DNA of 64,000 bases. Source: Octopus vulgaris. Lineage: Eukaryota. The notes under the pieces were generated by a model that saw nothing but the letters and a program-made list of their open reading frames with translations, did no database searches and was not told the origin of the DNA. The translations under genes were made by a program, and so were the position numbers. Of the stretch, positions 1 through 64,000 are shown one piece after another. Positions within the stretch are counted from its first letter, which is position 1. Each line of letters starts with the position of its first letter. The DNA is taken from NCBI GenBank assembly GCA_951406725.2, contig OX597825.1, positions 44,826,001 through 44,890,000 on the forward strand, written 5' to 3'.

Positions 1-1447
1 TGTAAAACTGATAGCTATCATAATAGATACTATGAAACAGCTAGCCTAATACACTAAAGGACAAAACAATATCAGTGTATATGCTTTTGTATGTCTGTGC
101 AGTTATATATATGCATATGGTTCTGTATATATGGAAGAGTGCACGTATAAGTTTATACGTACAGTTACATACATGTATGTATATATATGCCATCATTCAG
201 TGTTGTTTACTCATATTCACTGCACAATTATCAGACTTTGAAGCTTGACATTTTTTTAAATATCATTATTTGGCAATTATCTTCTCTTGTGTGAATATTC
301 CTAAAGGCGTCCATCGTTCGAAATACAAGCCCTCGCTATCACAGAGGGTCTCTCCTAGCGAAAACACCTCCTTTGTATAGATAAGACCGCTCCTAACGTC
401 CTTGTTTTCAGGCCAAAAAAAAAAATTTCAATCTCCAGTAATTATTGACACTTTACATAGTTCAGGTGTGGCATCTGAGAATATTCTGTCGCTGCACGTA
501 CTGACATCCGCAACAGATAGGAATGCCCCACCATCACCACTTACATACTCCAGTCTCAAACTCACCTCTCTTCTACTCATCGCTCTTATTTTGTCCAAGG
601 CCTTCTCTCTAGCTAAGCATTAACTTAATCCTTCTTTTCCAGAATTTTCAACCTCTTCGCTCATATTTTTTTCCGCGGGTCTTGATTTGTTCATTTCCTA
701 GTCAAGAGTAACATTAAAAGCACCAGTTTCTCCATTTTAGGAGTACCTGTAATGGCTATGGGCACTGCTCGAACTTTAACTCCCAGCTAGTGAATTATTG
801 CATATACATGTACGTTTTAGATCTTATATTTCATATTCCTGCGGGCCCAGTGTGATGCAAGGCAAAAAGTCTTTATAAAAGAGAAGTCTCTTTCAGAACA
901 TTTCAAACTCTTTCTACAAGTCAACCACTTTCCTTTTGCGATACTTTCGCTATTTCGTTGATATTTGGATACCTAATTACCCTCAACAGGCGAGCGCTAA
1001 TGCGAGTTTGAAAAGGGTTTTCATATAATTTCAAATGTAACAGGCTGCTAACTCTATTGCTAACTTTCTTTTAAATCATCTGTGACGTCACTAAGATTAG
1101 TCCTACACTCTTCGGTAACACATAATGTCACCTATTCATGCACCTGCATCTGGCAAGACAATGTTTAATCCTTAGTAAGAGTTTTGCATTAATATTACAT
1201 GTAAATGTAATTTCCCATTTGTAACTGAATGCATTACTAAAGCAACTAGCAAAATTAAAAAAATTTAATTTAAAATCACACCATTACTGCAACTAAATAT
1301 ATTTGCATTTATGCAGCTTTATGAACTTAAAGCAAAACTTAAAAAGTGAAAATGTTTAAGAACAGCAGCAAAATTATGCTGATTTTCACCTCAAAACTTT
1401 TAGTAATTAATTGTCTAGATTTACATTTATATATCATTTTTATATAA

Positions 1448-2066
1448 CTAGCTTAAAAGTCCCACTCCATGTGGAGTTTTAAGGTAGCTCCTGCGGCCCA
1501 AGAGTAGAAAGACTATAACACGTCTATATTGATTATATGCCCCGGTGGTATTTGATCAGAGATTAAGGACGGATGAGAATTGGTTATGTAATGCAATCAT
1601 TCTATTGTTCTAGTGTTCCAGTCCCAATTTGAATTCCAACTGTCGGCCAGTTTGTCCCAAAGTTCTTATCTCGACGTAAAATTAACGAAGAGAATGTCAT
1701 TTATCTCCCCATTGATCTCCGACGTCATATGACAAACCCCAACCAAGATGGTGCGAATCATCCAAGCTTTACCTCTTAGAACTAACAACCTAAATGCTTT
1801 TAAATGTAATACTTTCGCTATTTCGGTCATATTTGGATAACTAATTACCCTCAACATGTGCACGTTGATGCAAGTTTGAAAGGGGGTTTCATATAATTTT
1901 AAATGTAACAGGCTGCTAACTCTTTTGCTAGCTTTCTTTTAAAGGGCAGATTTCCAATCCCGAGGTCATCCTGTTTCCAAAAAAGTATAATATTTCTATA
2001 TAGAGTAAACGTAGACTGAGATACAGGGACCCGAAACAGACAAGATTTCGTTTTTATTATAATAGA
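1448..2066 (-). mobile_element. Non-autonomous Helitron-like element
   Basis: The minus strand starts TC(TATTATAAT) at 2066. It ends with hairpin ACTCCA-tg-TGGAGT (1464-1477) followed by CTAG at 1448 and lies between A and T. Internal segment 1809-1943 is duplicated at 941-1075. Confidence 0.6.
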
Positions 2067-2124
2067 TGACTATGCATTACTATTTAAAATACATACAACT
2101 GAAAATCATTCTCTGGAGATCAAA

Positions 2125-2470
2125 TTTCTTAATTTTACAGTTAAAAGTTATCCAAATTCTGGAAGAAGTGGTAGTCAGTGGGGGCATGATCATGTGAGGA
2201 TGGTAGATGATACTTCCAACTCCAACTTCTGTAGTTTCTCCAATGTCATTTTTGCGATGTGTTGCATGGCGTTGTCTTGCAATGAAATAGGAGTGGATCT
2301 GTTGACTAATCTAGGTATTTTTGTGTAAGTTTCTGCATCATTTAGTCCAGTTGGCTGCAACATATTTCGACCATGATTGACGAGTCAGGTTTAATGAAAT
2401 CCTAATGGGTCACACCTGCGCCAGACCACCAAACACATACCATCAGCTTTTGATGAATCTTGCTCCTTCC
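2125..2470 (-). pseudogene. Mariner transposase fragment (Hsmar1/cecropia-like), decayed
   Basis: Manual translation gives KLMVCVWWSGAGV, LVNRSTPISLQDNA and APTDYHFFQNLDNF, with stops and frameshifts. Confidence 0.8.
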
Positions 2471-2927
2471 TCAGAGAAGAATTTAAATAACTAACATCAG
2501 AAGAGAACATGCATACACACACACAAACGCACACACACACGCATGCCTGCTTGTATGCATGCATGCATGCATACATACATACATACATACATACATACAT
2601 ACATACATACATACATACATACATACATACATACATACATGCCTAAATACCAGTCTAGAGAAATTAGGGTTCTCAAAACCAGAAAGAAGAAAGCTGGTTC
2701 GAAGACTACAGATCCAAGTCATCACTGAAGCTGTAAAAATTTGTAAAACTTTCCAGAAGTTTATCATTTAAGTATGTATGAGCATATCTAGATATGCAAC
2801 AATATGCATGAGAATAAATATATAAAACAAAGCATACAAATCTGCACACACACTCACGAACATATAGAAAGTGGTATAGCATGCGTAAATATCCATCAAG
2901 GTAAATACCATAAGGTAAAAAGTTATT

Positions 2928-3285
2928 AATTGATAATTAGGGGTGCGACATGTTGCACTAGCACGCTAAAAATATCAGCCAGAAGACGACTACAACCACA
3001 AATTTTCACTGATACGCATTGATTGATGTCGAGGCAATGAGCAGAAATTCTAAGTCCTCGTCCCAATAACGCAAATAATCGTAAATTGAAAAGCCAAACA
3101 TACCCGTATCGTCATGATTTCAAACTTAGTAAAAATGTCACTTAGTTATCCTCAACGAGTCTTACTGATCCAAGGGTCATAGAAACTAATTAATGTGTAT
3201 CAGTGAAAATTTGTGGCTGTATTCGTCTTCAGGCTGCTATTTTAGCATGCTGGCACCACTTGTAGCACCTTTAGTTATTAATTAA
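2928..3285. repeat. Inverted-repeat unit (~95-bp arms) with a degenerate HHR-like motif; PLE-derived
   Basis: 2928-3024 is the reverse complement of ~3188-3285. At 3030-3060 the sequence reads cgag-GCAATGA-gca-GAAA-ttctaag-TC-ctcg. Confidence 0.5.
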
Positions 3286-3436
3286 CAAGCTGGACCCGTA
3301 AAAACTTCACGGAAAGCATAAAAAATGTAAATAGAAATAGTATTATTTCTAAATTTCTCAGAGAGAGACATTTCTTTAATGTAAAATTGTATGTCTCTCT
3401 CTTACAAATTTAGAAATAATACTATTTCTATTTATA

Positions 3437-3690
3437 GATCAGTGGCTGTGTGTCACGTTGAAATTTATATGTTCGAACCGTGAATTCAGCAACGCCACCT
3501 AACCAAGCAGCTACTCTGGGTTGATGAAGAGCAATAAATCTGGAACTAGTCGACAAATGTTGTTTTGTGCTGGAGCGGGGATGCTGAATTCTCGGTTCGA
3601 AAATATAAGGACACAGATATTACTTGGGCTAATAAACAGTAACAATATCCTTTACAGGACAGCCATATTATGTTGGTAAAGTAAATTTTA
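3437..3690 (+). repeat. Divergent single copy of the ~350-bp HHR repeat
   Basis: Shares AGATCAGTGGCTGTGTGTCAC and TATAAGGACACAG with the 5300-7090 units. Outer stem TTCGAACCGTGAATTCAGCA/TGCTGAATTCTCGGTTCGAA. Degenerate core TTGATGA...GGAACTAGTC. Confidence 0.7.
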
Positions 3691-3907
3691 AAATAAAAAA
3701 TGAAAGCATCTGTAAATTGTGTGCTGGTGTTATGAGAAATGTTTCTATATTTTTATACTTTCAGAATATAGAAACAAGTGTAAAACCAATAACTATATAA
3801 TCCAACCAAAATATCTCAGTTATGCAAACGTGAAGATAATTACTATTTAGTCTTAAAATACATCGTACCTTCTTCGTTTAGTGGTACGGAACATTCTTCT
3901 GATATTC

Positions 3908-4163
3908 TTTTATTATTTTACTTGTTTCAGTCATTTGACTGTAGCCATGCTTTAGTCGAAGAAATCGACTCCTGGACTTATTCCCTGTAAGCCCGATGCT
4001 TCTTCTGTCAGTTTTTCTGCCGAACAGCTGTTACGGACGCAAACACACCAACATCGGTTGACAAGCGATGGTGGTAAGGGGACACGCACAGACACACACA
4101 CACACTCATATATATATATATGAATGACGGGCTTCTTTCAGTTGAAATCCACTAATGAGGCTT
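3908..4163 (-). mobile_element. tRNA-derived SINE family A (OK-like), 3' part
   Basis: Reverse complement of the 3' half of the SINE at 7603-8000. Confidence 0.75.
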
Positions 4164-4219
4164 TCCTTTCTCTATCCCTATCGCTTCACTCCTTTTCTCT
4201 ACGGTTAAGAGAGACTGAA

Positions 4220-4510
4220 GGTGCGTGGCTCAGTGGTTAGGGCTATTCAGTCCACGATGGTAAGGTCATGAGTACGATTCCCGGCGACGCGCTGTGTTCT
4301 TCAGTTGTACTTCACCTTCCTGCAGGCCACTCAGCTGGCAAAAATGAGGCCAACCTTGTCACATTCTGTGTGAGGCTGAATCTCCCTGAGAACTACGTTA
4401 TCGTATGCATGTCTGTGGAGTACTCAGCCACTTGAGCTTTAATTTTACGAGCAGACTGTTCCATTTATCAGATAAGCAGGAACCTCGTCATCGTAACCGA
4501 CGGAGTGCCA
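4220..4510 (+). mobile_element. tRNA-derived SINE family B
   Basis: A box TGGCTCAGTGG and B-box-like GTACGATTCC. Homologous to 34836-35150 (-) and to the fragment at 4828-4935. Confidence 0.75.
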
Positions 4511-5299
4511 TTTTTTAAAAAGAGTAAAAGAAAAGAAAATGTTCCATATCGTAAGGCAAACATGTGTTTAGTATAAGCGGTGAAAGCTAAGACGTAATAC
4601 TTGCTTTCCGTCGCGTAGTAACTTCGCCCTGGACTCACGCTCTGTTTGATAACAACAGCCTGTGCATCGGTCTTTATCTGGGGACTTGGTCTCCAGATCT
4701 GTGAGACCCACAAATGCTGCTGTTAGGACCGGATTAACACTCATACTGACTAAAAAGATTTTCCTGCCCCTACATAGGATATTTTTTCGTTTTCTTCCAA
4801 CCACTTGCTTAACTTGCTCTAGGCTTATCTTGCTCCAGTCTACTCAGCTGACCAAAATGAGTTGTAGCTGTAATTGAAAGGGGTCAGCCTTGTCATATTC
4901 TGTATGAGGCTGAATCTCCCTGAGAACTACGTTAATTTTATCCTCGTGTGGTAATGAAAAGTGAAAGTGACGTCCAATATTTGCTGTGTTATTTGTCTTT
5001 GATTTAACAATGTATCTGTGTATCTATGTATTAACTTTTCTTTCGATCTATGTATCTACTTTCTCTCTCATTTGCTTTCTCTCTGTCTGTCTGTCTCTCT
5101 CTCTCTCTTTCTCTCTTACTTCCTGCGTTCCTCCTCTCTTCCGCTTTTAATTTAACAATGTGTGTATGTAAATATGTATCTACTTTTCTTTCAATTTATG
5201 CATCAATCTACTCTGAAAATACTGATAAACATTTTACCTCTCTCTTCAACTTTAGAATAGTAACAGTAACATCCACAGCTATTTGCTGAGAGAGAAATT

Positions 5300-7090
5300 G
5301 TGTGTCACTTTAAAAGTACATGAGCGAGTGATGCTATCCCTAAGCCAACTGTTATTCTGTGTCGATGAATGGAAATAATCCAGAAACAATGGTCCGCTAA
5401 TACCGTTTAATGCTAAGTAGAGATATTAGCTCCTTTGCTCGAGATGTAAGGACTAAGTTGTGTGTCACTTTAAAAGAATATAACTTGAACATGAGCTAGT
5501 GCTGCCATCTCTAAGCCAACGGTTATCCTGTGTCGATGAAGGGAAATGACCAAGAAACCATGTTCCGTATGTACCGTTTAATGCTGAGTGGGGAAATTAG
5601 CTCCCTCGTTCGAGGCATATAGACGGGATTGCGAGTCAGCTGGAAGAGAGGTTTTTCCTGGTGTTAAAAAAGGTAGTAACATCGTCCTAATCAGGACTGA
5701 CAACTTACGTTAGCAAATAGATTTTGCCCTGTAGTACTGTTACTACTTACTTTTCATTCAGAGATTTAAAGCTAATGGCTTCCCTCTTTAGATCAGTGAC
5801 TGTGTGTCACTTTAAATGTATATACCTCGAACAAGGACTAGTACTGCCATTAGTAAGCCAACTGTCATCCTGAGCCGACGAATGGAAATAAACCTGGAAA
5901 CCATGATCCTCAAGTACCGTTTGATGCTGTGCGCGGACATTAGCTCCCTTATTCGAGGTATAAGGACACAGTTGTGCGTCAGTAGCCAAATGCAAAAGAT
6001 GCTTTCCAAGGGATTCAAAAGGTAATAATAGCATCTTAATCAAGATTTCCAATTTACGTGGTCAAATAGATTTTACTCTTTAGTAGTGTTGCTAGTTACT
6101 TGTTGCTCAGTGATTTAAAGCGAATAGTTTTCCTCTTTACGAGATCGGTGGCTGTGTATCACTTTAAAACTATATGCTTCGAACAAGACCTAGTGCTACC
6201 ATCTCTAAGCCAATGGTTTTCCTGTGCCGATGAATGAAAATAACCAAGAAAACTTGGTCCGCAGGTGCTATTTAAGGCTCAGTAGGGACATTAGTTCCCT
6301 TATTCGAGATATAAACACGCAGTTATATGTCGGTAGCCAGCTGGTAAAGATCTTTGCCTGTTGCTAAATAGGTGGTAATATCATCCTAATCAGGACAACC
6401 AACTTACTTTGGAAATAGATTTTACTCTGTAGTACTGTTATTACTTAATTTTCGCTCAGAGATTTAAGACTAATTTTTTTCTGTTATACGCTATGATTAA
6501 TTATGTGCCACTTTGAAAATATATACTTTGAACATGACCTAGTGCTGCCATCTCTAAGCCAACGGTTATTCTGTGCCGCCGATGAAGGGAAATGACCCAG
6601 AAACTATGGTCCGCATTTACCGTGAAATATCCAAGAATCCATGGTGCGCAAGTACCGTTTGGAGCTGAGTGGGGACATTAGTGGGATCAGAAACCATGAT
6701 CCGCATGTATCGTTTAAGGCTGAATGGGGACATTAGCAATCTTGTTTGATATGTATGGACGCAGTTGTGCGTCGGTAGCCAGCTGGAAGAGATGTTTTCC
6801 TGGACTTAAAAATGTAACATCGTCCTAATCAGGACTGCCAACATACGTTAGCAAATAGATTTTTCCCTGTAGTGCTGTTACTACTTACCTTTCACTCAGA
6901 GATTTAAAACTAATGGCTTTTCTTTTTATGAGTGACTGTGTGTCACTTTAAAGGTATATCGAACAAGACCTAGTGCTACCATATCTAACCCAACGGTTAT
7001 CCAGTGCCGGTGAAGTGAAATGACCAAGAAACCATGGTATGCAGGTTACCATTTAAGGCTGAGTGGGGACATAAACTCCCTTGTTCGTGG
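5300..7090 (+). repeat. Tandem array of ~350-bp hammerhead-containing units (non-LTR retrozyme-like)
   Basis: The unit marker TGTGTCACTTT recurs at ~5301, 5461, 5803, 6155, 6504 and 6939. Each unit has tgtg-YCGAYGA-stem II-GAAA-CCATGG-TC-cgca inside a long imperfect hairpin. Confidence 0.85.
5871..5912 (+). ncRNA. Type I hammerhead ribozyme motif (representative array copy)
   Basis: tgag-CCGACGA-atggaaataaacctg-GAAA-ccatga-TC-ctca. Stem I is tgag/ctca here versus tgtg/cgca in other copies, a compensatory change. Sister motifs start at 5358, 5529, 6223, ~6572 and 7003. Confidence 0.7.
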
Positions 7091-7092
7091 TA

Positions 7093-7512
7093 CAGGGGTT
7101 TCACAAAATAATGGAAACACCTAGCGTCATAGCATCATAATTTTGAAATATCTATAAAACCGTCAAAAGCTTGTTTATTTTTATGTTTTTTGATTTATGA
7201 TTTTTTATTCATGTTTTTTTATCTAGCTTAATCTGTTTTGCTAAAATTGCTGTTTCTTTTCAGATATCATCAGAAAATAGTAATAAAAATTCATTAAAAT
7301 GACAGATCTATCGTACTTTCAAATTGTTAGTGCTCGTATGGCAGGTGCTAGCGTAACGAAAACAGCCGATATGTTTGGTGTATCAAGAGGTACTGCCTCG
7401 AAAGTAATGACAGCCTCTGAGAAAGAGTAAAAAACCTCCCCGTCGAAACAAAGCTCATGAAGAAAACCAAAACTTTCAGATAGGGACCATCGGACACTTA
7501 CGCGAATTGTTC
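7093..7512 (+). mobile_element. Tc1 element 5' fragment (TIR plus HTH domain), truncating the HHR array
   Basis: TA|CAGGGGTTTCACAAAATAATGGAAACACC terminus. From 7299: MTDLSYFQIVSARMAGASVTKTADMFGVSRGTASKVMTA...RKPKLSDRDHRTLTRIV, with stops. Confidence 0.85.
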
Positions 7513-7602
7513 TACGTTATATATTTTAATAATTACTGCAATTTTTTATATATGTAAAGCATAATGTTATACATCTATGTATAATTTTTTTTTAAATAAA
7601 TA

Positions 7603-8000
7603 GGCGCAGGAGTAGCTGTGTGGTAAGTAGCTTGCTAACCAACCACATGGTTCCGGGTTCAGTCCCACTGCGTGGCATCTTGGGCAAGTGTCTTCTGCTA
7701 TAGCCCCGGGCCGACCAATGCCTTGTGAGTGGAATTGGTAGACAGAAACTGAAAGAAGCCTGTCGTATATATGTATATATATATATAAGTGTGTGTGTAT
7801 ATGTTTGTGTGTCTGTGTTTGTCCCCCTAGCATTGCTTGACAACCGATGCTGGTGTGTTTACGTCCCCGTCACCTAGCGGTTCGGAAAAAGAGACCGATA
7901 GAATAAGTACTGGGCTTACAAAGAATAAGTCTCGACTAAAGGCGGTGCTCCAGCATGGCCGCAGTCAAATGACTGAAACAAGTAAAAGAGTAAAAGAGTA
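7603..8000 (+). mobile_element. tRNA-derived SINE family A (OK-like), full length
   Basis: Head GGCGCAGGAGTAGCTGTGTGGTAAG with B box GGTTCAGTCCC, internal TA/GT microsatellite, and tail GTCAAATGACTGAAACAAGTAAAAGAGTAAAAGAG. Several copies occur in the window. Confidence 0.85.
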
Positions 8001-8101
8001 TAATATAATGTCTAAAAGTTAATAAATATCACCTCTTGATCCCCACCATTATCTTATTGCTATACACACACACCCACACACACACCCACACACACACACA
8101 C

Positions 8102-8170
<69 letters not shown>

Positions 8171-8173
<3 letters not shown>

Positions 8174-9317
8174 GTATCTATAAAAGGCATGATGTGTGTG
8201 TGTGTACGTGATTGTAATTTTGCACGTCCACAAATTACCACGCATGTCGCTCCAATTTTAGGAGGACATTCGTCAACATCCTATCTAGGTTTTGTCAACC
8301 TATTTTTTTCTCGAGGCATCCGCGGATAGCGGTAACATCTATTTTCAGCCATAGCTTTTAGCGGTAAAAATCTATTTTCAGCCATATTTTGAAGATTGAT
8401 AACATGAGTTAAGTCCCTTCTAGCCATAGCCAAGCGAAAGTGTGTGTGTGAGGGAGAGAGAGAAGTTGTGCGTTGATGTATGTGTGTGTAAGGGAGAGAG
8501 AGTGTTTCGCAACGTCTAACAAAAATATTAAAGAAAAAGAATGTGTAAAGAAGTGTGGGAGATAGTTTGACCAGCGTCTAACAAAAAAAAACAAGATAAA
8601 AAAAGTGGAAGAGAGGCAGAGAGTTTCACAGCGATCTAAACAAAAAAAGGAAAGGACAAAGTGATAGAGAGAGAGAGAGTAAATGACGACGTTCATTTAA
8701 AATAGAATGTAAAATGTTTTGTTTTTTCTTCAACACGAGATATAGTCTTCAAATTTAGGATGTTTTTGAAAGACAGTATATTTTATAATCGTAGTATATA
8801 TACTTTCTCACACAACAATTACAATATATGAAATCATTTATTTATTTATTTTAAATCATTTATTTATTTTAAATCGTTCATCTTTTCCCCACTCTCTCTC
8901 ACACACACGTTACTTTGGGTGCGAAAGAGTTTTGTTTTTATTTTATGCCAAGTAAAAAAGTGTTTTGTTGAGAATCCATTTATTTAACAACAAGGAAACA
9001 AAGATGTAGGTAACAGTTTGTCAGTGAATTACACAATATAAATGGGTACGATTTGCGAGGCTCCCACCTAATCCCACTCCGTTTCACGGACCACGAAAAG
9101 GGTTTTGTTGCATATAAGGAGGCTAGAGTAGTTGCTTCCACGCAAAAGACCGATTTTTTTTCTCAGTGAAAATCGTGCGAGTGTTAATCTACAAATTTAA
9201 CAACATTTTTTCCATTCATTTCTGTTTATGAACATGTATGCGTGCACAAAACATGCAATAGGTGTACGTACGTGTATCTGTGTTCGTATGTGTTGCCCAT
9301 ATATATTTATATTATAT

Positions 9318-9371
<54 letters not shown>

Positions 9372-9514
9372 CATAGTATATATATAATATAACCAATTTC
9401 AACGGATTTCGCCCAAATTTGACGTCGATATTACTTAGTTTGGTTTGAAATAAAGAACTTGATTAGCTTAATAATCGTAAGTTAATCCCGGGCAAGGCCG
9501 GGTTATACCGCTAG
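8171..9514 (+). mobile_element. Non-autonomous Helitron family H1, copy 1
   Basis: A|TC 5' end. 3' hairpin CCCGGGCAAGGCCGGG (9487-9502) then CTAG|T. Colinear with 14262-15601 and 53521-57707. Confidence 0.85.
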
Positions 9515-9536
9515 TATATATATATATATATATATA

Positions 9537-9670
9537 TTCCGTTCTGAATCACAAACGCCCGAAGAAATGGAACGTGGAACTGAGTAATAGTTGTGATTTT
9601 TTGTGATGTTTTTGTAGCTTTAATAATAAGCGCCCCATTTCTTCGGGCGTTTGTGATTCATAACGGAATA
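9537..9670. repeat. Short inverted repeat (~36-bp arms)
   Basis: TTCCGTTCTGAATCACAAACGCCCGAAGAAATGG versus CCATTTCTTCGGGCGTTTGTGATTCATAACGGAA. Confidence 0.7.
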
Positions 9671-9946
9671 AATATCATCTTGCATAAAATCGAAGAAAAC
9701 CTTAAGTCAAATAGAAATCTTAAGTTAAAAAGAAATCATGCATGTCTAGAGTAAATAAATTAATGATAAATAAATAGTGATTTAATATAGATATAAATTT
9801 TAACCCATAGGTTGAGAAAGCTCGCAGACATTATTAAAATATTAACGAGTTTTTTTATATAAGCAATTCATATACACATACATACAAAAATGCAGTAATA
9901 TTTTCCCACCTTGTTTCATATTTATGTGCTTGCTTGGGTATATATA

Positions 9947-10069
9947 TATTTGCCATTTAAATATGGCTAACCCCTAAGGGTGGATGCTACTGTAGTTCGT
10001 AGCCTCGGGAGGACACCTCCTTCATCTGGCTTTAGACACACTTTCTGTGCCCTATCAGCGTTTGCAAAG
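9947..10069 (-). repeat. Fragment of the HHR-repeat conserved domain
   Basis: TTGCCATTTAAATATGGCTAACCCCTAAGGGTGG...CTGGCTTTAGACACACTTTCTGTGC matches 28415-28520 in reverse complement. Confidence 0.75.
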
Positions 10070-10451
10070 TGAGTAGATATTGATTAAAGTAAACAATTAG
10101 GCAATACAGGACAAGAACATTTAATTTCCTTTAATTCAATCTAAAATTTAGCTACATAAGCAATGATAAAAATACTCCGTATGGAGGGAAAATGAAAATG
10201 AATGCTAGCAGATCCAAAGTTGTGCGAATACTCAATATGGAGTACTGCATAACAAATTCTTTCCCTCTTCTCCTTATGCCGTTCCACATAACTATTCTTT
10301 TTGATCATGGATTTACCTAATGCAGACCCAACCTAACCTCATTTAAATAGCCAGATCACAGTGATTTCGCATTTATGCTATTGCCTCTCTTCTCAGTCAT
10401 TAAGATAAGTGCTCCTTGTGGCTATGAGTTGTTTTAACTCTTATTTCTAGC

Positions 10452-10935
10452 AATACCATATTCAAGAAAGGAGACTGGTCAGCGTGCAACAACTACTGCG
10501 ATATCACCTTGCTCAGCATTGCCAGCAAGATTTTCATCAGCATTCTTCTAGATCGTTTTCTGGATGTTGCAGAAGTCCTTCTGGAATATTAATGCGGCTT
10601 TCGGTGGTCACGAGGAACGATTGACATGATCTTCTGTGTAAGACAACTTCAAGAAAAGGCTCGGGAAGAGCAGCAACCACACTTCATCTTCTGGGACATT
10701 CGCAAAGCCTATGACAAGATTTCCCGACCAGCAATGGGGTCTGTATTCCATCGCTTTGGTTGCCCCGATCACTTCGTCAACCTCATCATCGCGCTTCATG
10801 ACAGCATGATAGGACGCGTTTGCAGGCAGCATGCACTCTCTGAACCATTCTCCATCTCCTGATGCCTGAAACAAGGTTGCATCTGGCTCCAACCCTGTTC
10901 TCTACCTACCTGGCGATGATGCTTAACGAGAGCCC
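10452..10935 (+). pseudogene. RTE (BovB-like) LINE reverse transcriptase fragment
   Basis: IFKKGD..CNNY..ITLLSIASKIF; CGFRWSRGTIDMIFCVRQLQEKAREEQQP..FWDIRKAYD; LKQGC. Confidence 0.9.
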
Positions 10936-11738
10936 ACATGACTCTCTTGGAGTTACATCAATATATGAGTATGTCGGTGTCTTAGATGATTGATCGTTTG
11001 ATCGATATTTCAAGTCGTTAGAATGTGGTAAGTTTAGAACATTGCATTGAATATTAATGGATACATTGAATATGAATGGATACATTCTTCGTCTTTTCTC
11101 TGCATTGTTTCAAGGAGTTTTCAAAAGTTAAAATTTTAAAGAGAACACTGGCTATTCAGAAACCGGATTAACAATTAAGTATCTACACAGTATGTGCCTG
11201 TAACTAATATATAACCAGATGACATTACTGTTGGATAAAGTCCAATATACTTAACTAATGAAAATTTCGTTCAGTGATGTGAAACAAATATATTGGCATT
11301 GAGACGGTGCATACACGAATTGGCAACCAATGATTCGTCTACGGCAAAGGCAATTACATAATGTGACTTTCAGTTTTATCTTGACTTCATTGAACGATAG
11401 TTTCTCTAAACTTGCAATAAAGATTCTTCCAGATGAGCCCTAATGTATATTACTCTAGAGTAATTACACTTAGTTGCTTTAATATAATATAATATAATTT
11501 TACGATATGTTGTACGAGACCGTTATGTTTTAGTTATTTTTTCTTTTTTCTTTTTTTTTCTGTTAACTTCATTTTACATTTGAATTAACCCAACTAATCC
11601 GATCAGTTCTATTCCCTAGATCTTTCTAGCCATTGATATACCGTTTCTACGTAAACCCACCGATCTCCCTTCCTTCATCTCTCTCTCACTCTCTCTCTCT
11701 CTCTCTCTCTCTCATTCTCCCTCACTCACTCTCTCCCT

Positions 11739-11836
<98 letters not shown>

Positions 11837-12344
11837 GAACCTCTCTTACTGATCTGTTCAATTGTCTTCCTCCAAACCAGCCGGCCATATTAAAGTTCAC
11901 AAACCTATTCAGTGAATCTACCTCTCTTATTTCCACTATTATTACTTTAGTTCAAAGCACAGGCATCGCTGTACTAAATATGTATTCCACATTCATTCTT
12001 CCCCCAACATCGACATGAAACCTTACTTGGTCATGAGTTAACTTTCTCGTGGTTAAGCGATGAAATTCGCTTAACAACGAACTTTATCGAATTTTATAGA
12101 TATTTTTCGAATGTATTTTTATGAACGAAAACAGAAATCAACCTCTACGAAGGGTAATCACAAGAATTCCACACATAAGTATGTGATGGCTAAACACGGA
12201 TAACATATTATCCTCACTACCCACCCATCTGAAAACACACACGCGCGCATGCGTACAGATACATAGCTAGGAATGAATTGTTTTGTCCCGTATTCCCTAC
12301 ACCATATATATATATATATATATGTCTGTGTGTGTATATGTATA

Positions 12345-12383
<39 letters not shown>

Positions 12384-12425
12384 ATAATAAATATTAGGGA
12401 ATGAATCCAAAATTATATTATATAT

Positions 12426-12479
<54 letters not shown>

Positions 12480-13317
12480 TTACATATACATATATATACA
12501 CAAGCGTACACACACACACGTACACACATCTATATATATACTTATAAATATGTACACACCCTCACACACACACTCACGCACACGCACACATATATACAAG
12601 GGGCAAAATTAGTAACTTTAGATTTCTCGTTATTTTTTCCCTACCTGTTTGAATGGCAAATGCTGCATCATCATTTTTTAACTTTAGCTCGATTGTAATC
12701 GAGGTGGCTGATAAAATATCTAGATAGTTTTTGGTGTTTAGCAATAAATATTCTTTTCTCTGTTAGTTTCCAAGTCAATTTTTCCCACACTAATGTCTAA
12801 TTTGATAATTTTCAAGTTTCAAAAAAATGATGTAATAAGTAATGACTAATTTGTATAGTTTCTTCACTTTCACTGCATAGTGGACACTCCAGCAGATCGT
12901 GCAGAACCTATAGAGAATATGTTGAGTTTTTTTTTTATTATTTAGTCGAGTTCTGTTGATCTCATATCATGTGCCATTTTTCCATGATCCTCTTTCATTT
13001 GACCTAGATATTTAAACAATGTTTATTTTACATTTCTGGTAGATATTGATGTGTATGAGTCTCTTTTATGGAGAATTGAAGCAACAAATTTATATTATCT
13101 GGTCTTGCTCATTTTCTCCCAGCAAAACTGTCTTCTATATGCTCAAAGAGAACGGCAATGATTTTCTGAAATAGTGATCAGATTATGTTATAATGCTTTT
13201 AATGCATTTAGAAAAGACCATTTGCTTTACTGATAGAGATTTTGTAAGGTAGTGAACATTTGTAAAAATATATTTTATCTTAAAGTCAAGGATGCAGTAA
13301 TAACACCTCGTGTTGCT

Positions 13318-13512
13318 CGCTTAATTATGATGCGTGATGCGCAGTTGAGTGAGAGACCAACGAAACTCATTGTAACACCAAAGATAAACTGAAGTCATGG
13401 ATTGTAGCAGCGTTCACCATCTTAAACAAAGGGATCGTCCGAAAGAGGTGCAAGAGATTCCGAAGTCGTCTGGAAAGCCGTGGTTGAAGCCAATGGCGAT
13501 TTTATTGAATAA
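13318..13512 (+). pseudogene. Tc1/mariner (maT/DD37D-like) transposase C-terminal fragment
   Basis: ETNETHCNTKDKLKSWIVAAF...CKRFRSRL..VVEANGDFIE*. Confidence 0.7.
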
Positions 13513-13890
13513 ATTTACTCTTTAGTATTTCAAGATATTTTTATGCAATTTTGGTAAATATATTTTGGTTGAGCGTTCTGTATCTAGTTCTGGAAATTAT
13601 GTTTTATAAACGACAGGCTATGCAGATGATCTTGCAGATGTTTGCGTGTCCATATACGTAAATATTAACAAGTGAAACCAATGGTACATAGATAATCGCT
13701 TTTTATTTCGTATATTTTCATTTGTTTTGCTTATTTTTACATTTTGGTTTTTTGCTGAGATTTTTCTTGAGAACACATTCTTCGTGGTAATGGAGATTTG
13801 ACGTCTATGTTTAGCATATAGGCTGTCCACTTTTAGTAGTCAGTCCTCTAAATTTTGTATATATGTACATACACACACACACACACAAAC

Positions 13891-13966
<76 letters not shown>

Positions 13967-14261
13967 ATGTATGTATGTATATAAATATAGTGTACGTTTA
14001 AAGAATTGTTCGAAGGAATGCCGGTATTTTTTGGTGCCGACAAAAACTGCACTTGCGCGGTGGATTTGAAAAATTATAATCTATAAGCAAGAGGCACGTG
14101 CTGAATTTGCCTCGTACTTATATGTTTAATCTATGCGTACCTGTTGAAAACTTCGCCAAGGAAATGATATATTATTTGCTAAAAAAAAGGCAGAAACCAT
14201 GATCCACGAAATAGATGGTAAATATTTTTATTTTTCATTCCCTTCGAGTTTTTATTCCTAA

Positions 14262-14382
14262 CTAGCAGTATAACCCGGCTTTGCCCGGGATTAAGTTACG
14301 ATTATTAAGCTGATCAAATTCTTTCTTTCAAACCAAACTAAGTACTGTCGACGTTAAATTTGGACGAGATCCGTTGAAATTG

Positions 14383-14436
<54 letters not shown>

Positions 14437-15088
14437 AATAATATAAATATATATGGGCAAAACAGACACACACACGAACACACATACACACACGTACGTA
14501 CGTACACCTGTACACCTATTGCATATATGTTTTGTGCACGCATACATGTTCATAAAGAGAAATGAATGGAAAAAATGTTGGTAAATTTGTAGATTTGCAC
14601 GATTTTCACTAAGAAAACAAATAGGGGTTTTTGCGTTGAAGCAACTACTCTGGCCTCGTAATATGCTACAAAACCCTTTTTTTGCTCCGAAAAATGGAGT
14701 GGGGTGTGGCAGAAGCCTCGGAAATTGTAACCATTTATATTGTGTAATTCACTAACAAATTGTTACCTACTTCTTTGTTTCTTTGCTGTAAATGGATTTG
14801 CTGTAAATGGATTCTCAACAAAACATTTTTACCTCCGCATAAAATAAAAACAAAACTCTTTCGCGCCCAAAGTAATGTGTGTGAGAGAGAGAGAGAGGGG
14901 GGAGACAGATGAACGATTTAAAATAAATGATCTAAAATAAATATATTTTAATTGTTGTGTGAGAAAGTGTATATAATCTCATAATAAAATATAGTGTCTT
15001 TCAAAAACATCCTAAATTTGAAGACTATATCTCGTGTTTAAGAAAAACAAAACATTTTACATTTTATTTTTTATGAACGCTGTCACTT

Positions 15089-15126
<38 letters not shown>

Positions 15127-15267
15127 ACTTTGTCTTTACCTTTTTTGTTAGACGCTGTCAAACTCACTCAAGGGAGAGTGGGAACTCTCCCTTACACATA
15201 CTTTTTCTTTACTTTTTGTTAGACGTTCGGAAACACTCTCTCTCCCTCACACACATACATCAACACA

Positions 15268-15312
<45 letters not shown>

Positions 15313-15601
15313 ACACACACAAACTTTCGCTTGACTATGGCTAGAAGGAACTTAACTCATGTTAGCAACCTTCAAAATTCGTAAAAGCTATGGTTGAAAA
15401 TAGATTTTTACCGCTATCCGCGGGTGCCTCAGGAAAAAAATAAGTTGACAAAACCCAGGTAGGATGGTGACGAATGTCCTCCTAAAACTGAAGCGACATG
15501 CGAGCTAATTTGTGGACGTGCATAAATTACATTCACACAAACACACACACACACATACACATACACACACACACACACATCCTGCCTTTTATAGACACAG
15601 A
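14262..15601 (-). mobile_element. Non-autonomous Helitron family H1, copy 2
   Basis: CTAG and hairpin at 14262-14289, TC end at 15601, colinear with 8171-9514. Confidence 0.85.
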
Positions 15602-15731
15602 TAGTGGTTTGGACTTTAGCTGTTCCTTCTAGCGTGAAAGGAATCCTATGAAGGAAACCTCTTATGTGCTTAAATGTACACTGTATTTAGGTAAATCCAA
15701 TGAATTTAGGTAAATAAACCTTCCAAAAGAT

Positions 15732-15836
15732 GGTCAGCAGCGTCGCCTGCAGGGTTCGGCTTCTCCACATTGATAAGGGGAAACTACCCCGAAACTAGTT
15801 CGTGGCTGTCAAACCAGCAAGGCGAAGCTGCTGACC
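15732..15836 (+). ncRNA. Type I hammerhead (U3-A8 core) in an extended hairpin; divergent HHR-repeat copy
   Basis: ccaca-TTGATAA-gggg-aaacta-cccc-GAAA-ctag-TT-cgtgg. Outer stems GGTCAGCAGC/GCTGCTGACC, TCGCC/GGCGA and GGTT/AACC. Confidence 0.8.
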
Positions 15837-15964
15837 TCCCCTGTTCGAAGGTTATAATGGGCACAGGTTTCTGTGTCACATAGCTAGCTAGAGGCAATGG
15901 CTTGTTGGATCTAATCATTTTCCTGGTCTCCCATGTTAGCTTGGCGATAACTATAAATATATAT

Positions 15965-16250
15965 GTAGTTGGAATTTACAAAAACAAATACAAAACAAAA
16001 GATAAAGACGGCTGTGTAAACAACAAACACATGTATTAGTTTAACGCTTGGAAAGTGAGAAAGTCTTTTATGTTTCAAGCCTATACTCTTCAACAGAAAG
16101 GGACACAGAAATAAACAGAGAGAAAATGAAAAAACGGTTTAGTGAATAGCTAGCAATCATGGCAAATGCAGGGCAGAGGTGGTCAGACAGGAGAGCTAGG
16201 AAGAAGGGAAGATAATAAAGTAGTTGTGATCCCAAAACGAAGGTGCGCGT
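15965..16250 (-). mobile_element. PLE pseudo-LTR with minimal HHR-like motif (16065-16100)
   Basis: Minus strand reads cttt-CTGTTGA-agagtataggctt-GAAA-ca-TA-aaag. Homologous to 18935-18970. Confidence 0.55.
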
Positions 16251-16659
16251 TCGTGTATGTGAGAGCGTGTATGTGCGTGTGGATAGAGGCTGGTGACCTT
16301 GGCGTGTGCATGTGTGCATGAGTAGGTGTGTGGATGATGGCTTGGGTGCTGGGAAGTGGTCAGTGCTAGTGTGTGGGGGTGCTGTGATGTGGTTTAGTAT
16401 GGTATGGTGGTGTGTGGTGTGGTGTTCTGGTGTGTGGTGTGGGTGGCATGATGTGGTGTGGTGGTGTATGATGTGGTGGTGTGTGGTGGTGTTGGGGCGT
16501 GGGAAGGTGAGGGTAGGGAGAAGCAAGGGTGGGTGTGGGGTTGAGGTGGGAGGTTGTGAGACTATAATTTAAGGGATGGGTGGGTGGGATGTATAGAGAT
16601 GGTGGGGTGGGGTGGAGTAACGGTGGAGGGAGAGGGTGGAAGGGAAAAGGTGGCTAGGA

Positions 16660-17200
16660 GTGAAGAGAAATTAAAAAAGTTTCCCAGCATTATCAATCCT
16701 TTAAAAATCCCATATTAAGTAATTCGACAGGTCCAAGTAAATATATATGGGAATTGAAATCTGACAAAATAGAATACACCCTGAATTGGAATATCATTAG
16801 TAGAGCGAAGAATAGGTAATAAAATGTGCTTGTTATGCACTATTGAGTTTATGAAAATACTCCAGTCGAAAGAAGTATTACTGAACAGGATTGATGAGAG
16901 GGGGATAAAATGCCGACACAAAAATAGCTTTATTTTATAATAAGATGAAAAATATATGAAAAGATACCCCCCACCAGTATGTAATCTATTAAACAATTAA
17001 TGAGGAAGATATATATATATATTCTTATTTTTAATGAAGATATCTTAGAATTTGTAGGATAAAGTTGGATCCGTTAATAATAATAATAAAAAGAGGAAAA
17101 TAGCCTGAGGATGCACTGGTGGAATTATGTTTTAGGTAAAACAAACCACCAGAGCTGAAACACGTGTAGCGTTGATTCATACTATCTTCTTTCCCCACAG
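16660..17200 (+). mobile_element. Truncated Penelope-like element: GIY-YIG C-terminus plus pLTR with HHR
   Basis: STGPSKYIWELKSDKIEYTLNWNIISRA..CLLC..KCRHKN. HHR at 17101-17172: CTGAGGA, stem II CTGGTGG/CCACCAG, GAAA-CACGTG-TA. Confidence 0.75.
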
Positions 17201-17518
17201 ACTAATAACAGCTAAGGTATATATATTCTTGAAAATATGTGTAAATAATTTATAATTAATTCTAATGTACTTTATTCTTACTGTACGTTACAGTAGGCTT
17301 TAAAATGCTTATATTATTAGATTAGTATTTTTGGATATAATTTTCTATGTGTACTCCAGTAAATAAGGTTGTCCTGAAATTGAAGTTGTTGTCCTATTGG
17401 TAAAATCCCAGATTTGTAATAATAATATTATAATTGATACTGTTTGCTTTGCATTAGTGAAGTTTGAAATAGTAAATATCCTTATAACCTGGAATAATTG
17501 CTATTCCCTAAGTTTTTA

Positions 17519-17601
<83 letters not shown>

Positions 17602-17633
17602 GCAAGATTTTTTATGTGAAATCGTGTGTTGAA

Positions 17634-18465
17634 ACAGATATTGTTGTATTTAGGAATGGTCATTTTGCCAGTTTAGCCAATAAAAACACACGCACTATAT
17701 ATTTGGTGTTACTTTGCTTCAGTGTTATTTATTTTTTACATTAATCTTAATCTTATTTCGGCCAGAGTTCTTTCGTCACACTCCTGTGACCGCATCAGTG
17801 GTCCTTTGTTTTCTTCTTTCTTATTTGTGTCTCTCCTTACCAACGGTCAGCTATTTTGTATTTTGTATTTCTATTGTATGTGTCTTCATTTGCGCATGCG
17901 TATATCTCTATGTGCGTCTATGTTTAGTTAGCGTGTGGGGGGATACCTGTAATATTTGTATCTTCTGTTTATATATGTTCGTGTAATTTGCTTTTGTTTT
18001 TGTTTATTCTTATTTCGTTCATGTGTTTACACCCACTTATTATTATTATTATCATTATTATTATCATTATCATTATTATTATCATTACGTTTGTATGTAT
18101 GTATAACAACAATACTAGTAATCATAATAATAAAAAATTTAAAAATTTAACAAAATGTATATAGTTATTTACTTCCATTTGTTTATTTATCTGTGTATTT
18201 TATTTTAGTATGTTTTCATTTTGTTTATATTGTAACCAGTTTATGAAGATTCTCTTCTGTCATATGTTGTGGTGTGTGCTAGTGTTCCATTCCAGTTTCC
18301 TATTCAGGCTAGGTTTATCTTCTATTATGTGTGTAGCTTCCGTAATTTGTCTGATTGTTGCGTCTGTTCTATTACAAGCACTGAAACAAAGTAACACCAA
18401 ATATATAGTGCGTGTGTTTTTATTGGCTAAACTGGCAAAATGACCATTCCGAAATACAACAATAT
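17634..18465 (-). mobile_element. Truncated Penelope-like element with inverted pLTR
   Basis: ~88-bp inverted arms at 17636-17724 and 18379-18465. EN-like tail RQITEATHIIEDKPSLNRKLEW on the minus strand. HHR-like motif at 17760-17803 (-): CTGATGC-ggtcac..gtgac-GAAA-gaac-TC. Confidence 0.7.
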
Positions 18466-18934
18466 ATATATATATATACTTACACCAACCCTATACATAC
18501 ACACATCCAGACCTCTCATACGCACTTATACTCTCTCTCACACACACACACACACACCTATACATACCAATACGTACTAATACATACTAATACATACTAA
18601 TACATACTAATACATACACCAACCCCATACATACGCACGTCCAGACCAATCTTACGCACTAATACTCTCTCATACACACACACACACACACACACACCCT
18701 TATACATACTAATACATACACCAACCCTATACATACACACATCCAGACCCCTCCCACGCACTTTTAGCTGGTCCCTCAACCCATTTATCAACCCTATTAT
18801 CTCCCCTTATTTCGCTCTCGCGTCTCATGTTTGATCTTTGACCTCTGGCCGAAATCAGATCGCCATGTTGATTCGTTAGCTACTGCACGCATTTTTTTCT
18901 CTCCTTCTTTCTGTGTTTTTCTCTCTCTGTGTAT

Positions 18935-18970
18935 CTTTCTGTTGAAGAGCGTAGGCTCGAAACGTTAAAG
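18935..18970 (+). ncRNA. Minimal HHR-like motif in a PLE pLTR
   Basis: cttt-CTGTTGA-a-gagc-gtag-gctc-GAAA-cg-TT-aaag (A6U core variant). Confidence 0.55.
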
Positions 18971-19130
18971 ACCTGTTTTATTTATATTTCCTGAGCGCCA
19001 TACTAATACAATTGTTCGTTTGTTTTCCACCTGCCTTCGTCTTTTGTTTATTTTCATAAAGCTTCCCGTTATATATATATATATATATATATAACAAAGT
19101 GGAGTTGTGGGTTACCGCACGAGTGGAATT

Positions 19131-20718
19131 ATATACGAAAGAAGGTTTGAAAATTCAATTTAAAAGATGTTTATTTACTTTACCGGTTTCACTCTTTAGA
19201 AAAAGATTGTCAAAAGTAACATGTAGAAGTTTGGTTGCGGTAATTATTGGTTATTACAAATTGCTACATTACAGATATACAGTCTTTGGTAACAGGGACA
19301 TGTTAAGGACATAAAAAAGTTCAACAAGTACCTTAAATTATTGGGCACAAAAGATTTCTATATAAATAATCGTTCTCAAGGACATGCTTAAGATAGTTTC
19401 CAGAAGGAATTGATATTGGTATTGGTATTGTATCTGTATATTCAAACATGCACAGAATATTGGTTGACACAGAGTACTACAATCCATATAAATATACATT
19501 CTTTGGTGACAAGAGCATGTTGAGAATATAAAAAAGTTTAACAAGCTCATTGAAATAATGGGCACAAAAGATTACAACAAATATATTATACATTCTCAAG
19601 ATAATTTCCAGAAGGAATTATTAAAAAAGTTCAATATACACGTACAGGATATTATGAGTTCAAAAATATTTACATTATAATAGTAGTGAAGCTAAAACTG
19701 ACCTGTCCGCTATGGTAGCGTAAAAGAATATTATCTATTTCAAGGGACACAGTAGGTGTGTTTGGTTGGGGGGAAAAGGAGGAGTAATGTGGAACTGAAA
19801 AGAATTTACCCTTTTTTGTCGCTCCTTCAAGCATCAATGATTTAGGGGTCAGGATGGGGTGAGTGTGTGTGTCTTTGTGTGTATGTGTGTGTGTGTGTGT
19901 ATACATATTTGGTGTGAATAGATGTGTCTGTGTGTCTGTAAGATCTGGTAGGATGGTGTGTGTATATGTGTGTCCGTTTGTCAACCGCGTGTGTGGTTGT
20001 CTTGGTGTTGTGTGTGTGTGTGTGTTTATGTATGTGTGTGGATGGCATTTGGCATGGTGTTGCATGTGTATGTGTGTCTGTATCGAGGTGAGATTGGTGT
20101 GAGTATGTGTGTCCTTGTGTGTGTGTATATATATGTATACATGTGTTTGTGTGTGTGGTGGGCTGTTTTTGATTGGTTCCAGGGTCCATTGTGGTGTAAA
20201 TAGATGTGTGTTATTTAAAGAATTTTTGGGGGTAGTATGGTGTGTGTATATGTGTGCCCGTTTGTGTGAGTGTGTGTGTGTGTATGTGTGTGGTTAATGT
20301 TTATTAGTGTGTTGCGTGTGCGTTAGTGTGTATGTGTTTGTTCGTATGTGTGTCCATGTCTGTTGGGTGTTTCTGTGTGGCATGTGTGTATATGCGTTTT
20401 GCGCGCGTTGGTATTGAGTATGTGCCTGTGTGTGTGCGTATATATGGTGTGGGTGTATGTGTCTTTGTGTCTGTATATATATGTATACATGTGTTCATGT
20501 GTGTGTCTGGGCCATATATATATATATCATATATACATATATATATTATACATATATACACTATATATATATACATCACACATACACACATCATATACAC
20601 ATATATATCATATATACATATATATATAACATATATATATTTATATACAATACATATACATATAATATACATACATATAACATACACACACATAACATAT
20701 ATATATAATATATATATA

Positions 20719-20756
<38 letters not shown>

Positions 20757-21568
20757 CATACATATACACAATACATATATACACACAACACATACATATA
20801 TACAGACACACAGACACATCTATTCACGCCACATATGTATACACACACACACGCACACACACAAAGACACACACACTCACCCATCCTGACCCCTAAATCA
20901 TTGATGCTTGAAGGAGAGACAAAAAAAGGGTAAATTCTTTTCAGTTCCACATTAATCCTCCTTTTTACCCCCAACCAAACACACCTACTGTGTCCCTTGA
21001 AATAGATAATATTCTTTTACGCTACCATAGCGGACAGGTCAGTTTTAGCTTCACTACTATTATAATGTAAATCTTTTTGAACTCATAATATTCTGTACGT
21101 GTATATTGAACTTTTTTAATAATTCCTTCTGGAAATTATCTTGAGAATGTATAATATATTTGTTGTAATCTTTTGTAACTTTTTTATATTCTCAACATGC
21201 TCTTGTCACCAAAGAATGTATATTTATATGGATTGTAGTACTCTGTGTCAACCAATATTCTGTGCATGTTTGAATATACAGATACAATACCAATACCAAT
21301 ATCAATTCCTTCTGGAAACTATCTTAAGCATGTCCTTGAGAACGATTATTTATGTAGAAATCTTTTGTGCCCAATAATTTAAGGAACTTGTTGAACTTTT
21401 AACATGTCCCTGTTACCAAAGACTGTATATCTGTAATGTAGCAATTTGTAACAACCAATAATTACCGCAACCAAACTTCTACATGTTACTTTTGACAATC
21501 TTTTTCCAAAGAGTGAAACCGGTAAAGTAAATAAACATCTTTTAAATTGAATTTTCAAACCTTCTTTC

Positions 21569-21575
<7 letters not shown>
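19131..21575. repeat. Large inverted repeat (~800-bp arms) with an HHR motif in each arm
   Basis: 19131-19940 is a near-identical reverse complement of 20801-21575. HHR tactt-TTGACAA-tcttt..aaagagt-GAAA-ccgg-TA-aagta at 21487-21529 (+) and 19176-19218 (-). Confidence 0.9.
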
Positions 21576-21642
<67 letters not shown>

Positions 21643-21659
21643 GAAATATTAAAATTACT

Positions 21660-21911
21660 AAGTCTCTCTAAAAGAGAACAACGGCAGCGTTTCCGGAAAA
21701 TAATAGTTATCGCCATACTAATATGGCATTCTTATAAAAATAAGAAAAAAGCTGTCCGCTTATTAGCTCCATGAGGCCATCGCCTTAAGTTAGCTATATG
21801 GATACAGTTTGTGTATCAAATAGCTAACTTAAGGCGATGGCCTCATGGAGCTAATAAGCGGACAGCTTTATTCTTATTTTTATAAGAATGCCATATTAGT
21901 ATGGCGATAAC

Positions 21912-21916
<5 letters not shown>
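21660..21916. repeat. Palindromic copy of a divergent HHR-repeat conserved domain
   Basis: Arms 21701-21797 and 21820-21916. CGCCATACTAATATGGC and CCATGAGGCCATCGCCTTAAGTTAGCTAT resemble the family domain. Confidence 0.7.
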
Positions 21917-22008
<92 letters not shown>

Positions 22009-22031
22009 CATATATATATATATATACACAC

Positions 22032-22117
<86 letters not shown>

Positions 22118-22509
22118 ATAGCAGAGTATATGAAACAGGGACAACTGATGTAGCGAATGTTCTTTATGTTGCATGTCTCGCTTCTCTGTTTTTTTTTCGT
22201 TGTTCGAAAAAAAGTTCGTTTTCTATGTTTTTGCTTTTATGTTTTTGTCTCTCATTGTGTCCACGTTTTCTGTTATGTCCTGTACCCATATATGCATGTA
22301 TATATACATATATATGTAGGTATGTACATATATGTATATATGCATATATTTATATATTCTTTATATTATATGAACAAACGCAACGCATCCTTTTCCAAGT
22401 AAGTTTTTATATATATATATATATATATATATAATAAAATATTATGGAGTAAATCCAAACTTACAGGGAAAAATTAGATTTAGGATTAAATCTAATTTTA
22501 TAGTATAAT

Positions 22510-22850
22510 TATATATTATATTAAATTAGAGATAAAACAACTATTAGGCAAATTAAACAGTGAAAATCATAAGCCAATATATAGAAATAAAATTAATTAA
22601 AAAATATAAAAAATATAAAAATCCAATTAAAATATTTAAATTAAAGTTAAAATTTTAAAAATTTATTAACTTAATTTAAGTAATTTTTTAAAATTTTAAC
22701 TTTAATTAAATATTTTAATTGGATTTTTATATTTTATATTTTATATTTTTTATATTTCTTAATTAATTTTATTTCTATGTATTGGCTTATGATTTTCACT
22801 GTTTGATTTGCCTAATAGTGGTTTTATCTCTAATTTAATATAATATATAT
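22510..22850. repeat. AT-rich palindrome (~170-bp arms)
   Basis: TTAAATTAGAGATAAAACAACTATTAGGCAAAT... is mirrored by ...ATTTGCCTAATAGTGGTTTTATCTCTAATTTAA. Confidence 0.8.
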
Positions 22851-22856
22851 ATATAT

Positions 22857-22963
22857 AAGCAATAATAAATCTCTGAACGAGGTATAAACAGTAACTGCAC
22901 GACAATGTGAGGTATACTTGCCAACTCATTATGGTTAACCACCAAGGGTGGGTGTTACTGTAG
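22857..22963 (-). repeat. HHR-repeat fragment abutting the Tx1 3' breakpoint
   Basis: Near-identical direct repeat of 28081-28189. Confidence 0.85.
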
Positions 22964-25900
22964 CTCGTGGTAAGTTCTTCTTTTCCAGCCCCATTTTGCT
23001 CTTCAGATGATATCTGAAGTAAGTGAGCAAGCCGGGGCCTGAGACAAAGGATCCTATTGCGACTCCTTCCATTCTTGTACACCACATGCATTCTTTTACT
23101 ACTGCAACCGTGCAGTGAAAACATGCCTCACCTTCCTTCGAGAGTCCAGTTGGCGGTATCATCTTAATCAGAGACTCAGCCGACAGCTGTACTCGTCCCA
23201 GATGCGATAACACGTGTTCTGCGTAACTTATCAAGTCTGACAACTGCCGACAGTGTACAAAAGCGTGCTGGACGGTTTCATCGTCCAACCCGCTTCTTGG
23301 ACATGTCAGTGGCACTGAAATTCCGTGCCGCGATAACTTCTCGCGAACAGGTAAAGCATTCCTATAACACTGCCAGGCCAGGGATCTTTGAAAATTATCC
23401 AAACACCCCGTCCTGAAAGTCTTTTTAAACAGGTTGGTAAGCTGGTCCTCGTCGAACCCCAGAGCCCCTCCTAGGACGTCGTCGTTCTTTGCCTCTACCA
23501 GCCTGCTATAAAATACCGAGGTGGTATTTCCGCAGCCGGCCTTGCCCGCCTTGTGGATAAGCGTGAGTGCCTGTCGGCACTCCTTTTGCCATAAAATCAG
23601 ATTCCGTCTTTTGATGCAACCGGGTTTAAAATTCACTAAGGAAGCCGGTCTCGGGAAAAATTCCCCTGCCAGCGGACTCCACACCTTATCACCCTCCAGG
23701 TGGTGCCAGAGAAGCTTCAGCCTCAACGCATGTCTGCGCATCATCAACCAAGGCATTCCTAACCCACCCTTTAACGGTTCCTGGCAGCAAACGGAGCGCC
23801 TCACAAGTGGCTTTCCTTCCTTCCACAAAAAGCGGAAAAGGATTCGCTCCAACTTGCTAAGCCATGAATCGGGGCAAGGGACAACGGTCAGGCGGTAAGT
23901 GATTACAGATGCTATGAACATCTGTACCACCTCCGCCCTTCCTTTCAAGGACAGAAACCTTCCGGACCAGGTCCGTACTATGGCCTCCACCTTGTCCGTC
24001 ACCTCACTCCAATTCCTCTCCGTTTGGGAGTCTGGCCCAAACCAAACTCCTAGCAACTTAACAGGACCATCTGTCCAGTGTCCCACGGCACTGGACGATA
24101 TCGACTTGCTCCTCCAGGTGCCGAGGCGTAAGCCAATCGACTTGTCCTTGTTAACTTTTGCTCCTGCCACCGCCTCATATCCTCTGATAGCATCTTCTAC
24201 ACAAGGTAGCTGAGCCTCATTGGACACGATGAGGGTGACGTCATCCGCATAAGCAGAAACCGTCCTCCCGCCTCCGATCTCATCCGGGTTACTTCCCAGC
24301 CTCTCCAACTTCCGCAGCAATGGCTCGAGAGCCAACACGTACAAAAGTGGTGACAAGGGACACCCTTGACGAACTGAACATTCGATCGAAAACGGTTCTG
24401 TTAGGTAACCGTTTATCTGGACGGTGGACTTGATGCCGCTATACATAGCGGAGATCCACCCGCGAAATTCAGGGCCCAGTCCAGCCGCTTCGAGGACCGT
24501 CGCCAGGTACTTATGGTCTACCCTATCGAACGCTTTACTTTGGTCTAAATGGACCATTACCCCGCCCTTGCCGGTTAATTTACCCACCCTATCTAAGGCG
24601 TAGCGTATAAGGTGAAGATTGTCCTGGATCGACCTGCCTGGATCGACCTGCCTGGAATTGCTTTCCCTACAAGTTTCTCCACGACAGTCGTCAACCTTTT
24701 TGCCAACACCTTGGCCAAAATCTTTAACTCTACATTAAGTAGAGTTATGGGCCTGTAATTACTAATGTTATCCCCCTTGCTCGGGTCTTTCTGGATCAGC
24801 GTCACCACTCCCCGGCTTACAGAACTGGGAATTCTCCCGTTCTGCTGCCAGTTCGCGTAGACGCCTGCCAGTATTCCCCCGAACAAGTCCGGCATACTTT
24901 GATAAAACTCGTAGGGCAGACCATCCAACCCCGGCGACTTCTCCCCGGCGCATCCGGTCAGTACCCCCTCTATCTCCGCGGGAGTGATCACTCCTTCACA
25001 GCACTCCACCTCACGCCCCGAGAGCCGCGGTCCGCCGGCTAGGAAGTCCTTTAAGGCCCTCCCCCGCTCCAGCGCCCCCCCCCCCCGAACGCGCGGGCAA
25101 AATGCTGGTGAAGAAACTTTTGCATCTCCTCCTGTCCATAGATCTTGTGTCCCTGTTCGTCAGTTAAAGACTTGACTGAAGCTTTGTTACCTCTCTGACT
25201 CTCCACTCGACGGGCCCATCCGGCAACGTTAATACCTTCTCGTTTCCCTGCGCGTAGCTTAGCTCTAACTCTGCAACCTTCGTGTTTGGAGTTGAGGTGA
25301 CGGTACAATACCGTCCTTGCCGCCATCACTCCGGATGCAGAGCCAGATTCCATTGCCTCGTTTAGATTCTTAACTAAATCGTCCTCTATCCTAGACCTAT
25401 CTAACCATAGCTGATTGCTAAATCTAATGGACTCTGAACGAATGGCTCTTTTGAGGGAGTGCCATCATCTATTGTTAATGATGGTGCCACATAATGCCTT
25501 CTGTACTAACACCTTAATCCGGGTACGGAAGTCTTCACAATTCAAAATAGACTTGTTCTGCTTCCAGTACCCGGGTCCCTGTCTATGGCACTTATCTAAT
25601 TGCACCCTACAAGTCACAAATTTGTGATCCGTGTAAGGCACAATGTGAAACTGTGGACAACTAAACGTATCCTTATCTCTTTTCCTAATGAATATCCTAT
25701 CTATATACGATCTGCGTGAGCCGTCGTTGTTACTCCACGTCCACTGTGGAACGCTCGGCTAATCCAGTCGATAACGGTCTACTAGATTAAAGCTCTCTAG
25801 TAGACCCTTGAAGCTAGGGTTCCCCTTCCTATTGGTTGAGCCAACACTGTCGACCCGCGCTTCGAGGACAGTGTTAAAGTCCCCTACTAAGACTACCGTT

Positions 25901-26291
25901 TTCGACGTCACTATAAAGTGCTCCAGATTCCGAAAAAACCTGACTGCCTACACCCATTCGGAGCGTAGACAGCTACCAACCTGAAGGACTGTTTACTTAC
26001 GTGGGTCACATCCAGAACGACCAGCCTGCCTTCTGGGTCCAGAAAGACAGTACTTACCTGCAAGTCCAAGCTCTTCCTGATAAGGACTGCCACGCCCCTT
26101 CCTCCTCCTCGGCTAGGAGAAATAAATTTCTCGAAACCATTTAGAAGAGGCGAGAACGCTTGGGCCCCGTTCATCTTGGACTCGGTTACAATAGCTACGT
26201 CCACTCCGTGTGTTGTGAGGTCGTTCAGGAGACAAATTTGTTTCCATTTCGACCCCATTCCACACACATTCACACAACCCAGCTTTGCCAT
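22964..26291 (-). pseudogene. Tx1 ORF2: APE endonuclease, reverse transcriptase and C-terminal zinc finger (disrupted)
   Basis: Endonuclease: NVCGM, GRLVVLDV, VAVYAPN. RT: KSPGLDGLPYEFY, NYRPITLLN, LDQSKAFDRVDH, VRQGCPLSPLLY, AYADDVT. Zinc finger: CPRSGLDDETVQHAFVHC. Confidence 0.95.
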
Positions 26292-26314
26292 TGTCGGAGA
26301 GAGAAAAAAAAAAC

Positions 26315-27750
26315 TTACGGTTGGGACAGCGAGCATGACAGTTTAAATCTGCATGCTTCCCCTTCTTCCTCCCTTGTGGTCGTAGCTGCAGGGTTCTTAA
26401 CCGGCATTGCCATCGGGCTCTGGGTAGGTGTGGTTGCTGGGGTTATAGTAAGTTTGCCTTCCAGTATTTCGTTAGTTACGTCTCTGATTAGGTTATTTTT
26501 AAAATGTTCTTGGAGTGTTTTTTCCTTCCACTCGTCTTCCTTTATTTTTGCAAAACAAGTGGTCGACTTAGTGTCTGCAGACTTACTGAATAATTTCAGT
26601 TTTGAAAATTTTAAATACTTAAACACTCTATCGTTCCTCTCGTCGAATGCTACAATCTTTTCATTTTTTTTCATCAATTTTTTCCAATCTTGTTTTATGG
26701 GGAGGGGCTTGGCGAACTATGTTCCAATGAATACAGTGCCGTGGGGGTAGGGCTGGGGAATTTGTTTTGTATGTATCTCTGCGGTGTTTGCTGATTTTTT
26801 CTTTGTTTGGGGAGGGGAGTCCAGGGTATTTTCTTTTTTCTTTTGTGTGTCACCTGTGTAAATTCCATTTGTTCATTTTTATCTTCCGTTTCGATTCCCT
26901 TCCTTGTCGCAGTCTTGGGGTCTTTTTCCGCCTTTTCTTTTTCTGTGTTTGAAGCACTTTGAGGAGGGGCTTCGCTGTTTTTCTTTTTTTTTATGCAGTT
27001 CGAGCGGACGTGACCCTTTTCACCACATTTGAAAAACCTAGGTCTGCGCCCCTCCACTGACACTCTCATTGTAATTCCCTCCTCAATAAATACCCTATCG
27101 GGTAAGATTTCTAGCACATTATGTTCTGCTTGAACGAGGAGTTCGAGCGCTTGTCCCTTCCAGTTTACCTCCTCTTTCCTTTTCATCTGCAGAATTGAGA
27201 CTTTCTGCTCTACGTCGTGCAGAACCGCCGCTGCTACCCACATTATATCATATCCTCTTGGTATGTCTTCCACATATAGTTTCGCAGTTCTTTTGCCCAT
27301 ATAGGTAGGTAGTAACATGATGTCCTCACTTTTTAAGGTCATCGATGAAATCTCTCTTGCCACATCAGCCGAGTAGAAATGTGCTTCAACGGTAGCGCTG
27401 CGGGCACCTCGACCGACGTAGCGAATTTTGCTCCACACCGGGGACAAGCACTTCTCTACTATCACGTTCTTCACGTCCATTATTTTTTTCTCTTTGTTAC
27501 TGTAAACCTTGTACACGACTGTCTTGGCCTTTATTTCCTGTAATATCGCTTGCGGCGGTACCAGTTTTATTTCGTTGCCTTCCTTTTTGACCAAGTTCCG
27601 GTATTCGAACAACTGTTCTATTTTGAATTCCACTTCCATTACGGTTCCGCCCACTGCGGCCGAAAAAGACTGTTTTCTAACCTCGATATCCTTCTGTTCA
27701 CATTTTCCCATCACGGGAAAGTCGCTCCTCGACGCCAAGTCGAACTCCAT
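26315..27750 (-). pseudogene. Tx1 ORF1 (gag-like nucleic-acid chaperone), frameshifted
   Basis: 351-aa ORF with EGRRPRFFKCGEKGHVRSNC (CCHC knuckle, first Cys lost), continued by ORF 26315-26677. Confidence 0.8.
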
Positions 27751-27991
27751 TTCTCAAATTATGAGAACCAATTTTTCAAAAGAAAAAAAAAAGATTACCC
27801 CGAAGGTAATAACAATGTTTATACACAGAATTTTCAGCCCCGTAGGGCGAAAATTACTGTCACACAACGGACAACTGTTCAATTCACGAGCAAGCACAAA
27901 CAACGACGAACAAAAAACGAACTCACTCAACAAAATAGGCAGCTAACTTCTCAATACGCAGATGAAAGAGGGGTCCCTAGACGAGTCAAAA

Positions 27992-28533
27992 CACCGGTTT
28001 TCGATGAAAGGAGTCCCAATGCAAATACTTATATCGTTTTTCCAGTAACTTTTCGTCACTGATCTCGAAAAACTGTCTGCAAGCAATAATAAATCTCTGA
28101 ACGAGGTATAAACAGTAGCTGCACGACAATGTGAGGTATACTTGCCATCTCAATATGGCTAACCACTAAGGGTGGGTGTTACTGTTACTTGTAGCCCTAG
28201 GAGAACATCGAGATTTATTAATGCTTGCATACAGTTTTTCGAGATCAGTGACGAAAAGTTACTGGAAAATCGATATAAGTATTTGCATTGAGACTCCTTT
28301 CATCGAAAACCGGTGATTGTCGTACGCTGAGGACAGGTCAATACCTAGAAACTACAGTCCGTGCGTATCACTTAGGTTGACGAGGGAAGGATGACCTCCC
28401 TTTGCAAATACCAAAAGTGCACAGAAAGTGTGACTAAAGCCAGCTGGAGACGATGTTCTCCTGGGGCTACAAGCTACAGTAACACCCACCCTTAGTGGTT
28501 AGCCATATTGAGATGGCAAGTATACCTGACATT
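27992..28533. repeat. HHR-repeat (retrozyme-like) monomer plus inverted, circularly permuted partial copy
   Basis: + strand unit 28211-28533. The minus-strand segment 28210-27992 joins the unit's 3' end to its 5' start. Confidence 0.85.
28321..28365 (+). ncRNA. Type I hammerhead ribozyme, canonical core
   Basis: cgtacg-CTGAGGA-caggt-caat-accta-GAAA-ctacag-TC-cgtgcg. Stem I is extended by GTGAT/ATCAC, AACC/GGTT and TATTTGCA/TGCAAATA. Confidence 0.85.
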
Positions 28534-28534
28534 A

Positions 28535-28609
<75 letters not shown>

Positions 28610-28642
28610 TGAGAGAGATAGGTAGGTAGGTAGGTAGGTAGG

Positions 28643-28727
<85 letters not shown>

Positions 28728-29589
28728 GCATATATATGTACAGGACGTCACAAAACGTAAAGAACATGAAATATGAAATACGAAATAATTTTGATGCGAC
28801 TCTACCCTGTACTGTTCTCTCTAACCCCTTTCGTATTCTCTCACTTCCTTTCCATAACTCATTTTCCTCTTTCGTTTCTCTCTCTCATCCTTTCTCTAAT
28901 TCTTTCTCTCCCCTTCACCGTTTTCTACCTGTCTCTCTCTTTCTTCTCCTTTACTCTCTCCCGTTGCTCAAACGTGACCATTGTCCATGTTTCTTGCCCT
29001 CGCGTGATCATCGTTCTTTTCCTTCAGTCTGTCGTACAAAACAGACGCATTCTTATCTGTCTCCTTTTCTATCTTTTCTCTTGTCAAAGGCTATGTTCCT
29101 CCAGTGTTCTCTACCTTACCTCGTCTGGCCTATCGGCCCTCCATGTGTATAGGCGTATGTGGCAGAGGGCTGCGTGCACGAGGATTCTTCTGTGTGTGTT
29201 CATATGTGATTGCTTATGCATGTGCGCCCCGTATAAGTAGGGGGAATTAAGGGTTTGGGGTGCACTAGACTATAGGTGTCAGACTCTACAGATTCAGGAG
29301 ATTGGTGGTAGGCGGCAATACTCATGGAGGTTGGTGACAGTATCCAGGAATGAAACCTCCGAGTTGGCAGAAAACTATAAACCCATTTATTTCCTAAGCA
29401 TTTTACAAGCTGTACAAAAACTGTCAATCAATTCCTCCAGGATCATAGTGATTCCAACAACACAGTGACTAGTGAGCATGAAGGTTGAAGCAAAATAAGC
29501 ACGTGCTTATGGCATCAAGGGAAGGAGGGAACACTACAAAAATGGTAAATGGTTTACGGCACTAAAGGAATCACTTTAAACTTGATAAA

Positions 29590-29889
29590 ATAATATTTGG
29601 TGTGCCTTTATCTCTACTAAGTATAAATACAGATGTATTACCTAAGATTAATTTTGAGGATCTGATCAAAGACTTTACAATTCAAAAAATTAGGAGGATA
29701 CTTTTCAAATATAAATAAAGTGGACGTATACGAAAATAAACATTATTTTCCCTCTTACTGTTTTGTTTCGTTTAGAAAAACATTTATATTATGTTTTTTT
29801 ATTGTTTATATTTTGAATTACATTATCTTTTATGGGGCACCAAAATCTTTTAAGTGTTTAGGGCCTCGATGGGTCTTAGTCCAGCCCTG
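29590..29889 (+). mobile_element. hAT transposon 3' remnant
   Basis: LSLLSINTDVLPKINFEDLIKDFTIQK (hATC-like), ending in a ...CCAGCCCTG terminus. Confidence 0.55.
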
Positions 29890-29899
29890 CTCCTAAGCA

Positions 29900-30880
29900 A
29901 CAATATTCGGTCTGTTATGTTTACACATGACAGATGTTTTGATGGGAATGTTACACCAATATTCGTTGTGTTGATGTTTATGTATGTAGTCAATGCAGAG
30001 GTTTTCTCTGTATTTATCTCAGGGCAATTGGGGTTTTTAGAGGATATGTTTTAGTTTTTAGATGGTATTGTATATTGTTTTAGTGAAAATATAGTGTCAC
30101 ATAGGATAGTAATACTTTGATAACATTTTTGGGTAGCCGGTGATAACATGTGTGCTATCTTCTACAGAAGTGTGACATAATCTACATTTTCCATTGCACT
30201 ATGGGTCTCTAAAGATTTCACTGTCTCTTTTGGTTATTTAGAATTTTTTATCAGTCTCCTCTTCGTGAATTGCAAACGCATAGTTTTTGAAGTGTGATAT
30301 AATTCCCCGGTCACGAGTCTAAGAAAGGTTGTATCTCATGTCAATATTACAGCCATCTTCATGTGTCCAGGAAATATATTCACGCATAAACCTTTTATGT
30401 ATGCTGAACGCTTCATATTCAAATCTTCTTCGCGGTACGTTAATCCAACTGTTTTGGGGTTGTATGAGGGATCGCCAGAAAGAGAGTAGGATGTTTTCAC
30501 TTCGCTTCCCAGCAGTAGGTTTATATATTTATTTTTGTTGCTGTTGTTTAGCAGGTGCTCTCTGAAATATATTATCCGACATTCGAGGGCTGTTTGTTCT
30601 GATCTGAAAACTCCTTTATCTTTTCTTAGATAGAGCCTGTCAATATCATTATTCCTTTGGAAGTTTCCTGTTGTCTGTGGAGTGGATTTTCTCTGCAGAC
30701 CAGTAAAGTCCTTAAATGTTGGTATCAGCACCGGTACTATAAATGAATTGTGGGATGTTGTTTTGTTATAAGAGAGGTGTTCCGACTGCCAAATTTTTTT
30801 AAAGTCTGGTGTAATATTATCGAGTCTTCATTCACCGCACCTTTGTATGTTTCCTTCAATGCTTAGGTACTTATAGTATT
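29900..30880 (-). pseudogene. Decayed R4/Dong-like LINE fragment
   Basis: YYKYL; HNSFIVPVLIPTF; GNFQRNNDIDRLYLRKDKG. Confidence 0.6.
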
Positions 30881-32370
30881 CTCTGTGTGAAATAAGAGTA
30901 GTACATTTGCCAAGCGCAGGAACTTTAGCAAAATAGGGTCGAATTCTTGCTATAAATAATTTCATACTGACATAAGGTTTCACCGGTGTTTTCTTACTTC
31001 CAACAGTACAGCTTTGTTTTTCATAAGTTGTTCAGCACATTCCCACACTCCCTTTCTTCAATAGTCACTGTGTTGTTGGACTCACTATGATCCTGCAGGA
31101 ATTGATTGATACAGTTTTTTGTACAGCTTATATTTAATGTTTAGGAAATAAATGGGTCTATTGTTTTCTGCCAACTCGGCGGTTTCATTTTTGGCAAAAA
31201 AAAAAAATTCGTTCGTGCCAATCTGTTATATCAATCTGGCTTTTGAATAAACATATTAATGGCTTTCTGTAAAAAGTCGACCTCTTGAACCAGAATCCAG
31301 CTATTAGGTCTCTTCCAGGTACCTATATCTGCATGTAAGTATGTTTATTTGCTTGTATGCATGTATCGATGTATGGCTTGTTTTTTTATTATTTGAATTT
31401 TCTATAGAATGGAACTTGGTTTTCAACAAAGTAACCAAGATGCATTGCTGGAGTTAGGACAAGAAAAACAAATATCTTATGTTGAACTTTTAGAAAAGTC
31501 CTGCATATATTATTGTGCGGCGTAAGGATTGTGTTTGTAAAGTATCTCTCAAAAGCTTACATTTTCTACATGAAAGTTCTAGCTTTTCGAAATTGTCATT
31601 TAAATATTTACTAACATAGTTCAGTGCATCCTTAATTATAGCTGTTAATTGGTAGAGTATCCATGCGACTCGAAGGAATTACTTACTAGTATTCTCCTTC
31701 TCAATGTTCAACTACTTTTCAGATCATTTACTATAGAGTTATGCAACTTCTCTGGTGTGTATCTCAGGTAATCAGCGGGGGAATATTTTCCGAAGATGGC
31801 CTTTCTAAATCCCATATTATCTGTGCTATGTATTAGACTTGATTCATAAAAGAACATAGTAGCTGGAACATGTTATCGAGGGAATATGAGGAGATATTAC
31901 AAGGCTTTTTGACTCTACCATCTTTCTTTCGTGTTAAGTTCAGTAATCAGAATGTCAGCATGAGTACTGCTACAGCAAACACATTGATTTCTTCTATGCG
32001 GAAAGTTCCGACAACCATATTACGTATGTATGTACGTATGTATGTGCGTACGTATGTATGTATATATGTATGTATGCATGCATGTATGTACGTATGGATG
32101 GATGGATGGATGGATGGACGAATAGATGGTTATGTACGCATATTTGTTAATGTTTGTGCACACAGGTATTGATGTATTTGTATATAAGTGTGTGGTTGCA
32201 TATGTATACTTAGCATGCACTAGCATAGTTAATATATGTTCATATTGTATATTTTATGAATTTAATGAAGAGGAGTAAATTTCGATTAATTCGATTAGCG
32301 CCCACTACACAACAATTGCAGGTGTTTTCATAAAATTACACCACGAATTTACGTAAGCACACATGCCTGG

Positions 32371-32412
<42 letters not shown>

Positions 32413-32701
32413 GCGCGCGCACGCGCACACACACACACGCACGTGCACGCACACACGAAAGAAGAACGCACATATGCACACACATACACACATTGGCGCG
32501 CGCATTTTCGCACTTTTAAAACTCCTACCACTTCAAGTTTCTTGTTTAATCAAATTTTCCTGGAGTAATATTGTTAGAATATTGGCGGATATGGGCATGC
32601 GCATAGATATAAGAATAGCTCAAATAGCGCACATATATACATTCATACACACAAACACACACACACACACATATATACAAATGTGCCTGTATGTTTGTAT
32701 G

Positions 32702-32732
<31 letters not shown>

Positions 32733-32766
32733 ATATGTATGTATATATACAGTATATGTATATGTA

Positions 32767-32815
<49 letters not shown>

Positions 32816-33130
32816 GTATCTATATAAGAATAGGTCAAATAGCACATATATGTGTGTGTGCATGTGTGTATATATATACATATGTATATATGCATATATA
32901 TACACATATGCATATTATATATACATGTGTGTGATGCATGAAATATATATTTATATGTATCTATAGACACGTGGATGCATATATGCTTATAGAAAACCAA
33001 AAGACATTTCAGGATTTCTCATCAATATTATAATGTCATTTATAGAGGACAAGAGGAAATTCAGGCAACCATACCTGGCAATTTATTCTTAAAATGTTAC
33101 TCAATTAAAATATCTATATGAAATGAATAC

Positions 33131-33286
<156 letters not shown>

Positions 33287-33466
33287 ACTTCTTCGTACTT
33301 CATTTTCTTCTAGTAATTCTTGAACAATATAGATTTCTATAAGTTCCACATATTCAGTTGCAAAGCATTTTAATTATATTATCTTAGTCGTTCGTGTTAA
33401 TAGTAGTGGTTTTATGTGTGGGTGTGCATGGATGCATTTTACGTATGTGCTCCTTTGTGCATGCAC

Positions 33467-33501
<35 letters not shown>

Positions 33502-33546
33502 CGTGTGGGTGTGTGAGTGGGTGTGTGTGTGTGCGTGTTTGCGGTT

Positions 33547-33619
<73 letters not shown>

Positions 33620-33849
33620 TATGAACAATCGCATACCTGAAAGTACATGGATGAGAATTCAGTGAGAGAAATAAATGGACATGAATGCATTCACATGTAT
33701 ATTGATATATGAATCAAACATATATTTAACTTTACATGTATGGAAAATATGAAAATAAAGTATATGCACTTTCGCTCACACACAGATGACTTCTGTTTAT
33801 TCATAAAATCCGATTATGACAAACTTCTGCAAGAACTGTGGATCAATTG

Positions 33850-34380
33850 ATGGTTGTACATTGAATCTTTCGTGTACAGTTTTGCCTACAGGTAAGCCAT
33901 TTTAATATATTGTTAGTGAAGCGAAATGTAACAATACATATAGGTGTTTTTTCTCGTTTCTCCTTCAAGTATCGAATGCGTTTCTCCTGCTGACCTTTAA
34001 TTCTCTTCCAAACTGAACGTCGCGTTGTGATGCTTTCCACTGTCGAAGAATTGATATTACTCATTGGTTTTCATTTACTGCTTGAACAGCTTATTTGACC
34101 TTCCATCCAGGTGTTGAGCATGATGTAGTTCACCATACAGCATTCATACATGAGTGCATTATGTTCGAGTCGTCGGAATTGATGCCTGTATAGTGCAGTT
34201 TCAATGATATTCATGTTAGTTCGAATTCGAAGCAAGACTTCGTATGCATAATCGTGTCTTGCAAGATGACTAAAACGATCTTCTTGATACACTAAATGAT
34301 ACTCAAGAATCATTATTTGTAGACTCTATGTGGTCCATGTCACGAAAACATACAGGAGAGTAGAAACGGACTGAATAGGC
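33850..34380 (-). pseudogene. RTE LINE C-terminal remnant
   Basis: LLYVF.TWTT; EVLLRIRTNMNIIETALYRHQFRRLEH (QLRW.GH-like region). Confidence 0.55.
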
Positions 34381-34627
34381 AACAACTTCAAATCTTGAAA
34401 AGTGTATATTCGTTAGAAAATCTTCTAGTAACTAAGGAAATAGGGATAAAGCAGTTGCAACTAACTATTAGTTACTTGCTACTGGTTTATCAAAAAATAA
34501 ATAAGGAGGAGCCGGCATAGACAGATAGTAATCTGGACGCTTATTGTTAAGCTACACACTTAGGAGCAGACGTTGAAATACGGACACGCACACACACGCA
34601 CACGCGCATGTACATATGTATATATGC

Positions 34628-34680
<53 letters not shown>

Positions 34681-34835
34681 GTATGTATATATTTTGTATG
34701 TATATATTATGTATGTATATATTCTATTAATTTGCCTGTACGGCTGATAATTCGCTTACCACTCGTGATGGTATTTTAATAATATCATCCCTATATTTAT
34801 ATACAAATATATATATATATATATATAAATCTTTG

Positions 34836-35150
34836 GTACTCCGTCGTTTACAACGACGAAGGTTCCAGTTGATCCCATAAACAAAGCAGCCTGCATGGGA
34901 ACTTAACGCGCAAGTGACTGAGCACTCCACAGACACGCGCAACCTTAACGTAATTCTCAGACAGATTCAGTGTGACACGAAATGTGGCAAGGATGGCTCT
35001 TTGAAATGCAGATACCACTCATTTTTTCTAGCTGAGTGGACTGGAGTAACGCAAAACGAAGCGTCTTGCTCAAGAACTCAACGCACTGCAGGTAATCGAA
35101 CTCACAAACTTCCGATCTGAGCTGAATACCCTAGCCGCTAAGCCACGCAC
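34836..35150 (-). mobile_element. tRNA-derived SINE family B
   Basis: Reverse complement of 4220-4510, with A box GTGGCTTAGCGG and B box GTTCGATTACC. Confidence 0.8.
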
Positions 35151-35164
35151 TTTTACACACACAT

Positions 35165-35225
<61 letters not shown>

Positions 35226-35226
<1 letters not shown>

Positions 35227-36152
35227 CTAAATAATGCTAAAACTTTAGATATTTGTTCCCGAAATATCTCAGAAATAGTATATTTTATTAATTTTTTTCA
35301 TATATATATTTTCATACTTTATGCAGTGCAGTATGAGGCTTTGTGATATTTGGACCTATATTTATTGATGAAAACGATTAAGAACAATTTGTTTGTTGTT
35401 TCTTGACGAAAAAACACATGGCTTCTGTGACGTAAACACACATACAGAACACAAACATATATTGAATGTCATGGTTGGGGATCAACACAAACACACGCAC
35501 GCTATCTGTGACATATACACACATATAGTCTTCCATCTCTCTCCCTTTAAGAAAAACAAATGCCGACTTTTTGACGTACACGATATCTTAATCATTTAGA
35601 AATATTTTTAAGTTAAAGTGATTTCATAACTGTAAGTTGTTTGTACAGTAAGTATTTATATTTTAGCTTTCTTTAAACAGATAACATTTTAATGTTTTTT
35701 TTTATTATTTTCAAGTGAATACCTTTACAAAACATTTTGGCATATTTAAGAAATATTTTAAAGTAAAAATGGTGTTAAAAATACGGTAAATATTTCGTAA
35801 AAGACCTGTTCCTAACCTCGGTGTGAAATAATTTTTTTCAATGGGGTTTTTCGAGTGCATTCAACGTATCTCAGCTCCAAAGATTTGGCTGCTATTTCTA
35901 GCATATCCTGCTACCACGTAACAGGTATTTGCAATAAAGGACCCGAATACCTGTTACGTGGTAGTAGGGCGTGCAAGAAACAGCAACCAAACCTTTCCTT
36001 TTCCGGAGAAAGGAACCGTTTACGCGTGATTTCAATGTCACATTCGTTGAAAGCATACAAAATAGCGCCGGGAAAAAAAAACCACGAGACAAAACTCCCT
36101 TGCTGAGAAATTCAGACTTTCCAGGTGACCCAACGGGCCACGAGTAATCTAG
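35226..36152 (+). mobile_element. Non-autonomous Helitron-like element
   Basis: A|TCTAAATAAT start. 3' hairpin GTGACCCAACGGGCCAC then CTAG|T. Internal hairpin CTACCACGTAACAGGTATT/AATACCTGTTACGTGGTAG. Confidence 0.6.
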
Positions 36153-36440
36153 TATATATATAGGTGTGTGTATGTGTGTGTGTGTGTGTATAATTTAGAA
36201 AAAAACTCTATTAAACAATTCAATAAAGGAAGATGTTATTCACACCATATAGAAAACATATACTATATAAAAAATTTATTTTAAAAATCAATAAAGTACA
36301 ATAAATAGTAAATAGAAGGCTTATAGAGAATAAGTCCTGGGGTCGATTCGTTTGACTAAAGGCTGTGCTCTAGCATGGCCGCAGTCAAATGACTAAAGCA
36401 AGTAAAAGAATAAAAGAATAAAAGTATACACATATATTTA

Positions 36441-37661
36441 CGAGGGGCGTTCAATAAGTAATGCCCCTGACCCACTTCCCATAGCAGTAGAGCAACGAAA
36501 CTTGGCACAGTTATTAGTCTTTTTCTACATAGGAACAACCCAGAGTTACGCATTTCTCCCATCGTTTGATGCGGCTCTGGAGACCGTTTTTGTAGAAGAA
36601 CCCAGCTTGGTCCTCTAACCTCAACGTGACTTCAGAAATCAAGGCTGCATCATCTGGGAAACGCTTTCCTTTCAAAAACAACTTCATGGCTGGGAAGAGG
36701 TGAAAATCAGAAGGTGCAAGGTCAGGAAAGTAGGGGGGATGGGGGAGGAGTTCATAGCCGCACGCCTGTGCTTTTGATCTGGCGACAAGCGAGTTGTGGA
36801 CCGGAGCGTTGTCCTGCAGGAGGAGGATGCCTTTGCTGATCTTGCCCCGCCTCTTTATTTTGATAACTTCTCTTAATTTCCTCAAAAGTGAAGCATAATA
36901 GGCTCCTGCAATTGTGGTACCCTTTGCCAGGAAATCTGTCATCACTACTCCACTACTCCACAGTGCTTCCACTGCATTGACTGGGCTTTGGTCTCTGGAT
37001 CATCGTGATGGACCCAGGTTTCATCCTGTGTAGTCAGTCTTTTGAAAAATTTTGACTCATCTTCTTGGCACATCTCCAAATTCACCCTCGAGCACTCGAC
37101 GCGTTCTTGCTTCTGGAAAGGCGTGAGCAACCTGGGAATCCATCTGGCAGATACCTTTTGCATATGCAAATGGTCATGAATGATAGTTTCCACAGACCCT
37201 GTACTAATCTTGACCTCATGGGCTATTTGGCGAATAATTATGCGTCGATCTTCCAAAATGGCAGCCTCAACTTGACGGACAGATGCCTCATCAATTGCAG
37301 AAGGGGCGACCAGATCTGGGAGCTGTTTCCACAGAGTTCCGACCATGTTTGAATTCACGATGCCAGCGTTTCACAAGGTCATATGATGGGGCATCATCAC
37401 CATAAGTTACTTTCATTTCATCAAAAGTCTCCCGTGGTGTGCGTCCTTTCAAATACGAAAACCGGATCACTGCTCGACACTCAACAGGCACCATTTCACA
37501 CTTGACTCGGTTCAAACACCTGTAAATCAGAAACCACAATTAATTTAGAGCTGTAATTTGCCACTTACTCTATAGAGATATAAATGATTGCACATGCAAA
37601 CTTTCAGCTAGATCAAATAACTGCAAGTGGGTCAGAGGCATTACTTATTGAACGTCCCTCG
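36441..37661 (-). mobile_element. Mariner transposon (irritans-like), internally deleted and frameshifted
   Basis: 37-bp TIRs CGAGGGGCGTTCAATAAGTAATGCCCCTGACCCACTT with TA flanks. Motifs WIPRLLT, DETWVHH, QDNAPVH and HPPYFPDLAPSDF. Confidence 0.95.
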
Positions 37662-38269
37662 TACATATATTGGATAGAGATATATACATGTATGTATATA
37701 GGTATGTATATTTATATACAAATGTATACACTGACTTGTCCATATATTTACATACACATGTATACACATTTATGTACATATATAACACACACAGTGCATA
37801 CATATATATATGCATATATACAAAACACACACTCCTGCAAAATGAAAGAGTTACAACTCAAGCAGTTTGTTTCCCTTCTATCTTTATCCCACTTCTTTTC
37901 ATTAAATTGACTAAAAAGTTTTTTATTTATTTGTTTAACTGAACCTCCTTGTATATAACATTAATTCATAACATATACACACACATATATATGCACATAC
38001 GTAGATATATTTATATCCTTTTGTATATATGTATAAACATATAGCTATATAAATATGTACGTATGCATGCATGTATGTATATATGTATATTCTTCTCTTT
38101 CTCTTTTTAATTCAGAGTAAATTTTGACTGGCCACCAACATAGTGCCAAGGTTGGGAAGGAAAGTATCTTGTTTCAAGTGTCATTCTTTAAATCTTAAGA
38201 AGGTATTGCAGACTGTTATAATCCCAGATATGGACTTTTTAAGAATGCAAATTAAGGATTATCATTCTC

Positions 38270-38690
38270 TCCCCAAGATTCCAAGTTCTGCCATACTTCG
38301 TTGGTATGTATCTTGTTGCTCCAGTAATAATGGGTATGAAGCTGAAAGTGTATCTTGGGTACTGGGTTTGTGAACTCCTTATCAATGGTCCATAGATGTC
38401 CGCTTTCTCTTGTATTTTTCTAACACATTCGTGTTCAGTGGGCAGCTGACTTCCACAACAAATCTTTCCTTTGTCGTTTCACACAATGATACCTGGTCGG
38501 TTACATTTCAAATTGATGGTTGTTTTAATTTTCAAGTTCCACTAGTATTCTTTTGACCCATCAGTCTCAAAATGGTCAACTTCGTTTGTAGGTGTTGTCG
38601 TTTTTGTTATCCGGTTCCAAACTCTTCTGGCCACCTTATCAAGCCTCATGGGAATACAATATCTCGAAGACATTCTCTCAGTAATATGAT
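38270..38690 (-). pseudogene. R4/Dong-like restriction-like endonuclease remnant
   Basis: DKVARRVW; WNLKIKT..CNRPGIIV; YGPLIR; FIPIITGA. Confidence 0.65.
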
Positions 38691-39639
38691 GTGATGTGAT
38701 GTATGTATGTATGTATGTATGTATGTATGTATGTATGTATGTATGTATGTATGTATGTATGTATGTGTATGCATGCACGTATGATGTATGTATGTGTGTA
38801 TGAACCTTTATATAGACTCGTCTTTCAACATCCTAAGATTAGATCAAAGTCACTGACCCCAGTGCCCCCATTTGACAACATAAAGCGAACTGGAGGAGTG
38901 CAGTTGTGCATAACCTACCGTTTATGGGCTGGTCCTTCACTCTCAGACCCTCTGAAATAAAAGTAATTTGGCAGATATTTGACGACAATAACACTTACAT
39001 ATGCTAACCACGACCCAGCACGGCCATCATAAAAAACAGATGCAGACTCCCTTGTGAGAGGATAACACCCATCAGTGAAATAAGTAGGAGCAAACAAATA
39101 AAACATATCGGTTAAAATACTGCCAGCAGCAGTACTCCATCTCAAATACAACAGAATCTAAAAAGCAACACCGTCAAAACAGCGTGAGGTTCCTCAATGA
39201 TCAAAGGACAACTAAGGGAGCTCGGGTCATTAAAACTTAAGATACAATCGCAAACCCTATTTCTTTTGCAAAAACGCATACAACTATTTTGTCATCCATT
39301 GGCTCACTGATCGATGAACGTAACGTCCTTAAAAATGATGCAAAATATATGGTGGAGATCCTACAGAAGAAACACAGCTCTTCTTTGAGAGATTTTGATG
39401 CAGTTTTCTTGTAACTCCTCAACATATCTTTCTTGACATAACTTTCTATACTGTAGACATCATTGCAAACATTAATAAAATTCAACACAATTCAACGGTG
39501 AATCCTTACAGATTCCTTGCTATTATCCTTCAAGAATGCATACATCACTTGCACACCTTCTTGCTAATTTCTGGAAGAATTCACTTGACTTCGATCTATT
39601 CGTAAATATTTTCTGTATTATGTCAACACCGTTTTTTAG

Positions 39640-40780
39640 AAATAGAAATAAGTTGTTGGCCCTTTAATCTCACAAACTTCTCACATCATTAAAGTATTCG
39701 AGAGGGTAGTGACTTTTCTGGAGAAAAACTAATTGCATGATCCAAATCAAAATAGTGTTTGTAGTGGTAGAGACTGCTTAACACAGTTTCTACAACATCC
39801 TAAAAGATAGAGAGCTACAATACTGACATCAGTAAAGTTTTAGACAATCGACTACAAAATTCTGCAGAAGAAATTATTCAGAGTCAGTGTCCGTAGTAGA
39901 CTGCAGTGGATTAAGTGTGTTTGATGTCAAACAGAATCCAATATACTGTGATCGATGGAACTAGCTAACATAGTGTACTCTCAGTGTGCCCTCGAGACCA
40001 GATATATATAGTGTACCCTCAAGACCAACAAAAATACTGTACCATCCGATTACAGTGTTAGGCCCGCTTTGCTTGTTTACTTAAATAACATTGGAAATGT
40101 CACTAAAATTAGTAAAATCAAATATGACTCTAAGCTCCAGAAAGTCATCAAGGGAGTACGCTGACCAACAGAGCTCCAATCCATTCTATACGCTGGGATT
40201 CAATGAGCAAAAAAATGCAAAGCAAAACAAATGAGACAAAAATTCGAGCTCATCCATTTTGGAAAAGAGAATATACATAACAGTCATATTCCCTTCCCTG
40301 GGGTTAGCTTCGCCTCGTGCCAAATAACATCAGAGACTTAGGTGTATCTTTGGAAAACAACCTAAGCTGGAGCGCGCACATTAATAATAAAGTCGAAATA
40401 GCCTGAAAAATGTACTCATGAATCCTTAGAACTTTCTAGCCCTGATCTCCTGATGCCATCATTCCTCTCTTCCCTACGTTTTTTGGTCTCACTTTCAGTA
40501 TTGCTGCCCACTATGACTCCCGCTTATAAAAAAAAGAAACATTAAGAGAAAAGAAGCACCCCAGGAATCGATCGTAAAAAATAATAAGTAGATGATATGA
40601 CAGAGATCACATCAATATGTTTACACTTTAAGTTCTCCAACGCCACTGCGAACGCTAAATTATTTTTACAATGTCCATCAATATTCTTCAAATGATGCCG
40701 GTATCAAGTTCACAAGACATCCATGGATTGGCCCCGGAGCCATACGCCATCTACAAAAATCGAGCTTATTGCAACACAAC
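39640..40780 (+). pseudogene. CR1/L2-group LINE RT remnant
   Basis: TSHIIKVFERVV; NQNSVCSGRDCLTQFLQH; TVLGPL; IRDLGVSLENNLSWSAHINNKV; ILRTF; YCCPL. Confidence 0.8.
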
Positions 40781-40789
40781 TTGCTTACG

Positions 40790-41280
40790 TTGATGTTCTT
40801 AGGAGCAAGTATTGCTCTTTCACACAATCAGTTAAGATTGTAGTAGTTGTCCTGCAAATTCGGGAACACCTTGTCCCTTAGTTCATTGATAGAAGATACA
40901 ATGGTACAAAGTGGCGAGATGTCTAGTTCACCTGTCGCGTTCAATGGCACCTTACCGTCACCAAGTTCCAAAAAATCTTTAGCAAACTGGGAAGAATTTC
41001 GATCACCATAAATTCAGGCTCTCATATTTGTGGATAGCGTAAGTGTTGTAACATGACACCACAGCGGTGAGGACTTAAGGCACACTTGTACTTCATCTGC
41101 CCTCGTACTTTTAGGAATGACAGGAAGAGTTTGTCTAAAGTCACCTGACAGTAGAAACGTTGCACCACCCATTGGAGCCTGACTATCTCGTACATCCCCC
41201 AAATTTCTATCTAATGTCTCTTAGCCTCCTCTATGAGCCATTGTGTACTCATCCCATACGATAAGAATACATCGTCGGAG
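40790..41280 (-). pseudogene. Helitron PIF1-like helicase fragment
   Basis: LIVWDEYTMAH; MGGATFLLSGDFRQTLPVIP; LKSSPLW; LSTNMR; RAILAPKN. Confidence 0.9.
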
Positions 41281-42382
41281 TTGAAATTCACATTATAACA
41301 TGATTCCTGTCCATGTAAATGCCAGCTGTTTATAAGCGCTGAATAAACTTTGCTTGAGATTCCACGCGCGTAAAAAATATCGAGTTTTCACCTTACGCGT
41401 ATAAGCTGCATGTTTACGTGCAAGGCAGTTCACAAAAAAAAAACCTTTCACGTGAAATACCGTAAAGAATTGTTTTATTTTCAATTGTGGCCCACAAATC
41501 CATGGGAATCGAAAAAATTTAAAACGTAGAAATACCTCCTGAAAAATCTATTCAGTGTTACAATTTTGAAGAAAATCTTTCGTCAAATGTATAAATTCTC
41601 AAATGTAATAAATAACAAATAATAAGTTGATAAACAGTAGTTTAATAAGAGAAATTGAAGCATTTTAACAGTGATACATAATGTTTGGTGCACAGTGCGC
41701 ATGTGTGAAAACCTATAAGACATTTGGACAAAGAATGGAGGCGCTAAAGCATTATCGATTTTTTTCGATGTGCTACACCTCGCAAAGGAAGCACCCTAAA
41801 AGTATACAAATTTTTACAAGCTGTAGGTTAGAGTCTAATGTACATTAGACGCGAAGTTGAGCGCAATCGGATAAAAGCTTAAGACGCTTTGTCCAAAACG
41901 AAATTTTTTGAGTCGGTTCTCATCCTGTGCTCAAACGAAACGGAATTTGAAAAAACTAAAGATGATATTAAACTCCTTAGATAAAAATGCATAAGTATGT
42001 TGATTTTGATGAAAATCGGACAACTTTGAAAAAATCGATAATGATTTATTGATTTTTGGAGGAGATCCGATATCAATATGAAAAAAATCAATAGTGTCAC
42101 GACCCGTCTCGTCCAAAAATGCATCGATATGTAAAGTTTCAAAAAAAAAAGCGTCGGCTAGTTTCGAAGAAGAATCCGGAACGCCAGACACTCAGACACA
42201 CACAATGACACACAGACAACCTATATTTTATATAGAGAGATTTTATTTTTACTTTTTTACTCTATGTATTTTATTTTATTTTTTTTTATTCTTTGTTTTA
42301 TTTTAAAGTGTTATGAACCCTAGCATAGTTAATATATCTAATATTTTTAACCCTTTCGATATTTACAATAAGTAAATATTAG

Positions 42383-42595
42383 GGCAGCGAGCTGGTAGAA
42401 TCGTTAGCACGCCGGGTAAAATGCCGTTACGTTCTGAGTTCAAATTCCGCCGAGGTCGACTTTGCCTTTCATCCTTTCGGGGTCGATTAAATAAGTACTA
42501 GTTACGCACTGGGGTCGATGTAATCAACTTAATTCCTTTGTCTGTCCTTCGTTGTCCCCTTCCGTGTTTATCCCCCTATGAGCAATAAAGAAATA
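42383..42595 (+). mobile_element. tRNA-derived SINE family C (Nin-domain-like) with 18-bp TSD
   Basis: Core GCCTTTCATCCTTTCGGGGTCGAT. TSD GATATTTACAATAAGTAA at 42358-42375 and 42596-42613. Confidence 0.85.
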
Positions 42596-43003
42596 GATAT
42601 TTACAATAAGTAATAGATTGCCTGGAATGACTTCCACCTTAATCAAATATTAATAATAACTATACATACATGAATTAAACTCTACATACTAATTTTCTAT
42701 TGCTTTAATATGTATGGACATAATATCGCAATATATGACATTTCTACCAATGTATCTACTTTTACTAAACACCCTAGATGAATATATTGACCTATTCTTA
42801 CTTTACAACTCCAATATACACTACTTTGCTCCCCTTTCTAAAGTCTATACCATGTTTTATACTATATTCTTTATGCATAAATTTTATCAGTCAACGGTTT
42901 GCAGCCGTATAGTCAACATGCATGAATTGAACACCTATTTTGTATATCTTAAACTACCTCTGAGAAGATTTGACATTCAAATAATTTAAAATTTTATTAA
43001 TTA

Positions 43004-43042
43004 ATTTTCTGAAGGCCTAGAATTGAAACAGCTGTAAAAAAT
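43004..43042 (+). ncRNA. Minimal HHR-like motif (degenerate)
   Basis: atttt-CTGAAGG-cctagaatt-GAAA-cagctg-TA-aaaaat, with palindromic stem III. Confidence 0.45.
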
Positions 43043-43123
43043 GTTTGTCAATTTTTTAATTAATAAATAATAATTTATTATCTCTCTATTTTCTTATCTT
43101 ATTGTTTTATATATAGGCTATGT

Positions 43124-43258
43124 AAAATCTCTGAGCGAGATGTAAACAGAAGCAATACCGATTCGTAATATATAATTGCCAACCAAGTGTGGCGTCCTGT
43201 AGGGGACACTGCTACTGAGGTTTATAACCCCAGGAAGACATCTCTTCCAGTTGGCTAT
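43124..43258 (-). repeat. Fragment of the HHR-repeat conserved domain
   Basis: AAATCTCTGAGCGAG...TTGCCA..TGGC...CCCCAGGAAGACATCTCTTCCAGTTGGCT is the reverse complement of motifs in the 5300-7090 units. Confidence 0.7.
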
Positions 43259-43265
43259 ATATATA

Positions 43266-43634
43266 GTCGCAGGCATAGTTCTATAATAAGAAGCTTGCTT
43301 CCCAACTATATGTTTCCTGGTTCAGTCTCCCTGCGTGGCACCTTAGGCAAGTGTCGTCTACTATAGCCTCCGGCCGACTAAGGCCTTGTGATTAGATTTG
43401 GTAGACGAAAACCGAAAGACCGTCGTGTATATATATGTGTGAGTATGTGTGTATGTCTGTGTTTACGTGCGTATGTGTGTATGTTTATCTCCCCCTTCAC
43501 CGCTTGACAATCGGTAGTAACGATAGAATACGTATTAAGGTTAAAATATAAGTCATGGGGTCGATTTATTCGACTAAAATCCTTCAAGGCGGTGCTCCAG
43601 TATGGCCGCAGTCAAATGACTGGAATAAAGAAAA

Positions 43635-43637
<3 letters not shown>
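43266..43637 (+). mobile_element. tRNA-derived SINE family A (OK-like)
   Basis: Colinear with 7603-8000. Another 3' fragment lies at 36325-36424. Confidence 0.8.
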
Positions 43638-43682
<45 letters not shown>

Positions 43683-43688
<6 letters not shown>

Positions 43689-45390
43689 GGAGTTAAATGC
43701 AGATGTAATTCAAATTCTTTTACTTCCGACATAGGAATAAAATGATGTAAAAAAGGTAATCTTCTCATCAGAGAAAGAAAGAAAGAAACCAAACTCCTCA
43801 ATAAGATATTTTAACAGAATGTAATGGATGTGTATAATGATGAACGGAACGCTATTACGTTTTTTTTTTAAAAAAACGTTAGAATATATAACGTCAAAGG
43901 AAGCCTATAGAAAGAGAATGGGTAAAGGAAAGAAATAAGCAGAAAACTAATAAAGGAGAAATATAGCGCGATATATGAATTAAAATAAAAGATTAAAGGC
44001 CTGGAAATAGATATATCTAGTAGAAGTGAAATGTAAGAAGGAAATCAATGTTCAAATTATATATAATGGTAGATATCACTTATATGAACTAAAAGTATGT
44101 TTCTGCCAATGTTTACATCGATAAGCACGCTCTATAAACGTGTTTACAAGGGAATTCTTAGAAAATAGAATATAAAATAGTTCACTATTATAGAGCTGGC
44201 AATATTCTTTTGCCTTTATCGTATGGGAATGAAATGGAGAGAATCAACCAATCTAAATTAAATTGTTTATGATGATCATTTAGATACCAAATTAATTTAC
44301 TAAGCCCTGTACTTTTGCGTTTACTACAAGCCCTAAATGTAGAGTAATGATTAGAAATTCTTTTAGATAGCTGAGAAGAGTTACCTATACAAAAAGACAT
44401 CCGTACCGGAAGTAATTTTACCCTGGTATATAGAGTCTTTAGTCTTAGTAAGACACAAACTTAATTCTGTTGGAATTAACTTCAGAGACAATATTGTTAA
44501 TATTTCTAGCGGTATGGTCAGTATTAGCTAAATTAATGTTAGTATTAGTAATTGGATTCTTATTTAACAGACTATTATTATGTGAAAGATCTTTTGTGTT
44601 GGAAAAACTGATCCTAACCGTGTGCGAGTTGATCGAGTAATACCTAGAATTCTTTGGAAAATTCTTAATAATAGCTTCCCGAAACTGGAAAGGAAGATTA
44701 GATTTAATTTGTCTCTCACAAGGAATAATAAACCAAATTGTTTTGCTAGCAGTTGCCTTATTTTTAGTGTAACTATCTGTAAAAGAAATTGATTTACTTA
44801 TAGAATGAAAAAAAGGGCTTAAATAACGGTTATCTCCCTTACACTGTAAAAAACCTTCCTCTGTTTGGTGTTGGCGTCTAAATTAAAATTAAAATCGTTC
44901 ATGTCTCCATTACTAAAAGTAGAATAAGATTGAATAGAATTAATGTAGGTAACGTTCTCTGTATAGCCTGCTTTAAGTAAGGCAGAGTTATAAAATTCAG
45001 CCTTGTCGTTGAAAATGTCAGCATTAGCAGATAACTTAGACAATCTGAATTTTGAACTAAATTCTTAGTGATTGGCCTAGAATGATTACTGAATTGGCTA
45101 ATATACTAAAGATTGGTTGATGGTTTGTGGTATGGGAAGTACGAATTATTGTGTAAGTTAAGTGTAATATCTAAAACGTTGGTTTTCGTTACATCATCAT
45201 CAAAAACGACGCCTAAGATTAACTTAATAGCGTTCTGTTCATCATTATACACATCCATCACATTCTGTTAAAATGTCCTATTGATGAGTTTGGTTTCTCT
45301 CTTTCTTTCCCTGATGAGAAGATTACACTGTTTTACACATATGTCGGAAGTAAAAGAATTTGGATAACACCTGCGTTTAATTCCATTTAT
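43683..45390 (-). mobile_element. 5'-truncated Penelope-like element with inverted pLTRs
   Basis: ~165-bp inverted arms at 43683-43857 and 45226-45390. RT thumb NVLDITLNL..YFPYHKP; LPFQFREAIIKNFPKNSRYY; GIY-YIG CIGNSSQLSKRISNHYSTF..STGLSKLIWYL. Confidence 0.9.
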
Positions 45391-45571
45391 TTATTTATTT
45401 ATATTATACAAAATATTTCACATCAACCCGGAGTTTCTTATTACTCGTGTGATTTTTTTGCTGCCCTGGTAACTGCTTATTTTTTCTGTGTTAATTGTAA
45501 ACAAGGGAAAAATACACACATCCGTTTATATATATGTGTGTGTGTGTGTGTGTATGCATATTTATATATAC

Positions 45572-45627
<56 letters not shown>

Positions 45628-45632
<5 letters not shown>

Positions 45633-45953
45633 GAAATGAAGAAAATGCTGACAAAATAATTTAAGTAATTTAATTAGGTGAAAGTTCTTTATACCGGTTG
45701 CGCATTTGTTATGCTTATCAAAAGATGTTTTTTTAAGAGTGATAGATTTTTTGTAATAGATAAGAGGAAAAAATCTATCAGAAAGTAACTCTATCTCTCT
45801 TAAAAAAACATCTTTTGATAAGCATAACAAATGCGCAACCGGTAAAAAGAACTTTCACCTAATTAAATTACTTAAATTACTTAAATTATTTTGTCAGCAT
45901 TTTCTTCATTTCCTTTTTTATATATCACAACTCGTGTTCCACATTTCCTTTTT

Positions 45954-45956
<3 letters not shown>
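45628..45956. repeat. Palindromic PLE-derived unit with variant HHR motif
   Basis: Near-perfect palindrome between (TA)n tracts. tctt-TTGATAA-gcat-aacaa-atgc-GCAA-ccgg-TA-aaaaga at 45811-45850. A second copy lies at 54258-54586. Confidence 0.85.
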
Positions 45957-46029
<73 letters not shown>

Positions 46030-46030
<1 letters not shown>

Positions 46031-47310
46031 GAGGGGCGTTCAATAAGTAATGCCCCTGACCCACTTGCAGTTGTTTGATCTTGCATGTGCAATTATTGAT
46101 ATCTCTATAGAGTAAGTGGCAAATTACAGCTCCGAACTAATTGTGGTTTCTGATTTACAGGTGTTTGAAATGAGTCAAGTGGGAAATGGAGCATGTTGAG
46201 TGTCGAGCAGTGATCCGGTTTTTGTATTTGAAATGACGCACACCACGGGAGACTTTTGATGAAATGAAAGTAACTTATGGTGATGATGCCCCATCATATG
46301 ACCTTGTAAAACGCTGGCATCGTGAATTCAAACATGGTCGGAACTCTGTGGAAACAGCTCCCAGATCTGGTCGCCCCCTTCTGCCATTGATGAGGCATCT
46401 GTCCGTCAAGTTGAGGCTGCCATTTTGGAAGATCGACGCATAACTATTCGCCAAATAGCCCATGAGGTCAAGATTAGTACAGGGTCTGTGGAAACTATCA
46501 TTCATGACCATTTGCATATGCAAAAGGTGTCTGCCAGATTGATTTCCAGGTTGCTCACACTTTTCCAGAAGCAAGAACGCAAGAATTCCAGAAGCAAGAA
46601 TTTAGGGATGTGCCAAGAAGATGAGTCAAAATTTTTCAAAAGACTGATTACACAGGATGAGACCTGGGTCCATCACTATGATCCAGAGACCAAAGCCCAG
46701 TAAATGCAGTGGAAGCACCATGAATCACCTCCTCCAAAGAAGGCAAGGGTGCAGCCCTCCGCTGGCAAGGTCATGCTCACAGTCTTCTGGGACCAGGACG
46801 GAGTAGTGATGACAGATTTCCTGGCAAAGGGTACCACAATTACAGGAGCCTATCATGTTTCACTTTTGGGGGAAATTAAGAGAAGCTATCGAAACCAAGA
46901 GGCGGGGCAAGATCAGCAAAGGCTTCCTCCTCCTGCAGGACAACGCTCCGGTCCACAACTCGCTTGTCGCCAGATCAGAAGCACAGGCGTGCGGCTATGA
47001 ACTCTTCCACCATCCCCCTACTCTCCTGACCTTGCACCCTCTGATTTTCACATCTTCCCAGCCATGAAGTTGTTTTTGAAAGGAAAGCGTTTCCCAGATG
47101 ATGCAGCCTTGATTTCTGAAGTCACGTCGTGGTTGGAGGACCAAGCTGGGGTCTTCTACGAAAACGGTCTCCGGAACTGCATCAAACGATGGGAGAAATG
47201 CGTACCTCTGGGTTGTTTCTATGTAGAAAAAGACTAATACCTGTGCCAAGTTTCGTTGCTCTACTGCTATGGGAAGTGGGTCAGGGGCATTACTTATTGA
47301 ACGCCCCTCG
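46030..47310 (+). mobile_element. Mariner transposon (irritans-like), full length, inactivated
   Basis: Perfect 37-bp TIRs with TA flanks. DETWVHHYDPETK, KVMLTVFWD and QDNAPVH, with stops and frameshifts. Confidence 0.95.
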
Positions 47311-47394
47311 TATATATACATACGTATATGAGAAGAAGTGAATTCTCCCGCAGAAAAAATATAAAAGATTTTTGTGGGGGCTTGAAAATGCACC

Positions 47395-48540
47395 TGACTC
47401 AGGCATTTGAATATTACAGGAGGGTGACAAGACTAGGTATATAGTAAAGTTTCTTGTTAGATTTATGGTAAAGTTTATTAGAGGAGTTCAGGTCTAGAAA
47501 CATCTGAAAAATCAGCTATAGATGGATTAGTAGCGACTGTGATTTTAAGGCCTAATTGACTGGAAGGTGTGACCATCACAACCATGAGAAATACCCAAAC
47601 TGTTGTCTCAGTATAGGCCGTCTTGAGATGGGTACTTAGATCTCAGTGTGCTCGATTACAAAGAGACTCACTATATCGCAGATGTCAGTACTATTTTATG
47701 ACACCATAGATATATCGAATAATTCATCATTAACCGACTTTTTTACCCATGCTGAGCCCTAACTAAACAGTAGTGTTTTGCACATGCCTGATTTAGCAAG
47801 CTTGATGGCTTTATCAAGCAGCGATATGGAGGTATAAAAATCTATAATGTCATACTTAGTGAATCTAGTCTTCTTATTTTTAATGTTCTTGAACCAATCT
47901 ATTGCAGCAAAACTATTATTCTACTGTTAAAGTCTAGTGGTCTCTCTAATTTTATTATTAATGTTTCTTAGCATTTTGTTAGCTTGTAGTGCAATTTCAG
48001 ACCTCGCTGGGTTTAACAACCTAAAGTGGGTTTATTATGAAAATTAGATTTATGATCTTGTAAAATAATAAAGGCTTCCTTTTAGCTAAGCATTCTAATC
48101 TAATGTCGATTTTACTACGTTTAGCGAGAAATTTAGCCTCATCATTAATATCGTTGTATCATTCTGTGTTAGCTCTCTTATATTCAGTGGAATAGATCAT
48201 TAGTAACTTCATACAGGTTCTTGGCCTTATCAGAAAATACGAACTTCTTTTTAGAACTTCTAATTTTTAATATCAGATTTCATTTTAGTTTGAAAGGTGT
48301 TATGGTACTTACAGAATCTAACATTGCTAATTAAATCGAGGAGGTCTGTCTCAAAAGGGAATCAATTTTTAACAGTAGGAGGGTATTTACGTGTCTTTAA
48401 ATTCCGCATACGTTAAAGATAGTGTAGTATAAAAAATAAGGCTTTCCATCTCATCCGATTCACGAGCTCTTCAACTTTCTCGAGGAGTATCCTGAAACAG
48501 GCAATTCAGTGGTGTATGTTCTTAGTGGAGTAATCCATGT
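47395..48540 (-). pseudogene. Penelope-like reverse transcriptase remnant
   Basis: FVFSDKAKNLYE; AFIILQDHKSNF; RLLNPARSEI; YDIIDFYTSIS; GLKITV; HPPVIFK. Confidence 0.85.
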
Positions 48541-48560
48541 GGTATAAATCGATAATTCAA

Positions 48561-48791
48561 GGCGGCGAGCTGGCAGAAACGTTAGCACGCCGGGCGAAAT
48601 GCTTAGCGGTATTTCGTCTGCCGTTACGTTGTGAGTTCAAATTCCGCCGAGGTCGACTTTGCCTTTCATCCTTTCGGGGTCGATAAATTAAGTACCAGTT
48701 ACGCACTGGGGTCGATGTAATCGACTTAATACCTATGTCTGTCCTTGTTTGTCCTCTCTGTGTTTAGCCCCTTGTGGGTAATTAAGAAATA
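48561..48791 (+). mobile_element. tRNA-derived SINE family C (Nin-domain-like) with 16-bp TSD
   Basis: Head GGCGGCGAGCTGGCAGAA with B box GAGTTCAAATTCC. TSD GGTATAAATCGATAAT at 48541-48556 and 48792-48807. Confidence 0.9.
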
Positions 48792-49841
48792 GGTATAAAT
48801 CGATAATAGCGTGTAAATTGCTAAAATTTTTAAAGTCACTCAAACATATGAATGTTATTAATTTGCAGTAGAAAGTCATGTGTGGACATACATAGTATAC
48901 TGTACCGTGATGGTAAGGTCAGCAAAAAAATACTCCATCTGTTAAGAGATAAATATTATTTAATACACAAAATATGTTTTTATATGCTACTATTTATTTC
49001 ATGCGCTGATGCCTTAGTTCCTTTTGAAGAATTGGGAAGTACCTCCCTCACCAGAGTGATTAACTGTACCATAGGTTCTAACCCACTATCTTTTACAGCC
49101 ATATAATTAACGGTCTAAAAGAAATAACTCTCATTCCCCTTTTGCTTCTTTCTGATTTCTTTCTGGTTTTCCGGTTTTTCAATCTTTCAAACTTTTAATC
49201 ACATTTTATATATACTTCCTTCTCGAATTTTCTCGCTTTTTCTCTCGTCACATTTTTAGCTCGTTATGTCATGTAGGCAGTGTCTGATGATTGCTCTGAG
49301 ACACCAGACATGTTATAAAACACTGTTTGGTATGTTCTCAACACATGAAACTAATAGTAGCAGATAAAAAATATAATTGTGTCTATCCAATAATGTGTGT
49401 GCGTGTATTTATGTTTGTATGTATATATGCAGGGCCTACAAAAACATGTATGTATGTATGTATGTATGTATGTATGTATGTATGCATGCAAGCAGGTTTG
49501 CAAGTATGAATTTATATGAAAACTATTAAATAATACAAATTGATTGTTGATTCAGCCGGTACATCGTTCCGAAGTCCGAAACCCCAAGAGAGAACGACCT
49601 ATGAAGTTTTAATGGAAAAGGGGGATGCTCTCTGCAATAAATAGCCCTTGTTTATATCAGCTGTCCACCGTCAAACATTCTTCAATAAAAATTTACCTGT
49701 TTATGTATTATAATTGTTCTGACATTAAAACAGATTAAATACTATTTTGGATTTGAAGGAAGGCGGAATCTACACCACTGTGCATGTATCTTAGTACGCG
49801 CGTGTGTGTTTGCGTGTGTATATATGTACATATATGTAATC

Positions 49842-49891
<50 letters not shown>

Positions 49892-49895
49892 ATAC

Positions 49896-49926
<31 letters not shown>

Positions 49927-50659
49927 TGTATGTATGTATGTATGTATGTATGTATGCATGCATGTATGTTTGCAAGTATGAATTTATATGAAAAGCATAG
50001 TTTTCTAATGAATAATATAGAATATCACTATGTCAAAAAGGTAAAATTGCTCGACCTTAAACTATATTCATAAATAAGATATTTGATTACTTAAAGCTGG
50101 CGGTTGAAAGCCAACCCCAACCCGCACCGCCCTATATAGCAGGACGTTCCTTCTAAAAACCTACGTATCTAGTCGAAATGATTTCAGGAATGTTGGGCAA
50201 TGTAACTTAAGCAAAATAAGAAACGAAAGTATTTCATGATTAATTTAAGATGTTAATATGTAATTTGGCCAATATGTTTGCAGGGCTGTTTGTATCATAT
50301 TGCTGAATTCGTAATTGTTTCATACGGAAACACTGGTTGAAACTTCGGTAGCTTAACAGTCTGCACGTTACAATTTTTCTGGTCCGCTCTCTCCTCCAAA
50401 TACTAGTAAGTGTATTCAAAAGAAGATATTTTAATGAACATGAAATTTAAATAGTGTGGTTACCTTGCAACGGAGCACCCTGGTTGTTAATGTAAAATAT
50501 GGAGAGAACGAAAACCATTTAAGGAGTTCACAAAGATAGTAAAACTCACAGCGATTACCAAAAATCAATAAAACAACTTATATAAGCAGTAACTGAAAAT
50601 ACAGTGTATATATCACCAAAAAGTATCAAAGCAAAAACAGATTGAATTTTCAAACTCTA

Positions 50660-51600
50660 GGCGCGGAAGTAGCTATGTGGTAAGTAGCTTGCTTACCGGG
50701 ATCCCGAATGGCCTCAGCAGATAGCTGAGGAGGTCATAACGTTGCGCGTGTTACAAAGGCTGAAGGGACTAAACGAGGAATATCGCTCGTGGTCGGGTGA
50801 TGCCAACTCGGAGTCCGCCTTGATTTTAAAGCAAGCATGGGAGATGGAGTACACAGACACAAGCGATGATAAGGTGGAAAATTGACAAGAGGTTGAAAAG
50901 CCTCGGTGTTATAATGTGTAAGAGGCTCAGTGCCTCATTTGTAAATGGACTAGTGTTGATTGTATATTGAATATTTTATTGTATGTTGTTGCCTGTTATT
51001 ATTTGTAATGGACTATTAAGTTCAATAATTGTAAAAACTGTTGTGAGAGGTTCAATACTTTGTTTTGTTTTTTCTGTTGGAAAAAAAAAGAATAATGTTT
51101 TAGAGAAGCAGAAAATCGGTGGGCGTTTTTTATCTTCTCCCATCAATACCATCCTTGTTTCATCATTCACCTCATCAATGTATGTGTCCAGTCCGCAAGC
51201 TACTCTTTGTAATGCCTTTATGGCAAATCTTAATGAAATAAAGTAGCTTGCTTACCAAACACATGGTTCCGGGTTCAGTCCCACTGCGTGGCACCTTGGG
51301 CAAGTTACTTCTACTATAGTCCCGGACGTTGTGAGTAGATTAGATAGACGGAAACTGAAAGAAGCCTGTCGTATTTATGTGTGTGTTTGTGTGTGTATCT
51401 GTATTTGTACCCCACCATCGCTTAACAACCGATGTTGGTGTGTTTACGTCTCCGTAACGTAGCGGTTTAGGAAAAGAGACCTATAGAATAAGTACTAGAC
51501 TTACAAAAATTAAGTCCTGGGGTCGATTTGTTCGACTAAAGGCAGTGTTCCAACATGGCCGCTGTCAAATGACTGAAACAAATAAAAGAATAGAAGAATA
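50660..51600 (+). mobile_element. SINE family A interrupted by a 543-bp retroposed insert
   Basis: SINE head at 50660-50697 resumes at 51241. TSD AAGTAGCTTGCTTACC at 50682-50697 and 51241-51256. Confidence 0.85.
50698..51240 (+). mobile_element. Probable 3' end of a 5'-truncated LINE
   Basis: Coding-like tail ending ...SDDKVEN*, then a U-rich UTR ending TGCCTTTATGGCAAATCTTAATGAAATA, flanked by a 16-bp TSD. Confidence 0.55.
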
Positions 51601-51989
51601 TATCATATTGTACGCAAAAGTGGACTATACAGAGTATTAGTTTGTGATATTGAAACAGCTAGGAAGAAATGGACTTTACTTAGTGTACATTTTACAATCT
51701 CGGAAATAATGCACAGATAATCTACATCACATTGGAAACTATATGAGGGTCGTAAAAAACATGATTTCAAACCTATATAAAATATGCAAATATTAATAGC
51801 AAAATTAATTCTAGTAGATTATGTGAACCTTTGCCATCACCTGTATTATTTTATTTTAACTTAAAACATTTAAAATTTGGTGTAGATGCAAAATTTATAT
51901 ATGATGGGCTTCTAAGTTGTTTGAAATGAGTATACTTGCACGGTTAAGTATCATTGAACAAAATGTATTAGGGTGATGAAGAATATCAA

Positions 51990-53450
51990 TTGCTCTGGTT
52001 TTGCATGAGGAATTAGTTGACGACTTTAAAATATTCGTTATCTGTTGACGAATCAAGTGATATAAACCCCATATAAACTAATGTGCTTGTGTGTGAAGTA
52101 TTTTTCCCAATAGCATCAAAGAGTGCAAATATTCATCTAGTATTAAAAACTTTCGAAAGTCGATAATGAAAATAAAATTTTTTAACAGCATTAATCCGAC
52201 AAAGACATTGATCTAACAGGATAATAGTAATATCAAGTGTTGGCCTTAACGCAGAGTGCGTTACAAGGGAATTTCCTTTCCGTGTACAAATGTGAGAGTA
52301 TATTACCACTATTACATCCCACGCCCTAAACAATTACCAAAGTATATGAACAAATAATCTTTGAAAGGGCCCTGAAACATTATGCGACAAATGAAAGGAA
52401 ACTGATAGAGGGAAAGAACAATTGCACACAATTGAGCAGTGTTTTTTAGCAATCTTTTAACCATGTGACTGCCATACTTTCATTTTGTGGACGCCGCTCA
52501 GTGTGTGCCAAAATCACTCAGTTCCAGACCTAAGCAGTGAAAATTACTTAAAAATCATATAGTTTGTTCTTTACACAGTATGTGAGAAACCGTGTGGTCT
52601 AAGAGTCTTAAAAGTATCAAACCTTTTGCCACTCATCTTACCAGCAATTAGATAGCATTGACAAAATTAACAGCCAAGACTGGGCATGGAACGAACGGGG
52701 TATTGGCATACCTAAAAATGTTGCCATTTGGTCATTCGGACTACAAAGGCACAGTAAATGTGGGGGGATTGAACATTGAAGTGTTGATGAGATCGTGAGA
52801 GAGCTAGAAAAGTATTTGGAACAGAGTGAACGGTGGCATCTGAAATTAATATAGAAATCAGGCACTCCCATCTCCGCGGACATGTAAGTCGAAAGGGAAG
52901 AAAATTGCAGTGACAAAACACTTGCTGTTAACCTGGCAAAAATGACTGAAAAGATGATTCAGAAAATCTGTTTTATGTTTTGATTGACACTATCATTATG
53001 TCGTTAAACGATTGGTTGAAATTTTAGATCTCTAGTGGGATTACCCTACAATGACAGAATGTCAATTAGAAAGAAGTAAAAGGATTAGCACACCAATATC
53101 CTTGACCATTAAAGTCATTAGAATAATGGTTGTCTGACCTAATATCCTACTGATATAGAAGTAAGATGAATATTTAACAAAACAGTTGAAAAGCCAGAAC
53201 GGAAGCCTTTAGAATTGCTAAATCTCTTAACTAACAACGAACTTTGGGAAATATTTCCTGGCGTTTGTACGAGTTCGAGCAAATACAAACATATCAAAAA
53301 CTTTTTAAGGTCTACTATGATTTAAACCCGACTTGTTGATTTAGCAAACTTAAGTACAGAGACAAGCGTTGCCTGAGATATTTTTTCAGCAGTTAACTTA
53401 AACGTTTCCCAAGCAACAATGCCAGAAAAGTCTATTTCATTAGCTGATTA
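51990..53450 (+). pseudogene. hAT transposase remnants
   Basis: YSLSVDESSDI (first catalytic Asp motif) and KNFLRSTMI*TRLVDLANLST (hATC dimerisation domain). Confidence 0.6.
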
Positions 53451-53643
53451 AGTTTATTGCTGCTTGATTTAAAGTACTAGCATCCCTGTGTCATCAAATT
53501 GCCGACAGTTTTATTAGAGACTAGCAGTATAACCCGGCCTTGCCCAGGATTAAGTTACGATTATTAAGCTAATCAAGTTCTTTATTTCAAACCAAACTAA
53601 GTAATATAGACGTCAAATTTGGGCGAAATCCGTTGAAATTATT

Positions 53644-53677
<34 letters not shown>

Positions 53678-53680
<3 letters not shown>

Positions 53681-54085
53681 ACAATAGTATTAAGGAATGA
53701 CCCTGACAGGCCGTTCAACTCACTTGAAAGAGCAGCTAAACTCAAACCGCAAAATAGTAGTAATTCTGAAACTAAAGGAGAAATAAAAACATTTATCCCC
53801 TTCAACTTTGTACCATGCATAGTTTCAACATTTTTACGTAATCGAATTTAATTAAATTAAATTAAATCCGTTTACGATTGGCTTGTCTCATCAGCAAAGT
53901 AGCCAAAGAAAGGAAATTCGATTACGTAAAAATGTTGAAACTATGCATGGTACAAAGTTGGAGGGGATAAATGTTTTTATTTCTCCTTTAGTTTCAGAAT
54001 TACTACTATTTTGCGGTTTGAGTTTAGCTGCTCTTTCAAGTGAGTTGAACGGCTTGTCAGGGTCATTCCTTAATGCTATTGTTGA
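53678..54085. repeat. Palindromic PLE pLTR unit with canonical HHR (53806-53899, minus strand)
   Basis: ~170-bp inverted arms. Minus strand reads ctttg-CTGATGA-gaca..long stem II..tgtt-GAAA-ctatgcatgg-TA-caaag. Confidence 0.85.
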
Positions 54086-54188
54086 ATATATTATATAGTC
54101 TGTGACTATTTCTACTTTCTCACTTGACCGCTGGTTGCAGAAAATTTTTCTTGAATTTTTCTTGAATTTTTTTGCTACCCTTATATTG

Positions 54189-54257
<69 letters not shown>

Positions 54258-54262
<5 letters not shown>

Positions 54263-54586
54263 GAAATGAAGAAAATGCTGACAAAATAATTTAAGTAATT
54301 TAAGTAATTTAATTAGGTGAAAGTTCTTTTTACCGGTTGCGCATTTGTTATGCTTATAAAAAATTTTTTAAGAGAGAAAGAGTTCCTTTGTGATAGATTT
54401 TTTCCTCTTATCAGAAAGGAACTCTTTCTCTCTTAAAAAAATTTTGATAAGTATAACAAATGCGCAACCGGTAAAAAGAACTTTCACCTAATTAAATTAC
54501 TTAAATTATTTAAATTATTTTGTCAGCATTTTCTTCATTTCCTTTTTTATATATTACAACTCGTGTTCCACATCTCCTTTTTTAAA
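54258..54586. repeat. Second copy of the 45628-45956 palindromic unit
   Basis: Same arms and same TTGATAA...GCAACCGGTA motif. Confidence 0.85.
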
Positions 54587-54757
54587 TATATATATATATA
54601 TATATATATATTTGAGTAGAAAAATGAAATATCTTTTTATGGATAATTCGTTTAACCGATACCTGGGTAGCAAATTCACATCAAAAATAACACGGTTGAA
54701 GTTACGTGCCTAGGGCAGAGACTACGTGTTTTCCTGTGGAATTTTGTGTGTATTTTT

Positions 54758-56522
54758 ATAAAATTTATGAATAAATGAAAGAATGGAGTTGAACTACAAA
54801 TTAACAAATTTCCTTTATTTTCGACATATGTTTCGAAGGCTGCATATTCCTAACCTCCCCTTACAATTCCGTGAAGCAGTAGCTAGGAATTTTCCCAGGA
54901 ATTCTAGGTATTACTCTTCCATCAACTCGCATAAGGTAAGGATTGCATTCTCCAACACTAGGAATCTATTGCAGATAATTGCCTCCCATAATAATAAGCT
55001 GCTAAATAAGGACTCATCACCCGGGGATAGCGACACTACCCTTGCTAATTCCAACCTAACATACAATAATAATAGTAATAGAAAAAGTATTGATATTAGC
55101 AGCATTCATAGCAGCATTGGCGTTAACGACAGTAATATTGATGATAATAATATTAATCAGTTTATTAACAGTGGTAAAGTTAGTGATAATAGCAACAACA
55201 GTTCTAATAACAGTGGTATTATTGATGATAATAATCCTAGCATCCCTATAGTCAGAGAAATTGCCGACGATATTACAATTATTAGTAATGATAGTAATAG
55301 GAATAGTATCGTGACCAATGCTAGCAATAATAATTACACCTATCATAACAATAAAACTCCGTATTAGTCTCGGAGGTTAACCCCAACAGATTAAAGTTCT
55401 TATCCAAAAATTCCAAGATTAGAAACACAATTTACCAATGCAAAATTTCTTCGGGTACCGATGTCTTCTTTTACATAGGGGCAACTTCGTCTAAATTAGC
55501 CCAAAAGATCTCCAACCATTATACAACTTTCCGAGATAAGAGAAAACAACACAGCACGGGATTAAGCAAACTAATTTGGCGTCTGAAAGACAGCAATTCA
55601 ACCTTCAAGCTGGAATGGTCCATTTTGTCGGTATCCGTTCCGTTTGATAAGGGCAGAAAAATTTGTGGCGTATGTAATTCTGAATTTTTTCATATATTAT
55701 TCGCCAAAGTACCTTTAATAAATTCAATCGTCGACAGGTCCTACAGGTGCTTGCACTGGAGAAAACACACCTTTCACTCATATGAATAATGACTAATATA
55801 GATAACCCCCTTGAATTTTAATTAATATATTTCCATTTATATATATTTCACCCCTTTAGTTTTAAAAAAACATTTTTATGCTTTCAAAGACATACTACCC
55901 AATCCATTGAGGTTTGCTTTGCCTTTGTCCCAATACCTCGCGCTCCTCTTTCTTTTTCTCTCTCTTTCCCTCTATCCATAGTAATCAAGCACACAGACAC
56001 ATATCTGCTACAACACCACTATCTGTTTTTTTGACATCTACCCATCCACATATACATTCACGCACACACATACACACACACATAGGTATTAATACAATTA
56101 TATTCATTCACTCACACAGACACTCATTCACAAAAGAATTTAACAAAACCCACCATACATACAACCTGTTCCAAATCACCTTACTTTTCTTAGACATCTC
56201 TCCCCCTACTTCGTTTGAACTCTTGAACCTTTAGAACCTTCTAGAATTTTCTACATTCAACCAGTTTGACGTCACTCCTTATAAAGGAATATTAAAGAGA
56301 CACTCATTATCGCTATGGGCTCCGTGAGAGCAGTCATCTAAAAGTTTTTGTGAATCTTGATGTTGACATAAATTCCTTGTTTTTCCTGATGAGAAAGCGG
56401 CATAAGTACTCCTTATTCCTTCACAATTAGGAATATGCAGCCTTCGAAACATATGTCAAAAATAAAGGAAATTTGTTAATTTGTCGTTCAACTCCATTCT
56501 TTCATTTACTCATAAATTTTAT
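54758..56522 (+). mobile_element. 5'-truncated Penelope-like element with inverted pLTR and canonical HHR
   Basis: Arms 54758-54853 and 56427-56522. LPLQFREAVARNFPRNSRYY; GIY-YIG FYIGATSS..SNHYTTF..TGLSKLIWRLK..CGVC..RCLH. HHR at 56381-56461: CTGATGA..GAAA-catatg-TC. Confidence 0.9.
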
Positions 56523-56532
56523 ATATATATAG

Positions 56533-56596
<64 letters not shown>

Positions 56597-57865
56597 ACGT
56601 AATATAAATATATATGGGCAACAGACACGAACACACATACACACACGTACGTGCGTACACCTATTGCATGTTTTGTGCACGCATACATGTTCATAAACAG
56701 AAATGAATGGAAAAAATGTTGTTAAATTTGTAGATTAACACTCGCACAATTTTCACTAAGAAAACAAATCGGGTTTTTTGCGTGGAATTAACTACTCTGG
56801 CCTCAAAACCCTTTTTGTGGTCCGTGAAACGGAGTGGGGTGTGGTGGAAGCCTCGCAAATTATAGTGTATAATTCACTGACAAATTGTTACTCACCTCTT
56901 TGTTTCTTTGTTGTTAAATAAATGGATTGTCAACAAAACACTTTTTTACTCGGCGTAAATTAAAAACAAAACTCTTTCGCACCCAAAGTAATGTGTGAGA
57001 GAGAGAGAGAGAGAGAGAGAAGGGGAAGAAAGATGAACGATTAAAAATAAATAAATGATTTAAAATCAATATATTGTAATTGTTGTGTGAGAAAGTATAT
57101 ATACTATGATTATAAAATATAGTGTGCCTTTCAAAAACAAAAAACAAAACATTTTTCATTTTATTTTTTATGAACGTAGTCACTTACTCTCTCTTCCTCT
57201 CTCACTTTGTCTTTCCCGTGAAACTCTCTGCCTCCTTCTTCCACTTTTCCTTATCTTATTTCTTTTTGTTAGATGCCATCAAAAAAGCAATGGCTCTCTC
57301 TCTCTCCCTCTCTCATTTTGTCTTTCCCGTGAAACTCTCTGCTTCCTTCTTTCACTTTTCTTTATCTTTTTTTTCTTATTAGACGCCGCAATGGCTCTCT
57401 CTCTCTCTCTCCCTCTCTCATTTTGTCTTTCCCGTGAAACTCTCTGCCTCCTTCTTCCACTTTTCTTTATCTTATTTTTTTTGTTAGACGCCATCAAAAA
57501 TAATGGCTGATGTTTGTTATGGTTAAAAGCTATGGTTGAAAATAGATTTTTACCCTATCCGCGAGTGCCTCGGGAAAAAAATAAGTTGACAAAATTCAGA
57601 TAGGATGTTGACAAATGTCCTCCTAAAATTTGAGCGACATGCGTGCTAATTTGTGGATGTGCATAAATTACAATCACGTACACACATCCTCCCTTTTATA
57701 GATATGATTTTTTTTTTAAATGGCACATCAAAACAATGGGAGAAACCATGCATAAATATCAGCAGTCGAGTAAATATATGTATATACACAGAACAGCACT
57801 TCAGCAATCAGTTACGGTACTAACCTCTCAGGTGAAAATATTATCGTCTACACGTAATGTGTGTG

Positions 57866-57927
<62 letters not shown>

Positions 57928-58047
57928 TGTGTGAGAGATTGTGTGTGTGTGTGTACATGCATACATACATATGATGAACAAACTTCTTTCACATTATTTA
58001 CATTTATTTATATTTGACGGATATTTGTCCTCATCTTGTTTGTTGTT

Positions 58048-58093
58048 AACACAACGTTTCGGCTGATATACCCTCCAATCTTCATCAGGTATT
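58048..58093 (-). ncRNA. Type I minimal hammerhead, canonical core
   Basis: aatac-CTGATGA-agattg-gagggtatat-cagcc-GAAA-cg-TT-gtgtt. Confidence 0.75.
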
Positions 58094-58171
58094 TTGGGGA
58101 AATTTTGAACTTTCGTTCTCATTCCTAATGTATTTTTTGATGTTGTTGTTGTTATTATTATTATTATTATT

Positions 58172-62959
<4,788 letters not shown>

Positions 62960-62960
62960 T

Positions 62961-63130
62961 GGCGTAGGAGTGGCTGTGTGGTAAGTAGCTTGCTTACCAA
63001 CCACATGGGTCTGGGTTCAGTCCCACTGCGTAGCACCTTGGGCAAGTGTCTTCTACTATAGCCTCGGGCCGACCAAAGCCTTGTGAGTGGATTTGGTAGA
63101 CGGAAACTGAAAGAAGCCCGTCGTATATAT
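62961..63130 (+). mobile_element. SINE family A (OK-like), 5' half
   Basis: Matches 7603-7770 and is cut off at its internal (TA)n. Confidence 0.85.
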
Positions 63131-63370
63131 GTATATATATATATTTATTAATCAATTTAGGGTAGCAAAAAATTCAATAGAAATTATTTTGCCACCGGCG
63201 GTCTAGTGAGAAAGAGGAAATAGTCAGAGACTATAAATAAATTCAACAACAATTGAGGAACGGCTATAATAGGTCGTTCGACCTACTAGAAAGAGCAGCC
63301 AGGGCTCCAACCGCAAATAGTAGCAATTCCGAAATCAAAGGAAAAATAAAAAAACATTTACCCTATTCAT

Positions 63371-63480
63371 CTTTAGACAATGCATTGTTTCGGCGTTTTT
63401 TAATGGTAAACCAGCCTGATTAAATTGAATTAAACTTAATCAAGTCAATCTTCCAAAAGGCCACGCGCTCATCGGTAAAG
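63371..63480 (-). ncRNA. Type I hammerhead (U4C core) in a PLE pLTR
   Basis: cttta-CCGATGA-gcgc..long stem II..cgcc-GAAA-caatgcattg-TC-taaag. Homolog of 53806-53899. Confidence 0.75.
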
Positions 63481-63639
63481 AAGCCAGAAGGGACAGAAAT
63501 TACACGAGGCAGCTATATCTATGCCTAGGTAATATCTGACCTAAAATTTTCAAAGTCATCGTACTCGCGCCAACTTATCGGCAGCAAATATAAACTGCCG
63601 ATTCAAGAATAAAGCAGTCATCCAAATAACTTTTACAGT

Positions 63640-64000
63640 TCTCTCTTATATATTGGTAGAAGGAGTATCCATATTTTTGCAGTAATTCTTCATATACAGT
63701 CAATTCTAAATACTCCATCACTAGTTTGCAAGAGCTGGAGTTGCTTTTGTTCCCATCGCAATTCCATATTACTGTCGGTAGTAATTGATATCAAACATGA
63801 AGTAATTATCCTGGGGCATAAATTTTAATGTTTCAGTTATAAATTCTTTGTTAATGCGCCCTGGTAATTTAACCAGAATTTGGTTGCTTCTATTCCATAG
63901 TCCTGTGGTATATTAGCATACATGTTCACAGCATCAAACGACAAAACAAGAATAAAAACCTATACAGAGTAAAAACCTGTAAAAATTTATGCAAGAATAA
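63640..64000 (-). pseudogene. Penelope-like RT remnant (runs off the window)
   Basis: VLSFDAVNMYANIPQDYGIEA; DNYFMFDINYYRQ*YGIAMGTKATPALAN. Confidence 0.85.

What the first reader, a model, noticed from the sequence alone, without database searches (positions are those of the whole stretch)
3437..43258. A conserved non-ribozyme domain links at least eight divergent HHR-repeat loci
Seen: the same ordered motifs recur as GCACAG..TGTG, AGCCAGCTGGA..GATG..YYCCTGG, CAGTAACA, a GCCA-n-TGGC hairpin, CG(C/T)TCAGAGATTTA and AGATCAGTGAC. They appear wholly or partly at 3437-3690, 5300-7090, 9947-10069 (-), 15840-15955, 21660-21916, 22857-22963 (-), 27992-28533 and 43124-43258 (-). The HHR hairpins attached to them differ strongly in sequence. 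Inference: this is an old, diversified family with a constrained module opposite the ribozyme, which could be an internal promoter, an RT-recognition element or a ligation/replication signal. This module is not explained by any element annotated here.
Basis: partly seen in the sequence, partly recalled or inferred. Interest (0 to 1): 0.72.

Follow-up and report, generated by a model that had tools for sequence, protein, structure and literature searches.

The report
Octopus retrozymes with Penelope insertion ends
The shared module is the folded 3' half of a roughly 350-base, non-coding, hammerhead-bearing mobile repeat (a known kind called a retrozyme); its copies end at two fixed points beside TA repeats, as Penelope retroelements do, which marks this fold as the likely docking site for a borrowed reverse transcriptase.

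Summary
The motifs are real. They are not a separate domain grafted onto different ribozymes. They are the 3' half of one colinear 351-354-nt non-coding unit found in about five diverged lineages, with a type I hammerhead in the other half. Only 4 of the 8 loci keep a hammerhead; the others are 5'-truncated. Both halves covary as RNA structure. The module folds as a row of hairpins around a three-way junction, and a family C tail not used to derive the model folds the same way (0 of 200 shuffles). Copy 3' ends fall in two classes about 50 nt apart, 7 of 8 beside TA repeats. Head-to-head inverted pairs carry the extra tail on one arm only, and one palindrome is centred on a module hairpin. These are the published footprints of Penelope-like element (PLE) integration. 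Best reading: an octopus non-LTR retrozyme family copied in trans by a PLE enzyme, with the module as its RT-binding and initiation site (inferred). It is not a SINE domain or LINE tail on the tests I could run. Cleavage, circular RNA, expression and the partner PLE are untested. A known kind of element with an anatomy I did not find described.

The parts
3405..3690 (+). Lineage E, near-monomer: Inr-like motif 3436, decayed hammerhead (core 3521, predicted cut after 3551), module with hairpin Hp1 deleted, short (tail-less) 3' end
   Evidence: (hammerhead rod z -5.86)
5255..7091 (+). Lineage A head-to-tail array, old and rearranged: six hammerhead cores, four modules; cut-to-cut units of 343, 351 and 354 nt, 74-75% identical; cut off at 7092 by a Tc1-like transposon end (label recalled)
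5790..5800 (+). AGATCAGTGAC motif, 85 nt 5' of the hammerhead core; Inr-like TCAGT with an AT-rich box about 30 nt upstream (candidate Pol II core promoter, inferred)
9947..10073 (-). 5'-truncated B-like copy (starts about 37 nt after the cut site, no hammerhead): Hp0, Hp1, Hp2, Hp3, short 3' end at TA repeats
   Evidence: (81% to 28396-28533)
15713..15955 (+). Lineage C copy: hammerhead with U3-A8 core (15770), G-C at the base of helix II, cleavage triplet GUU (cut after 15800), long rod, module with internal deletion, short 3' end at TA repeats
   Evidence: (z -6.61)
21648..21916 (.). Lineage C head-to-head palindrome centred on the loop of module hairpin Hp0 (~21808). Left arm (-) carries the ~55-nt tail; right arm (+) is tail-less; (TA)n on both sides
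22858..22965 (-). Lineage B tailed 3' end at (TA)n; its 5' side is joined to a C-terminally shortened LINE ORF2 at a ~10-nt microhomology
22966..27991 (-). Interposed L1/Tx1-like LINE (RVT_1, zf-RVT, Exo_endo_phos; clade label recalled); not part of the unit
27992..28209 (-). Lineage B inverted arm: module, tail, Inr-like motif; stops about 9 nt before helix I of the hammerhead, at the LINE's 5' end
28082..28127 (-). The 'tail' between the two 3'-end classes: 3' strand of helix P1 (~28119-28112) and last hairpin Hp4 (~28105-28095, ending in CAGAGATTTA)
28208..28533 (+). Lineage B direct arm, 326 of 354 nt of one unit, tail-less end at (TA)n; joined head-to-head to the inverted arm
28276..28411 (+). 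Hammerhead domain: long rod closed by a 9-bp helix; type I core CUGAGGA at 28327-28333, helix III of 2 bp with a 4-nt loop, predicted cut after 28359
   Evidence: (z -4.33)
28417..28517 (+). Module 5' part: Hp0 (28417-28434), bulged Hp1 with GAUG loop (28440-28464), P1 5' strand (28476-28484), Hp2 (28486-28498), Hp3 = GCCA-n-TGGC (28502-28517)
43118..43259 (-). Lineage D 5'-truncated tailed copy, no hammerhead, TATATA on both sides
   Evidence: (z -2.91)

Best explanation
The eight loci are copies of one old family of non-coding, ~352-354-nt tandem units (non-LTR retrozymes, i.e. non-autonomous Penelope-like elements) in an octopus-like genome. SHOWN from sequence: colinear units, head-to-tail junction, hammerhead anatomy, covarying folds in both halves, two 3'-end classes, TA targets, 5' truncation, inverted arms. 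INFERRED steps: (1) A tandem is transcribed, perhaps from the Inr-like motif about 113 nt before the cut. (2) The hammerheads, with a 2-bp helix III and palindromic loop, cleave slowly and probably as dimers, giving unit-length RNA that may be circularised. (3) A PLE RT-endonuclease made elsewhere binds the hairpin module, nicks TA-rich DNA and starts cDNA inside the RNA at one of two sites: the unpaired linker just 3' of Hp3 (+161 to +174 from the cut) or just past Hp4 (+218 to about +229). The ~50-nt difference is the PLE 'tail'. (4) Synthesis usually stops early, leaving module-only fragments, or folds back or switches template to give head-to-head arms; at 21.8 kb the fold-back is at Hp0. 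The module therefore recurs because it is the first part copied and the part under selection for recognition by the enzyme.
For: Unit: array periods 343/351/354 nt; one public contig (run X17) joins 28533 back to 28216 across 36 letters, giving a 354-nt unit, the length also obtained from the two arms at 28 kb. Hammerhead: core positions 5, 8/3, 9, 12, 14, 15.1 and 16.1 are kept in the seven aligned units while position 7 varies; across four runs position 7 (28331) shows all three other letters and 93-99% of contig depth restores a palindromic loop 3; 18 of 26 pairs change on both sides, 0 of 500 shuffles. Module: 82% of 292 cells paired against 74% shuffled and 35-49% slid; 13 of 32 pairs two-sided. 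Out-of-sample check: 21655-21800(-), whose tail was not in that alignment, folds by energy alone into Hp1, P1 closing Hp2 and Hp3, and Hp4, with a wholly different P1 sequence (z -2.77, 0 of 200). Ends: 5 short and 3 tailed; 7 of 8 have three TA repeats within 14 nt, background about 0.03. Inversions: two in the window; 8 of 10 listed joints in public contigs are opposite-strand. Published PLE traits that match: optional tail on one inverted pLTR, palindromes at inverted junctions, pLTR sufficient in trans (PMC3846280 passages; PMC8557442 passages); two internal RT start sites bounding the tail, downstream of the hammerhead, with AT-rich targets (PMC11167929 main text); retrozymes related to pLTRs (bioRxiv 10.64898/2026.07.22.740005).
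Against: No partner PLE was found: the model matched only the known loci, and the window's own GIY-YIG-like remnants scored no better than E 0.39. RNAalifold on the same alignment recovered only Hp2 and Hp3 (7 pairs, covariation term +0.05). Only 3 of 11 single module segments folded better than nearly all shuffles. The structure was drawn from these same 12 segments, which represent about five lineages, so the shuffle counts overstate independence. The hammerheads deviate: position 4 is C in 5 of the 7 aligned units (U4C lowers activity in vitro, PMC3088659 passage) and pair 10.1-11.1 is non-standard in 5 of 7. In the Li et al. preprint only 1 of 9 predicted retrozymes cleaved in vitro. The tail here (~50-55 nt) is longer than the 30-40 nt described for PLEs, and the start sites lie further from the cut than in the anole element (about +85 to +92 for its stem-loop site). 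Only eight ends were scored, placed by eye.
Confidence: 0.72

Rival explanations
1. The unit is simply the pseudo-LTR and tail of an autonomous PLE family not present in this window; the short copies are ordinary 5'-truncation debris and the tandem array is a secondary satellite. The module is still the RT site, but there is no independent retrozyme cycle.
For: All insertion footprints are PLE footprints; half the loci are short truncated ends; the Li et al. preprint derives retrozymes from pLTRs.
Against: Past the tail, lineages A, B and E return to the start of the same unit rather than entering an ORF; the longest ATG frame in the array is 75 codons; unit length is held at 351-354 nt between lineages only ~55% identical; the hammerheads have the canonical short helix II and palindromic helix III rather than the long-helix-II minimal form at 56386.
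Confidence: 0.15
2. The module is conserved mainly as an internal promoter or as a stability/ligation fold of the circular RNA; insertion ends fall there only because the adjacent linkers are AT-rich.
For: Penelope has an internal promoter overlapping its repeat (PMC2377424 passages); an Inr-like motif with an upstream AT-rich box keeps its spacing in 4 of 4 units; the linker after Hp3 is TATA-like.
Against: Compensatory base-pair changes argue for selection on RNA structure rather than DNA sequence; no Pol III A box was found in any locus, and the B-box-like words are one strand of the helix closing the hammerhead rod; both end classes border the module.
Confidence: 0.08
3. The module is a SINE central domain or LINE 3' tail, moved by a LINE.
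For: At 22965 the module directly follows a LINE ORF2; octopus genomes hold hundreds of unclassified SINE families (PMC13282606 passage).
Against: That ORF2 is cut short: 8 of 11 aligned relatives run on 14 or more residues past the junction against 7 here, and the closest (79% identical) has the same ATV codons, so the joint is a microhomology. No tRNA gene or A box lies upstream; a hammerhead does. Circular permutation, two fixed ends and head-to-head arms are not SINE traits (own knowledge). I could not compare with SINEBase, Repbase or Dfam sequences.
Confidence: 0.04

Closest known systems
Metazoan non-LTR retrozymes (Cervera and de la Pena 2020, PMC7229834; results and discussion read), e.g. 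Mytilus 350-390 bp and axolotl 330/350 bp repeats
   Same: Non-coding tandem unit of about 350 nt, GC under 50% (0.39-0.49), one type I hammerhead per unit with a short palindromic helix III; the axolotl Amex2 motif also has a mismatch at the base of helix II.
   Different: No cephalopod example in the text read (its supplement could not be opened). That paper names PLEs as candidate mobilisers but describes no tail, two-ended insertion pattern or conserved non-ribozyme fold. U4C is fixed in lineage A here. Cleavage and circRNA are shown there and untested here.
Xenopus retrozymes as non-autonomous PLE derivatives (Li, Clavereau, Pollet 2026, bioRxiv 10.64898/2026.07.22.740005; abstract to discussion read)
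   Same: Monomers, dimers and multimers of a hammerhead-bearing unit tied to PLEs.
   Different: Their link is sequence homology and a tree with pLTRs; mine is insertion anatomy, with no partner pLTR identified. No mollusc was among their 35 species.
pLTR and tail of EN+ Penelope-like elements; Poseidon of Anolis carolinensis (Frangieh et al. 2024, PMC11167929; main text read) and Adineta Penelopes (PMC3846280 passages)
   Same: Hammerhead followed by a region with two internal RT start sites that define an optional tail; AT-rich targets; head-to-head inverted arms with palindromic junctions.
   Different: There the region overlaps the start of the ORF and the tail is 30-40 nt; here there is no ORF, the tail is about 50-55 nt and lies 160-230 nt after the cut. 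No sequence comparison with the anole RNA was possible (its structure figure is an image).

Membership tests
Non-LTR retrozyme | Tandem non-coding unit of about 150-450 bp | tested here: met
   Array units 343/351/354 nt; 354-nt head-to-tail joint in one contig of run X17; longest ATG frame 75 codons
Non-LTR retrozyme | Type I hammerhead in each unit (sequence and structure) | tested here: met
   Nine cores at the same place in the unit; 18 of 26 pairs covary. Caveats: no Rfam hit, U4C and a non-standard 10.1-11.1 pair in most copies
Non-LTR retrozyme | No LTR, PBS or PPT; GC under 50% | tested here: met
   GC 0.39-0.49; no terminal repeat structure other than unit repetition seen (PBS/PPT judged by eye)
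Non-LTR retrozyme | Self-cleavage in vitro | not testable with these tools
   Needs co-transcriptional cleavage of monomer and dimer
Non-LTR retrozyme | Expressed as linear and circular unit-length RNA | not testable with these tools
   No listed holder is on record as RNA and all laid runs are contigs
Non-autonomous PLE derivative | Homology to the pLTR of an autonomous PLE | tested here: inconclusive
   No match to the PLE-like remnants in this window; no whole genome held
EN+ PLE-type insertion | Optional 3' tail, often on one arm only | tested here: met
   5 short and 3 tailed ends; 21.6-kb palindrome has one of each; length about 50-55 nt rather than 30-40
EN+ PLE-type insertion | 5' truncation with head-to-head inverted copy | tested here: met
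   21648-21916 and 27992-28533; 8 of 10 listed contig joints opposite-strand
EN+ PLE-type insertion | AT-rich or microsatellite target | tested here: met
   7 of 8 ends at TA repeats, background about 0.03
Autonomous PLE | RT plus GIY-YIG ORF | tested here: not met
   No ORF in or adjoining the units
SINE (tRNA/5S head, central domain, LINE tail) | Pol III head with A and B boxes 5' of the domain | tested here: not met
   No tRNA gene; 0 A-box matches in the eight loci; 3 loose B-box matches, all in or beside the helix closing the hammerhead rod
SINE (tRNA/5S head, central domain, LINE tail) | Homology to a named central domain (CORE, V, Ceph, Deu/Nin, MESC, Meta) | not testable with these tools
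   No SINE or repeat library is offered
LINE 3' tail | Module is the natural 3' end of a LINE | tested here: not met
   Adjacent ORF2 is shortened at a microhomology; other copies have a hammerhead upstream

The most novel reading that the evidence does not exclude
The module is the RNA docking structure of a PLE reverse transcriptase, isolated from any coding constraint, and it explains the PLE tail structurally: the two initiation sites lie on either side of the 3' strand of a three-way junction plus one hairpin, so opening or keeping the junction decides tail-less versus tailed ends, while fold-back at the first hairpin makes the inverted arms. Paired with a deliberately slowed hammerhead (U4C, mismatched helix II base) and a promoter that is completed only at a tandem junction, it would be a minimal, complete cis-acting kit for a telomerase-related RT, possibly shared in fold by retrozymes and pLTRs of other animals.
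Probability: 0.3. Interest if true: 0.72.

Novelty: new member of a known kind. Interest (0 to 1): 0.46.

Why it matters
How PLE enzymes, the closest retroelement relatives of telomerase, recognise their RNA and why their copies carry an optional tail is known from one in vitro study. Which enzyme moves animal retrozymes is argued from co-occurrence and homology. This family offers direct insertion footprints that tie a retrozyme to PLE-type integration, and a 165-nt covarying fold, free of coding constraint, with two mapped ends. That gives a ready mutagenesis plan for RT binding and initiation. It is also an abundant octopus repeat (thousands of contigs in one run) that Rfam misses. The class itself is known, so the gain is mechanistic detail rather than a new system.

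Tried and rejected
Whole genome: none held, so no copy census or partner search. Rfam: no hammerhead or other relevant family. Pattern scans for the module: 0 hits in metagenome contigs and viral contigs; a phage BLAST gave 4 chance 38-nt hits at E 0.09. Expression: no RNA holder listed; two laid runs are only guessed to be RNA; no evidence either way. The contig depth rises about 100-fold toward the module and steps up near the cut site, but the tool states contig depth cannot rank parts, and variable helix II positions could cause the step, so I do not use it. The recurrent loose end at 28471 is explained by the two P1 strands being complementary, not by a separate junction. B-box reading of GTTCGAAC words rejected: they are a strand of the helix closing the rod. 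The closing helix tested alone against shuffles was weak (2, 16, 30, 60, 107, 186, 195 of 500 in seven units). The relaxed hammerhead descriptor was non-specific. Pfam and PDB found nothing for the GIY-YIG-like remnant at 55355-55786; the Atlas gave look-alikes at 0.95-0.96, one cluster with GIY-YIG in 11% of members, so 'PLE remnant' rests partly on recall. A word-based search with the LINE C-terminus found nothing; the HMMER search did. Earlier-findings look-ups by sequence and place were empty. Hp0 was left out of the pair count because MAFFT put it out of register; folded singly it formed in 7 of 8 copies, weakly in two.
Full report
CONTEXT. The window is AT-rich (36.5% GC), microsatellite-rich animal DNA full of transposon remnants. 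The closest named relatives of two remnant proteins are from Octopus bimaculoides (79%) and O. sinensis (81%), so I treat it as octopus. No whole genome is held.

OBSERVATION. The motifs recur in the stated order. Of 66 pairwise alignments among 12 module segments, 38 beat all 300 dinucleotide shuffles. The segments group as A (array 5255-7091), B (9947, 22857, 28 kb), C (15.8 and 21.8 kb), D (43.1 kb) and E (3.4 kb). C is the weakest link by sequence: 15840 beats all shuffles only against 21660, and 21660 only against 15840 and one B segment. A covariance model found the training loci, the second arm of the 21.8-kb palindrome (59.8 bits) and nothing else below E 0.39.

THE UNIT. The module is half of a longer repeat. 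Array units measure 343, 351 and 354 nt cut to cut and are 74-75% identical. Lineage B aligns to A colinearly over all 326 nt compared. The best-kept section is +56..+110 from the cut (z 5.5 and 6.2), followed by the hammerhead (4.0, 3.4) and the upstream part (2.8, 2.7); +111..+165 is not above chance in sequence. AGATCAGTG(A/G)C sits 85 nt before the hammerhead core in 4 of 4 units with both. Twenty of 24 listed public runs, from four coded organisms and nine studies, hold part of the B arm. In four runs laid, 4911, 1844, 270 and 78 contigs matched at 80% or more, and one contig of run X17 joins 28533 back to 28216 across 36 letters, a 354-nt head-to-tail unit.

HAMMERHEAD HALF. Rfam misses it, but nine cores lie at the same place in the unit: type I, helix I of 6 bp extended past an internal loop, helix II of 3-4 bp, helix III of 2 bp with a mostly palindromic loop. 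In seven aligned units the core letters are kept while position 7 varies. In public contigs position 7 shows all three other letters, 93-99% of depth restores the palindromic loop, and U4C appears in 13-46% (16 variant rows were not shown). The domain folds as a long rod (z -4.3, -6.6, -5.9 for B, C, E; -1.5 to -1.9 for three A copies), and 18 of 26 pairs change on both sides (0 of 500 shuffles). Deviations: C at position 4 in all five aligned A units, a non-standard 10.1-11.1 pair in 5 of 7 units, and U3-A8 in C, a covariation reported for PLE hammerheads (PMC4209133, results read). Only 4 of the 8 loci keep a hammerhead.

MODULE HALF. On a sequence-only alignment, 82% of 292 cells pair (74% shuffled, 35-49% slid) and 13 of 32 pairs change on both sides. 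Against this: RNAalifold recovered only Hp2 and Hp3, only 3 of 11 segments fold much better than shuffles, and the model was drawn from these sequences. The best independent check is the left arm of the C palindrome, whose tail was not in the alignment: it folds unaided into Hp1, P1 with Hp2 and Hp3, and Hp4, with a different P1 sequence (z -2.77, 0 of 200).

INSERTION FOOTPRINTS. Of eight 3' ends, five stop 3-16 nt after Hp3 (+161 to +174) and three stop about 10 nt after Hp4 (+218 to about +229). Seven of eight are followed by TA repeats (background about 0.03). At 21648-21916 two arms are joined head-to-head at the loop of Hp0, one with the tail and one without. At 28 kb a tail-less direct arm is joined to an inverted arm 94-95% identical; that arm runs into an L1/Tx1-like LINE, and the tailed copy at 22858-22965 resumes on the LINE's other side. 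The LINE's ORF2 is cut short there: 8 of 11 aligned relatives continue 14 or more residues against 7 here, and the junction is a ~10-nt microhomology. One insertion split by the LINE and a later deletion is the simplest reading; two insertions, or carriage of the LINE as a passenger, are not excluded. Eight of ten listed joints in public contigs are opposite-strand.

MECHANISM. These footprints match EN+ PLEs: 5' truncation, inverted 5' copy, optional 30-40-nt tail at one end, microsatellite bias (PMC8557442 passages), palindromes at inverted junctions and pLTRs sufficient in trans (PMC3846280 passages). In the anole PLE, the protein-binding region lies downstream of the hammerhead and RT starts at two internal sites that bound the tail, on AT-rich targets (PMC11167929 main text). 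I infer that a PLE enzyme binds the module and starts at the Hp3 linker or just past Hp4, that early stops leave module-only fragments, and that fold-back at a hairpin makes inverted arms. Binding, cleavage, circularisation and expression are not shown. The AGATCAGTGAC motif contains an Inr-like TCAGT with an AT-rich box about 30 nt upstream, 111-114 nt before the cut (consensus recalled); Penelope has an internal promoter (PMC2377424 passages), so this is a separate, untested promoter candidate.

COMPARISON. The unit meets the testable criteria for a non-LTR retrozyme (PMC7229834 results and discussion). A 2026 preprint ties such repeats to PLE pseudo-LTRs by homology in Xenopus and found cleavage in 1 of 9 tested. 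The partner PLE is unidentified: the window's GIY-YIG-like remnants have a different, long-helix-II hammerhead at 56386 and no module. SINE and LINE-tail readings fail the tests I could run, but no repeat library was available.

NOVELTY. In nine searches of an open-access library I found no description of cephalopod retrozymes, of PLE tails on retrozyme insertions, or of a covarying non-ribozyme fold in them; a 2026 O. vulgaris repeat annotation has no occurrence of 'ribozyme' or 'retrozyme' in its main text (PMC13282606). Subscription papers, Repbase/Dfam entries, the supplement of PMC7229834 (unreadable) and bioRxiv supplements were not seen and may hold this family. PMC4758252, PMC3088659 and PMC11722881 were seen as passages only.

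VERDICT. Real, and largely explained: a new member of a known kind, with useful anatomy. Interest 0.46.

Noticed in passing
window 54761-56519 (+) and 43689-45384 (-): Remnants of a GIY-YIG-like element with an asparagine-rich stretch (54771-55367), an inverted copy of its 3' end at the 5' side (54761-54853 vs 56427-56519) and a minimal hammerhead with a long helix II at 56386; the 3' end lies about 65 nt after the predicted cut at (TA)n. Looks like an autonomous PLE family unrelated to the module; N-rich inserts are described in Adineta Penelopes (PMC3846280).
   Followed up: partly
window 22858-28533: The arrangement inverted arm - direct arm - 5-kb LINE - tailed direct copy mirrors the 'two direct plus one inverted pLTR around a passenger' pattern described for PLE trans-mobilisation; the LINE may have been carried as a passenger rather than inserted later.
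   Followed up: partly
window 58053-58088 (-): A CTGATGA...GAAA hammerhead-like motif just past the 3' end of the R2/RTE-like LINE remnant at 58200-62200 (clade label recalled), before (CA)n.
   Followed up: no
window 45674-45956, 54259-54585, 53679-54142: Further near-perfect palindromes of 250-460 bp flanked by (TA)n, from other repeat families; possibly the same fold-back insertion process.
   Followed up: no
window 19136-19857 and 20881-21569: A 720-bp inverted duplication (91% identical) ending at (TA)n, with a weak hammerhead-descriptor hit near each end (19213, 21492).
   Followed up: no
window 7603-8010, 43268-43625, 51241-51611, 62961-63123: Several copies of a tRNA-type SINE with A- and B-box-like head; no share in the module.
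   Followed up: no
window 36432-37670 and 46030-47318: Two mariner-like transposon copies in opposite orientation, 89-94% identical, with terminal inverted repeats.
   Followed up: no
window 5362-7013 and 28328: Hammerhead core variant U4C is fixed in lineage A and present in 13-46% of contig depth in lineage B, together with a non-standard pair at the base of helix II; worth a kinetic test.
   Followed up: partly

Follow-up and report, generated by a model that had tools for sequence, protein, structure and literature searches.

The window, by which we mean the whole 64,000-nt stretch of Octopus vulgaris DNA analysed here, contains at 5299-7092 (+) six head-to-tail units, each with a type I hammerhead ribozyme (HHR) motif. 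This array is very probably a decayed copy of a ~350-nt non-coding repeat family with a type I HHR motif, here called A1, which likely spread as a non-autonomous passenger (a non-LTR retrozyme) of Penelope-like elements (PLEs). The units are non-coding, have a GC content of 0.39 and, when full length, measure 342-352 bp. The array itself is an old, mutation-eroded fossil and likely inactive: its units are 73-86% identical to one another (units 2 and 5 being the closest, at 86%), all six HHRs are lesioned and a Tc1-like insertion cuts the sixth unit; against the A1 majority sequence the units are 83-90% identical, a drift of 10-17%. The array is missing from the TRF listing because its units are too diverged. 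The preliminary description of this DNA was accurate as to the six non-coding units, their sizes, the short first unit and the extra HHR 3′ halves of the fifth; the units start at 5299, 5459, 5801, 6153, 6502 and 6937, and to the partial first unit that it recorded, the sixth has to be added, which is partial too and ends where the Tc1-like element inserted at a TA (7093). The features of the locus are as follows.

5299-7092, + strand: entire A1 retrozyme array with six HHR cores, lacking its 3′ end
5299-5458, + strand: unit 1, 160 bp; only unit positions ~1-165, then back to position 1
5356-5400, + strand: HHR 1, U3 C4; damage to both stem I and the palindrome; cleavage predicted after 5394
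5459-5800, + strand: unit 2, full length, 342 bp
5527-5571, + strand: HHR 2, U3 C4; 15.2-16.2 pair disrupted; cleavage predicted after 5565
5801-6152, + strand: unit 3, full length, 352 bp; long hairpin best kept here, arms 5821-5836/5947-5962
5869-5914, + strand: HHR 3, C3 C4; 15.2-16.2 pair disrupted; cleavage predicted after 5908
6153-6501, + strand: unit 4, full length, 349 bp
6221-6265, + strand: HHR 4, C3 C4; complete 6-bp stem I, disrupted stem III (15.2-16.2 pair); cleavage predicted after 6259
6502-6936, + strand: unit 5, 435 bp; two extra partial HHR 3′ halves at about 6624-6681 and 6679-6736
6573-6617, + strand: HHR 5, C3 C4; stems II and III intact; 3-nt duplication disturbs stem I; cleavage predicted after 6611
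6937-7092, + strand: unit 6, 156 bp; ends at unit position ~158
7001-7045, + strand: HHR 6, C3 C4, A6>G, GUA site; stem II disrupted; cleavage predicted after 7039
7093-7520, + strand: Tc1-like DNA transposon remnant, a later insertion at TA and not part of the retrozyme; right end approximate

The element at 7093-7520 is one that we take to be Tc1-like from its terminal sequence; within the window it has one terminal repeat only, and a short HTH-like frame at 7299-7427 matches HTH_23 at E=4e-4, below the cut-off. Directly upstream of the array, at 4998-5214 (+), a 69-nt direct repeat (78%) flanks a (CT)n tract, while a SINE-like repeat with an internal microsatellite lies at 7600-8000 (+) and has similar sequence in several of the fetched loci. 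The SINE-like repeats near the array presumably resemble octopus SINEs. Sequence words of the array locus are also found in two other organisms (0.38 and 0.27).

The HHR cores were searched for with the pattern YCGRYGA-A-stem II-GAAA-six bases-UH, set between the two sides of a 6-bp stem I. It matches six times in the array and, with both strands searched, not once in the remaining 62 kb of the window, against 0.0005 occurrences per mononucleotide shuffle (2000 shuffles). Position 4 is C in all six cores, as had been described, and units 1 and 2 additionally carry C3>U. The topology is type I throughout, with one motif per unit (6/6), and the motif departs from the canonical core (CUGANGA / GAAA / NUH, with G10.1-C11.1) in having C4 for U4 and an unpaired A on each side of a 3-bp stem II. 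The long imperfect hairpin said to carry the HHR could be confirmed, both from its arms in unit 3 and from the fold of the family majority sequence (z = -5.9). The palindromic stem III ascribed to every unit is perfect (ACCATGGT) in unit 6 only, the other units having one or two changes, and the stem I covariation (tgag/ctca) exists but is a single event in a single unit, the solid covariation being that between families. At least one lesion is present in the core or stems of each HHR, so that the idea of a working self-cleaving array has to give way to that of a decayed fossil; judged by these lesions, the array also falls outside the ‘active’ class of Li et al. 2026. The Rfam check proposed in the preliminary description returned no hammerhead match in the window even at E<=10, and none at five other loci (L010, L064, L092, L138 and L163), a blank that reflects the limit of the models and is by itself not counter-evidence. 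The six cores are still recognisable, and core changes in the array HHRs (3/55) are proportionally fewer than changes elsewhere in the units (195/1383, p = 0.07), which would suit a host-domesticated, functional self-cleaving RNA locus; however, with damage in six of six HHRs, neutral decay of the CpGs and a transposon cutting through the array, we regard domestication as extremely unlikely.

This is the longest A1 array seen, other A1 insertions reaching at most about 710 nt of contiguous sequence. Such an excess of length, together with the internal deletion in unit 1, the local duplications in unit 5 and the closer relationship of some unit pairs, could mean that the locus was retroposed as usual and that the six-unit array was then expanded at the DNA level, by unequal crossing-over or slippage, into an incipient satellite. 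Pairs of window units share 0-8 derived bases, often 0.15-0.4 of their differences, against a mean of 0.07 for unlinked copies, which points in the same direction; yet the shared variants form mutually incompatible subsets, the units show no homogenisation, and this also fits one long copying event followed by drift. We therefore consider local expansion conceivable but not the probable course of events; were it true, the locus would have a different history, but the element would be of the same nature.

The genome copy count, which had also been put forward as a check, identified A1 as a dispersed multi-copy family of the 2.8-Gb genome. With unit 4 as the query, 90 matches were obtained from 40 scored of 469 candidates, and with a near-majority A1 copy 95 matches from 40 scored of 1174 candidates, the matches being spread over more than 20 contigs. 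No young A1 copies were seen among the scored candidates, since the best other copy among 40 scored was 89% identical to the near-majority query. Insertion anatomy was analysed in 32 A1 loci chosen by DNA similarity, from which the two window loci, duplicates and pattern-picked loci were excluded. The copies are dispersed, short (1-3 units) and 5′-truncated, 20 of the 32 loci carry an inverted segment on the 5′ side, and the ends mostly adjoin microsatellites, (TA)n, (TC)n or similar. On the 349-nt unit, main segments end at 326-342 in 19 loci, at 268-284 in 10 and elsewhere in 3, a count inflated by the choice of the best full-length matches; the inverted segments, which are free of this selection bias, end within the same two intervals in 11 of 20 cases (34 of 349 positions; p = 5e-7) and outside them in 9. 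The two end sites are ~57 nt apart, and no insertion end was found at the predicted cleavage site (unit position 106) among the 32 loci. Because the ends correspond to two internal sites and not to the cleavage site, a cleaved linear monomer did not provide the template end; deposition by reverse transcription, as proposed earlier, accords with the retrotransposition signatures, and the template may have been either an oligomeric or a circular RNA.

A tblastn search with 24 PLE ORFs against 38 + 30 family-A loci detected no adjoining ORF, with one distant match each, 1.1-1.3 kb off, and no PLE ORF stands beside the units in 20 loci of family B or 20 loci of family D, two relatives treated below (1.5-kb flanks). 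Since no ORF is attached, the A1 elements are non-autonomous non-LTR retrozymes. The features shared with that class are low-GC tandem units within the ~150-450 bp range, a type I HHR per unit, the lack of an adjoining ORF and a dispersed multi-copy distribution; A1 is thus a non-LTR retrozyme by its testable features, with self-cleavage predicted from sequence, and the earlier reading of type I HHRs in ~350-nt non-coding tandem units stands, the retrotransposition signatures being those of a non-LTR retrozyme.

The 5′ truncation, the inverted 5′ segment, the two-site ends and the microsatellite targets form a signature of PLE mobilisation that is present in A1 and likewise in D. PLE copies are described as having an inverted 5′-truncated copy, a 30-40-bp tail and a bias towards microsatellites (10.1101/2021.04.23.441226). 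In work with purified Poseidon protein, AT-rich DNA was nicked on each strand and cDNA synthesis began at two positions inside the RNA, which define the tail, while HHR cleavage is dispensable for insertion in vitro, the main template being uncleaved RNA (PMC11167929). Active-looking PLEs are available in this genome, where 150 of 6136 GIY-YIG candidates were scored and many RT + GIY-YIG ORFs were found, some of them open over 781 aa and 95-99% alike. In the mechanism that we envisage, a multimeric transcript, or a circle formed by HHR cleavage and host ligation, would serve as the template; a PLE RT/GIY-YIG protein would bind this RNA through its 3′ hairpin domain and nick one or both strands of AT-rich microsatellite DNA. 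Synthesis of the cDNA would begin within the unit, at position ~277 or ~334, which lies 170-230 nt downstream of the cut site predicted for the HHR, and would then run back over unit junctions, so that partial-tandem as well as inverted copies result.

An alternative is that the unit is the pseudo-LTR (pLTR) of an old PLE that was autonomous and whose copies with an ORF lie outside the sample; the insertion signature, which is that of PLEs, would agree with this. The HHRs of PLE pLTRs share with ours the extra base after A9, the palindromic stem III and variants such as U3-A8 (Cervera and de la Pena 2014, PMC4209133), and one PLE of the genome has C4 as well. Nevertheless, unit position 1 is nearly always preceded by the tail of another unit and never by the end of an ORF, the 38 + 30 family-A, 20 B and 20 D loci are devoid of an adjoining ORF, and the HHR has a 6-bp stem I and a hexaloop, as in canonical retrozyme HHRs; we consider a pLTR origin very unlikely. 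The clan insertions can be likened to those of the Poseidon element PAc (Frangieh et al. 2024, PMC11167929) in the two internal RT starts giving a tail, the AT-rich targets and the extension of both strands, whereas A1 differs from PLE pLTRs and Poseidon in having no ORF, a stem II of 3-4 bp versus 7-8 bp and an end-site spacing of ~57 nt versus 30-40 (PMC4209133, PMC11167929). Nor does it match an autonomous PLE, in which an RT + GIY-YIG ORF lies between pLTRs. Clan sequence was absent from the pLTRs of 40 PLE loci searched for A1 and of 22 searched for all five families, a small part of the 6136 candidates; this counts against the proposed link to PLEs. A 69% match to A1 near the PLE at L062 resembled the pLTR of a partner but was rejected, as it stems from an independent copy of sister family B that lies about 700 bp past the end of this PLE. 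In a second young PLE family (L059:406-5167), whose pLTR has a U3-A8 hammerhead, the 781-aa RT/GIY-YIG frame follows another, distinct frame of ~330-390 aa; this two-frame layout is unexpected for an EN+ PLE. A PLE reverse transcriptase fragment, 53-64% identical to the 781-aa family, is located in the window itself at 63724-63950 (-).

A1 belongs to a clan of five related ~340-360-nt families, designated A1, A2, B, C and D. Family A2 is 75-83% like A1; B has 3022 candidates, with ~95% identity to the B majority; and D, with a period of 360, has 2886 candidates, its copies being 95-97% identical to the query. Family C is represented in the window at 3431-3700 (+), 1.6 kb upstream of the array, by an A2-like sequence with a decayed HHR core, which was included in the alignment. 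At least seven further clan insertions occur within the 64 kb of the window, which suggests that the clan is a very abundant repeat group. Computed folds of A1, A2, B and D reveal the same rod and 3′ hairpins despite different letters: a long rod, tipped by the HHR, precedes a conserved multi-hairpin 3′ domain. The cores are CCGAUGA in A1, CUGAUGA in A2 and B and UUGAUAA in D (17 of 18 scanned copies), and the stem III palindromes vary among CCAUGG, CUCGAG, CCGCGG and CAUG. An alignment of 30 real copies, hand-picked across the families and including five of the six window HHRs, has 87.2% of its cells paired and double changes in 10 of 13 pairs (47 cells), counts that are inflated by relatedness and correspond essentially to four or five family-level events; none of 500 shuffles reached the paired fraction or the covariation score, and slid controls gave 11-45%. 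Covariation, which the preliminary description had wished to see examined, is therefore present as compensatory changes between families. In D, 18 of 20 main segments end at 358-359 (query-biased) and 7 of 9 inverted segments end at 299-300 or 359, columns that are homologous to the two sites of A1. Young D copies at L064:481-989 and L178-L197 have a 360-nt unit and a U3-A8 core and run sharply into (TA)n at 300 and 359.

The decay of the C4 position was compared with that of other CpGs. Among 45 non-window A1 copies, the C4-G5 dinucleotide is CG in 25, TG in 6, CA in 10 and something else in 4; at the other 11 CpG sites of A1 the fractions are 0.52 CG, 0.20 TG and 0.18 CA, and the TpG>CpG rate is 0.016. 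C4 is ancestral in A1, because it decays like any CpG while TpG>CpG is rare, and the U4 of some A1 copies stems from deamination. An unbiased pattern search returned 24 CUG, 12 CCG and 7 CCA (n=43), an excess of U4 that might be held against an ancestral C4; this objection was rejected, since the excess is explained by the separate subfamily A2, to which 11 of 15 U4 loci, with no more than 76-83% identity to A1, belong among the 30 pattern loci fetched. At positions 4-5, A2 has 11 U4, 1 CA and 0 CG. Because the U4-rich loci resolve into A2, U4C is likely derived on the A1 line.

A young autonomous PLE with a 4271-bp tandem period (L062:1322-4490, L163 and L129-L132), whose ORF is 99.5% alike between two loci, carries the core CCGAAGA in its pLTR HHR; this HHR has 1153 exact matches, and C4 is found in 99 of the 100 matches listed. 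Candidate C4 hammerheads (CCGACGA), seen as scan matches only, lie near PLE remnants at L164:4547 (-) and L174:2261-2293. Lunse and colleagues are said to have covered variants of PLE HHRs in 2016, and these may include cases of U4C. In a viroid hammerhead, U4C occurs naturally, considerably lowering activity in vitro and permitting infectivity (PMC3088659), and CYGANGA is in use as a hammerhead search descriptor (PMC13481778); the core substitution is the same as in A1 (PMC3088659, PMC13481778), but in the viroid it is a rare population variant (PMC3088659), whereas here a whole genomic family, A1, started out with it, and an autonomous PLE has it as well. The ‘fixed non-canonical core’ formerly taken as a mark of the lineage hence holds for A1, in which C4 is ancestral; it does not mark the lineage as a whole, because the sister families carry U4, nor is it special, because the young PLE and published variants have C4.

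These properties bear on whether the A1 hammerhead was already dead or nearly so, with spread by read-through multimers and PLE-recognition hairpins alone and neither cleavage nor a circle involved. The lowered in vitro activity of U4C (PMC3088659), PLE insertion in vitro without a need for HHR cleavage (PMC11167929) and the lack of any insertion end at the cut site speak for such a dead ribozyme, as does the weakness of stem II in A1, which has A.A at its base and a broken middle pair in 13 of 29 rows. The HHR fold of A1 reaches -0.2 kcal/mol against -8.0 kcal/mol for the minimum-energy fold, and core changes among A1 copies number 26 against 36.9 expected, a conservation only slightly above background. 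On the other side, the A1 majority retains the palindrome and every other core base, U4C supports viroid infectivity (PMC3088659), and U4C is nearly fixed in the PLE with 1153 matches; spread without any cleavage is thus a possibility that we find doubtful. In our preferred account of PLE-driven spread, an A1 master would have gained U4C before amplification, and cleavage of A1 transcripts would be weak or assisted by dimer formation or protein; if U4C did precede amplification, a probably weaker or protein-assisted ribozyme would therefore have been no bar to it. U4C hammerheads can found successful elements, and scans limited to CUGANGA or to Rfam models therefore miss such elements.

Among known systems, A1 is closest in its features to the animal non-LTR retrozymes of coral, mussel (Mytilus, ~350-390 bp) and axolotl (Rtz331/353; Cervera and de la Pena 2020, PMC7229834). 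Common to both are short non-coding tandem units of low GC (39% in A1), one type I HHR per unit with a 6-bp stem I, a short stem III and a palindromic loop, a strongly self-paired RNA and co-existing PLEs (PMC7229834). A1 differs in its U4C core, in its species-specific sequence and in that its cleavage and circles are predictions (PMC7229834); its mostly dispersed insertions of 1-3 units, PLE-type inversions and two fixed 3′ ends were not found described for those retrozymes in the accessible text of that study. The comparison also draws on PMC6765202. Plant LTR retrozymes, with a type III HHR in two LTRs and a 4-bp TSD, are not matched by the type I, head-to-tail units of A1. According to the available part of Li, Clavereau and Pollet 2026 (bioRxiv 10.64898/2026.07.22.740005), retrozymes of the non-LTR type are PLE derivatives that lack autonomy, the same origin and mobiliser that we propose for A1; most of their families have <=7 units, the study covers 31 vertebrates along with 3 insects and one coral, and of 9 Xenopus retrozyme dimers put to the test only 1 cleaved. 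The link to PLEs was drawn there from co-occurrence and pLTR homology, whereas for A1 it is drawn from insertion anatomy, pLTR homology not having been found (10.64898/2026.07.22.740005).

Both the kind of element, a non-LTR retrozyme, and the core variant are already known; what is added is the family, the clan-wide PLE-type two-site signature and young D as a test system. As a fossil repeat the array itself matters little, and the clan matters more. Mobilisation of animal non-LTR retrozymes has so far been deduced from co-occurrence and pLTR similarity, as far as the accessible text goes (10.64898/2026.07.22.740005), while the clan insertions carry the PLE signature biochemically described in 2024, at homologous positions in an old (A1) and a young (D) family. 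That signature therefore predicts RNA hairpins bound by PLE protein, which is testable with D and the intact-looking PLE ORFs of the genome. Our literature search found no description of the family, although Repbase or Dfam may already list A1 as a PLE repeat or one without a name; for cephalopods, Penelope repeats are reported in an account whose accessible text leaves ribozymes unmentioned (PMC8967140).

More tentatively, and as a reading that we would not yet favour, we propose that the clan is an undescribed and very abundant group of at least five families in which the ribozyme core has been free to switch (CUGAUGA, CCGAUGA, UUGAUAA) while the 3′ multi-hairpin domain and the two RT start sites stayed fixed. 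This domain might be a sequence-divergent structural handle for the Penelope RT, and the repeated fixation of U4C, in a retrozyme and in an autonomous PLE, might be the outcome of selection favouring a weakened, protein-assisted ribozyme by which the multimeric template is spared. If this is true, young family D would be a ready system for showing directly how animal retrozymes are mobilised.

Family D is in any case a better test object than the array. For the array itself no RNA source is on record, a blank that does not count as evidence. Contigs of four runs, which are RNA only by guess, gave 96 pieces against an A1 copy at 80%, with 0 at 99% or above and no unit-to-unit joint; against D at 90% they gave 196 pieces from four studies, 14 of them at 99% or above, with an end-to-start joint in two runs. 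This coverage of D is explained equally well by DNA or tandem read-through, contigs being unable to tell a circle from a tandem. Within the window, D-related fragments are found at 15696-15917 (+) and, as an inverted pair, at 21638-21916. Fragments of B or close relatives lie at 9945-10072 (-), 22860-22968 (-) and 43125-43258 (-), and another, at 27989-28525 on both strands, has an inverted 5′ layout.
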